Positions 1 to 64,000 of a stretch of 64,000 bases of DNA are shown piece by piece. Origin of the DNA: Flaccisagitta enflata (taxonomy: Eukaryota); assembly GCA_965153355.1 (NCBI GenBank), contig OZ231126.1, positions 7,068,001 to 7,132,000 on the forward strand, written 5' to 3'. Both the position numbers and the translations under genes were made by a program. A model generated the notes under the pieces. It searched no databases. It saw only the letters and a list, made by a program, of their open reading frames with translations, and was not told where the DNA came from. Every line of letters begins with the position of its first letter. Positions within the stretch are counted from its first letter, which is position 1.

Positions 1-2
1 CA

Positions 3-401
3 AAGAATTTCACAGCAAGGATCACTTACCACGGAATCTTCACAGGGGCCAAGCCATTAGACCCAAGTCTGGGCCGAGAATTGTCATCACCTGAGGATTT
101 TGTGTCACTAAACCTTGACACGAGATACACTCACCTCATTCACGTGAATGAGTGGAAAGTCAATGTCCAAATTAAAACAATTACGACAACTGTTGAGAAG
201 GAATTCACTTCCAGTGATACCGCTGAAACAGTTTTGAAGTATGTTGAGGAGCAGGCTGGTGTCAAAAAACTGGTTTTGCACTATGACAAAAAGAAGATGG
301 GCAAATCTGACAGCATTGGATCGGTTTGCAAGGGTACAACATGCCAATTGGTAGCATTAGATCCTAGAAGTAGAGAACAAAGAGACAGGTTTCTCTCCTG
401 A
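3..401 (+). CDS. Terminal coding segment of an upstream gene ending in a ubiquitin-like domain (5' end outside window)
   Basis: Frame is open from base 3 (KNFTARITYHG...) to TGA 399-401. VNVQIKTITTTVEKEFTSSDTAETVLKYVEEQAGVKKLVLHYDKKKMGKSDSIGSV...TCQLVAL resembles ubiquitin ([29 protein letters not shown]...RLIFAGKQL...TLHLVL). No terminal GG. AATAAA signals follow at ~612-621. Confidence 0.65.
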   Translation, partial: KNFTARITYHGIFTGAKPLDPSLGRELSSPEDFVSLNLDTRYTHLIHVNEWKVNVQIKTITTTVEKEFTSSDTAETVLKYVEEQAGVKKLVLHYDKKKMGKSDSIGSVCKGTTCQLVALDPRSREQRDRFLS

Positions 402-611
402 GGCAGTCGCACATGCCAATTGGTAGCATTAAATCCTAGAAGTAAAGAGAGAGACAGGTTCCTTTCATAACTTCGTTGCCCATGATGGAGTTGCAATGTT
501 AGGAAGGAAAACTTTTTTGTATATTTTTTTCTAAATAGGATGTGTGTTATTACTACCTTGATCAAAACTCTTCGTCCACCTGTTATCACTTATAACTGTG
601 TATCTCAATGA

Positions 612-621
612 AATAAATAAA
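612..621 (+). terminator. Overlapping polyadenylation signals (AATAAATAAA) of the upstream gene
   Basis: Two overlapping AATAAA hexamers ~210 nt after the stop codon. Confidence 0.45.
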
Positions 622-724
622 AGAAAAATTGGCAAGATTCAAAAATTAGATCAAAAGTTCTGTCAGTTGTTACCAATCTGGTCCCTGTGGCTCCAACCTT
701 ATAGAAATCAGAGCATTTTGAAAG

Positions 725-1659
725 TAACTATGGCAAAATAAAAAAAGACAGTAATTTTTAAAATGATATTGTGAGCTCATTTTTTAGAGCAGCTTTTTAA
801 TTTTCGAGACTATGATAGTTTGTCAAATTTGCTACCTAGCAAAAAAATCAGATCTTGAAAAAATTGATTTTTGCGCCCATAGCATTGATTTTTGAAAAAT
901 TTGTATATTGAACAATTGCCAAGTTGATATCAGTTTCAGTTTAGATCTAACTTTGAAAATCTACTGTGAGCTCAATTTTTAGAGCAAGATCAAAATTTTT
1001 GACACAGTGAAAAAATCAGAACTCAAAAAAGTTTATTTTTGTAGCTGCAACATCGATTTTTGTAAAATCAGTTGAAGTTGGATGGTCAAAATAAAAAAAC
1101 ATTTATTCAGAATTGATTTCAAATGTTAATTTTTTTTGTAGCTTCATATTTTTTTTTAGATGATGATAGTATGACAAGTTTTTGACACAGCAAAAAAATC
1201 AGAACTCAAAAAAATGTATTTTTGCACTAGTATCATCAATTTTTGTGAATAGACCTCCAATAAAAACTTTAGAATTGATATCCAGTTTTGACAGATTTTA
1301 CAAGAATTGATGTAGAAGGTACAAAAATAGACTTTTTTGAATTATGATTTTTTTGCTATGTCAGAAATTTGACCTGCTATTACCATCTCATAAATATTGA
1401 TCTTGCTATTAAAATTGAGCTTAGAGTAAATTTTTAAAGTTTGATCTGAACTGAAACCTATTTGGCGGTTGTTCAATTGACAAATTTTGCAAAACTCAAT
1501 GCTTCGGGCGCAAAAATCAATTTTTTCAAGATCTGATTTTTTTACCAGGTAGCAAATTTAACAAACTATCACAGTCTCAAAAATTATAAACCTGCTCTGA
1601 AAAATAAGCTCACAATATCATTTTGAAAATTACTGTCTTTTTTTATTTTGCCATAGTTA
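725..1659. mobile_element. Foldback/MITE with long inverted arms
   Basis: taactatggcaaaataaaaaaagacagtaattt at 725 is mirrored by aaattactgtctttttttattttgccatagtta ending at 1659; inverted similarity continues inward for ~350 bp. Confidence 0.8.
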
Positions 1660-3875
1660 ACATACCATTTTTGAAAATGCAGAAAAAAAACTGATTTTTT
1701 TTCTTGATGGAAGGCTGAATACATGGCTGCCAAAGTTTTGTGCGGGTGGGCAGGTGCAGAGATAAAACATGCTAACTCAAGCGTTTGGGCAGGAGCAGTG
1801 AGGCAAAAGATGCCCAAAAACACCAAAAATGCTAAAAAAAGCGAGCATGCGACTAAAGATACATGCTGTAGTAATATTTTGCCTAAAAAAGTCTGTCACC
1901 TTGTATTTTGCATCATGATAAACATGTATGGCCTAAGAACTAGATCATTCATCCCATCTTAAATCAGAATTGAGGGGTTTTAAGCAAAATAATAATTTGT
2001 TTTAAAGACTGAACAAGGTCATTAGACATAAGTCGCGTGTTGGCACTTTTAAAAACACACAAACATTTTTTTACAAAAAGACATTTGAAATGACCATTTA
2101 CTCCACAAAATTTTTTTTCTACCATTTAGAAACATAAAAACGCTTTAATAAACCTCTAAAACAGTTTTGTGATGGACCGACCGACCAACCAACTAACCGA
2201 TAGACCGATGGACCGACAGACAGACCGAAAAGTGGCTTATAGAGTCGCGTAGCACGCAACTAAAAACCTAACTTGATAAGCTTGATAAACCACGGGAAGA
2301 TTACCTAAAACGACACTACAAATGATTTCCCATTCAAAGTATAGGGTCAAAGAAATCAATGAAATTGTTAGTGTTTTTTAAATTGATTTACTTTTTCTCA
2401 AGGTGGACAAAGACTTTTGATCAAGATAATATTTGTATGTGTTTGTTTTGTCATATCTCGATTGCGATCACTCATTGTAAAGGTTCTTCAGGTGAAACAG
2501 CGGGGAGACAATAGAAATTACGGCAACAACCTTTTATAATTAAACTAAATCATCTTATAAATTTCAGATTTTACATCTTTAAGATATATATGGAATAATA
2601 CTAATTAACTAAACAGAAAAAGTAATTCAATTAATAACTAGATTTGAATTACTGTTAAACCATTTGCATTTTAATAGAATGTTGGCATAATTCTCAATTT
2701 CTGCCAGCCAATTTCCGGAGCAGCCTAATTTACCATCGCATTTGAATTAGCATATGACGGCAAGCATCTGAAAGCAAGATTTAGTGTGTCAACAGGAGTC
2801 AAAATAGAAAATTTCACGACAATAGAAATGAAAAATAACATATAAAATATCATTGTAAGTTATCATGATAAATATTTGATTGCAAAATTTGCATTCAAAT
2901 TGGACAAAGGAGCAAGTATTTATACCATTAACTTTATATATTCACTGGAAAATTTCTAAAATTTCTTATTTGTTCACTGATAGGAGGCTTGTTAAAATTA
3001 TAACTTTGCATTGAAAATGAAAAAAATACAAAAATGAAGAACATAGCCGCCTTCCAAAATCATGGAGGCGGCTATGTTTTTGATAATGCAAAATTCCTCT
3101 GCATTTGTGAGTCTTATAATTTTAACAGCAGCAATTGGATAAAAAGTGTAACAAAATTTCATTAAAAACCCTTTTATCTTTGGTTTTCTCATGTGAATTG
3201 TTGATTTTAAGATTCTTTTGAGGTCAGCATATGACAAAGACATACACACAGTGTGTTTCTGGAGATAATTTGTCTCTTGAAAATATTTTTAGCATCATTA
3301 TTATTCAACTATAGCTGAAAAATATGAGGCGAAACACTAAATGTGGCATCAAATGCTCGCCATCATATTGTAAAAGTTTGCTTATTAGCATCTGCATCAC
3401 TGCGCGTGGCTTTTTACTTTTTCACAATCTTACGAAGACGAAATATCTAAGGAGAGATAAACTGTAATTTTCTTTACCGATGAATTGTTAATGAATCAAA
3501 TTTGATACTTACGATACACTAGAAATAGAATGCTTCTATTGTCATGTAAATATTGTCTTACTAATTTCGTATTTTTTCACAAAATCATGTTGAGCAGGAC
3601 AGAAACAAGAAGACATCTAAGATCATAGACAACAAGTGACAAAGCCAGACAAAAGGCGAACAAATTAGAATGGCGGAAAAGCTTGAGTAAAGGAATCAAA
3701 GGGATAATTCGTGCATCATCGGGTAAAATTCTAAAAACGTTTTTCACGCTTCTCACATACAGTGACTGAGAGTATGTTGCAGATTTGTCACGCATGCAAA
3801 AGTAAGCATTATCAAAGATTTTGCGGTAGATAGCGTAGTAAGCAACTCGAAGTTGTCTCATGTCGTTTTTATCAT

Positions 3876-4063
3876 GAACAAGGCCGGATACACGACTACC
3901 AGTGTCGCGTGCGGGTGGGCAGGGGCAGTAATGTCAAAGGCTACCTTGAGCATTCGGGCGGGAGCAGTAATGAAAAGACGCCTAAAAATGCCAAAAAAGC
4001 CAACGGAGACCGACCGACCGACCCACATAGCGGGCCATAGCGTCGCGTAGCACGCGACTAAAA
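3876..4063 (-). mobile_element. HINE/DINE-like family A short element (representative copy; ~30 copies in window)
   Basis: Element-strand layout: TTTTAGTCGCGTGC-ACGCGAC hairpin, (GTCC/GTCG)n microsatellite, ACTGCTCCTGCCCA, CCTGCCCACCCGCACGCGAC subTIR, GCCGTGTATCCGGCCTTGTT 3' stem-loop, T-rich flanks. Other copies near 1723, 2013, 12420, 14477, 17297, 19987, 20345, 22043, 28275, 29367, 45077, 45724, 46650, 46970, 48320, 49226, 50045, 51167, 57920, 58408. Confidence 0.75.
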
Positions 4064-4380
4064 ATTGAACATCAATCACTTCGATGCCTTAGCATGTCTC
4101 AACTCTTCTTTGTAGAAATGAGACAGTTTAAGAATACTTAATTGTTTGCAAAGTCACAAGGAAGTTTTGAATTGATTCGGCGATTAGTTCTTAAGTGTGA
4201 TAACCACTGATGAATAGACTAGATTTTGACTAGTTCATATGTTCTTGGAATTATACAACGCCAGCAGCAAGGTCCTCGGCTGGCCCGAGCGTGAAACCGG
4301 AAGTTCGTTCCGGTTGCGGAAAAGGGGCAGGGTCGCCCTATAACGATAATGGGCTGCTTGGCCGTGACGGTAACGGTATT

Positions 4381-4552
4381 GAGAAGAAGAAGAAGAGGAA
4401 GAAGAAGAAGAAAAAGAAAAAGAAGAAAAGAAAAAGAAGAAAAGAAAAAAAATGAAAAGAAAAAAAAGAAAAGAAAAAAAAGAAGAAAGAAAAAAAGGAA
4501 AAAAAGAAGGAGAAGAAAAAAAAAGAAGAAAAAAAAGGAGTAAAAGAGGGAA

Positions 4553-4620
<68 letters not shown>
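4381..4620. repeat. (GAA)-rich purine tract followed by (CT)n microsatellite
   Basis: Directly visible. Confidence 0.95.
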
Positions 4621-4623
<3 letters not shown>

Positions 4624-4811
4624 TCCTGCCCCTGCTTACATCTCCTTGTCTGTCTGTCTGTCTATTCATCAGTCTGGCACGTAATATGTTCCTCTTAAAA
4701 ATGTGAGGTTGTCTAGCGTATTTTTGAAGTTGTAACCACAGATGAGTAAATACAGATACTTATGATTGTAAGACCCGTCCCATACCGTACCGTCCCCGAC
4801 ACGATATTTCA

Positions 4812-4874
4812 ATGAATTGCATCGCTACGCCACGTGGCGGAAAATGGCGTTGTTGCAACGTCCACGGGATAGAG
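4812..4874 (+). CDS. Candidate first coding exon of the SLC9C-like gene (MNCIATPRGGKWRCCNVHGIE)
   Basis: CpG-rich patch with GCCACGTGGC and AAAATGGCG motifs; ATG 4812 to GAG|gtttac (phase 0) joins in frame to acceptor ttag|5106. An alternative (ATG 4844 to AG|gt 4902, acceptor 5107) is also in frame. Confidence 0.3.
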
Positions 4875-4902
4875 GTTTACCGCAGTGTCACGCTCGGCCT
4901 AG

Positions 4903-5026
4903 GTGTGTGTGTGTGTGTGTGTGTGTCTGTGTCTGTGTCTGTGTGTGTCTGTGTGTGTTTGTGTGTGTGTCTGTGTGTCTGTGTGTGTCTGTGCGTGCTT
5001 GCGTGCTTGCGTGCTTGCGTGCGTGT
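4903..5026. repeat. (GT)n compound microsatellite
   Basis: Directly visible. Confidence 0.95.
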
Positions 5027-5105
5027 TTTGTGTAGTTTTTTTGTGTGTTCTTTTGTCAAACGACTGAAAAGCCGCTAGGAATCTATCATTAATTCCTCTC
5101 CTTAG

Positions 5106-5257
5106 AGATTTCTGAGATTAGCCGGGCTTTTAAAAATCCCGGGAGGAATTTTTTGTCACGAATATTCCGAGGTGTTGACGTTATTGTATGGAAAAAGCCT
5201 GGGAAGCCTGAAAAAGCTTGGACTGACCGTCAACTTGATCTTATCAGGATTTGAACG
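5106..5257 (+). CDS. Candidate N-terminal exon of the SLC9C-like gene (RFLRLAG...[12 protein letters not shown])
   Basis: Acceptor cctctccttag, donor CG|gtaaga; open frame; phase 2 fits exon 9585; could supply TM1. Confidence 0.45.
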
Positions 5258-5304
5258 GTAAGATTATGAGAGTCCATCTATAATTCTTTTGACTTGTGAA
5301 AAAA

Positions 5305-5406
<102 letters not shown>

Positions 5407-5649
5407 ATGCTGTATCTCTCCGTTCATGCCGTACATCTTTTATGCACGGGCAGAAAATGGTCCAAAGAGGCAAAGACAAATAACCTTGTACAGGGTTCAA
5501 CTGTGCTGTTTTCATATCCATAAAAAGCGGATTTCCGTTACTCTTAGGTCTGATATAGCGAGGTGTAACTGTATTTCATTATAACTCCCGAGGTACACTT
5601 GCTCATGCGATTCAAGTCTTGGATTGAGAAATGATTTCAGACAGGACAG

Positions 5650-5720
5650 ATGGCAGCAGCTCACTTCTGTGGGATTTCCCGCCTCACGATGAACCAACGC
5701 CGAAATTCAACAAAAAACCG
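5650..5720 (+). CDS. SLC9C-like alternative start exon (MAAAHFCG...STKNR)
   Basis: First ATG after in-frame TGA 5632; donor CG|gtaaac, phase 2 fits exon 9585; acceptor cttag at 5547. Confidence 0.4.
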
Positions 5721-8700
5721 GTAAACAAATCCATCGCATAGACAACTTGGCTCAACACAACTATCCTCATGTGGCCTGTGGCTCACTTGACTTGACGCAA
5801 CTCTCCTCACGTGCCTTACTTGAATTGACGCAACACTCCTCGCGTGGCTCATTTTGCTCATAACGCAACTTCCCTCACTTGACTTACCTGAGTCACATGA
5901 CTCAGCGCATCTCTTCCCGGACCCCACTTAGCTCACTTGGCTCAATGCAACCCTCCTCAGTTGACTCAACGCCTCTCTCCTCACGTCACTCGGCTCACAT
6001 TTAGAATCTTTGCATTCAAGTGGGATGCTCATATGTACGCGGCTGATTAATGTGCGCGCTCGTGCGCGTGTGCGTGTGCGCGTGTGCGTGCGCGTGTGCG
6101 CGTGCGCGTGTGCGCGTGCGGGTGCTCATGGGTGTAGGAGACGCCACATCCACAATGTCCATGGACGTGATGAAAGTCGTTCTTGAAAATTCAGTCGGTC
6201 TTGAAAAAGGAGTGATTCTAGGTTGAAAAATTAAAAATTGCCTTGAAAGACAGCTTAAGAAGACATCCAAGGATCGCACATGGTCAGCGGTACCCGATGC
6301 CCTGCTTAGAGTGATCAGCTGAAGAAGTAGAGTGAGAGCAGGGCAGCGGCCCTAAAGGGCTAATGTCCTGTAGGACACAGGGGTGAATGTCCTTACGTCC
6401 TTAGAAGGCATATTTCAAGCCTTTGGGGCAATTTTCCATGATATTCAATGGGAGTTATATTTTTTTTATAATTTCTTGTCAATTTTCCATGTTATTCAAT
6501 GAGAATTTCATCTTTTTTTTTTCTTCAATGTTCCATGCTATCCAGTAAGAATTTTGCATTTTTTTCATTTTTTGTTAATTTTCAATGTTATTCAATGGGA
6601 AATTTACATTTTTCTATTTTTTTGTAAATTTCCAATTTTATTCAATGGGAAGTTTGCATTTTGACATTTTCCTATGTTATTTGATAGGATTTGAGAATTG
6701 AGAAGCTGGGGGGGGACGTACATACGTACGTACGGACGGACGTAAGGAAATTCACCCCTGTGTCCTACAGGACATTAGCCCTTTAGAGTTTGTTTGAGAA
6801 ATAACAAAAAAACCTTTCAAGAAGGAATGTTTTCATTCATGAATGATCCAAAAAGTGAAAAAAAATAATCTTTTTTAAAGTTTTCACATTTCACGTAAGT
6901 CGGTCTTGAACCTGACTTGGTCTTGAAATGCAAGATGGACGTGGCAAATTTGAGAGCTCTCCTTCATCCATGCGTGTGCTCGCGTGTGTGTGCGAGCATC
7001 ATTTTAACTTTTCAGCAGGGATGTATATAGTTGCACGACCTTTGATTTCTTCCCCCCCTGGTCCTTTAATTTTCTTCCCCACGGAGTCAAACTACTTTTG
7101 ATTTTCTTCCCCATATACCCCCTATATACTAATACAGTAATATTTTGGTTTGAATAGTATGAAATAGTGTTGTGGTGACTAAATATTACATTTTAGTACT
7201 GCCAAAGTGTTATATCTTCTACATTTTTCTGTTTTTGATTTTCTTCCCCATATCCAAGTCCTTTGATTTTATTTCCCTCCCCCCTGCCGGGGGGGGAGGG
7301 AATATGCAACTAGCTATAAACAGGCCTGCTTTTCAGAGTGTAACGATTTTGGAGATAACGTTGTCTTTATTCGTGGCAGCTATTCTTAAATATGTCATGG
7401 AAAATAGCTTTTTGAGGTAAATTAACCGAATAGGTCATTCCATCTGTCCGCTGGTTCTTCTGTCCCTAGATATGCCTCTTTACGCAGCATCTTTCCATCT
7501 CTGCGTCACTGCCCCTGCCCAACAGCGTGCTAACAATCTGCCCTAAAGCACGCGGCCGATCCGCTGGGCATAACTACCCCTGCCCACGTGGTCGATCCGC
7601 TGCGCATAACTACCCCTGCCCACGCGGCCGATCCGCTGCGCATAACTACCCCTGCCCACGTGGTCTATCCGCTGCGCATAACTACCCCTGCCCACGCGGC
7701 CGATCCGCTGCGCATAACTACCCCTGCCCTCGCGGCCGATCTTTGTCCGCTCGTCCTTCAGTTCGTTCGTTCGTTAACCAATGCAACGAATCTTGTTAGG
7801 GAATCGACGTATCGAGAGAAAGAGTAGAGAAAGAAGCAGTGAGGTCAAAGGAGACAGGAGAAGGAATAGAAAGAGGAGAGAAAAGAGTGAAGTTCGGCGC
7901 AGGGGCCGGTGAAGGCGGCGGCGCCGGTGGCGGCCGACCACGACGCCAGCGCTGAGGCGGAGGTGGCGGGGGCGGCGGCACATCAAAGGAAGGATGGAAA
8001 GAGAGAAAGGATGCGACTTCTTCCGGAAAGGTCCACAGATCATCGGTGACGAGTTGAGTTGGTCGGGCAGGGCAATTGAAAAGGTGGTCGACATTCTGAG
8101 GGAAATACCAGCACTGAGGGCATAAATCGTCCTGCGTCTTTCCTATCCTAAACTGAAAATCTTTAAGACGACTGCAAAATCCAGATCGGAGCTGGGATAA
8201 GGTGACTCGGGTGATGCGTTGTAGATGCCGTTCTTTTTTGCTTATTGGTGGAGGCTTAGCACCCAAGACTCGATTGTGACCTTGATTGTTGATTGCTTTT
8301 GTGACCACGTCAGTGTGCAGACTTTTGATCGTGTCGCCATACGATCCCGGCGCGATCACCCCATTGGCGTCGAGATAAGGCTGGACATCGTTATAGACTT
8401 TTGATTGAAGTGTTTCCTTCATACGACGTCTCCCCGACCCACGGGTCACGACCTCGTGGGAGGGATGATGCGGCTGGAGACATCTGGCCAAGAATTGGCT
8501 TGAAAGAAGATGTAGATGGTCACTGACAGGAAGCTCCTGGGCTTCAGCGTGAAGGTGGTCGATGGAGGTAGCTTTGTGGCAGCCAAGGACGAGACGAAGG
8601 GCGCGGTTCTGGATTTTTTGCAGGCGCACAATTGATGAATCCGAATAATTCGGGTACACTATGGGCGCTGCGTAGTCGAAGAGAGACCTGATGTACATTT

Positions 8701-9508
8701 TGAAGGTGCTTAAAAGACATTCTTTGTCCTTGCCAAATGAAGTATCGGCCAAAGCCCTCAAGAGGTTGATCCTGGAAGCCGCCTTGCGAGCGACAGCCGA
8801 TGAATGGGCGGAGAACGTGAACAATGGGTCCAAAGTGACTCCAAGCAGCTTGGGGTTTTTGACTGTGGGAATTGGCTCACCGTTGACACTGACGTTTAAC
8901 TGGGCATTCACTTGTCCTTCAGTCAATTAGTTCGTCGCGTCATTGCGTTCGTTGGTCCGACTCTCTCAAGTTAGAGTGAAAACGCCTCTACCTCTGCCCA
9001 TGCGTCCGCGACGATTTTGTACTCTCCACCCCCACCCCCCCCACCCCCACCCTCACCTCCCCCCCCCAAAAAAAAGATAAGAAGAAAATCTCTTTGGCTT
9101 TTTAGTTGCGGACACGACACTCTATAAGAGGCTTTGTCCGTCTGTCCGTCGGTCCATTGGTCCGTCCGTCCGTCCGTCGGTCCTTCATGCTCAAGTTGAA
9201 ATCGCGAAAAACGCGCATTTATGAGATTTCCGGTGTTATTGTATGTGTGTGGGAGTGTGAGTGAGTCGCAGGGGTGTGGTTAGGGTGGGGTTGAGGTGAG
9301 GCTGGGGGTTGGATGCCCCTACCCACCCGTCCGCAACGATATTGTGACCCCGCGTCACTTGTTTGTCTTTGCCACTATGGAAATGATGACTATGGAAATG
9401 ATGACTATGGAAATGATGACTATGGAAATGATGGTCAGCATTTCCGCTCGTTGATCCTTCTCTCGGCCTGCTTCTAGACTTGTTTGAGAAAAGGTCTAAT
9501 CAACTACA

Positions 9509-9549
<41 letters not shown>

Positions 9550-12500
9550 CTCTCTCTCTCTCTCACATACACACGCTTCCACAGGAGAATCCCGTTCATT
9601 ATTGGACTTATTTTATGTACAGCAATATTTGAGGGATGCACTCACTTATTGGAAAAGTCCAGCTTTACAAACGTAAGCTTAACTTTTGTGAAAAAAGCCA
9701 GTAACGTCTGTAAGAATGCATCTCTATCCGTCGGTCTGTCCGGCGTTTCGTCCGTCAGTCTGTTTGTCGGTCACGCATTAAGTCAACGATGCTTTCGCCG
9801 CAAATACTGACCTTTTTCTTCTCAGGAGGGGGGAGGTTGGTGGCAGCTACTTACATTCCTGATCCTGGTCAGTTCACCCGTCACCTGAATTACGATTGTC
9901 TCAAAAGCATCAGGGGAAGGGGATGAAGTCCCGTAGAACACAGGGGGACTTTTGTTCGTCCATTCATCCGTTTGTCCATCCATGAGGCCTGAGAGGGGTG
10001 TGGGGGCGGATTTAAAAGCCTGAGAAGGCAGATTTGAAGCTAAAGAAGATTTTTTTGAGAGGGCTGATTTGAGCCTGAGGAGGCCAATGTGAAACCTGAG
10101 GCCCATATTTGAGACCTGAGAGGCCTTATTAGGGACCAGATTTGAGGCCTGGAAGGCCCGATTGAGGCCTGAGAGGGCTAGGGGGGATTTGAAGTCTAAG
10201 ATGCCTGATTGGAGGCCTAACAGGTCGCCCAAGGGCAATATATGGTCAGCAATACCCTTTGCCCTGCTTTGAGTGATTGTCAGTTGGAGTGAGGGGAAGC
10301 AGGGCAGCGGTCCCGAAGGGGACAAAGTCCTGTAGAACACAGGGTGACTTTCGTTCGTCCTGCCTTACGTGGATGAGATGCTACATAGAGGGTTTACTGA
10401 AGGCCTTCAAGAGCTTAAATTGAGATCTAAGAAAGCTGATGTAAGGCCTGAGAATGTCAATTGGAAGCTTGAGAGGATTAACTTGCGGCCTAATTTGAGG
10501 CATGAGAGGACAGGTTTGAGGCATGGGAATTTCGATTTGAGTCCTGTGAAACCTAATTTGAGTTCTGAAAGGCCAGGTTTGAGACCTGAGAGGTCGGATT
10601 TGAGGCCTGAGAGGCCGGATTTGAGGCCTGAGAGGCTGGATTTGAGGCCTGAGAGGCTGGATTTGAGGCCTAAGAGGCTGGATTTGAGGCCTGAGAGGCC
10701 AGATTTTAGGCCTGAGGGGCCTTATAAGGGGGGGACGAACGAACTAACTAACAACCAAACTAACCAACGGACGAATGAATGAAAGTCCCCCTGTGATCTA
10801 CAGGACTTCATCCCCTTCGGGGTTGGGTGCTTCACATAGCAAAAGTTGCTTATTTCTTTTCATCCTCTTTACCTAATGTGGAGTGAGCAATTTTAGGACC
10901 TTTACCATTTTTCTTTTATCAAAAATTGTTCATCTTCCGTTTTTTAGAAAATTGTTTTTGAGAGCCTAATTTGTATATTGCAGTGGGATAAAAAAGTATG
11001 CTGATCTTCTCTGAATTAGCTTTTATAAACTTCTGCTGTTTAGAGAATTGTTAACCTGCTTTTTCACAAGCTCTTACGTAACTTATGCTCTGATATTTTG
11101 ATTTATTTTTACAAAAATCATGGTTTTCTAAAACTAACAATTGTTCCTTTTGTAACAAGACTACACAGGATTTTGCTGAATTCTGGGAAATCTGAGTAAA
11201 CTTTAAAGCCAAAACAAAAACGGAAGATAAAGGAATTTTGAGAAAAGGAAAACGGTCATCTTCATGATTTTTTTCACTCCATATTGGGTTAGCGGGACGA
11301 GAAGAAAATCAAATTTTTTGCTATGCGAAGCACGCAACCTTCGGGGCCACTGCCCAAAAGGCCTGATTTCATGCTTGGGAACCTTGATTTGAGGTCTGAG
11401 AGGCCTGATATGAGGCTTTGGAGGCGTGATTGGAGGTCTGAGAGGTCTGGTTTGAGGCCTAAGAGGTCTGATTGGGGGACTAACAAAAGAATGGACTAAC
11501 AGGTAAACAAAAGTCCCCGTTCAGGGCCGCTACGCAAAAAGTCATCCAAGGTCAGCGCCCTGCTCGGAGTGATCAAGTGAAGTAGAGGAGCAGGGCAGTA
11601 GCTCCAAAGAGTGGATGTCATGTGGGACACAGGGGTGAATTTTCAGTTGTCCAGAGGGGGAATATATCATGCCTGAGGAGACTGATTGAGGTTATTGAAG
11701 GTAGTTCAGAGGTCTGGAGGGTAGATTCAGGCCTGAATAGCAGATTTGAGGTCTGGAGGGCAGATTTCAGGCCTGAAGTGCGGATTTAAAGTCTGTAGGC
11801 AGGCTTGAGGCCTTGATGCCAGATTTGAGGCCTGGAGAGCTGATTTCAGGTCTGGAGGGTTGATTTCAGGTCTTGTGGGTTACATTGAGGCCTAAATTGA
11901 GGGCTGGAAGGGCTAGTTTGAGGCCTAAGATTGCTGATATGGGGCCCAGATGGTCAATGGGAGAGGGGGGGGGAATGGATGGAAGAATGAATGGAAGGAC
12001 AGACAGATGGACGGATGTCTGGAAATTCACCCCAGGGTCCTTCAGGATAATTGCCCCTTGGGGCCGCTGCCCAAAAATGAGGAGAATAGATTTCCCGGTA
12101 CATGAAAGCATAGGTCACTTCTATAGTTGTCTCCTTCAGGGCCGCTGCCCAAGAACGATAAGCAGGCCTATTCTTAGTCATTTCTCTAAGCGGGACAACC
12201 GGGCCCGCCACTCCAAATTTCAGCATGCTTGACACAGAAACTTCGAGCCCAGTAAAATATTTTTTGATTTCTTTCCCAAATGTGCTAACTTTTTTATAGG
12301 ATTGCCATCAGCTCTTTTCTTTGTTCTTTGAAAGTAGCACGAGACAGAATATTCAGAATGTTGTTTTAGTATCATTCTGTTTCACAAATCGACTTACTGA
12401 TCACAGTGATTTGGAAGAAAACAAGGCCGGATACACGGCTACCAAAGTCGCGTGCAGGTGAGCAGGGGCAGTGATGGAACATGCCTACTATAGCATTTAG

Positions 12501-15500
12501 GCAGGATCAGTAATGCAAGAGACGCCCGAAAACGCATAAAAAAAAAACAAATAATGAATGACCGACCGACCGACGGACCAACCGACCGACTGAGAGCGAA
12601 TGAGAGCGTGCCAACCGGGCCCCAGGCAGCAAAAATAGCGGACCAGACAGCCAAATTGGGGGCCTCGGGCCCGCTCTAAAAGAAGGCCGTCGATAAGTCA
12701 TTTTCGATGGTGATATGGAGTCAGATCTTAAAACTTTCTTGTTTTTTATGGTTGCGGCAGACACACCCCGGCCTATTTATCGTCGTGCTGTACACTCCAA
12801 TTTTGTTCTATTCTGCATTTCATCTGGATCTACGCAATTGGAGAAGATACACTTTGGTATGATGGATTGGTCGTTCAGTCTATAACACAACTATGATATC
12901 ATAGATACTATCTTGCTCAAATTAAAAGAGTCCTCGTTATAAAAATTAATCATTTATTCTTAAATAATGATTAGTAATTAAAACCTGTTCTTTTGCGATA
13001 AAAATTCATTTTACATATTTTGGCAGTAACTTTTGCTTGTATAGCAACTGTAATGGTCTCTTGTAACCCTACCATCAATTTGCGTGTGACATGTTTCACA
13101 ACTTCTTTATCTGTTTTTGCTTTTCTGATTTTAAGGCAAACCTTTCATTAATTTTGTTGTAAAATCTAAACGATTTGAGCTCTGCTTGGTGGCAAATGAA
13201 AGCTCTTTTGAAGCTCTTTACATTGGTCATCAATTTTCCTGACCTTCTATGATTGATATGTACAGGATATACCCATATGAAAATGCTAGAATTACAAAAA
13301 AAAAATTTACCTCATAGATCAAAGTGAATCATTTCACTTTTTCTGCTGTAAAATCTGAACAAATTGAGCTACAGATCTCTAATTTTTATATGTTTTGTAT
13401 TATGATTTAGCCATAATTTAAGAAAACATGCCGGACTCTTTTGAGCAAGATACTATCTAGGAAATAGAAATCTTTCCGCACGTTTCAGGTAATAACTCTT
13501 GTAAGAATCATCTTATTGATAAAAAATTGGTGACAAAAATGAAGCTCTTCAAATTTGCAAGCCATCTCCGCAAACCGCATCTTGCTATCTCAATGGGTTT
13601 AGAAGTTATCTTACTTTGAATGAAATCATTCCTTTTGAAGGTTCCTTAATTTGACTTCTTTACAGTAAGTCTTATTCATTCAAAAATTGATATCTTCTTT
13701 GTCTTTTGATGAATTGACAAAAAATTGGTGGCCAAACTGAAGAGTTTTTCAAGGGGCATCTTTATGTTTTTTTGCGCAACAAAATCAATTCAGCCATTTA
13801 AAAGTTATGATCACTCAAAGATGAAGAAAGGGAAAAAATGTTATCATGCAAAAAAGCTGGAAGCCAACACTCCAACGTACCTCCAGAAACTCTGCAAATT
13901 GCTGAATTGGATAATGGCGGTGGTAATTGAGTCAGAGGGAGCCTAAATCTGTTATTTATTGATTTGTAATCAACTGATATAAGTGATTGTGTCAATAAAT
14001 GACATGAATCATAAGGTGGAAAGATTTCTATTTCCTAGATAGTAGTACATAAATACATTCATACATACATTCTCTTCCCAAATGGTTTTTAGTGAGAACT
14101 TAGTTTTTGAAAATGCAAAATTCATACATACATTCTCTTCCCAAATGGTTTTTAGTGAGAACTATTTTGACCTCTGGAAAAAAAAAAAAGATGTTAATAA
14201 AATTTTACTGAAAATCTTCATTTTCTTGCCTTTTTCCTTGAGAATTGCTAATCAAAAAGCAATCTTAAGCATAAAATATGAAACAGACATACATATCAAG
14301 TTGTGTATCCAGTAGCAGCTTGACCAATGAAAAAATTTGTGGATGGATAATTAAGCTATCATTTATGCAAAAGTGAAATTAAGCACTGCACTTTTCCCTG
14401 GCAGATTTGACGTCATAAGTGTTTTTGTTGGAATCTAAAATAAACGGCCAAAGAGCCTCATCTACTTTGGACTCATTTTTAGTCGCGGACACGCGACTCT
14501 ACACCTTGCCGTGTCGGTCGGTAGGTCGGTAGGTCGGTCCGTCAGTCCGTCCGTCCGTCCGTCACATTTTTGAACTCCGAGTGGTTTTTGCATTACTGCT
14601 CCTGCCCAACCGTCCGCGACTGGATTGCCGTGTATCCGGCCTTGTTGAATTCCGAGCGGTTTTCGCATTACTGCTCCTGCCCAACCGTCCGCGACTGGAT
14701 TGCCGTGTATCCGGCCTTGTTATCTGCCTAAGGCCAAGAGCCTATGTTTTTTAACTTGGTATACATTGAATTAACTGTGGTAATTCTCACATGCAGCTGT
14801 GGCAGGACAGAAGTCGCCTGCTCACATTGTGGTACACCTACAAATTATCAATTTGTCAACTTTAATGCATGAATTGATCAGTGAATGATTAAATAAATGG
14901 AAAACAGCCTTGTCTCTTAACTTTCTGTAACGACAGATGGGGATGGAGTTTGTCATCGTGGCAATTATCTCTTACATGATGATGGTTAGCTTCACCGCGG
15001 CTTTGGTCCACGGCCTTTGGAAATGGAATGTTTCTTGCTCTTTCATGTTTGGCTCCATAATAACTGCCACAGACTGTCTCATGCTTATTCCAATCTTTGT
15101 TGGAACCAGTGCGGCGAGAGCTGTAGGTAAAAGGAGTGTAGTCAGTGGTTTTTTCTTGTGTGGTACCATCATAACTGCCGCATACTGCCTCATGCTCATT
15201 CTAATCTTTGTTGGAACCAGTGCAGCAACAGTAGAAGGTAAAAGAAATGATTTCTAGTTTGATACCGTCATAAATGCCACAGACTGCCAGTTGTTGGAAC
15301 CAGTGCGGAAAGAGCTGTAGGTAAGAGAAGTGAAGTCAATTGTTTTGTCTGATCTGGTATCATTATAACTGACACAAACTGCCTCATGCTTTTTCCAATC
15401 TTTGTTGGAATCAGTGCGGGCAGAGCTGTAGGTAAGAGAAGTGAAGACAGTTATTTTTCTTATCTAATACCATTTTAGCTACGATGGACTGCCTCATGCT

Positions 15501-18500
15501 TATTCAAATTTTTGTTGAAACCAGTGCGGCGAGAGCTGTAGGAAAGAGGAAAGAGGAAAGAGTCAGTTGGTTTTTCTTATCTGGTACCATAATGATAATA
15601 TAATATTTTAACTGCCACAGACTGCCACATGCTTATTCCAATCTTTGTTGGATCCAGTGCAGCAAGAGCTGTAGGTACAACTAAAGATTTCTAGTTTGAT
15701 ACCATCATAACTGCCACAGACTGCCTTATGCCTATTCCAATCTTTGTTAGAATCAGCTCAGCAAGAGCTGTGGGTAAGAGGAGTGCTTACCAGAGTGCTC
15801 TTAAATTATGGTCCAATCTGAATCTTGTCTTCCTTGCCTAAGGAGTGTTTCCATATTCATCACAGATGATGGCTCTGGACTCATGTGATGATCAGATGAA
15901 GTTTACTCATGCCCACCACCCCACCTCTTTCCCATGATAAAAGATAAGAAACTTTGGAGGCATTTTCTACGAGATATGAGGGGGGTGGCGCGGAAAAACT
16001 TCATTTGATCGCTACAAGATTTTAGGCTTATCATCTGGGATGGACATGGTCTCCATTTGTCCACAAGGGGAACTGTTTATGCTTATGCTTATGTGCAAGA
16101 GCTGTAGGTAAGAGAACTGATGTCATTTGTTCCTTATTGTTTGGTACCAACATAACTGCCATGGACTGTCTCGTGCTTATTCCGACTTTTGTTGAAACAA
16201 GCACAGCGCCAATGAGAGCTGTAGGTCAATGGATTAAATTCTGTCATCCTTGACTGTTTCAAGGATATTTGTTTTGAGCCTGCACCTTAAGATTTACAGG
16301 TGTGTGAGGTGTGGCTGAGGCAAAAGCATTCCATTGAGCTTTGTTTGAAGTATTTCTTACACTATTAAATTTTCAGTGAGAGCTTCAGTATGAAATTTTC
16401 ATTGTCCAGGCATCTAATGATGTGTTTTCTTCTTCATAAACAGCAAATCATGTTAATCATGAAGCAACCTTCAACACAGTCCTGGCATTTCTCATGTTTG
16501 ACATTTGGGCTAAGTATGACCATTACAAAAACTACCATGGTAAGTGAATCTGAAACTCGAATCAAGCTGCACTGTGGACTGAAACGGACAGAGAGAAAAT
16601 TCTGGGCTGAGTGACAGAAATGGCGAGTTGATCTTAAATGAATCATTGACAAACACGAAAAAAATTCTGTAATGAGGGCAGTCATATGAGAATTCTGGCA
16701 GATTTTCAAGGAAAAGGATACTTTTCATGTTTCCATGTCTTCTCATTCAATTCTTTTCTTAGGTTTCCAATATTTCATGAATGTGTTTGTATTATCACCC
16801 ATCGTTGCCTTTCTCATGGCCCTGCTTTTCTTACAATTTTGTAAGTGGTTCCACAGCTGTTACATTTCAGATATGGTAAGTACAAATCTATTATGATAAC
16901 CTGTGCTTAAGGAGGATTTCAGTAATGTAACCCACCAAAGCGTAGGGCTTTGCTTTGCTTTGCTTATTGATTGCGCCTGGTCAAGGTATGGAGACCTTGG
17001 AGGTAAGATATGGGGGGCTATTAACTGGGGCTCAGTGCTTGCAGCTTTTGAATTGTATTGTAAAATATATTCTGGCAGGCAAGGAAGATTCATTTTCAAT
17101 GTGTATCCTGTTAACAAAACACTAATTTTGTTGTTAAACTACAGATTATTATTCTCTCCTTGATCATTATTTCATACATCGTTGGATACCACCTATTAAC
17201 TCTCTCTGGTACATTGATGGTTTTTGTATCAAGTCTTGTCGTACAATTCAACAAAACCATCCTATCATCTGAGGTAAAGACAAACACAAAATATGAAAAC
17301 AAGGCCGGATACACGGCTACCCAAGTTGCGTGCGGGTGGGCAGGGGCAGTGATGAAATAGACCAATCAAGCAGTTGGGCAGGAGCAGTAACCCCCAAACC
17401 TCCCATAAACGCCGAAAAATCAAAGTGTAACAGATGGACCAATGTACGGACCAGTGGACGGACCGACGGATGGGCTGCCGGACAGAGCAGGTTGCAGAGT
17501 TGCGTTCACGCAACTAAAAATGCAGAAACACAACTCTTGAACATGCCATGTTGGTCCGTTAGTTGATCAATCCGTCCAATCATCTGTCCGTCCTTCGGTA
17601 ACTTATTTGAGATGGGAGTGTTTTTTTGCTGTATAACCCTTTCCCACCCATCTGTGACTTGGGAAGTTGGGAGGAGTGTAGCGGCCTTGTTTAACTTCTT
17701 TTTGAGGTACAACGGGATCTTTTTTTTTAAATGATCTTTGGCTAAGGACCTATCTCCACAGTGTGCATATAGGAAATAAAGTTGATATGAATGCATTTTT
17801 AAGATCACGGTCCCTTTAGATGAATTTCTCCATTCCCTATTAAAGACAAGATTTGTTGGTCACTTGACATCCATTGTTGCAAAGTACCTGTACCTGTACC
17901 TTCATAATTTACATTCCTTCCCTAAATACTGAAGACTGACAAATAGGATACCAGAGCAAAACCTTGCAAAACCTTGACCACAAATCATGGTCTTGTTACT
18001 AACCATTTCAATTTCATCCATTTCTCTCAGGTTCTTTCAAGTGTATACATGACATTAGATGTGCTTACATTTATGAGTACATCAGTATTGACAGTATACA
18101 CCACTGTCTGGTTGATTCATTATACAGACATTTCCGTTGGTACGTGTTTACTTATGCCTTGTTAGAAAGACTGGCTCCAAGATGAGTCAAGCTGCAGTAA
18201 AGGGATACTCCACAGATGTTAACAAATAACCCGGGGAAACAATGTTGTCGCGGATATGCAACCCCTACCCCCTCCACACACACAAACTCTTTGAACAATT
18301 ACAAATAGTCCCGTCTCTTAAAGGAATAAAAACCAGGAACTCGGCGCTTTTGGAGCAAAGTGTGAAAATTTGCATACAGGGTCAGTTTTTCGTGCCGAAC
18401 AAGACTAGAAGGGGTACACGTCCGATTTTTTAGTGTACCCCTTTCAAAAACGCGTTTTTTTGCCCAAAAAACACTTTGAAATGGCGCTGACGCCAAACCA

Positions 18501-20595
18501 ATTGACGGATGACTATAAAATTTTAGGTGAAGAAAAATATGCCTTTTCCTACTTCTAAAATTTCATAAAATCGGTTCAGATAAGAATGAAGATAATGCGT
18601 TTAAAGTCAGCCTATTTTCAAAAAGTATTATATTTGGGTAAAAGGTTTTTTTGAGCTGTAAGTCTGAAATTGGTTTCACTCATTTATTTTACCCTAATTC
18701 CCCTCTAAAATCAAAAAAATTGAAAAATCCATGTTTTTTCATTTTTTGGCCAAAAACTAAAATAACCTTCAAAATTTAGGCCTGATTTTCATTTTAGCTA
18801 GTGCAAGGAAAATACAAAAAATCATTGACCCACTCAGAATCTATTAACATAGTGTACAACTTATTCCCAAACTTTCAGAAGGGTACATTAACCCAAAAGA
18901 CAAAATTTAATTTCAAAGAATTAAAAACGAACCCAAAATTTCGCATTTTGGACTCCCTAGGGACATTTGGTAACGCTACAGCCAAACGCTTCAACCAATT
19001 TGCCTAAAATTTTGTATGCAAGTCTCTATATGTAAGGGGCATATCTGAGCCAAATTTCAGCTTCCTAATCAGACTCTTGAATTTTTTCATATACCAAAGA
19101 GGCAAAAAAATGCTAAATTTTCATATTTTTGCTTTAGACTTTGAATTTAAATTTTGTCTTTTTGGGTTAATGTAAATTTCTGTTTAGAATAAGTTATACA
19201 CTTATGACAATAGATTCTGAGTAGGGTGTTGATTTTCACACTTTCCTTGCACTAGCCTTTTTTAAAATCAGGCCAAAATTTTGAGACCATTTTGTGGTTT
19301 TTTGACATAAAATAGAAAAATACATGGATTTTTTCAATTTTTTTGTTTTTAGAGTAAATTAGGGTAATATATGCAAGTGAAACCACCAGACTTCCAGCTC
19401 AAACACAATTTACCTCAAAATTGAAACATAGCCTTTTTTTGAAAATAGGCCTAAACTTTAAATGGTAATATCTTCGCTTCTACTGAACCGATTTTGCTGA
19501 AATTTTGCATGCAAGTAGAAAAAAGGCATATTTTTCTTCACCTAAAATTTTATAGTCATCCGTCAATTGGTTTGGCGTCAGCGCCATTTCAAAGTGTTTT
19601 TTGGGCAAAAAAATGTGTTTTTGAGATGGGTACACTAAAAAATCAGACGTGTACCCATTCTAGTCTTGTTCGGCACGAAAAACTGACCCCGTATGCAAAT
19701 TTTCACGCTTTGCTCCAAAAACGCCGAGTCCTTTTCCTTAAATCCTAGACTAAAATGAGCATTTTAAAACTTAAGTTAGGATGCACATTTTCACACTTTT
19801 CAAATCGAGCATTACAGAGAGCTGGACTAATAGATCGACAAATGGATTGACAACGCCTCTTGAAGACTCGCAAGTCCGCAATTAAGAACCAGGCTGAAGC
19901 TTTAAAAACCTTCAAAAGATACGCATGAAGGAGTTCATCAAAATCAATCACAAACTCTCTACGACATTTCATTTTCTTTGTCACTTCTTAGTCGCGTGCT
20001 ACGCGACTCTACATCCCGCTTTGTCGGTCCGTCCGTTGGTCCGTCGGTCCGTCGGTCTGTCGCTCCGTCCGTCCGTCCGTGCGTCCGTCCGTCCGTCCGT
20101 CCGTCCGTCCGTCCGTCCGTCCGTCCTTCCGTCCGTCCGTCCGTCACACTTTACTTTTTTTGGGTTTTGGGATTTTTGGCTTCACTGCTCCTGCCCAAAT
20201 GATCTGGTGACCGCAATTACAACCCCTGCCCACCCGCACGCCACTGGGGTAGCCGTGTATCCAGCCTTATTTTCTTTTCAGTTTTGTTTCTCAGCTCCTG
20301 TTTGTTGCGTGCTACGCGACTCTACAGTATCAATCAACCGCAGTATGGTGCAGTGCTCATGGTCACTAGAGCATTTGGGCAAGAGCAGTGAGGCCAGAGT
20401 CCATAAAACATAAAAAAGCAAAAAGGGGACTAACCAACCAACGGACGCACTGACAAAGCGGGTTGTAGAGTTGCGTGCGTGCAACTAAAAAGCGCACGTT
20501 TTGAATAATTGATGTTGGGTTATGACATTTGCAGAGGCGCTGATTGTGTAGCAGCGCGCAGCGCCGCTGCTCGGAAGAGTTGGCGGCCGTTCGGA

Positions 20596-20638
<43 letters not shown>

Positions 20639-23600
20639 TAGACAGAGAAAGAGACTGTACTTGGTCAGAGTGAAATACCAGAAAAAAGATGAGAAAAAGT
20701 TGAAAAATTCAAGAATAAGAAGAAAATGTTAAGAATTGGGATTGAAAATGACTTACAATATTTTTTGTAATGGCAATTTTTATGTCTTCAGCCCTACGAA
20801 AAAGTGATAATGGGCCTTCATAAATTCAGCAAATTTCTGTTTTAATTGCAGGCAGAGAAAGAGAGCTGATCCTATTTTTGGCACTACATCAACTCCCACT
20901 TGTTTGTGTGTGACCACCTGTCTGTCCATTGGTCCATCTGTCTGTCCATCAATCAAGCCCAAAAGATAGCGGGATAGAAAGAAACTGTGTTTCCCATAAT
21001 AAGCGTCACTGCCCTTAGCTCTTTCATTAGCAGAAATTTTTTTTGATTTATAACTATTTTTTTTCTCTAAAGAATGAAGAAACTAAAAAGATTTAAGTTT
21101 GAAGATACAGTGGACAACTGCCTTATCGGCACCTGATTTAACAGCATTTCTGATTAAGCAACCATGATGCTTTGGTCCCAAAATTTCCTAGGCTGTAACA
21201 ATGTTAATTTTTCCTGATTCAACAACACCGGATTTAACAGCCAAACCTGATTTACAGGCTTTATTTGTTTGTCCCATAGAAAATATACACCTTAATTAAA
21301 GGTATTTATAAACAATTTGATTTATTTGATAATAATATCACAAAAAACTAAAAAAAAACTAAAAAAAAACAAAAAAACAAGCAAATACATAAGATAAGAA
21401 TTTAAAAAAAGTCATAAATAGTGGATCAAAAATGGACATTTTCATTTTTTTATAAGAGGGATTTAAATCAAAATCAATTTTCATTTAGATATGATGGTAA
21501 TTTTTACTTGCTATATAGTTTAAGTATTTGATATGCAGTGATGCATCATGAATATATTAAAGCAGGCATATCAAAGGCTGTATCTGTAAATCTCTTGCTC
21601 TGTTTGCCAATTGCACAACAACTTAACCACTGCAAGTCATTGAGCACATATGTTTGCTTATTTAATTTTATATCAAATCTTTTTTTAATACTAAAAATTA
21701 GTAATTCGATTTAACAACATTTGAATTTAACATCCAAAATTCCTCAGTCCTTTCAAAACTGTTTTATCGGGTTTCCACTGTAGTTTGTGTTCTCCCTTTA
21801 CTTATTCTCTTATTTTTCTATTTCTTCTGATAAAAATTGTGATCAATAATGTTTTTTGGGGGCTTGAATGACCTTTTGTAACAGCCCAGGGCGCTGATTA
21901 GAAGAAATATGGTAGGTATATATTCAGCCAGGCCAGTCGGAAGATTTTGGGAGTTAGTTCCTGCTGCTCGGAAGGAAAACAAAATCAGCGGGTCTGGACA
22001 TTTGTATGATTTTTTAAATATCTTTCTATTAACACAAATCAAAGTACTTGCATGCACGCAACTCTACAACCCCCTTTGTCTGTGCGTCCATTGGTTGGTT
22101 AGTCCCCTTTTTGGCAGCGGCCCCGAAGGAGTCGATGACCTATGCTTTCGCACATATGGGGAATTTTCTCCTCCTTCTTCTTCTCCTCCTTCGCCTTCAT
22201 CCCCCCCCCTCCTCCCCACCTCCAGGCCCATATCTCAGTCTCGAGGCCCATATCCCAGCCTTGAGGCCCAAATCCCTGTCTTGAGGCCCAAATCCCAACC
22301 TCAAGGCCCAAATCCCAACCCTAAGACAGGGATTTGGGCCTCAAGGCTGGGATATGGGCCTCGAGGCTGAGATATGGGCCTGGAGGTTGGGGGGAGGGGG
22401 GGGTGCAGAGGAGAAGGAGGAGGAGAAAATCCCCCATATGTGTGAAAGCAAAGATCATCGAGCCTTTCGGGGCGGCTGCCCTGCTCCCCCCTCAACTTCA
22501 ACCACAACCTACTTAAGCAGGGCACGGGTACCGCTGACCATATAACGCTTTTCACTGCCCTCTCATAGCAAGATCAGGTGAAAAGTAACAATACTGTAGG
22601 TTTTTTTATTGTTTTGTATAGAATCTGAGCTCTATTTACTGGAACTAATGAAGATAAAATCTTGTCAAGAGCGCTTTTGGAGATTTTCATAAAAATTGGT
22701 GGTTTCAAGCTTTTTTTTTCCTGTAGATTCAACTGGGTATTTCAGAAATACTTTTTGTCAGCAAATTCGTATTTCTGGTGAAATTTCCATTCATTTGATA
22801 GGTCGCAACATGTACTTTTACATAGAAATAAGATTTTCAGTTTTTAAGCCACCGTTGCAAAATTGTAACGGTGGCTTAAAGATGGGAAATTGCATTTTTG
22901 GATAAAATTATATGGTGCGACCTATCAAATGAATGGAAATTTCACCAGGAATTCAAATATGCTGTCAAAATACCCAGTAGAATCTACATTGAAAAAAAGG
23001 GTACAAACCATCAATTTTTATGAAAATCTCAAAAAGCGCTCTTGACAAGTTTTTATCTTTATTTGTTCCAGTAAATAGAGCTCAGATTTTATACAAAACA
23101 ATGAAAAAACCTACAGTAATGTTACTTTTCTCTGGGTCTTGCTGTGAGAGGGTAGTGTTTTGGGACTATTTACTTTTTTATGTTGTATGTACTTTGGCCT
23201 CACTGCTCTTGCCCAAATGCTCTAGTGACCAGGAGCACTGCACCATTGCCTCAGCGACACTTTGGGTAAATGACATTATTAAACAAGACCTGTGCAGTAG
23301 AAAATATCTTTTGGAGCGGTTTTTGAAAAGTTTTCAATTTTAATTTTCACCCATGTTTAAACTTGTAGATTGTGCACAGTCACTACAATCTCTTTTTCGA
23401 TAGCAGAATGTTAAACCGGATAAAATTCCCTTTCATTTGATAGGTCGTACTAAATAGTTTTTTAAAAAATCAAGTTTATCATTTTTCTTGTCACCCTTAC
23501 AAATTTGTAACGGTGGCATGAAAAACAAAAATTGGATACCTTAATGAAAATACACAGTGCGACCTATCTAAGGAAAGGAAATTTCATCAGGAATAACAAT

Positions 23601-26600
23601 AACCAAATAAAAAAGTAGTCCAAGTAACTCAGGAGAATCTTTATGCTAAAATATGATTGAAAATTTACATAATTGGAAATATCTCAAAAATTGCTCATCA
23701 AAATATTTTCTATTGCACAGGTGATGTTTAGTATTGCCATGGACCATGCAATTCCATAAAAAAAACCCATGGTTATGTTGAGGCACACCCAAAGTGTCCC
23801 TGAGACAATGATGACTGCACCTGCCCACCCACATGTAACTGGGGTAGCCGTGAATCCAGCCTTGTTTTAAATTTGCGTTGTGTTACTGGCGAATATGTAA
23901 CCCTTTTCTTTTCAGAGGTGTTTCTGATAGAATCCATTACCCTTTATGTAATTGTGATGTTTGCTCGTGGTTTCGTCTTGGCAATGTTATTTCCATTGGG
24001 CAACATCGTTGGGTTTATGTTTGACTGGCGCCAAAAAATTGTAGTGGCTTGGTCTGGACTGCGCTCTCCCATATTGCTCATTTTGGCATTGTTATTCAAC
24101 ATGTACACCAAAAGTGATCCATATAGATTATATGATAAGTAGGTGCTAGTGCATTGATCCTACTTTGATCGTTTTGGTGTATGGTAAATTGGGACAGTTA
24201 AATCCCCTATCAACAGATTTCTGAGGGCCGATAAATCCTATTGGTTATAGGCGGAATGTTGTTATGGCCAATAATACTATGTTAGAAATAAAAAGGTTCC
24301 AACATTATTTCATTTATTGACATGAAAATGAAAACAAATCAATAACAAATCTATGAATATTTAGTGTCAGCTCCATTTGACTGAACCACCACCGCCGTTC
24401 ATCCGGTAAGCAGTTTGCAGAGCCTCCCCAGACTCCAGGTACTCTGGTGTGATGGCGTTTCAAACCTTTCTAGCTATTTTCTTGATCCCCCTCTTTTGCT
24501 ATGTTTACAATTGTAGCTCCAAAGAAATTCAACAAATGATAGATAAATTGGTGACATAAATGTAGCCATTCAAATTTGCTAGCAGTCTATGCAAACCACA
24601 GCTATCTAGCTCAATGTGTTTAGAAGTTAAAGAAGAAAAAGTGAAGTTTATTATTTGAAAATTATGTAGAAATGGCAAAAGTAAAACTGAAACATTTTAA
24701 TCAAAGTTGAATAACTTTTGAATGCATTGAGCTAGAGACATGCTGTTTTTGCAAATTTGCAAATTTGAAGGGCTTTAATAATCTTGCTTATCTTTTGATG
24801 ATTTGTTATATATGTAAATATAAATGTGAAGGAACCTTTTTTTTCTAAAATAGTAGAAATAAAAAGAAAACTGGTTGAGTAGAAATAAAAGAAAACTGGT
24901 TGAAACAACTTTTGTCTGTTTTAGGCGGAATTCCGTTAAGATATGGTCTTTTTGTGCGGGGTTCAACTGGACAAACAATTTGATGTTGGAAACATGTTGT
25001 TCTATCTGGGAAATGTAGACGCCTGAAGAGGAGTATCATTTTTAGAACAATGTTACTCCCAATAGATAGAGCTGCAATAAGACGGCGCTCTTTCAAAGGC
25101 AACATTTGTGTTTCAACGGAAGCAAAAGTAATAAACTAAAATGATTGAAACTGAATGATTAAACTGAAATAATCATTAAGATATATCATAATTAGTATTT
25201 GTTTGCATAACTTACGTCCAATCGTGATATATAACCAAATATAGCTGAAATCAATAAAGAAAATGAAATGCTAATTACTGTTTGTTTGTTTTTTTTTTTG
25301 TTTGGTTTTTTTTTTTTTGTTATTGACAGGAGGCCCATTGATATTCTAAGTTTGCATAGAAAATGAAAATATGAGTAATGAAAAATATAGTTCTCTTCCA
25401 AAATCGATTATGAAGAGAACTACATTTTTGAAAATGCAAAATTTCCCTGCATTTGAGTCTTAGAATTTCAACTAAAAAAATAAAGAAAGAATGGTAAGGA
25501 AAGTTTTATAAACTACCATGATTTTCTCGCTTTTCTCATATGAATTGCACAGTCAAAATGACCTATGAGGTTAGAATATGATAAAAATGTATAAACCAAG
25601 AGTCTTTAGAGACAATTTGTCTGTTGCAAGAATTTTTGCACTATTATTATCCAGAAAAATGATGCAAAAATTATAGTGAAATACTTAGTTTTCCTTTTAA
25701 AAATTTGCTGTCACAACCAGATTGGTCTCATTTTGTTGTTTAAACTGTTTGAATGCGGTTAAGCTTGAGCTGGAGTTAATTTGTTAGGGAGAAGCACTCT
25801 TCCAAAGCTGATGCTTAAAATCAGGTGTCCATATACAGTTGAACCCCACTCTAACGAGCCCGCCACCAACGGAATTCTGCCTACAACAGATGGAAATTCA
25901 TGATCCCTTCAAATCAATTTTTTTATTTCCTCTGTTGGCAATAACAGAAGTCCGCCTTTAACAAAAAAAACAATTGGTCCCCTGAAATTTGTTAGAGCTG
26001 AGTTCAACTGGATGTATTTCCATGCCTCGTTGCGGGGAATATGGATCAATTATATAGTTGGTTGTGTGCTAATTGTCTGCTGCATGACAGTGATTCTGAA
26101 TCCTAGATATTCTTCATTTCAGAGATTATGGATCAATTTTAGTTGGTTGGGTTTTCGGGGTCATCTGTTTGACCATGATCATAAATGCTCCTTCCATACC
26201 TAAACTAGTAAAAGTCATGGGACTTTTTGAATGCACGGAGGCGAGAAAGGCACATTTGGTGGAGGTCAATGAAAGAGTAGCTCTTGGCATGCATGCTCAG
26301 AAAGTGCTACTGATGACAGACAGGTTTGCTATGACCCAGTCAGTTCCTAAAAGATGCCCAGCTCGCAATTAGATTGGTTCTTTATGGTATTAGAAAGCAA
26401 GTTCAGGTCTTGTTGAAGATTTTCTTGCCTTCCCGGGGTAAGGGTTTTGGTATTACCATAATTGCCCATGACATTGGTAAAAGATGGTTGTTGGGAAGTG
26501 TCCATTTTTTGGTCACTTTGGCCTCAAATTTATGCCACTTCGCCTTTGAAATCAAACCTAAAATCCATGAGATTATAAGACTAGAGCTGAAGAGCTAACC

Positions 26601-29600
26601 AGGGGTGCAATCCGCATGATTCTATCTTTATCTATTTAGATCAGGGGTGTATATAATTGAGTCGCTTTTGATTTTTTTCCCCCCCCTGCCTTTGATTTTC
26701 TTCCCCGCGATGCGCCGCATTGCGGTTTTTTATCTACCATTTTCTTCCCCATAGAGCTATAAGACAATGTAGTTAAGGTTTAAATAGTGTTAAAATGTGT
26801 TTTACTAATTAGGTTTTATGATTTTGTACTGTCAAAAGTTATATTTTCCCCAAATTTCTTTTTTTTCTCTTTTTCCCCCCTTAGATTTTCTTCCCCTTCT
26901 CCAGACCCTTTGATTTTTTTCCCCCCCCCACCGGGGGGGGGAAAACTCAATTATATACAGGCCTGATTTAGATTAAAGAGAGTTTTTAGTCGCGTGCACG
27001 CGACTCTACACCCCGCTTTGTCGGTCTGTCCGTCGGTCCGTCGGTCCGTCCATCGGTCCGTCCGTCCGTCCGTTGGTCCGTCCGTCACACTTTACTTTTT
27101 TTGTAATAAAGCGTCAACTCTTAGGTCATTTTAAGTCTTTTTCAGTCATTAATAGTTATTCTAAGTCATTTTGAGTCATTCTAAGTCATTTTAAGTTATT
27201 CAAAGTCATTTTAAGTTATTTTAAGTCATTTTTGGTCGTTAGGTTTTTTAGACATTTTGGACATTAGAAGTCATTCTAAGTCGTTCTAAGTCATTCTACG
27301 TCATTTTAAGTCATTCTAAGTTCTTCTTACCCTGTAAATCTCGCACGCGACTTATAGGTGTTGGCCTTGTTAAGAAAGGGCTTATGAGGGCTACTATGCA
27401 GCATGAAATCGGGGGGAAATTTTTCATGTTTTTCACTCTTTCTTGGCTTTGGATGAACTGATTTAAAAAGAAAAATTGGTGACCTTATTGAAGATTTTTT
27501 GATGCCCAAGCAGATCCTGGAAAAATCTTATGGTCAATATGGCTTCAAGAAATTTTTATTCACTCTCAAAATAAAGGTAAAAAGTCAAATTTTAATGTCG
27601 ATTGGGCTATTTCTTATTGTAAAATTGGGCTACTTGTAATTGAAAATTGGCTTAAAATTCATGAGCAAATCAAACCACTGCTCAAGAGTAATTCAAAGGT
27701 GCAATTGGCTTGTCAAAACAGTTCTATGTCTAGATTGACAAGAATTTGAAGTTGTAAGGGTTTGATGTCAAAATGACCCTCATACCCCTTCATCTTTGAA
27801 AGACTCTCTAATCTATCTCAATTTAGATAGAAATATGTTATTGCACCACTGGTTAGTAGCAGCACTTGAGCAGTAGTTTGATTCGCTCATGGATTTTGGG
27901 TCGATTCCTACATTGGAAGTGGCCTAGTTTTTAGTTGCGTGCACGGGACTCTACACCCCGCATTGACCGTTCGTCCATCTGTCTATTGTTCGGTTGGTCA
28001 AGTTGGTTGGTCAGTTGGTCTGACGGTCCATCACACTTTTACTTTCTTAATCAATTTTATTTCTTTAAGTAATTTTAAGTCATTGTAGGGTATACTAAGT
28101 CATTCTGAGTCATTCTAAGTCAATCTGTAAGTCTTACACGCGACTAAATGGCAAAAAAATATACTTTTAACACCTTCTACAAGAAATAAGATTTAGATCT
28201 AGGAGAGCAAATCAATCAAAATTCATTCCAGGTCCAGCTAGAGCAAAAAAGATTCTTCAATTTAGTCACTGATTTTAAGTCGGGCTACGCGACTCTACAC
28301 CCCGCTTTTTCTGTCCGCTTTTTATTCTTTGACCTCACCGCTCTTGCCCAAATAATCCAGTGACCTTGGATATGGCCCCTGTCCACCTACACGCAACTGG
28401 GGCAGCCGTGTATCCGGCCTTGTTTATACATAGGTCCATCCAAAACCAAGATATGGTAAAAAAGATGAAAATTGTCCAAATTTCCCCGGGATTTGATGCT
28501 GCAAAAAAAAACCACACAAGCCCCATCTTCAAAACCCTCTCAAATCTAGACAAATAAAGATAAAAATATGCTGTTTGTGCCAATGGTAAGCTCTTGAGCT
28601 CTATTTTGATAATATCATACGCATAGATTTTTGTCCATTTTCAGAGGCAAAGTGGCCTAATTTTGAAGCCAAAATGACCAAAAACGGAAATTTCACTGAC
28701 GACCACAAAAACCACCAAAACCGTTACTCCAGGAAAGTTAAACAAGGTCAACACCCTACAGTTGAGTGCAGTTGTTAAGACCATAAGGCTAAAAGACTAA
28801 AAGACCAAAAGACTAAAAGATAAAATGTAAATTCACTTAAAATTACTTTTGATAAATTAAAATGACTTAAAATAACGTAAGATGATGTAAAACAGCAAAA
28901 AGAGCTAAGTGTGACAAACAGACGGACAGACCAACCAACCAACTGACCAACCGACCAACAGAGCGGGTTGTATAGTCGCGTGCATGCAACTGAAAATTCT
29001 CAACAAGACCTGAAATTGCTTTTTAGTCACGTGCATGCAACTCTACACCCCGCTTTGACTATCCATCCGTCCGATGGTCTGTCTTGGTCACACTTTTACT
29101 TTTTTTGTTGATTTTATTCCTCAGTCATTTTAGGTCATTTAAGGGTAAACTAAGTCATTCAAAGTCATTCTAAATGTATGTCTTGCACTTAAAGGTGTTA
29201 GCCTTGTTAATACTACAAAGTACCAATTCAATCGCGAACCAGGCACCTCCCATGAATATTGATACATTTTATATGACTTGGAAAGTGATTCGATGTCACC
29301 TTGGCACTTGGAAAGTGATTTGATGTCACCTTGGCACTTATACAGACACCTTACGTGAATGCAAAAAACAAGGCCAGATACACAGCTACATATTTGAGGT
29401 CGCTAGACCATTTGGGCAGGAGCAGTGAGGTCAATAAATAGAAATCATGAAATAAGTAGAATGTGACCAACCGACAGACCATCCAATGGACAGACAGTGA
29501 GTCGGGTGTAGAGCCGCGTAGAACGTAATTGAAAATTGAGTGCTTTACCAAATGATGTATGGACAGATGGTTAGATGATCAGATGGATAGATGTAAAGTA

Positions 29601-32600
29601 GGATACACATATAAGGTGTGTATAGCAGAGTTAATCTAATTTTTCTCTCAAGGTTTTTGGCGGATGCAAATTGGACCTACATTGACAGCCTTTTCTTGTT
29701 GGAGGAAAATGAAGAGGATAATAAGAGATATTCATCCAATATGAATCACAGTCTAAAAATGTCTGTGTGTCCAGAATGCCTTTTCCGACATCCAAATTCG
29801 CCAAATGACAAAGAAATTTTTGAGATTGCAGAAGATTGGAGGTAAGTCATGAAAACAATAATTGCAAGTGTCTTGGCCGCCTTTATTAACTACTACCTAG
29901 GAAAAAAGTCTACGTTCACTTGAGGAAACAGTGCATTTATGCCAAAAATGTCAACAAAACGAGGTGCTTTTTTTCTTGTCAACATCATTTGGTGTCTTGC
30001 CTAGTTTATGGCTACTACTGTTTGGCATTGTAACAATTTGCTGAGCCTCAACGTGAATTCAAACAAGATATGTCATTGGAACTTCCCCGTAGCTTTTTAT
30101 CAACCACTCAGCTGATATCACTCATTCCTCTTAATCCAGATGCTTAATTTTGACAAAGGTTATCAACTATAGTGACATTGGGACTTATTGGGATAATCTT
30201 ATGCCAAATCAAATCAAACAGTTTATTTCCCAACATGAACAGTGGTTAACATCAAGGAGTGAAATGTTTTGTCGGGGAGGACTATGACTAAGCCTCCAGT
30301 GTCTAAGTCTATTTATGTCACAAAATTTTTTTTTTCAAATTCACGACGGGCTTGCTCTAGCTAGCCCTCATTGTACAAGAGTATCTTTTGTAAGTATTCT
30401 TTAAAAAAAAGAGAAAGTACAAAAAATGTACATAACAAAAACGTACAGGTACGTTAAATAAAGGCATCAACAAGAAAAAACCGAATAAATAATTATACAA
30501 GATGGTATATGCTACCATATAACAATAGACAGTTATAAATACTAGGTTACAAGTATTTGGGATTCAGAAGGGTGTTGGATGTTGGCTATCGGATGTTCAT
30601 TTTTTTCAAGTTTGATGAGGCGATGTCAGAGCCAGGTGTTCCTGAGAAGAAAAGATGGAGAAAGACCAGAAAAGGCACCCATTAGAAGATCCCCTGCTTC
30701 ATGGGGGAGCAAACTGCGCATTAGTCGTACATAATATGATTAGTCTCAAATCAGTTTTGTGCACAGCTTTCTAGACAATCCATCTTGCCTACATAGATTA
30801 TCATTGCAATATACGCGAAGAAGTGAATTGATAATGAGGATGAATACAGATACCAATCAACATTTGAACCACATGAATATCAACTCAATACAAATTTCTG
30901 TTACAGTACCGTTGTAATGAGGATCCGCTAGGGACACTGTCTGAGAAAACAGACAGGTATAGTGGGGAAGAGTCTGTCCTTTGAAGGACACCCCCTTGTG
31001 TTTACCTTTAATTGGGCTAAAGCTGAGTTTCATAATATGACAAGAGGGCTATGGTCTGACAGGACATGGCCTGTGAGGGCCAGGAACTGTCTGGGTGCCA
31101 TCGAGATGGCATTGAATATCAGAGAAAATTAGTTTTAATGAGTTTAGTTGTAAGTAGGAAATAGAGAAAAAAATGGGCCTATTTGTACCTAACAAACCTA
31201 ACCTAGCAAACCCTATCCAAACCTAACCAGTGCATGAAAAATATCCATTATAACAAAGAAAATATACCGAGACAATAACTTGATTCTGTGTTGACAACAG
31301 CGCTCACCAAAACTGACTTAATTCTCTTTTTCTTCGTTTTCCAAAAAGACATGTCATCTTACAATCGCTCTCATTTCTATATGGTTAAAGCCACAAGAAT
31401 GGGATTGGTCTGAAATGATAGATCTTTCAAAGCAGTTTCTGAATCTCAACAAGTTTTCTTACTTATCTTGACTAGAAGCATAATAATTACTACTTATAGG
31501 TGAACGAAGACTTTTTTCCTAGGTAGTATGTGGGGCTATCAGGGTCTAGGACTGGGCCGAATCAACCATTTGCAAGGCCCTGGGCACTTGAGGGGGCGAG
31601 GCCCCCCTCTACCAAAAGTCTAGCCTTCCCCCCCCCCCTCCATTGGAGAGAACAATAATTGCAAGTGTCTTGGCCGCCTTTACTAACAACGTGGGGCTAT
31701 CAGGGTCTAGGACTAGGCCGAATCAACCATTTGCAAGGCCCTGGGCACTCGAGGGGGCGAGGCCCCCCTCTACCAGAAGTCTAGCCTTCCCCTCCCCCCC
31801 CCCCCCAATTGGCGCACTTCCATTCTGGAGACATACTTCTCTCTACTGGCTATTGTTTTTTGGTTACCTTGATATCCAAAGCTTTTGACATGCATTACCA
31901 GAAATGGCGGCTATCGCCGTGAGGAAAAAAGTCATGAGCATTGGTCACTTTTCACCATGCCTTTGACATCAGTAACTGCAATCTTTTTATTTGTTTGATT
32001 AAATCAAGAGCAATTGTTTGTATTGAATACACTAAAAATCAGCAAAAAAATAAAACTGAGCAAAACGAGCTCAGTGAGCTAGAATACTGAAAAACTCCCT
32101 CACAGATGAGCAGCTATGCTCACCAACATGCTTTCTTGTATTTGCATGCTTAGACAAGTATCAAAACATCCATTCATTTTTCCGATTAAAAACAGAAAAA
32201 AAAATTGAGCCAAATGAGCTAAATGAGCTAGAATACTTAAAAACACCCTCAACAATGAGCAGCCACACTCAGGAACATGTTTTCTTTTATTTGCATGCTC
32301 AAACAAATAATACTTTTCTTTATTGATCCTACACAAAATCGTAAAAAATCGAAAAAAATTCTATAAGAATATTTTATAAAAAAAAAAATTCATAACTCGA
32401 AAAATATTTGTTGCCAAATGAAAAAGAATTATCAAATTTACTTAGAGGGGTGAGGCAAATCGGGCCAGGGGCAAATCGGGCCACTTGTGTACAATAATGT
32501 CACTTCTGAAATGAATATTGGGATAAAAGTAGTGATGATCCTGCTATGAGTTGCACCAGTCAATGGGGTTGTTGGGGTGATGTTTCTTCAGAACTGCTGC

Positions 32601-35600
32601 AGCAACAGCAGCATCAGCACAACTTTATTCCTAACCTATACTGATACGATAACTGATAGATTGTGATAAACTTTATCACAACTTCAACAATTGTCATTTT
32701 GGGTATCTTTTTTGTATTGGATATGGGGATTGGGTCCAATACCTTACAAATCACATCAATCTTTGATACCACTTTGCTAGTCTTGCTTTATGACAAGATG
32801 ATCAAAACGTGGGGCAAATCGGGCCACCAGGAAAGTCCTTTAATTTCCTTGTTAGCAGATTTTTCATGGCTGTAAAATGCAACATTTTCGGGCCCAGGAA
32901 TAGTTCTCTTTTTTCAGTATGTAAAATCAAACGAATTTGGCAATTGAGTAATTTAATCGAACCCCAACTCAGCTCCTGGCATCCTGGCAAAAAATTTTGG
33001 GCAATTTTGCGCGCCCTTAGAGGAATATGCAAATGAAGCTTAAAGTGGCCCGATTTGCCCCACCTGGGGTAAATTGGGCCACAACAGGTTTTTTCAAAAA
33101 TATGTGCCCCGATGGGGCCCACTCTGGAATTCATTATGTCAGCCCTAAACATATGGATAAATTCTACCTTAACATAGAAATGATTTGATTTGGTGGATAA
33201 ATTTGAAAAATTCCCATTACAAAAACCGTAAAAGTAGCCCAATTTGCCCCACCCCCCCTATCCTATTAATTTCATTGAAGGACTCATTCAGCCAAATGAG
33301 TTCCAAAACTTTCTAATAAGTAAATGAAATCCATGTTTCTCTCAAATATGTAAAAAAGTCAAAGACTGACTTAGACTTTTTTCCCAATGATTTCAAATTT
33401 TTTTCCTTTGAATCCTGAAAAAAATATGCACATATCATAGCAGAAGCAGATTGTCCGCAAGGGCACTGATTGATTCTGTAATACATGATCAGATTAACCA
33501 TTGCATCAGCAAATGGTACCAAAATATCACTATATCCATTACACCAGTGTGAAGCTACTCTTCCCATTGGGCGCAAGGCCCCCCCAAACCGCAAAGTCCT
33601 GTAGAACACAGGGGACTTTTATTAGTTTGTTTGTTTGTTTATCCGTCCCCCCCTCATCAGGCCCCTCAGGCCTCAAACTTGGCCTCTAAGACCTCAAATC
33701 TGGCCTTACAGGCCTCAAATCCAGCCTCTGAGGCCTCAAAACCAGCCTCTTAGGCCTCAAACCTGGCCTATCAGGCCCTAAACTGGGCTTCTGCGGCCTC
33801 AAATTGGGCTTCTCAGGCCTCAAATTGGGCTTCTCAGGCCTCAAATCCAAATTCTTAAGCCTCAAACCTGGCCTCTCAGGCCTCAAATTAGGCCTCTCAG
33901 GCCTCAGATCAGCTATCTAAGCCTCAATTTATTGCTCTCAGGCTTCAAATCAGCCCTCTGACCTTTCAAGCCTTAATCCAGCTCTCTTAAGCCTTATTCG
34001 ACCTCAGTTTAGGCTCTTGAAGGCTATCAGTCAGCCCTCTATAACATTTCATCCACTTCTTCAGGTAGGAAAAACAAAAATCCCCCTGTGTTCTGCAGGA
34101 CTTTGTCCCCTTCAGGGCCACTGCCCTGCTCCCCTTCAATCCATTTCACAATCTCTTAAAGCAGGGCAACGGGTATCGCTGACCACATATTGCCCTTGGG
34201 CGACCTGTTAGCCCTTAAGTTGATCCAGCCCAGGTCTAGGAGCTTGGTAGCCATTACTCCATCTATTTTTCTGTTAATGTTTTACCACGCGAATAAAAAA
34301 AAAAGACGCACTTTTAAATGGTTAATTTGGCCAATAAATCTTCAAAAACTATAGAAAATCTTAGGTCATTTTGAAGCCCTTTGAAAGTACTTTCATTTGG
34401 CGCCATTCTGGTATTGCCATCTTTTTTCGTTTAGAAATAGCATCAGTTTGAGTAAACGTTGCCTATTTCAGTTTCGCAATCCCTATGAAAAATGCATTTT
34501 AGCAAAATAGTGCTTCTCTTTGCAGAGCTCTAGCTCCTAAACCGTTTGAGATACAGGTCTGGGATTAGTCTAGAATGAAAGATTTTTTGAAAGTCTTTCA
34601 AAATGTCTTTCTTGAAAATAGCTAAGATTATTCTTTTTATCTGTTTTATCAATTAATAGATAGGTGCGTCTTTTTTTTTTATCCAAGTGGTACCATGGAA
34701 ATTTTGTAAAGGTTGTGAACTGCGCACATCCTGCATAGGCACTGTTGAGAACCGCTATAGGGTATAGCGCACCCGCTATAATGCTTGCCCGCCTATAAGA
34801 AGACATTCCAGCCCCTCAAAATTCAAAAGTTATTGGCTGATTACAAAGTCAACCACTATATTTGATATCAACTTGAACATAGACTTGAATAAATCTAACA
34901 GTAGAACAGTAGAACAGTTGAAACTCATTGATATTTGAAAATTGTTCTTTTGTCTTGCTCTTGGTCTCTGTCTTAGTGGCCATCTTTTGGCACAAGGCAG
35001 AAAACACAAAAAACCACATGAACATCAGGGAATGCTTTGCAGCAACAGCAGCAGCAGCAAGTTGCGGTTTCTTGATTGTTGAGGTATCTATGATAATTGT
35101 TTATATTTTGAAATCAATGTGATGAGTGCAACAACTTATATAGCACTCATACAATCTTCCTAAAAGAAACATAAAATTTTTGAAGAAAATCCAAAAAATG
35201 CAGACATATATATAGTGTAAGCTTCCATTACATAACTTTACACATGAATACCTAATGTGTTTTTTGAAAAACTATCAAAAATACTTAGGTACATTATTTT
35301 TGCTAAATGAATCATATTTTTTCCATTCAAAATGAAATTCTAAGTGCATTTAGAAAAATATGATATATTCTAGGGAAAGGGTACATGGATTTGAGCATTG
35401 TCCACGTACACACTGCAAGTTAAGACACCCCTCTCATTCACTTATTCACTTTAACCACTCATGCTATGCGTTTTTAGCTGAAAATTCCATGCCTTCTATA
35501 AGGCATAGAACTTTTATGTTCCATCAAAGATATTGTAAGAAATAAGGACGCTTTACCATGACTAGAAGTAAAGGTCATAGTTTTGTCCAATCCCTTTACA

Positions 35601-37022
35601 AGCTCAGTAGAAATGTACCTTGCTTTTCAGATTGCTGTTGCTTCATTGGGAGAGTATTTCCTACAAACAGCAGAATGTAGCTGGATTGCTATCCTCCATC
35701 ACAACTCAAGATTTGTGCATAATTCCCCACAGGAAGATTGAGGTAAAGGGAGAGTATTGCCACGTAGCAAAAGTGATGCAGGAAGCCATTGAACACACAA
35801 AGAGCATCACAACTGTCATCAAATTCAAGTGTGGATCAAAAAAAGCTGAAGAAGAGAACCAAAATCTCCAAAGAGCTCACAGCTTGCCACGTATGATGAC
35901 TCATGGCTAAAGAAATACTAATACTGGAAGCTTTCATCTTTGGGAAGTTCCAGGAAAAACAGTTATACTTTGATAGTCTCAACTTGTTGCAGGACTATGT
36001 GCCAGTTATAATGTTTTTCCAGGGCTAAGTATGCCAGATCAACAAAAAGGAATATGCAAGATCACTGTTTAAAGTGACAACATTATAAATCCATCAAATA
36101 ACACTTTCAACAGACAACATTTTAAATCCATCAATAACAGCTGAGATCAGAAAATTGCAATGAAAAGAATGCATCTTTATACTTATAGCGTCATAATCCA
36201 TCATACTTGCCTTGCTCAGCCTTCAATCCTCAACATCCCTTATCAACATCTCTGGATGAATCAGCCTTTGAGTACATGAATTCAAGAATGACCAATCCCA
36301 AATCGCAGTTGCGTCATTTTCACATCAATGATAACATGACCAAAAACCATGACCAGTTGCAATTAAATGACATTTACATCAATAATAGCATGACCAAATT
36401 CAGCAACCTGCGGAGATTTTCTACTGCTGCAACTCAACAAATGAATTCATCCTCAAATTGGCAAAACACCATGTAGGAAATTTCATGCTTCTTGGCAAGT
36501 GAATGATTTTGATATTCAAGTAAATTCATAGCTTTCTTTTCGCAACTAGAAGGGACAAGATTGCTTCTCGAATAAGATTTTTATAAAAACAGATTAGTTT
36601 TGTATAGTATACTAGACTTGTTTATATTCTGAATATAAAAATCAGACGGAAAGCAAGAATGAAGATAGGTCATATTATGCAACAGATGAGTTTGAATGCC
36701 CTGCTAGACCTCATTATAATGGCCAAGAGATGTCCAATAGATGCATCCTCTTTGTATACAAGACAATATAAAAGAAGAGACTATGAAATTGAGAGAAAAC
36801 CCTCAAAATTGTTTTAAGAAACTTTCTGGTTACGGATAGACCTACGGACACACCCTCATAGGGACGCAAGGATGCATCTAAAACATGGGATTTAACCCCA
36901 TGCCAAACCCAAGTCCACCCCAAGTCAACCCTGAGCACACCCCAAGTCAACGCCAAGCCAACCCCGAGCTTTGGGTTGCTCGGGGTTACTCGGGTTGGCT
37001 CGGGGTTGGCTCAGGATTGCCA

Positions 37023-37065
<43 letters not shown>

Positions 37066-37077
37066 AAGAGAATTAGT

Positions 37078-37150
<73 letters not shown>

Positions 37151-40100
37151 TTGTTGTGGTAGTTAAAGCAATTGTGCTTTTCACTAAAGAATTTCTGTCA
37201 ACCCTGAGCAAACCCCGAGCAATCCCGAGCAAATCCCGAGCAGCCCTGAGCAATTCCAAACTTGGGTTGCTCGGGGTTGATTCCAGGTTCAACCTCAAGC
37301 AACCCTGAGCAACTCCTGGGGTTTAATCTCACCCCAGATACAGGTTTTCAAATGAAAATTGTTGGTGTTGTTGTATGATTTTTATGTTTGGAGAAGCTAA
37401 GATTAGATGAAAAAGCCCATCCCACCTTAATCTGGGGGCTGAGAAAAACTTGAGATGAATCAGATTAGATTACATGAAAAGCATACTTCTTGTTGCCCCC
37501 GTGAGAGGAAATTTTACATGAAGAAAGCTGATGGTTTTGCAGAGCTTCAGTTAAGATTTCATCTCACTGGGTGATGGAAGTATGCTTTTCATGTAAATCA
37601 AGCTATTGAAACATGATAGATTCACCTCGGATTTTTCTCAACCTCCAGATCAAGATGCATCCATCCTGATCATTTAAATGATTTTAGACAGGATCAGGGC
37701 AAATCCACTTTAAAAAATTGTTATTTAGAAGTAAAAAAAGCTAAAAAAAGATTTTTTTTAAGATTCATCACACTCAGAATGCAGTATATCAAATCCAAAG
37801 TCACAAAGGTATTTCAGTTCAAGTAGTCCGAAACTAGAGGATTAGATTTTTGTTGAATTGTTTTTCTGGATTCAATTATCTTATTATCTTATTTGATAAA
37901 CAAGAAAAATCATACTATAGTACAGGCCCTGATTTAGAGCGTGCCCGCGTGCCCGAGGCACTCTGTTTTATTGTCGAGCACATGGTTTTTGCTGATGGCG
38001 TGCTCAGCTGGCACTCTCTTATTACAGCAGGCTAACTGAATTTTATAAACGTTGACATTTTTCATTTGATTGCTTAAAGAACAATCATCAGTTCATTTGA
38101 TTATCTCTTTGATTTGTCCATCCATACATTAATTCTTTCAATCATTAATTCATTCATTCATTTATTCAATAATTCATTCATTCATTCATTCATTCTTTCA
38201 TCTATTCAGTCATGCAATTATTCATTCCTTAATTCATTTTTCCATTCACTCATGCATATACTTATTCTTTTATTCTTCCTTTATCTTTTTGAAAATGGAA
38301 TAAAATTACTTGAATTTCATTCAACACAAATTAGAATTTATTTTCTTAATAAGAATTCAATCAAATGAATGGATCATAGATCTCGGAATCTTTGATTGAT
38401 TTATTCATTCATTCTTAAATTGACTTATCTGTTCATACAAAGGGAAATTCTAAACTTCTTAATAAAAAAAATTATCAATTTCTGACTAATTCTGTGTTTC
38501 GCATTCATTCTTTACTGAATGAATGCATATGTTTTGGTGGAATCAGTTTCATTATGTATATTTATATCATTGCTTAATATAATGAAGTGTGAAAACATAA
38601 GTGTGGCACGCTCATTCTCTGTTGGGCACGCTGAAATTGTGAGGAGCGTGCCCGGCGTGCACACTCAACAGAATTACTAAATTAGGGCCTGCTGTAGTAC
38701 TTTAATCACTGAGAGCAAACAATGAAATGTCAATAAAAAGAGTGAAGTACCAGACAAATTGGCTAGACTTTTGATTTGATCATAATCTGAAGCAGAATAA
38801 ACAACATTACCTAGACCTGTCACTCAACCAAATTCAACATATCCTGCAGTAATTTTGAAAAACACCCAGACCAAAGGTCTAGCATACCTGGTTAATACTG
38901 CCACTATATCCTTTAAGGAAACAATTATGGAAGTAACGGGTGGTCTTTAAAAAAGTGGCTTTTGATTCTTTTGATAACACTTTTAAAATTTCTCCTAAGT
39001 AAAAAATTTTTTAGTCGCGTGCACGCGACTCTACAACCTGCTTTGTCGGTCGGTCCATCCGTCCGTCCGTAGGTCCGTCTGTCACACTTTACTTTTTTGT
39101 ACTATAACGTCAACTCTTAGGTCATTTTAAGTCATTTTAAGTCAATTATAGTTATTCTAAGTCATTTTGAGTCAGTCTAAGTCATTTTAAGTCATTTTAA
39201 GTCATTTTAAGTTATTTTAAGTTATTTTTGGTTTTTTGTTTTTTAGTCATTTCAAGTCAATTTTGGTCATTTTAGGTTATTCTAAGTCATTGAAAGTCAT
39301 TCTAAGTCACACTTTGTCTGTAAGTCTCGCCTTGTTTTTTAGCTACCTAGATATGATTGTCGCGTACATGTTCCATTATGAATATTTTTCCTGAGGATCA
39401 ATATTTTCCATTTTATTTTAAAAAAAACTGAATTGAATTAGGGACCACTAAAAGAATTTTGCTTGAATTTGACTAAAAATCAATGATTTTAACAAAATTT
39501 ACTTTTGAATGAAGGTAGTTCAATAAAAGTGGGTCTTAGGAAAGTATAGAAACCAAAACTTCTTGAAAAAAAATGTAATGCACACCCAAAACAGTAATGA
39601 TAATCAATTATCACTTTTGGTTATAAATAGGCAATAATACTCAGAAAAAATCATTTTGGTGTATCATACATAATTTAAATTTATATAATTTAATCATATT
39701 TACAAATTCAGAGATTCACTTTTTCAAATATTCACATAATAAGCTATTAAAAACAGTTTTTATTTTATTGAGATACAGAGCTACCTTTTTTATGTCCACC
39801 CGGTATCTACTTCATGTAAACAAATCACAAACAAAGTAAAGCTTTGCGTTTATAGGTAGACCATTAAATGGCCACATTTTTTTTCAAAAATTCCATTACT
39901 TAAAGCTTATTCATTTACTTGCCAACAAATCTTCTTCTTTTAAAAAAGTTTACGTAGTAGCGTTGATGGCAAGCGTCGATTTACCACAGAAATAATTGAT
40001 GAAAGGGACTCACAGTTTTCAAGCACCTTGAATGTTGATCACGTTGTTGATAACTATGTCTATGAGAACGTGGATGATGGAGCAGCAAAGAAAGAACCCA

Positions 40101-42118
40101 ATATTACTGAGGCTGGATTCACATGGAAGTACATTGTGACATAAGCAAAGAGGCCCTCAGAAGGAGGTTATTTTCCTACATTACAATTTAAATGAAGTAG
40201 CTCACACTATGTTTTTCTTTAAAAGTTGTTGGGCTTAAGCTTTGAGTGAGCATAGTTTTAGCTCAAGCTGTCGACCAAAAAGTTGAGCAAAAAATTCAGC
40301 ACCTCAGGCTTTAAAGCGACAATTTTGAAGAGAGAGAAATGCTGAACTGAAATTCAGCTCTCTACTTACTGAGCCACTGCGCCCCTTTTGGGCAGCGGCC
40401 CCGAAGGGGCCGATGACCTATGCTTTCACACATAGGGGAAATTTTTCCTTCTTCTCCGTCCACCCCCCTCGAAGCTCATATCCTGGCCTTGGGGCCATAA
40501 TCCTAGTCTAGAGGCCCAGATCCTAGTCTAGAGGCCCAAATTCTAGCCTCAAGGCCCAAATCCTTGCCTCAAGACTCAAATCCCAACCTTGCGGCTCAAA
40601 TCCCAACCTTGAGGCTCAAATCCCAGTCTAGAGGCCCATATCCCAGCCTCGAGGCCCATATCCCAGCCTCGAGGCCCATATCCCAGCCTCGAGGCCCATA
40701 TCCCAGCCTCGAGGCCCATATCCCAGCCTCGAGGCCCATATCCCAGCCCCGAGGCCCATATCCCAGCCTCGAGGCCCATAGCCCAGCCCCGAGGCCCATA
40801 TCCCAGCCTCGAGGCTCATATCCCAGCCTCAAGGCCCATATCCCAGCCTCGAGGCCCAAATCCCGGCCTCAAGGCCCATATCCCAGCCTTGAGACCCATA
40901 TCCCAGCCTCGAGGCTCACATCCAAACCTTGAGGCTCGAATCCCAGCCTTAACCCTCAAATCCAAGCCTTAAGCCTCAAATCCTAGCCTTGAGGCTCAAA
41001 TCACAGCCTCATGGCTCAAATCACAGCCTAAAGCATCAAATCATAGCCACGAGGCTCAAATAAGAGCCTCATGGCTCAAATCACAGCCTAGATACTCAAA
41101 TTCCAGCCTCAAATCCCAGCCTCAAGCCTCAAATCCCAGCCTTGAGGCTCAAATCACAGCCTCGAGGCTCAAATCACAGACTCGAGGCTCAAATCACAGA
41201 TTCGAGGCTCAAATCACAGCCTCATGGCTCAAATCACAGCCTCATGGCTCAAATCACAGCTTTGAGGCTCAAATTCAATCCTAGAGCATCAAAACTTACT
41301 AAGCATAGGTCATCGGCCCCTTCGGGGCCGCTGCCCCTCTCACCATCACACATCACATATACTCACATAGGGGCAACGGGTACCGCTGACCATCTAACGC
41401 TTTTGCGACTATTTACAGTGGGACACCTACTGTCTGTTATCTTTTAAATCACTTGGTGTGGAATTTAAATTCATTCAAAGCCTTAAACCATGAGCTTTCA
41501 TAAGAAAAGAACTAAGTAATGTAAATGTAGGAGACCCTCTTTATACTAGCCCTATTGCTCCCAATGCACTGTGCCTATTTATTAGTTCAAAGCTTTTAAA
41601 GCAGCAATTCTAAAAAGTAAATACCCCATATGGCCCCATAGGCCCCCATATGGCCCCATAGGCCCCATATGCCCCATATGCCGCTATATGGCCCCATATG
41701 CACCAATATGCACCAATATGCCATATATTTCTTTTTTCATAAAATAACTGTCACACACTTGCTACGAGAGAAAATACATTGTATATGCCCAGCATTGTGA
41801 AGAAAAAAAACACAAAAATGTGAATGCAGCCTGAGTTTGGAATCAACGCCAAAAATAATGAAATGGACTATTTTGGGCTGGATGAAAGCCAAAAGTTGAA
41901 CAAGTCTGGCATTTGGCGCATGGTTCATTCACTGCCTTTTGAAATAATTGTGATCATTGTTGTACTGACAAATTCAGTTACAATTGCATATGAAGCAGTT
42001 CATAAATTCTATTTTAAGGAACAGTGTAATGATTTGAACTTGTTTGCCACAGAGGCTGCTTTCAACGCCTTTTATCTCTTTGAATTCATAATGCGTATTC
42101 TGGCTGATAAAGGTAAGT

Positions 42119-42194
<76 letters not shown>

Positions 42195-45100
42195 TTTGTT
42201 TGTTTTTTTTTAGTAAGCCAAATTAAGAGAGCTTTAGTGAGATAAATGAGTAATGATAACCTATAGTGACTTCATTTGTCAAATCAATCTGTTGTTTGAT
42301 TTAAAAGCCACAGCGCCAAGTAGCAACAATTGTCTTTTTGAGGCCCATTTTAGCGATCCCCAATGATTGAACAAACCCTCTCTTTCTCACACACAAAAAA
42401 ACAAGGAAAATATATTCCGGCTTCAATGTGGGGTTTATTTGACGGAGCGTTGTTGATCTTGGGCATTGTGAGCGTTGGCCATCAATTAGACCACTCCCAT
42501 TGGAAAGGAACTGCTATGTGTAAAGAACATCGACTGTACCATCATCATGAGGATGTGGGTATTTTGTCTTGACACATGCGCCACATTTAGGCGGAAAATG
42601 TGGGAACATAGTTGCCATAGTAATTATTACACCAGTAGCATGAAATTTAAACTGGAGGTAGCATTTTAGCAGGGTGTCCAATAAATTTGGCAAAATCTTA
42701 AAGATAGCACCTAAAAGCTATTCCCAACTGATAGTTTTTATCCAAATAATGGTCAACCATAATGGTGTGTTAATTTTAAATACTTATCATCCAACAGGCA
42801 GCAAGAATCCATGAGAATAGGTCCGTACAAGGCAGGAAAGGTCCATTTGAAGTTGTCAAGTCAACATTAGCTTTGATGAACAAAAGAACACTGATCATTT
42901 ATTTCAAGTTATTCTAGCTGAATTTTTTCAATGCCTTGAGCCGATTTTGAGTAAATAGGATTGTTCTGCTTCAATGATGTATACCAACCTATTTATTGAC
43001 CACATTTGGGTGCTTAACTTGATGTTAAGAGGTCTAGTAAGTTGCTATTCTCTGCCATATTTTTTTGATAAAAATTCCCAAAAACTGGAAAGTTTGTCTA
43101 GGGCATAAAACCTTGCCTTTCAAACCAAAGGAGTCCACATGAAAAACAGCACATTCTAACAACTAATAGAACTAATTGGGAGACTACATACTAAATTTCA
43201 GCTTACTGGGCCGCCTATAAGCATGGTTTGAATGCACTTTAGTTTTTGCCAATTTGATTGGACACCCTGTTAGTAGAATTTTCATTTAGTGTTATGATTC
43301 AATCATAATTCAATTCATAAATAGGGTATTTCAGCCAAGATGTTGAAATTCCAATATCAAAATGTTGCTGATTTTTCCCACTTTAAAATCAATTGAAATT
43401 GATCATCTTTAAAAGACTTTTACAGGAACCTGAGTACTAGAGAGTGATCAAAATTGACTGACAATCATGCCCATGAGTATTTCAAAGTAATTGGATTGAA
43501 TATTGCACAGTTTTTGGCCCCTAAATAGCGCAATACTGGATAAACAGACAGAAAATTAAAAAGTCCAAAAATTAAGTTTTTTGAATGCTGCTTGTGCGAG
43601 ATTAGATACAAAATACTACTTCTTACATTCATATGACATCTTTATGTCATTGTCTAAGCCTATGGTGACCTAAATTTAGGTCACATACTTTCTCCATTAG
43701 ATTGTGGAAGTTTTTTTGCTTTTAATGACAATAATAAGACTCAATCCTCATTTTCCGCCTAAATGTGGCGCATTTGTTATACTTATCATATTTATACATA
43801 TTTAGATCTAGGGCCATTGAAGGTACTCTATCTTTCCATCCATCCAACATTTATGTTTTTAGGTAATAGACTCTTTTATGGCCTAATGGTATCTTTTTCA
43901 TATATTTGACATAAAAATTTTGGGGCAAATTTTGAAAAAAACAAAACTTAGATAATATTTTCCAATATTTTCCATAAGTATTTGTGTTTAAAAGTACAAA
44001 CATGGACTTATGGGTTTGTCATGCTGAGGCCTAAAAGTGATTGTATTACTGATGAACCTGAAGGATTTATATATCAAAAGATAACGGGAAGAAATCAAAG
44101 AGAATACATTGTTCATCTGTTTTAGTTGCAGTTTTTCAATGATCGATTGACAAAAAAAGTGTTTCAGCCTATGGTTTCAATGACAAACCATTAAAAATGT
44201 ATCCAAAGACTGGTCCCATCAACCATGATTTTTCTCTCTGCCATGAGGATTGAGGAATAGCCCACTAAGAAAAAACGCTTTTTCACAGGAAAGTTCTCTA
44301 TCAAAGAGATATGACTCAAAATCATGAAAATAGATGGCCAATGACAAAAATTTGACCTTGGGGCCTCTATAAAGTGTGCCCGCCACTACCCTCATATCCC
44401 ATAGGAAATGTACAGGAGGATTTTGGTCTGCAAAGCCTTCTTTCTTTTACAATGGGAAATAGGGTAAGTGGCGGGCTCACTTTATAGAAGCCCCATGACC
44501 AAATTTTTGTCAAGTACCATCATATCTCTTCAATAGAAAACTTTTCTATGAAAAAGTGTGTTTTCTTACTGGGCTAATGAGGAATGGCAGAATTCCTTTA
44601 AAATCTTTTACGCGATTATTCATAAATGGCAAATAAAAGAAATCAAAAAAGATGTTTTTGCATTTACTTAAAAGTTATATAACCCTCCTTAAGGAGTCTA
44701 CGCGGGCAATTTTGGGGCGTTTCTTTCGGTTTATCCGCATTCTACGAGTGATGAGATATTTTGTTGGTGAAAACTCGACCATCGCGCAAAGAATCAAGGA
44801 CAAAAAATTGTTCACGGCTCATGAAATAGCCGGGGCATTAGTAAGAAGCGCCGAATTTCAAACAGCACAAATGAAAAATGAAGAATCATTGTCTTCTGCG
44901 GTTGAGTTTGAGGCAATCAGCAAATCCAATCGCGCGAGAGTCAAGGTTGGCACAGGGAGGAGCTGGAGGCATCTATAGTTTATACTGAAAATTAAGGCGG
45001 GGATGTATATGATTGACTGGGGGGGAGAATACAAGGGTTTGGAGGTTAGGAAGGGAAAGAAAGGAGGGTAAAAGAGAAACAAGGCCGAATAAACGGCTAC

Positions 45101-48100
45101 CCTAGTTGCATGCAGGTGGGCAGGAGCAGTGCTGGAGAAGGTCACTAGGGCATCTGGGCAGGAACCGTATGCTCAAAAAGCTCAAAAACGCCAAAAAAGT
45201 AAAAAGGCGACTAACCGACAGACCGACCGACCGACCGACCAACCAACCGATGGACCGACTTAGCGGGGTGAAGTGTCACGAAGCACGCCACTAAAAAGGA
45301 TAATTTTTGAAAATCATTTCTTTTGGCAATACCAAAACATAAAACAATTTAACACTATTTGAACCTAAAATATACTGTTTTAATGCCCTATGGGGAAGGA
45401 AACCATATATCTTGTAACACAAGGCGACATGTCGCGGTTAGAGATCAAATGCAGGGGGAATCAAAAGCGACTCTATTTTTGGTAACTGTAACTGTGTCAA
45501 AATAATAAAAAAACAATAAGTTTTTTTTTTAATTGACTGTAAATAGTTTATACTTTACAATTAAAATCCATGAGCACTTTAAAGAGCTTCGAAAACTCTA
45601 CAAATCTAGATCAAGCAGAAATTTATTTTTTTGAATTCTCTCCAAAATGGAATCAAGCAAAAATCATGATTCTTATCCGTTTAAAAGCTACATCAATTCA
45701 AAGTTGGTTACTCTGAAAAGATAACAAGACCAGATACACAGCTACCCCAATAGCGTGCGGGTGGGCAGGGGCTGAATTAGAGGTCACTAGATCATTTGGG
45801 TAGGTGCAGTGAGACCAAAGACCACAAAAACCCTAAAGAAGTAAAGTGTGACGGACGGACCGATGGACAGATGGATGGACACAAACACCCAGAGCATGAC
45901 GCTAGTTGACCTTCTCATTGCTTGGGTGTAAAACACTGACAAACATGTTGTTTGTTTTTTTATTTTGCCATAATTAATTTTTTACTAGAGGTTAAGGTTA
46001 TTGGAAATGAAGAAGCACTGTGATTTCATGTTGAGGATACAAGTTAGTGAAAAGGGGCAGAAGAGCTGTGCTGTGTGTTCTGAGTTACTAATGACCTTTA
46101 ACAGGCAAATTATTTTCTGGCGAATGCGTATGTGTGCTATCTGAGTCACAAGGATCCTGGAATCAACATTTCATTGCGAACGAGACAGGCTGCTGCTCAC
46201 CTGGTTGAAAAACTGGATGAACGCGTGCGGCTGCTGCACTCTCGCGGGTTAATGGAAGATGACGATCTACAGGTCAGAAAGCGATATTGAAATGAGTTAG
46301 TTCATATCTCAAATCATGGGATGATTACGTCCCTTACGGACTAGTCGTCCTTATGCCAAGGAATGAAAAGTTTAATGAAACTTGCGCAAAGCGTTGGAAA
46401 AATATTGAGGGTTTACTGGTTTTGCTTTGGGCCTAGAAAAAATTCAGTTAAGAGAAGGACTTTCAAACAATAAGATTCAAGAATTTAAAGAATAAGACTC
46501 AACAAGGCCAAGTAGGCCAATAGGTGCGACGTGTGGATCGTCGAACGAATGCGTTACCGACCAACCAACCGACCAACCGACCGACCAACCAACCGACGGA
46601 CACAGCCAGTTATAGAGGTGCTTTGTCGCACCTAAAAATGAATTTTGGATTTTTAGTCGCGCGCTAGGCGACTCTTAACCCCGGTCGGTTGGCTGGTTGG
46701 TTGGTCGGTTGGTCCCCTTTTTACGTTTTCGGCGTTTTAGAGTGTTTTGAGCTCACTGCTCCTGCCCAAATGTCACACGTGAGGAAATTTCTTTTCTTCA
46801 CCTCCGAGTATCAAGACCCAAATTCTGCCAAATTCTGTCCAAATTCCAGACTTCAGGCCCATATCCCCCAGCCCTCCTGCACGCGACATGGATAGCCGTG
46901 TATCTAGCCTTGTTGTCATGCAAATTCAATGAGTAGAACCTATAATGGTCTTTATTCAATGATTTTTTTTTTAGTCGCTGACACGCGACTCTATGAGCCA
47001 CTTTGTCGGTTGGTCCATCGGTCGGTCTGTCCGTCAGTTTGTTACAAAGTCACTTTTCAAGGTTTTCCGCTCCTGCCCACCCGTCCGCGACTAATGCTGC
47101 CGTGTATACGGCCTTGTTTTGTTTTTTTTGCTCAGTATTCTTTTTAGTTGCGGACACGCAACTCTATAAGAGGCTTTGTCCGTCCGTCGGTCGGTCCGTC
47201 GGTCGGTCGGTCCGTCGGTCGGTCGGTCGGTCCGTCACGCTCGAGTTAAACACGCAAGAAACGCGCATTTACGATGCTGCAGTTGTCATTGAATGTGTGT
47301 GGGCGTATGTTAGTGTGTGGGAAGGGGGTTGGGGTGAGGCTGGGGGTTGGCTGCCCCTGCCCACCCGTCCGCAACGATATTGTGACCCCGCGTCACTTGT
47401 TTTCTTTTTGGTCTTATTCTGAATAGGAATTTAAGAGCATGTTCTATAGAAAACTGTGCATCAATCGTGAGTTGCCAGCAAGACTGGAAATCCCCAAACC
47501 CAGAAAAGCATTACGCAATTTCTCCTGGCTTTCCAATGATAAACTGGCTCAAAGATACATCATCCATGAAGCTGAGTTGCTGCAATTTGATCCGGGTGCA
47601 GTTATCACCAATGAAGAAGATGACTATAAGGTAAAGGGCTGAAATGCTTTGACAGTTGAACTGTTACTAACTTTTATTACCTTTTATAACTGGAGGTTGA
47701 TTTTAGAATCTGAAAGAAAAGTTAAAGCTGAAATCTTTAGAATAGAGCAGCTGTCTGTATCATTTACACTTAATATTTCTTCTTTTTTTCAAGTAAACAA
47801 CGGGGGGGGGGGTTCACACTGTCCCAATGTTACCCTCTGAGAGCTTAAGCATTACGATGATACACGCAAAATGTAAATCCTCTTGTTCAGCTGATACTCA
47901 AATCATCTCCCAAGTTTTGACGACATCTACTGTAGCTTTTTCTCAATGAAGCATACAGTAGAATCTTGCATTTAAAACTGACGCTCTATTTTGAATGTTC
48001 ACCTAAACTATCTCAATCTGTCTTTGCAGGGTATCTATTTTATAGTGTATGGATTTGTAATGGTAAAAGGTGTTACAGGACTCACGCATGCCTTTCAATC

Positions 48101-51100
48101 CCTGATGCACGGAGCGGATATAAGCTCTAAGCATGGAAGGTGCGTAACAGGCGATGTATAAAGATGTATAGAGATGTATATAAAGGGCTTGGTGGGTGAG
48201 TTGCAGAGCTGAAAACGTTTTTTTCTCAGATGTACATATGGACCAAACAGACGTATACTAGCTCAGGCTAGCAGATTGCTTTACCGTGTTTGAGCTGGGG
48301 GAAGTTAGCCAACCTCAACATTTTTAGTTGCGGACACGCAACTCTATAAGAGGCTTTGTCCGTCCGTCCGTCGGTCGGTTCGTCGGTCGGTCCGTCGGTG
48401 AGCACAAGTCGAAAAGTGTGAAAATGCGCATTTCCGCTCCTGCCCACCCGTCCGCAACTAGTGGCCGTGTATCCGGCCTTGTTCTAATAAAAATTGATAA
48501 AATAAATGACTAAGACAGGGGAGAAAAACAAAACTTTGTTGTTTTTTGTTGTGTATGAATTAAACGCTTTATGGACAAAAACACATAATGACAGGTAGCT
48601 TGATTTTTTTTCCGCACACGTGGTTGGGCTTTCTACAGATTGAAACTTATTTTGCTCTGTTCTGTTCTGCTAATCATACAAGTGACATGGGGTCGGGTAC
48701 TGGTGGGAAGAGGCATCTAACCCCCTGCCTCACCCCCCCCCACCTTCCAACCCCCGCCCCACCCACACAATAACAACTGCAGCATCACGAATGCACGTTT
48801 TTCGTTTTTTCAACCCTAGCAAGACGGACCGATCGATGGACCAACGGACGAAACAACAGACGGACAAAACCTCTTTTAGAATTGCCAGTCCGCGGCTTAA
48901 CAAAGATGTAGTTAAAATTTGAATCAATTAGAAATCTGGGTCCAAACTTGATGCGCCAAGTAAGTTGTTTAATGTTATTTTAGTAACGAGAATTCATAAG
49001 ATGCTGAGAACACAATCAGATTCATATGAAAAGAATATGGTAAACGATTGGAGCATTCAGGTTTGTTTTGATCAGGGGCTAGCAAATCTATTACTTTTTT
49101 ATCGATATGATGAAGATATAACGACCTTGACGCATGATTAGTTAAGTTACAGAACTGTAGCTGCTTTGTATGGAGAGGATGTAACCTCAGAACATTGTTT
49201 CAATAGTCTATCATTTCATAAAAAGTAACAAGGCCGGAAACACGGCTACCCGAGTCACGTATAGATGGGCAGGGGAAGCGATAAAGTAGGCCAACTAAGC
49301 GTTTGGGCAGGAGTAGAGAATCAAAACCTTTCTGTAAACGCCACAAAAGCTAAGTGTGACTAACAAATGGACCAACCTACCGACAGAGCGGGTAATTGAG
49401 TCGCGTGTTTGCGTCTAACAAGAAATCCCAGCCTAAAGGCCTCAATCCTGGCGTCAAGGCCCAAATCCCAGCCGCAATGCCTGAATCTCAGCCTAAAGCA
49501 CAAGATCCAGGCCTGAGGCTCGAATCCCAGCCTCAAGGCCCAAATCTCAGCCTTGAATGAATGAAAAAATCTATTTTCTCCGAAACATGGGGCATTGTAA
49601 CACTTTTGGTTACCTATACAAAACAGAGCGTGCTACGCCTAAGCGGGACGTCCAAAGACTTTAACGATTACAGAGTGCTTGAAGTCAATTTGTAGACTGC
49701 TAGTGAATGGCAGACCAAACCAGCCTCGAAGTCCAAATCCCGGTATCAAGAACAAAATCCAGCCCTGAGGCCTAAATCTCAGCCCCGAGGCCCACAACCC
49801 CAGCCCTAGGGCCTAAATCTTTGCCCAAAGGACCCAATCCCAACCACAAGAAGGTCATCGGTCCCTTTCAGGAACACTGCCCCGCATTCTCCCTCGACTT
49901 CAATCACAACCCACATAGGCAGGCACGTGTACCGCTGACCATCTAACAATTTTGCAAACAAGCAATTTATTGCAATGAATTATGGTAGAGAAGGGTTTTC
50001 AACTGGCTAGTATATTGGCAATACATACATATAGACCAGCTATCTTTTGGTCGCGGACTCTAGATCTTGCCATATCGGTCGGTCGGTCTGCCGGTCACAA
50101 TTTTGAATTGTGAGCAGTTTCGGCATAACTGCCCATGCCAAACAGTCCGCGAATAGGGTGCCGTGTATCCGACCTTGTTAAGGAATGCTTTTTACATGTA
50201 TGTTGCCCTGCCCAAAACAAACTTTCACAGTCAATTTTTTATATTTGTTAGATGGAGTAAAGAATTGCCGATATCATATTTGAACAAACTAAACCAGAAA
50301 AGTCTGAAAGTTGTGACAGACCCTGAGGATCGAATTATGGCGAAATGCAATCAAATGCTTGACATGGAGTTTCAGTTTTTCTCCAGTGGATATGTCGTCA
50401 GTGAAGTGAATATGGTTTACCACGGCCTGCCAATCTGCAGAACAGTCTGCGTTACTCCAGTTAAAGCCTATCACCTCAAGGCAAGTGATAGCGAAAGAAA
50501 CTAGTAACGTACTAAAATTAGCAACGTTTTTCAGATTCTGTTCATGGAATACTAGGAGTGGTGCGCGTACATTAACTAGTTCACAAGGCCCTCTTCCATT
50601 TGTTATAGTTTGGGTATTGTGAGGAAACTTGCACCCTGATCAGGATAAGGTAATTGAATTGCCTATAGTCCTTGGCGCCATAAAAATGGAAGTCTTTCTT
50701 TGTTGTTTTTATTGATAAAAATTTATAGAAAATATTTTTTGCACTTTCTCATGTACTTTTTAAGTAATAGGGTGTCCATTTCAGGTCTTGGTTTCAAAGT
50801 GAATCATCATACTGCCTAAATTTTTGTGATTGAACATATAGCTAAAGTAAGAGCATTTTTGCGCCATTTTCCTGGAAGTCTAAAAACTGTCTTTTTGATT
50901 CCATTCTGTTCTCAAAAGCCTTTGTTTTACCCCCAACATGAGTGTCCAAACCTGGAACTAAATCATGGGTTGTAAAATGATTAAACCTTACTCATTTTCT
51001 TTCAAAAACAGCAGTTCAAATCCAAAAATGATTCTATTACCTAAAACCATATTAATGTGGAAAGGGAGCTTGTTCCACTTTTCATGGCTTGACCTGCCAC

Positions 51101-51475
51101 TATGAAGAACAGTCTGCGTTGCTTTAGACAAACTAATATCAATTGACGATTGTGTGGTAGAGAGAAACAAGGCCAAAGACATGGCTACCCCAGTCGCGTG
51201 CGGGTTGGCAGGGTCTGTATTTGTAGTACTTGATTATTTGGGCAGGAGCAGTGAGGCCAAAGACCACAAAAAACAAAAAAAAGTTAAGTGTAATGGACAG
51301 ATGGACGGACGGATAGATGGATGGACGGATGGACGGACGGATGGATGGACGGATGGACGGACGGATGGATGGACGGACGGACAGATGGACCGACAAAGCG
51401 GGTTATAGAGCCGCGTAGCACGCGACTAACAATTAAATGTGCAACCAATCTTTGCATGCGCTTTTGACATGGTAC

Positions 51476-51545
<70 letters not shown>

Positions 51546-54500
51546 ATTCCTTTAGCCCCTGCCCAACTGCTTTTAGATGTCTGGTCTTGCTCCAAATCAA
51601 TGAATCACACTACCCTTGCTTGTCGTGTCTAACTAGAACCAACCTACTTGATCCAGGCTAGACAAGTGGAAAACTTTTTAAAGCGTTTTTCTCATCGATT
51701 CCAAAATGTGGAGGCTCGAGTTTGGCAGAATCTATTCTACAGTTATCACGCGCTGAAGAAAGACCGAGAGAGCCTAGATGATGAGGCTATTTCCAGAGGA
51801 TTTGTGGTCTATATTGACAGACAACACACACTCAAAGGTAGGCTTTATAAGGATTACTGAAGGATGTCCGTAACTCCGCATGAGCTTTGACGTTAAGCCA
51901 TTTTCAGAGGATTTGTGGTTTATATCGACAAACAACATAAACTCAAAAGTAGGCTTTATAAGAACTGCTGAAGGATGTCTGCAACTCCTCATGAGCTTTG
52001 ACGTTAAGCCATTTTCAGAGGATTTGTGCTTTACATCGACAGACAACACACTCTCAAAGGTACGCTTAATAAGGATTACTGAAGGATGTGCAAACGGGCT
52101 TTGACGTAAAGCCATTTCCAGAGGATTCGTGGTCTATATTGACAGACAACATACACTCAAAGGTAGGCTTTATGAGGATTACTGAAGGATGTGCGCACGA
52201 GCTTTGACAAAAAGCCATTTCCAGAGGATTTGTGGTCTATATTGACAGAGCACACATCTCTGGATACCCCCCCAAAGAGAATCGAAAATACCATTTTTTC
52301 TGACTGTGCTATTTGTCTTCAGGAACATGTGGGCTACTAAAAAAAACAAAAAACAAAAAAATTCTTCTGAAATTTTTTCATTTATTTCACTTTTTAGGTA
52401 AAAAAAGGGCATTTTTAGCACTTTTTAAGCATCAAATTGTTTATGCAGCTTAGAAAATCCAAAAAAATACTGGAAATGTATGGCAATAGATAGATTATAC
52501 ATGTTTTTACCCTTCTCAAACAGTTTTTTTAAGTATCGTACAGATTAGAGCTTAAAAATGGCCTAAAAATGACAAAATAAGGTTTTTTCAGTATTTTTCA
52601 GTGAAAATTTGTTTTTACAGCATTTTAACTCCCGAAAAATCCTAGAAAAGTGTAGTAGTAGTTTGAGCTTAACTACTTTTACCATGAACAATTAGTAAAT
52701 TTTGATTTTTTTAAGTTTAGAGTTAAAAAATAGCTAAAAAATAGCAAAATATTATTTTTTTAAACATTTTATAGCAAATGATTATTCATGCACTTTTAAA
52801 AATTCAAAAAAATACTGGAAATGTTTGGCAACAGATAGAATATACATGTTGAAATGCTGTATTAAAAAATTTGAGATTTAAAAATGCTGAAAAAAGCTAT
52901 ATTTCGGCATTTTTACGCCATTTTTAAACTCTTTAAAATCTTTAAGATATCTAAAAAAATTTTTGTGAAAGGTAAAAACATGTATATCTTATCTATTGCC
53001 ACACATTTCCAGTATTTTTTTGGCTTTATAAAAGTGCATGAATAATTATTTGCTTTAAGATGCTTAAAAAAACAATATTTTGCTATTTTTTAGTTATTTT
53101 TTAACTCTAAACCTAAAAAAATCAAAATTTACTGATTGTTCAGGGTAAAAGTAGTTAAGCTCAGACTACTACTACACTTTTCTAGAATTTTTCGGGAGTT
53201 AAAATGCTGTAAAAACAAATTTAGACTGAAAAATACTGAAAAAAACCATATTTTGTCATTTTTAGGCTATTTTTAAGCTCTAATCTTTATGATATTTAAA
53301 AAAAACTGTTTTTGAAGGGTGAAAACGTGTATACTCTATCTATTGCCACACATTTCCAGTATTTTTTCGGATTTTCTAAGCTGCATGAACAATTTTATGC
53401 CTAAAAAGTGCTAAAAATGCCCTTTTTTAACCTAAAAAGTGAAATAAATGAAAAAATTTCAGAAGAATTTTTTTGTTTTTTGTTTTTTTTAGTAGCCCAC
53501 ATGTTCCTGACGACAAATAGCACAGTCAGAAAAAATGGTATTTTCGATTTTCTTTGGGGGGGTATCCAGAGATGAGTGAGAGAGCATACACTCAAAGGTA
53601 GGCTTTATAATGACTGCTGAAGAATGTCTGCGCCATCTTTGACATAAAACCATTTCCAGAGGATTTGTGGTCTATATTGACAGACAACAGACACTCAAAG
53701 GTAGGCTTTATAAGGACTGCTGAAGGATTTCCCCGAGACCCTACACTAACAGGTAATTTTCAGGGCTATATGGTCTTTACTGACAGACAACACATGCCAA
53801 TTCCAGAGAATAAGTGGCATATACTGACAGACGATACAAACTCGGAGGTAGATTTTATAAGGACTACTGAAGGGCGCCCGCCCGAGCTTTGACGCAAAGC
53901 CATTTCCTGGGGATACGTGGTCTATACTGACAGACGACACACGCTCAAACATAGGCTTTTAATGTCACCACAAAATGTATGGATGACATCGACAATTCGA
54001 CAGACACCATGCTCTCAAACCTTACCATCAAACGCGAATTCTCGTGTCACTTTTACAGGAACAAACCACGTGGTATTTGAGATTGATTACATGCATATTC
54101 AGCGTGTCATTCTTTTGGATGGAAACGCCTTTTCCGTCCTTCCTGGCAGAAAGGTTAGACTCATATAAGGTATACCACTGTTGCAGTATAACCGGCGCTC
54201 CACTATATCCTATGTTATTATGAAACATTTGACCTTTTTACACTCATTGACTTTATAGCTGACAGTACTGACTGATTCTGTATCCCTTTGAACCAATTTT
54301 AAAGGACTATGTACAGTGTGTTTTTCCTCACCTCGCTGTGCTTTTAAAAAAAAAATTCCGAGTGAGAAGTCATACAACAGTGGGTTTTTCTGCAGTTTTG
54401 TGAAATCATCCCGGGATCCCCTGAGCGCTTTTTTAGTAATCTACAAAATAAAAAAAAAAGAATAGACGTATTTTCAATGCAGATTCCCCTGAGTTATATT

Positions 54501-57500
54501 CTTGATCGATGACCATTTAAATCACGCTGTACCACAAATTCATAATTGTTAGTTTATAGCGCATCTTAGGTAGTCGTGCCGAATGCTTTTTGTTTGCCAC
54601 TGTCATTTCTTCTCACTATTGACAGACGGCAATGACGTTTTACGGTCCGATGGAAATACCTCAAGAAGAACTCAGTCTGGAATTTCCCGTCTCTAACAGC
54701 GCAAATAAACGTAATGCTAATAGTTGTAAAAAAAACTTGTAATACTAGTAGTAGATAGCTAACAGAAATGAGCAAAAAGACATGATGCTTGTAGTAGTAA
54801 GCTAAAAGACATGATCAAATAGACAGGCGCAAATATACTGAATGTTAGTACAGACGGGACCCTAATAAGAGCGGAGGAGGGACCCAAAGTTTTAGCATCA
54901 CCCCCTACAGCCTATATGGCTCAAGCAATTTACTTAGTTGCTATAGCGGATTACACCTTGGGTGGATACAATTGGCGCGATTTTTGAATTTCCACCTAGA
55001 ACACCCCCAAATTTTCAAAATTGAAGAAAAAAATGGGTTTAATTTTTTGAGGGTCCAGAGGGTGATTTTGCAAAATCTAAGGGTGTTCTAGGTGGAAATT
55101 CAAAAATCGCCACAGTGGCGCCGATTGTATTCACCTAAGGTGTAAATTGCCGGAGCAAGTGAGAGAAATGCTTGAGCCATTTGAGCTGTAGGGGGTGATG
55201 CTAAAACTTTGGGTCCCTCCTCCGCTCTTATTTGGGTCCCGTCTGTAGACGTTAACTAACAAACAAAGGGTAAAAGACGAGCAAATAGACAAAATGCTAG
55301 TGGTGAGAGGCTTGGGAGAGCTAGAGGTAGAGGGCGGTGCTATATGTGTTGGGGACCCATAAAGTGACGATATCATCCAAACTCGACAACCAAACCTTGG
55401 TGGTACATCATTCCTAACTGTCCAGACCCCCACCTGGGTAGGAATTCTCCCAAAAGGGTCGGCGCATCATGGATACATATCATTACCACTTGACCACTGA
55501 TTTTTTAGGAAAAAAGGTCTTTTTTCTATATAGCGGTTCTTTTAAACTGATATTGCATACAGAAAAGACTTCAAAATCATTTCAAGGCGAGTGACTGAGA
55601 TGAGCAACGTACAGTGCAATGTTTAATTATGTCTACATCTTTAAGATTGCTGTGAGTTGCTGCAATTTTACTACGATATTGCAGCAAATTGCGGCAAAAC
55701 ACCAAAATTTTGGAAAAAGTGGGAAAAAATTTCCGGAGGTTGATGATCAGTAAATTGTGTTTTTTTCAGTTGAAATATGTATTGCAGCAAAATGCATTTT
55801 TATTAGTTTTTAATATCCAAAATTAACACCCTAGCATTTTTGACAGCAGCTTGCAGCAAATCATATTTTATGCAATTACGCGACTAAAAATAGAAACTGA
55901 TCAGCCGTAAACTACTTAATCGAAAGATGAGAAACTTACGGGAGTAATGCTGTCTTGGAGAAGGATGAAAAGTTCAGTATAGATAAACTACTCTTCTTTA
56001 AATGACACTTTAAGAATAGTCGCATCACATGGTCAGCAGTACCCATGCCCTGCCTAAGTAGGTTGTGGTAAAACTTGAAAGGCAGCAGAGCAGCGGCCCC
56101 AAAGGGGTTGATGACCTGTTCTTTTACACATATGGGGGCTTTTTGGGCAGCGGCCCCGAAGGGGACGAAGTCCTGTAGAACACAGGGGGACTTTCGTTCG
56201 TTCGTCCGTTCGTTAGTTCGTTAGTTCGTCCCCCCCCTTATCAGGCCCCTCAGGCCTAAAATCTGGCCTCTCAGGCCTCAAATCCAGCCTCTCAGGCCTC
56301 AAATCCAGCCTCTCAGGCCTCTAATCCAGCCTCTCAGGCCTCAAATCCAGCCTCTCAGGCTTCAAATCCAGCTTCTCAGGCCTCAAATCCAGCCTCTCTG
56401 GCCTCAAATCCAGCCTGTCAGGCCTCAAATCCGACCTCTCAGGCCTCAAACCTGGCCTTTCAGACCTCAAACTAGGCCTCCCAGGCCTCAAATCAAAATT
56501 CCCATGCCTCAAACCTATCCTCTCATGCTTCAAATTAGGCCTCAAGTTAGTCCTCTCATGCTTCCAATTGGCATTCTCAGGCCTTACATCAGCCTTCTTA
56601 ACCTCAATTTAAGCTCTTGAAGGCCTTCAGTCAACCCTCTATGTAGCATCTCATCCAGGTAAAGCAGAACGAACGAAAGTCCCCCTGTGTTCTACAGGAC
56701 TTCGTCCCCTTCGGGGCCGCTGCCCTGCTTCCCCTCACTCTAACTCACAATCACTCAAAGCAGGGCAAAGGGTATCGCTGACCATATATTGCCCTTGGGC
56801 GACCTGTTTCCTCCTCCTTCTCCTCCTCCCCTCCTCTCCTCCCCTCCCCTCTGACTTAGATCCTAGGCTCATGGCCCCAACCCCAGCCTCAAGGCCCAAA
56901 TCCCAGCCTTGAGGTCCAAATCCCAGCCTTGAAGCCCAAAACCCTCCCTTGAGCCCAAATCCCAGTCTTGGGGATTCAACAATAGGATTTGGGCTTCAAG
57001 GTTGAGATTTGGGCCTTAAGACTGGGATTTGGGCCTCAAGGTTGGGATTTGGGCTTCAAGGCTGGGATTTGGGCCTAAAGGCTGAGATTATGACCCCAAG
57101 GCTGGGATTTGGGCCTTGGAGCTAGGATCTGAGTCAGGGCGGGGGGGGGTACAAAAAAGAAGGATAAGGAGAGGAAGGAGGAAAAAACCCCATATGTGTG
57201 AAAGCATAAGTCATCGACCCTTTTGGGGCCGCTGCCCAAAAAGTAGAGACCATACTTTAATGAGTAATGAGCGCTTCGAAACAAGGAAAAAATTGCAATG
57301 AATGAAATATTAGAATTGAGAAATGGAATTGAAATTGAAAAAACGAATTAGAACTGAAAATTCAAATTTGATTGAGATTGAAATTGTACAATTGACTCAG
57401 TGACTCAATGCTTGTTTTCTCCATTTGACAAATGTTTTTGTTGGCGGCCTTTCCCTCAATCAGGGAAAGAGATTTTGCGAGGACATGGGAATTACTGGTG

Positions 57501-60500
57501 GAATTCAGTTCTTTCTTGCCGCAGATTTTTTTTCCGAATCCATGGCCATAGCGAAGCTTTAATTCGAGTAGCTTTATCGCTTTAGGCTGTTGTACATAAA
57601 ACCAAGTCAACCCTTAGCCCTAACACTAACTCAAAATTAAAGAGCATTCAAATTGATGCGTGACATCCCCACGGCGTAGATGTGACAAGAAATGCGTGAT
57701 TTGCACTGGCAAAATAGACATAAGGACTGACAGACCAATGGATGGACTGACAGACAGAACTACCGATAAACCATCTAAGAACACATCTAAGAAGCATCTT
57801 GGACAAAATCAAAATCGACTGTTAATCTCTTGACTTGAATCGAAGATATCACAAAAAATTTGACTGGCTAGAAAATTGTCAAAATTGCCACAGAGACACA
57901 GACAAAATAATTCAAGGAATAAGGCTGGACATACGGCAATCTTGTCATAGATGGACCGACAGACCGACTGACACGGCAGGGTGTAGAGTCACGTGTCCAT
58001 GACTAAAAACGGTTAAGCGGTGAAATTGTACTTAGATTCATCTGTTCGTCCGTTATATTCACTGTTCCCCATTTGATAACAAAATGTTCAATGCATCATT
58101 ATTGTTAGTTAATCCAATGAAAGAACAAGGACGAAATTCGACCAATAGGCCAATAAGGTGCGACATGTGGATTGTTGAACGAATGCGTCACCCAACCGAC
58201 CGACCGACAGACAGACACAGCCAGTTATAGAGGTGCTTTGTCGCACCTAAAAAGACGCACCTGTGTAAGTGACGAAATAGGTATCAAAATTGATTTAAAC
58301 TTTTTTGAGAGAAGACATTTTTGAAGATTTTCAAAAAATCATTCTAGACCAATCTAGACCAATCTCAGCTCTGTATCACAAACGGTTTAGACGCTAGAGC
58401 CCTGAGCTGAATTCACGACTACCCCAGTCGCATGCAGGTGGTCAGGGGCAGTATTTAAGGTCACTAAAGCATTTTGACAAGAGCAGTGAGACCAAAGACA
58501 GTAAAAAAATTCATTGGTTTTTTGTTCCATTAGTCGATGACAGGTGGAACAACATCCCTCACTATACCCAAACTGAAAAATACGGAAGAGGGCCTTGTGA
58601 GCCCTCACTGACTAGTTACTACGCGCATCACTCCTAGTTTTCCATTAAGCAAAACTAACTTGCAAACATCCATTATGAGTCCAACCCAAAACACCAATGC
58701 TTACCAAAATAAATAAGGGCCAATAATTGTTACCTTTATTACCAAAATCCAACAAATCACCCAAGGGTACCATTGTTAATAAACCATACCCTTGAAGGAT
58801 AGAATCGAGGTCAAGCTTACTGCGACCGCCGGACATTCTTATCCAAGGTACTGAGTAGTATAATGATAGTCAAAAGTTGCAAAAGTGTTCGATGGTCAGC
58901 GGTACCCAATGTTCCTAGGTTAGTGTGTGAGGTTGAGATGGTGACAGGGGCAGCAGCCCTTGGGGGACCAATGACCTATGCTTTCACATATGGAAAAAAA
59001 TTTCCTCTCCTCCTCAAGGAGAGGGTCTTGAAGCTACGATTTGAGCTTCAAGACTGGGACTTTCAGCTAGTTATGAGGTTGAGATTTTGGACTTCTGGGC
59101 TGGGATTTGGGCTTTGGAGCTAAAATTTAGGTTTCCGGGCTGGGATTTAGGTCTTGGGATCAGATATTGGGCTTGGGACTAGGATTTGGAGTTTGAGGCT
59201 GGGATTTGGGCCTTATAGCTGAGATGTGAGCCTCACGGATGGATGGACAACAGGTTGTAGTTGCGTGCACGCGACTTAAAACCATATTCTTAAAGTGCAT
59301 TCATTAGCCCCACTAGATATGAATGAAAGAATGAGTAAAAAAATGAATAAATGAATGAATGTTTTGCATGCATGAGATAGTAAATGAACAAATAAAAAAA
59401 ACAATGAATGAGTAAACAAATAAGCAACCCTGGGTTACAAGACCATCCCAGACAGGGCAAAAATGTGCGTTTTTACTGTTTTGGGTTATGGCCCCACAAA
59501 CCATCAGACCTTACCTCTTATAGAGATTCAAAGACATGGGAAGAGTAAAAGAGTCTAAACATTTCAAAATTCTACCCATTTGTTAAAAAATGCACTGTGG
59601 AATCAAATTTGAAGCAAGGCAAAAAGAGTGACATGAAGGAGAAAATGCTTGGTTCGTTCATCTTTGTAGTTTTCCTCCTCCTCCTCCTCCTCCTCCTCCT
59701 CCGAGGCAGGGCCACGGGCCTTTCGAGAGTTTGAGAGCTCTCCGAGAGTTTGAGAGTCTCTGAGAGCTCTCAAAGGACTCTTTGAGACTCTTCAAGATCT
59801 CACTCCTCTCTGAGAGCTCTCATTGAAGGAGGCTCTGAGAGTATATACCAAACCATGTTTCTGCATTGCTATGGTTGCAGAAAAACATTTGCTTTTTAAA
59901 TGCGCCAAAACATCTGTATGAGAGATTGGTAAATCTGTTTGTCTGTTAGTTTGTCTGTGTATGTATTTATCTGTTCCACCACTGGTTGTTTGGTCATGCT
60001 TAATGCACATATCAATCAACTTGTTCTGGTTTTAATTTTTTGTAAAATGATATTTCATCTGATTTTCCATATCCTTAATCTCCCTGATACACAGCTACCT
60101 TATTTGTTTGAGGGTTGGCAAGAACAGAACTGAATAAAGTTAACCAAGCATTCTGGTAGGGATATTGATGCAAAAAGCATCCATATACATCCAACAAGCC
60201 TGGACAGGCAACTTGATGCATCATGTGCATGATATTACAACCTTGGAAAAAAGTATACCGACACCTAAACAATTTATTGATTAATTCACTAGAAATTGAC
60301 TAAAACATTTCAATGAAAGTGATAGGTTGTTGTATAGTGTTTTTACCTTACAGATGATTCAAGTTTTCCATAATTCATGCACTCTAGACAGCTTTTTAAT
60401 TTGTTCAGAATGATTTAGTTTCACATCTCTAAAACAAACTTGCTGAACCAATCATTCTGGATATAGGTTTATTGTTTTGCTTGTAACTTCTAAACGATTT

Positions 60501-62550
60501 AAGCTACAGAAACCAGATTGCGCTCATCTTAAAGAGTTTTTGATGAAGATTATTTTGCCTTTTTTTACAAAAGTTTCTAGTTTTTCTAGAAGCCAAGATA
60601 TCTTTAATAAAAACCCAGTAAAAAATTGACTTCTTCATTCTTGATATTTTCGCATTTTGGAAAAGTAATGTTTTTACTCTTTTGCTTGCCATTTCTAAAC
60701 GGTCAAAGCTACAAGAACCAGATTGCATTCATTCAGAAGATAATTTGACAAAGATTAATTCCTTTTTTAAAAAAAGTTTCTAGCCTTTCTAGAAGCGGAG
60801 ATATCTTTAGTTGAAGTTGTCGGTATACTTATTTCCAAGGTTGTAGAGTTGGTGTACAGTCCAGATGGATCCATGGACTCACAGACCAATAGACTGACTA
60901 TTTAACCATAGTAATTTATATTAGGTATTGAAAACAGATTTTTTTACATCAAAATATAAAATATACAAATACAAAAAGATAACAAAAACAGAACGTACAA
61001 TACATGCATAATAGAATTTCATAGACAATAACCAAACCAACATTTAAAACATCTATAACCATAATTCAGTTTTGTGGATGTTTTGAAACAAGATTTTTAT
61101 AGTCTATAGAAAGCAAAGAATCATGTTTTAGATAAATCCTAGCATACTCCAACATCACCTCATTATGATTTTGACCTAAATTTGCTTAATGATCTCACAT
61201 TTTAGGTTCAAAAGAGGAGGAGGACTGGGAGGACCTCTTCCAGACCAAAGAGACTGAGCTGGAGGAGGAGAATGATTTTGATTATGGTAGAAGCGACAAA
61301 ATCATAGATATGGTTTGGTCATCCCTGCAAAGCTCTCAATCACCCCAAAAGTAGCTCTCAAAAGCCCCGTGGCCCTAATTGCCTCCTCCTCCTCCTCCTC
61401 CTCCTCCTCCTCCTCCTCCTCCTCTCCTCTCCTCCTTTTCCTCCTGATTTTTTATATTCAATAACTTAATTCCTTTTTTCATCAAAAGCTTATGCCAAAC
61501 AGCATTAGCTTTATACCAAGATTTTAACATGAGTGCCAATAAGATGACATTGTGGAGAAATGAAGGAAAAATGGAAAATTGCTGAAAAAACGCATTTGGA
61601 GGGATAAAACCATCAAAAAAACAAGTGCAATGCGCCGACCCTTCTCATTATAAATGGATACCTTTTCATGTCTTTCCCATTTTATATGTTGTTCCTACAT
61701 TGAAAACTGTCCGAGTATGGCAGTTTTAACTTTGCACCTCCCTCTACTAGAGGTAGCATTGTGGAGCTCATGTATTTGCAGAATGTTTGTTACTGGTATT
61801 ACGTTGAACGATGTTGAGTTGATCTGTATCATATGGGCCATGTTTATTTCTATCTTCGTCACTTGATGGCAGATCGTGAAGAAGTTGTGGCCAAATTATT
61901 TGTGATCCCACATCATCATTCCAATATCACAGCCTCACAAAAAGGAGTCAATCTACAAGACATAAAGGATGAGGTTTGTTTGTCTGTTGCAGAGATTAGG
62001 TATCGAGATCCGGCAATCCGTGTAACGGATAGGATATATGGGATAACGGATAACGGATAAATCACCATGAAAACCGATCGCTCCTCTTCCTCCTTCTCCT
62101 CCTCTTCTTCCTCCTCCTTCTTCTCTTCTATTCTTCCAAGATCCTTTGTTTCTTTAAGTCGATCTTATCTCTCTCTCTCTCTCTCTCTCTTAATATCTCA
62201 CTTTTAACAGTGTTTAAGCCAAAATATGATAGGTGGAACAATATATAATAGTAAGTATAGTGGTAATGTTGTCCATCTTTCATAACAAGGATTTCCATGA
62301 GTCAAATGCAATGAACCTTTTACAAAATCTGTTCCTTTTACTTAGATAATGTGTAACCTTATGTAAATAACGTCCAGTTATTTAGGGATAACGACCTTAC
62401 CATAAAATGGCGGATTTTTACCATATAACGACCTCATAACGGCCGACCACTGACGCTCAGTAACGCTAATCTCTGGTCTGTTGGCGTATTTGTTTGTCTG
62501 TTGGCGTATTTGTTTGTCTGTTGTTGTTGTGATTGTGGCTGTTGTTGTAT

Positions 62551-62582
<32 letters not shown>

Positions 62583-62616
62583 GCTGTTGTTGTTGTTGTT
62601 GCTGTTGTCGTTGTCG

Positions 62617-62650
<34 letters not shown>

Positions 62651-62653
62651 AGG

Positions 62654-62690
<37 letters not shown>

Positions 62691-63524
62691 AGTTGTTGCT
62701 GCTATTGTGATTGTTGTTGTTGTTGCTGTTGTTGTTGTGGTTGTTGTGGTTGTTGTTGTTGATGTTGTTGTTGTTGATGATGTTATTATTGTCATTCCGA
62801 GAGGTGGAAATTTCCCTTACTTTCGTCTGTTGCCGGGGTTTGGTGGCTAAACTTGATCGATTCTTTATCATTACTCTGCCCATTTAACGTGTCAAAAGGT
62901 GGTAGAGATTATCTGCCAGACAAGGGCAGTGAGGTGCAAAAATTGAGCATAAAATTGACATTGTTCGTTATGGCGCTTTGACAAATATGACTGACCGACG
63001 GGCGGATCAACTGACCAAATAAGTGTTTTCTTGAGCGATTGAAAATCCCACGCTAAAATGAAGCCGAGGCAACCCATGGGATCGCACACTCACTTTGCTC
63101 ACTCCCTCGTGGGATGGTTGAAATTCATGACTATGGGGGCGTTTCTAATCAGAGACAACCGCGTTTTGAAAGGGCCACTCGGTCGCTCGCTACGTTTGTT
63201 CACTCCCTCGTGGGACGGTTGAAATTCTTGAAAATGTGTTCACGCTGTTATCGCGTTTCACAGGAAGAAACGCGTATTTGGCGCTCACTAGAAATGCGCT
63301 CTATGTGTTCATGCTGAAAATGCGTTTCAAGGGAAGAAACACGTTTTTGGCTGTCAGTAGTAGAAATACACCCTTAGGCTGAGCGATTGCTGAAGAGACC
63401 GGAAAATCAAGTCTTGGATGTTGACGAACTCTTGCAAATCAGCATGAATCGAGTCTGTGGAGCCAAACCAGGAGAAATGGTTGATTCCCCACTTCTACTC
63501 ACTCTCAAGAACAGGATTGACCAG
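5650..63524 (+). CDS. SLC9C1: SLC9C-family (sperm-type, sNHE) Na+/H+ exchanger-like protein with voltage-sensing and cyclic-nucleotide-binding domains; multi-exon gene span, 3' end beyond window
   Basis: 26 exons with compatible phases total 4209 nt (1403 codons). Motifs appear in SLC9C order: [26 protein letters not shown] (GESLLND position), [33 protein letters not shown]1-S4 ([18 protein letters not shown]), [25 protein letters not shown]...[19 protein letters not shown]. Family is secure; orthology to SLC9C1 versus a paralog is not. Confidence 0.88.
5745..6000. repeat. Degenerate ~33-bp tandem repeat (tggctcacttgactcaacgcaactctcctcacg-like)
   Basis: About seven imperfect units visible. 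Confidence 0.65.
6273..6788 (-). mobile_element. HINE-like family B element with internal AT-rich tandem array
   Basis: atggtcagcggtaccc core; subTIR pair gtcctgtaggacacaggggtgaat / attcacccctgtgtcctacaggac. Confidence 0.7.
7016..7328. mobile_element. hAT-type MITE
   Basis: CAGG...CCTG termini; perfect 8-bp TSD cttttcag; related copy at 26642. Confidence 0.85.
7548..7741. repeat. 36-bp minisatellite, ~5.5 copies
   Basis: cccacgcggccgatccgctgcgcataactacccctg repeated. Confidence 0.9.
7793..8929 (-). mobile_element. 5'-truncated non-LTR retrotransposon (I-group, Ingi/Vingi-like): RT C-terminal part, thumb and CCHC finger
   Basis: Uninterrupted 376-aa ORF with [40 protein letters not shown]...HLFNCP; GC-rich relative to host; no RNase H between thumb and finger. 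Confidence 0.9.
9100..9363 (+). mobile_element. HINE-like family A variant (agttgcggacacg...gatattgtgaccccgcgtcacttgtt)
   Basis: Near-identical layout at 47140-47402 and, inverted, ~48680-48900. Confidence 0.7.
9585..9672 (+). CDS. SLC9C-like exon ([17 protein letters not shown]..., TM2)
   Basis: ccacag| ... AAC|gtaagc; matches the IPYTVVLLILG helix position. Confidence 0.7.
10218..11358 (-). mobile_element. HINE-like family B1 element with 21-bp tandem array, interrupted by a TIR element and nested in an older family B copy (~9910-11540)
   Basis: Closely similar inverted copy at 56140-56808; ~55-bp subTIRs; gcccaagggc terminal hairpin. Confidence 0.8.
10821..11339. mobile_element. Non-autonomous TIR DNA transposon
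   Basis: TIR ggttgggtgcttcacatagcaaaa / ttttgctatgcgaagcacgcaacc; duplicated target ttcgg (up to ccttcgggg). Confidence 0.8.
11545..12077 (-). mobile_element. HINE-like family B element
   Basis: ggtcagcg core, gacacaggggtgaattt / aaattcaccccagggtcc subTIRs, 20-bp gatttgaggcctggaggg array. Confidence 0.65.
12761..12856 (+). CDS. SLC9C-like exon ([27 protein letters not shown]..., TM3)
   Basis: ggcag| ... TTG|gtatga; matches the CPA1 LPxLxFESAF motif. Confidence 0.85.
13453..14042. mobile_element. MITE with 25-bp TIRs and TA flanks
   Basis: ctatctaggaaatagaaatctttcc / ggaaagatttctatttcctagatag. Confidence 0.8.
14937..15126 (+). CDS. SLC9C-like exon (TM4-TM5, FGSIITATD)
   Basis: gacag|ATG ... 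GTA G|gtaaaa. Confidence 0.9.
15051..16226 (+). repeat. ~110-bp tandem repeat made from the 3' end of the TM5 exon plus its donor, ~8 copies
   Basis: ataactgccacagactg...gagctgtaggtaa recurs at ~15051, 15162, 15261, 15356, 15466, 15608, 15699, 16143. Confidence 0.9.
16444..16539 (+). CDS. SLC9C-like exon (TM6, [18 protein letters not shown])
   Basis: aaacag| ... CAT G|gtaagt; phase 1-1; aligns with EGESLLNDGxAIVxF. Confidence 0.8.
16763..16875 (+). CDS. SLC9C-like exon (TM7, [19 protein letters not shown])
   Basis: ttcttag| ... ATG|gtaagt. Confidence 0.85.
17145..17273 (+). CDS. SLC9C-like exon (TM8-9, [17 protein letters not shown]...KTILSSE)
   Basis: ctacag| ... GAG|gtaaag; matches SGVLAVV...KTSISPE. 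Confidence 0.88.
18031..18139 (+). CDS. SLC9C-like exon (TM10)
   Basis: ctctcag| ... GTT G|gtacgt; phases fit both neighbours. Confidence 0.8.
18322..19737. mobile_element. 1.4-kb foldback MITE, Kolobok-like
   Basis: ~600-bp inverted arms (ctcggcgcttttggagcaaag / ctttgctccaaaaacgccgag); TTAA on both flanks; purine-purine 5' termini. Confidence 0.8.
21108..21780. mobile_element. pogo/Tigger-like MITE
   Basis: TA|cagtgga ... tccactg|TA. Confidence 0.6.
22106..23171 (+). mobile_element. HINE-like family B2 element nested in a family A copy and interrupted by a TIR element
   Basis: ggcagcggccccgaagg 5' subTIR; gggtaccgctgaccat core; 3' end resumes after 23157. Confidence 0.75.
22553..23157. 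mobile_element. CMC-type (Chapaev/CACTA-like) palindromic MITE
   Basis: cactgccctctcatagcaaga / tcttgctgtgagagggtagtg termini; nearly fully palindromic; tttt on both flanks. Confidence 0.8.
23241..23813. mobile_element. CMC-type (Chapaev-like) MITE
   Basis: caccattgcctcagcgacactttgggt / acccaaagtgtccctgagacaatgatg; 4-bp TSD actg; shares the ttcatttgataggtcg core with the 22553 element. Confidence 0.75.
23916..24138 (+). CDS. SLC9C-like exon (TM11-12, WSGLRS)
   Basis: ttttcag| ... AA|gtaggt; CPA1 WxGLRG motif. Confidence 0.92.
24352..24490 (-). pseudogene. Degenerate Tc1-family transposase C-terminal fragment
   Basis: Minus strand reads [10 protein letters not shown] and, after a frameshift, [11 protein letters not shown], resembling the Tc1 ending W..I.PEYL..L..SMP.R..AV....GG.TKY. 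Confidence 0.55.
25836..26010. mobile_element. Small pogo/Tigger-like MITE
   Basis: cagttgaaccccactctaac / gttagagctgagttcaactg; related ends at 24195 and 24969. Confidence 0.65.
26123..26323 (+). CDS. SLC9C-like exon (TM13 and first cytosolic helices, [14 protein letters not shown]...LLMTDR)
   Basis: tttcag| ... AG|gtttgc; matches GIVFLTLLINATT...LKSDR. Confidence 0.9.
26642..26965. mobile_element. hAT-type MITE
   Basis: caggggtgtatataattg / caattatatacaggcctg; perfect 8-bp TSD atttagat. Confidence 0.88.
26983..27372 (+). mobile_element. HINE-like family A2 with 10-bp (agtcatttta) tandem array
   Basis: Similar copies at 27928, 28740(-), 29020, 39008. Confidence 0.75.
29653..29841 (+). CDS. 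SLC9C-like exon (FLADANW...VCPEC...PNSPNDKE)
   Basis: ctctcaag| ... AG|gtaagt; SLC9C signature RFLADADW and CPxC. Confidence 0.93.
30205..30420 (-). mobile_element. Probable 3' end of a CR1/L2-group LINE
   Basis: Minus strand ends AATAAA-ctg-(TTTGA)n; more GC-rich degenerate sequence continues to ~31120 (possible LSDHSPL endonuclease motif). Confidence 0.35.
31529..31806. repeat. Direct duplication of ~95 bp (31529-31621 / 31691-31806)
   Basis: gtggggctatcagggtctaggact...ctagccttcccc occurs twice; the spacer contains a copy of intron start 29853-29890. Confidence 0.8.
32445..33258. mobile_element. Tc1/mariner-pogo-like element with ggggcaaatcgggcc subterminal repeats
   Basis: TA|gaggggtgaggcaaat ... 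atttgccccaccccccc|TA. Confidence 0.65.
33568..34209 (+). mobile_element. HINE-like family B1 element with 21-bp array
   Basis: gtcctgtagaacacagggga subTIRs; ends gcccttgggcgacctgtt. Confidence 0.8.
35631..35890 (+). CDS. SLC9C-like exon ([20 protein letters not shown]...); internal alternative donor at 35742
   Basis: ttttcag| phase 2; matches LRMLKAEKISYWKQFEHGML; 3' boundary is either CCA C|gtatga or GAG|gtaaag. Confidence 0.8.
36220..36472 (+). CDS. Putative insert exon (N/S/T/Q-rich, contains RRFS)
   Basis: gctcag| ... AT|gtagga; 253-nt open frame; phases 1 and 2 fit both neighbours. Confidence 0.55.
36887..37330. mobile_element. TIR element with (c)ccgag/ctgag subrepeats and internal (GA)n(TTG)n microsatellites
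   Basis: gggatttaacccca / tggggtttaatctc. Confidence 0.5.
37423..37657. repeat. Imperfect ~230-bp palindrome (MITE-like)
   Basis: ttacatgaaaagcatacttc / gaagtatgcttttcatgtaa, plus outer arms. Confidence 0.7.
37923..38691. mobile_element. hAT-type MITE
   Basis: caggccctgatttag / ctaaattagggcctg; 8-bp TSD ctatagta/ctgtagta. Confidence 0.85.
38936..39803. mobile_element. Tc1/mariner-like MITE with a nested family A2 element
   Basis: TA|acgggtggtctttaaaaaagtggc ... gctaccttttttatgtccacccgg|TA. Confidence 0.7.
39949..40135 (+). CDS. Putative insert exon ([20 protein letters not shown]...FTWKYI)
   Basis: Coding-like open frame; three phase-2 AG acceptors (39948, 39957, 39960); 3' donor ATT|gtgaca is uncertain. 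Confidence 0.55.
40386..41414 (+). mobile_element. HINE-like family B2 element with long 20-bp tandem array (atcccagcctcgaggcccat)
   Basis: Perfect subTIR gggcagcggccccgaaggggccgatgacctatgct / agcataggtcatcggccccttcggggccgctgccc; 3' core gggtaccgctgaccat. Confidence 0.85.
41830..42112 (+). CDS. SLC9C-like exon (VSD S1-S2)
   Basis: [14 protein letters not shown] ... [14 protein letters not shown]; donor AAA G|gtaagt. Confidence 0.9.
42119..42191. repeat. (TG)n microsatellite just after a splice donor
   Basis: Directly visible. Confidence 0.95.
42406..42554 (+). CDS. SLC9C-like exon (VSD S3, WGLFD)
   Basis: acaag| ... GAT|gtgggt; matches WNxFD. Confidence 0.85.
42572..43777. mobile_element. 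TIR element with a nested second TIR element (42670-43269)
   Basis: Outer atgcgccacatttaggcggaaaatg / cattttccgcctaaatgtggcgcat; inner cagggtgtccaat / attggacaccctg with ttag on both flanks. Confidence 0.8.
44239..44590. repeat. ~350-bp imperfect palindrome (MITE-like)
   Basis: ctataaagtgtgcccgccac / gtggcgggctcactttatag, plus outer arms. Confidence 0.75.
44694..44945 (+). CDS. SLC9C-like exon (VSD S4 and following helices)
   Basis: [13 protein letters not shown] with Arg at every third residue; cttaag| ... AAG|gttggc. Confidence 0.92.
46105..46272 (+). CDS. SLC9C-like exon ([14 protein letters not shown]...GLMEDDD)
   Basis: ttaacag| ... CAG|gtcaga; matches HPGIAVSVKTRQA...GLLDE. Confidence 0.9.
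47427..47630 (+). CDS. SLC9C-like exon (CNBD start)
   Basis: gaatag| ... AAG|gtaaag; LRNFSWL...[10 protein letters not shown]. Confidence 0.9.
48030..48139 (+). CDS. SLC9C-like exon ([14 protein letters not shown])
   Basis: tttgcag| ... AG|gtgcgt. Confidence 0.9.
50252..50480 (+). CDS. SLC9C-like exon (CNBD phosphate-binding cassette); GC donor
   Basis: tgttag| ... AAG|gcaagt; [29 protein letters not shown]. Confidence 0.88.
51657..51837 (+). CDS. SLC9C-like exon (post-CNBD helices, VEARVWQ)
   Basis: atccag| ... AAA G|gtaggc. Confidence 0.85.
51786..53960 (+). repeat. ~105-110-bp tandem repeat made from the 3' end of exon 51657 plus donor, ~8 copies, split by a MITE
   Basis: gccatttccagaggatttgtggtctatattgacagacaac...ctcaaaggtaggc recurs at 51786, 51897, 52008, 52111, 52214/53579, 53649, and degenerately to 53960. 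Confidence 0.9.
52251..53578. mobile_element. 1.3-kb foldback MITE, Chapaev-like
   Basis: CAC...GTG termini; ~600-bp inverted arms; removing the element plus one agag restores the unit length of the host repeat. Confidence 0.85.
54059..54153 (+). CDS. SLC9C-like exon (C-terminal beta domain, [12 protein letters not shown])
   Basis: ttttacag| ... AAG|gttaga; matches DVVLINGTAY. Confidence 0.8.
54626..54710 (+). CDS. SLC9C-like exon ([20 protein letters not shown]...)
   Basis: ttgacag| ... AAA C|gtaatg; matches the xxPCLIP motif position. Confidence 0.7.
54851..55245. mobile_element. Tc1/mariner-type palindromic MITE
   Basis: TA|cagacgggacc...ggtcccgtctg|TA; near-perfect 60-bp TIRs and an inner palindrome. 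Confidence 0.88.
56016..57242 (-). mobile_element. HINE-like family B2 element containing a nested + strand B1 copy (56140-56808)
   Basis: Outer core atggtcagcagtaccc and subTIRs; inner copy is complete and T-flanked. Confidence 0.8.
59707..61377. mobile_element. hAT-like element lying within a (CCT)n tract
   Basis: cagggccacgggcctttcgagag / ctctcaaaagccccgtggcccta; (CCT)n on both sides; no matching TSD. Confidence 0.55.
61873..61973 (+). CDS. SLC9C-like exon ([12 protein letters not shown]...)
   Basis: tggcag| ... GAG|gtttgt; phase 1 fits exon 54626; matches the PRLFVV motif. Confidence 0.72.
61990..62475. mobile_element. hAT-type MITE
   Basis: cagagatta / taatctctg; perfect 8-bp TSD gtctgttg; taacgg/taacga subterminal repeats. 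Confidence 0.85.
62519..62791. repeat. (TTG)n compound microsatellite
   Basis: Directly visible. Confidence 0.95.
63378..63524 (+). CDS. Probable further SLC9C-like exon ([11 protein letters not shown]...KNRIDQ)
   Basis: cccttag| ... CAG|gtattg; 49 open codons, phase 0-0; no recognisable motif. Confidence 0.6.
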
Positions 63525-63531
63525 GTATTGG

Positions 63532-64000
<469 letters not shown>

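Follow-up and report, generated by a model that had tools for sequence, protein, structure and literature searches.

A very divergent SLC9C-type gene of Flaccisagitta enflata with voltage-sensor hallmarks and changed exchanger and nucleotide-binding sites

Introduction

One of the closest known systems for the protein studied here is sea urchin SLC9C1 (sNHE; PDB 8PCZ, 8OTQ, 8U6Z and others), which is built of the same three parts arranged in the same sequence. Its ND motif and charge-transfer centre are defined in PMC10620092, where the D238A protein gave Na+-evoked currents only at background level, equal to those of empty liposomes. The mutants R1053Q, R803Q and R399A are described in PMC6052114; in the sea urchin protein, the shift caused by cAMP disappears with R1053Q. 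Windler et al. (2018; PMC6052114) report that ND is replaced by TS in mammalian SLC9C1, which may have taken on other functions, and Gardner et al. (2023; PMC10049371) report IC at this motif in mammalian SLC9C2 (NHE11); the replacement is taken by the authors as a hint of changed function. In addition, function in the mouse has been connected with soluble adenylyl cyclase and with a sensor-binding partner, in a SLC9C1-sAC-TMEM217 link (PMC12557800).

Here, we describe an SLC9C-type gene in a 64,000-nucleotide stretch of contig OZ231126.1 (positions 7,068,001 to 7,132,000; assembly GCA_965153355.1), called the window below; all positions are counted from its first letter.

Results

Gene identity and gene model

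Judged from its sequence, the multi-exon gene on the plus strand is a very divergent animal SLC9C-type (sperm-type Na+/H+ exchanger) gene. A profile built from 21 SLC9C proteins was searched by hmmsearch, and the mapped model (18 exons, 12683-51837, 39 kb, 1010 stop-free codons; Table 1) matched it as a single domain over profile positions 90-1030 (352.5 bits, E 2.6e-109). The profile alignment places the exchanger domain, the S1-S4 voltage sensor and the CNBD in collinear order. The N-terminal exchanger domain, of the NhaP/CPA1 type, is encoded by exons 1-8 (profile positions 90-477, with TM1-2 outside the model), and exons 14-18 align to positions 823-1030, the CNBD part. In a tree of the 14-row set the gene fell inside the animal SLC9C clade (SH-aLRT 96). 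The family assignment made in an earlier note on the same DNA is supported, and the splice sites mapped at 16444 (exon with the ND motif) and about 50484 (cassette exon) agree with its coordinates.

Junction analysis found all 18 mapped exons bounded by AG..GT, phase-compatible and collinear; joins containing stops were discarded in this search, and the model is thus stop-free partly by construction. Four junctions are unsure and have weak splice signals (35814/41830, 42517/44675, 48069/50311 and 50484/51667), with a donor of 2/7 and an acceptor of 5/18 between exons 10 and 11. The 1010 codons represent the mapped part only, as both gene ends (first TM helices and C-terminal tail) lie outside the model, and the profile search of the window yielded only weak candidates for them (Table 1). 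Because these ends stayed unmapped, the uninterrupted frame of ~1400 codons over ~58 kb claimed earlier was not reproduced. By eye, the upstream candidate exon resembles the 'LPIPYTVVLLILG' region of SLC9C1.

Independent domain matches were obtained for some exons. In the PDB, exon 7 matched SOS1 with an E-value of 1.3e-6 and sea urchin SLC9C1 with one of 2.4e-5, and the PDB matches of exon 15 were SLC9C1 chains only (8/8 distinct sequences, E about 4e-4). Exon 11 matched Pfam Ion_trans (E 1.1e-5, 25.3 bits for a cut-off of 25), and SLC9C1 was not among its PDB matches. The S4 exon alone had no PDB match at E up to 10, nor did Pfam Na_H_Exchanger match any single exon.

Table 1. Mapped exons, candidate exons and the tandem array of the locus (window positions).
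Feature	Position	Strand	Evidence and remarks
Possible exon, exchanger TM2	9585..9672	+	weak; AG acceptor, donor 5/7; profile gain about 4-8 bits
Exon 1, TM3 region	12683..12856	+	profile positions 88-120; join to exon 2, 30.6 bits
Exon 2, TM4-TM5; A-T-D (15066-15074), Asp209 equivalent	14937..15126	+	hmmsearch E 1.2e-4; Asp209 column kept
Tandem array, 111-base unit in ~9-10 degenerate copies	15041..16233	+	Tandem Repeats Finder periods 110-111
Exon 3, TM6; Glu233 and Asn237 kept, Asp238 to Thr	16444..16539	+	acceptor 13/18 pyrimidines, donor 6/7
Exon 4, TM7 region	16763..16875	+	acceptor 15/18, donor 6/7, phase-compatible
Exon 5, TM8 region	17145..17273	+	hmmsearch profile positions 261-304, E 0.042
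Exon 6, TM9 region	18031..18139	+	strong acceptor after branch-point-like 'tactaac'; phase fits exons 5 and 7
Exon 7, TM11-TM12; equivalents of Arg399 (23966-23968) and Arg431 (24062-24064)	23916..24138	+	profile 39.6 bits
Exon 8, TM13 and start of cytoplasmic helices	26123..26323	+	hmmsearch E 1.5e-5; junction 65.4 bits
Exon 9, cytoplasmic helical domain	29653..29841	+	hmmsearch E 3.4e-6; junction 54.4 bits; donor 6/7
Exon 10, helical domain; donor unsure	35631..35814	+	junction with exon 9, 28.3 bits
Exon 11, S1 and S2; acceptor unsure	41830..42112	+	Pfam Ion_trans match; donor 7/7
Exon 12, S3; donor unsure (42467, 42473 or 42517)	42406..42517	+	junction analysis; Asp767 column kept
Exon 13, S4 (44703-44756) and long cytoplasmic continuation	44675..44945	+	Arg pattern unique in window
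Exon 14, helices between S4 and CNBD	46105..46272	+	hmmsearch E 1.3e-4; junction scores, 32.7 and 59.0 bits
Exon 15, linker and first CNBD strands	47427..47630	+	profile 31.7 bits; PDB matches
Exon 16, CNBD strand, 'GIYFIV.G' type	48030..48069	+	junction with exon 15, 45.0 bits; acceptor 13/18
Exon 17, phosphate-binding cassette (50385-50453); acceptor unsure	50311..50484	+	profile search, alignment
Exon 18, CNBD C-helix region; acceptor unsure (51637 or 51667)	51667..51837	+	weak junctions, 6.6 and 0.9 bits
Possible C-terminal exon	61872..61994	+	weak; profile positions 1114-1154, 2.3 bits, E 4.7

Exchanger site

At the ND motif the sequence is N-T (16473-16478, plus strand), with Asn237 kept and Thr at the Asp238 column, where Asp is present in 13/13 other aligned SLC9Cs and 21/21 profile members. 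The loss of the ND Asp asserted in the earlier note is confirmed, and no alternative exon-like E-x3-N-D stretch was found in the six frames of the window. Among CPA1 features, the ND motif with its ion-binding Asp in TM6 is absent, and the TM5 unwound-helix Asp, the residues of the Glu-Arg salt bridge and the helix-crossover Arg are present. In the alignment, five of the six exchanger-core residues are kept, namely the equivalents of Asp209, Glu233, Asn237, Arg399 and Arg431. The hydrophobic helices of the domain are also retained (model residues 1-365 show 11 hydropathy peaks), whereas the TM5-TM6 stretch, near-invariant in 21/21 relatives, is rewritten. Given that the sea urchin D238A protein gave only background Na+-evoked currents, we infer that canonical 1:1 Na+/H+ exchange is probably lost or strongly altered.

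Voltage sensor

S4 carries Arg at 44718, 44727, 44736, 44745 and 44754, and one further Arg lies five residues upstream of this series. Five Arg spaced by two uncharged residues occur once in the six frames of the window and in 0/30 block shuffles, so the regular S4 series reported earlier for 44718-44756 was recovered as a pattern unique in the window. The Arg residues occupy the R2-K6 columns (5/6 gating-charge positions), and K1 is Ala. The S2 motif Y-L-F-E (42073-42084) aligns to Tyr743/Glu746 of sea urchin SLC9C1 and the S3 motif W-G-L-F-D (42429-42443) to its Asp767; the Tyr/Glu/Asp charge-transfer centre, and with it the S2 and S3 counter-charges previously described, is therefore kept, as are the Glu698 and Asn691 columns. 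The changed sensor columns are K1, Asn736 and Asp777 (Ser here). The S4 helix would still be able to move in the membrane field. The earlier view of a sensor kept while the ligand sites decay holds for these hallmarks, but not for overall conservation, since identity is 19-23% in the voltage sensor and 21-25% in the exchanger domain.

The clamp residues of the sea urchin inhibitory helix (Lys939/Arg940/Asn943) align to Cys/Ile/Glu. Because of this, sensor-exchanger coupling may be gone, or the alignment of a linker of 15-22% identity may be wrong.

Nucleotide-binding domain

In the phosphate-binding cassette, S-E replaces G-E and Pro (50430-50432) stands at the Arg1053 column, so that the ligand-competent pattern of Gly-Glu with Arg nine residues later is absent. 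An Arg-Thr pair (50439-50444) is however encoded three residues after the canonical Arg position and might still bind phosphate. The Arg loss put forward in the earlier note has thus to be restated as an Arg not at its canonical place. The CNBD beta-roll is also shorter than in sea urchin SLC9C1. Among the other SLC9Cs with a residue at the Arg1053 column, 6/12 have Met, Ser or Ala instead of Arg, which makes a CNBD blind to its ligand a common trait of SLC9Cs. Given the effect of R1053Q in sea urchin, where the cAMP shift is abolished, cAMP tuning is predicted to be lost or strongly altered. The domain would behave like a ligand-free CNB-homology domain.

Divergence, constraint and RNA

Identity to canonical SLC9Cs was 11-31% in every domain, and the terminal branch of the gene was the longest in the tree (3.04 vs a median of 0.53). 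In the model, 4.6% of single-base changes would create a stop; after about 2% neutral divergence, the frame would remain open with a probability of only 6%, and only about 0.5-1% is compatible with a frame that is still open. Given this neutral limit, the amino-acid divergence of 70-85% would have accumulated while selection kept the frame open. The open frame and the conserved core argue for a selected gene and, in agreement with the earlier note, against an old pseudogene.

Four exon-sized environmental relatives of exon 7 (P0032, P0002, P0003 and P0007) were 99, 47, 44 and 29% identical to it, with both core Arg invariant and an identical acceptor-site reading. Compared with two near-identical environmental fragments, the amino acids of exon 7 were the same except for a start-codon reading at the first residue, and the intron-derived flank of one of them differed from the window by three substitutions and a 5-residue gap.

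Depth was zero on the S1-S4 exon bins in polyA run X4 (tissue of origin unspecified), about 6 in 100 of which was read, and only 58/4866 of its reads mapped to the window were at least 99% alike. Three marine metatranscriptome runs gave only low-depth contigs, either crossing exon-intron borders (e.g. 47400-47688) or intronic, and none of the 15 joints listed, of 285 in these runs, fitted the model. The contigs are unspliced, and the runs examined gave no spliced RNA in support of the model.

The 111-base array covers exon 2 at its 3' end together with the donor, and extends into the first part of intron 2. Its copies are 76-92% identical (blastn) and, within the window, confined to 15-16 kb. 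The second copy keeps the frame and provides a further donor (15237), the use of which would insert 37 residues into TM5.

Discussion

We believe, at somewhat better than even odds (roughly 0.55), that this is an intact-looking, very fast-evolving SLC9C gene in which the sensor is kept and exchange and cAMP tuning are lost or strongly altered. With both functions so changed, the protein would resemble in its working the ND-less mammalian SLC9C1/SLC9C2, whose role is linked to partner proteins (soluble adenylyl cyclase among them), more than the exchanger of sea urchin. We can only infer a voltage-sensing role apart from transport. A bolder version, which we regard as unlikely, is that in a non-mammalian lineage an SLC9C exchanger has independently become a voltage sensor devoid of transport and of cAMP control. 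S4 and the charge-transfer centre would then be under selection because the sensor drives a non-transport output, for instance by placing a canonical protomer or a bound partner (e.g. soluble adenylyl cyclase) under voltage control. If true, this would be a natural 'sensor-only' SLC9C.

The protein could also still be an ion transporter of changed chemistry, gated by voltage only, in which the Asp209 and Glu233 equivalents together with Asn237 carry another substrate or coupling. The retained core includes both site-tuning Arg, whose invariance in the four exon 7 fragments goes beyond the apparent need of a mere scaffold, and the hydrophobic helices persist as well; however, the rewriting of the otherwise near-invariant TM5-TM6 stretch speaks against this option, and we hold it doubtful. 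A heterodimer as proposed in the earlier note, with this protein as the regulatory, non-transporting subunit and a canonical SLC9C paralog from the same genome as its partner, seems very improbable. Degenerate protomers beside active ones are a known pseudo-enzyme theme. Sea urchin SLC9C1 has, moreover, been modelled as a homodimer (PMC10620092). However, no canonical paralog was found in the window, where downstream and minus-strand profile matches were at chance level, the dimer-interface helices share only 21-25% identity with canonical proteins, and the gene could equally be the sole SLC9C of a fast-evolving lineage.

Relaxed constraint or pseudogene formation has to be weighed too: the gene would then be a lineage-specific SLC9C duplicate that is dying or died recently, and the open frame a leftover. 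The length of the branch, the loss of an Asp invariant elsewhere, the lack of RNA signal in the runs examined, the first and last exons not found in the window, the tandem repeat grown out of exon 2 and the partly constructed absence of stops are all in line with such decay. On the other hand, all 18 homologous segments are open and joined by phase-compatible GT/AG sites in one unbroken profile alignment, the neutral limit is exceeded by the amino-acid divergence, and structural and sensor residues are kept. In addition, the exon 7 protein is unchanged against the near-identical fragments apart from its first residue, while the intron-derived flank of one fragment differs. We therefore rate decay as rather improbable.

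Comparison with known systems

The earlier note had presented the gene as the best candidate for an undescribed system in the window, a claim that does not stand: the idea of an ND-less SLC9C is not new, as loss of the ion-binding Asp is already reported for mammalian members (PMC6052114, PMC10049371), and the cassette Arg is missing from half of the comparable SLC9Cs. With sea urchin SLC9C1 the protein shares the Tyr/Glu/Asp charge-transfer centre, the R2-K6 charges (Arg here) and the five exchanger-core residues, at 16-26% identity per domain. It differs in Asp238 to Thr, Arg1053 to Pro, K1 to Ala and Asp777 to Ser, in clamp residues without like counterparts, and in the shorter beta-roll.

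The likeness to mammalian SLC9C1 (NHE10) and SLC9C2 (NHE11) rests on their published description, the alignment being made up of other sequences. Their ND is replaced by TS and IC, while the N-T found here keeps the motif Asn. Most S4 charges are lost in the mammalian proteins: SLC9C1 lacks three of the four N-terminal ones, and NHE11 keeps only 3/7 of its charges together with the cassette Arg (PMC10049371); the situation here is the reverse, with S4 charges kept and the Arg displaced. Among further animal SLC9Cs, those that lack the cassette Arg (from fish, spiders, a tardigrade and one additional record) all keep Asp238, unlike this protein.

Outside the family, the CNB-homology domain of KCNH proteins has the CNBD fold without the phosphate-binding Arg, but these proteins are channels and not carriers. 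The CNBD-like domain of plant SOS1 also lacks the Arg in the SOS1 rows of our alignment; unlike the protein described here, SOS1 retains ND and is without a voltage sensor.

An SLC9C-type gene on the plus strand

The window gene is real, and its architecture and phylogeny place it in the SLC9C family. The surrounding DNA is AT-rich, of animal type and rich in repeats (GC 0.33-0.48), and short tandem and microsatellite arrays are numerous across the whole window. Since tblastn with representative proteins mapped exon 7 (23916-24138, TM11-TM12) alone, a custom profile was needed. It was built from 21 proteins, reached via a spider match that was itself found by searching from exon 7 and including named SLC9Cs such as that of the sea urchin, and was run against every open frame of both strands. 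Significant matches were found exclusively on the plus strand and were collinear with the profile, from the exchanger domain to the CNBD (see table). Residues are numbered after the sea urchin SLC9C1 of the solved structures (P0060 in our set, whose numbering equals native plus 1 in 28 of 28 check residues).

Exon junctions were chosen by combining, for each neighbouring pair, frame-keeping GT donors with AG acceptors and scoring the joined peptide against the profile; one acceptor was additionally read by eye. An exon 6 start near 18007 was dropped for 18031 after acceptor reading. The resulting model comprises 18 exons (12683-51837, AG..GT throughout) and 1010 codons with no stop, the frame being open partly by construction, as stop-containing joins were thrown out. 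It gave a single-domain alignment over profile positions 90-1030 (352.5 bits, E 2.6e-109). Splice signals were weak at junctions 35814/41830, 42517/44675, 48069/50311 and 50484/51667, and the first helices and the tail are represented only by weak candidates (9585-9672 and 61872-61994). The earlier note had described some 1400 codons over about 58 kb; this span is plausible, but the size was not reproduced with 1010 codons mapped. Its limits, 16444 and 50480, coincide with splice sites found for the exons carrying the ND motif and the phosphate-binding cassette.

Independent comparisons of single exons agreed with the profile. PDB matches of exon 7 were SOS1 and SLC9C1 structures, and those of exon 15 (47427-47630, linker and first CNBD strands) were SLC9C1 chains only, in 8 of 8 distinct sequences. 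The S1-S2 exon reached Pfam Ion_trans, the sole Pfam match among 10 open frames; in the PDB, by contrast, it found only a calcium channel (E 0.92) and not SLC9C1. The S4 exon alone likewise had no PDB match at E up to 10, and when it and exon 7 were compared with longer proteins by word index, neither gave a match. No Pfam family was matched by seven further open frames, two of which are the minus-strand frame of 376 residues and the one open at the window start. A second, tandem SLC9C gene at 59.9-62 kb was considered and rejected, its profile matches being at chance level (E 26-38); an 'LND' string at 61.7 kb had no supporting context.

Features located in the window
Feature	Position	Strand	Remarks
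Open frame, 132 residues	3-401	+	open at window start
Open frame, 376 residues	7796-8926	-	within presumed first large intron
Exchanger domain	12.7-26.3 kb	+	profile matches
Tandem array	15041-16233	+	unit 111 bases, about 9-10 copies, 76-92% identical; only here in window
Cytoplasmic helices	29.6-35.8 kb	+	profile matches
S1-S4	41.8-44.9 kb	+	profile matches
Linker and CNBD	46.1-51.8 kb	+	profile matches

In addition, the unit of the tandem array consists of the final ~85 bases of exon 2 (A-T-D helix), a donor site and ~25 intron bases. The second copy continues the reading frame of exon 2 and carries a separate donor at 15237, use of which would add 37 residues. The 376-residue frame resembles by eye the C-terminal region of a non-LTR retrotransposon protein and had no Pfam match at E up to 0.1. 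The 132-residue frame, also without a Pfam match, may belong to an upstream gene as its last exon.

Exchanger site and CNBD

The ion site of the sea urchin protein is formed by Asp209, Glu233, Asn237, Asp238, Arg399 and Arg431, and currents of the D238A mutant did not exceed those of empty liposomes (PMC10620092; bioRxiv 10.1101/2023.10.04.560940). According to our alignment, the window protein retains the equivalents of Asp209, Glu233, Asn237, Arg399 and Arg431. The Asp238 column, occupied by Asp in all 13 other SLC9Cs aligned and in each of the 21 profile members, holds Thr, which bears out the loss of the ND Asp reported earlier. No alternative exon with an intact ND motif was found within the window. 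The window protein lacks the ND Asp by which active electroneutral exchangers are defined.

Concerning the CNBD, the R1053Q substitution abolished the cAMP shift in the sea urchin protein (PMC6052114). In the window protein the cassette, encoded by exon 17 (50311-50484), reads Ser-Glu for Gly-Glu and carries Pro at the Arg1053 column. The claim that the CNBD Arg is lost thus holds for this column, although an Arg-Thr pair lies three residues downstream. Of 12 other SLC9Cs that have a residue in this column, 6 are also devoid of the Arg, namely two fish, two spider and one tardigrade protein and an unnamed record. The CNBD lacks the defining feature of ligand-competent CNBDs, an Arg at the canonical place.

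Voltage sensor

An S4-type helix was found at 44703-44756 on the plus strand. Reading of this strand confirmed the five Arg at every third position (44718-44756) and revealed an additional Arg five residues upstream of them; five Arg split by uncharged pairs occur once in the six frames of the window and in none of 30 block shuffles. The S2 Y-L-F-E (42073-42084) and S3 W-G-L-F-D (42429-42443) motifs were also present at the places claimed. The sea urchin sensor has gating charges K1-K6, from Lys800 to Lys815, and a charge-transfer centre of Tyr743, Glu746 and Asp767, with Glu698, Asn691, Asn736 and Asp777 also involved (PMC10620092). The alignment of the window protein shows columns R2 to K6 occupied by Arg and retention of Tyr743, Glu746, Asp767, Glu698 and Asn691, while K1 is replaced by Ala, Asn736 by Glu and Asp777 by Ser. 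The original residue-level observation was largely right.

The inhibitory-helix clamp (Lys939, Arg940, Asn943) reads Cys, Ile and Glu in a linker that is 15-22% identical and whose alignment is unsure. Across exons 14-15 (46105-47630), 12 of the 13 other SLC9Cs have Lys in the Lys939 column, where the window protein has Cys. Should this alignment be correct, the known sensor-transporter link would not be preserved.

Divergence and alternative explanations

Identity of the window protein to canonical SLC9Cs amounts to 21-25% in the exchanger, 19-23% in the sensor and 11-31% in the CNBD, while the sea urchin protein is 37-65% identical to its nemertean or sturgeon counterparts. With 19-23% against 21-25%, the sensor shows no special conservation. 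A maximum-likelihood tree of 31 rows placed the gene within the animal SLC9C clade (14-row set, SH-aLRT 96), where it joins fish and echinoderm proteins in a group without resolution. Its end branch measures 3.04 changes per column (median 0.53), and the tree program cautioned that the placement of such a long row is uncertain.

Could the gene be decaying? Stop-creating changes make up 4.6% of all single-base changes in the model, and the chance of the frame remaining open after neutral divergence is 6% at two per cent and 0.1% at five per cent. Because so few neutral changes leave the frame open, most of the large divergence must have accrued under selection for an open frame. On this calculation an old pseudogene would be excluded, while a very recent one would be compatible with the open frame; we regard a recently decaying copy as quite improbable. 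A transporter with altered chemistry is unlikely. The proposal that the protein serves as a heterodimer subunit with a canonical SLC9C we consider very improbable. The preferred reading, a pseudo-exchanger with a working sensor, can reasonably be inferred, and it mirrors an idea already published for mammalian SLC9C proteins.

Public RNA runs and environmental relatives

A check of expression had been advised in the earlier note. When 41800-51799 served as query against public runs, four came up: three marine metatranscriptomes belonging to one study (word share 0.05-0.06) and a polyA run, X4. Their reads or contigs were mapped on 32500-52499. The metatranscriptome contigs differ from the window by 0-3 bases per 123-289, so that the marine samples must contain this organism or one closely related to it. 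They lie in introns (e.g. 42682-42804) or over exon borders (47400-47688, spanning exon 15), and thus represent DNA or unspliced RNA. The S1-S3 bin had zero depth in all four runs, and the sensor exons had none in X4, with about 6 in 100 of the polyA run read. None of the 15 joints listed (270 more exist) was compatible with the model. Depth in these runs is mostly repeat-driven, and the X4 reads mapped were nearly all partial matches to repeats, with a share running on unlike of 0.98.

The intron stretches at 33.2-34.5, 38.5-41.8, 46.5-48.5 and 51.2-51.8 kb are high-copy repeats; summed contig depths there reached hundreds to thousands in the three metatranscriptome runs, and the polyA run showed numerous joints that were inverted or backward.

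A HMMER scan with exon 7 recovered 31 proteins at E up to 0.001, comprising a 74-residue environmental fragment (99% identical), three exon-sized fragments for which the scan gave 35-49% identity, and Na+/H+ exchangers of SOS1/SLC9C type. When aligned, the exon-sized environmental fragments P0032, P0002, P0003 and P0007 are 99, 47, 44 and 29% identical to exon 7, respectively, and both core Arg and the same reading over the acceptor site are common to all four. Furthermore, they share with exon 7 a derived 'G-[LI]-R-[SA]-P' turn, for which the family form is G-L-R-G-A. Judging from these sequences, the shared features suggest a small family or orthologue set with the same exon structure, and hint that marine animals may have a clade of such divergent, SLC9C-like genes. 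A metagenome scan for exon 7 relatives gave 77 pattern matches, none of which was confirmed.

Comparison with known SLC9C proteins

SLC9C proteins have been described as the only known carriers with channel-type voltage-sensor gating (PMC10620092), and the job of the sensor in the ND-less mammalian proteins is an open question (PMC12557800). A natural variant with nearly all gating charges that lacks both the Asp of the ion site and the cAMP Arg at its canonical place would be a clean test object. Gating currents without exchange would mean that sensing has been separated from transport and that the output is directed at a partner; if the protein still transports, the ND Asp would be replaceable in the SLC9C fold.

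Mammalian SLC9C1 carries TS for ND and has lost three of the four N-terminal S4 charges, and other functions have been proposed for it (Windler et al. 2018, PMC6052114). Mouse SLC9C1 is required for soluble adenylyl cyclase, and TMEM217 is bound via the sensor (PMC12557800). Mammalian SLC9C2 has IC for ND and 3 of 7 S4 charges, and retains the cassette Arg (Gardner et al. 2023, PMC10049371). As to non-mammalian SLC9Cs without ND, no description was found in the literature searched, including the comparative paper PMC6660944, as far as the texts reach; supplementary alignments may list more. The spider SLC9C-like proteins P0043 and P0046, whose linker, sensor and CNBD share only 18-26% identity with the sea urchin protein, keep ND but have lost the cassette Glu and Arg and the R2 gating charge, and they constitute another strongly remodelled SLC9C lineage.

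The idea of an undescribed system is not supported. ND is replaced in both mammalian proteins, and the state seen here is not new in kind; the window gene is at present a sequence-level variant of a published theme. The combination of features differs from the mammalian ones, of which the window protein is the complement: the S4 charges are nearly full, the Asn is kept and the Asp lost, and the cassette Arg is displaced.
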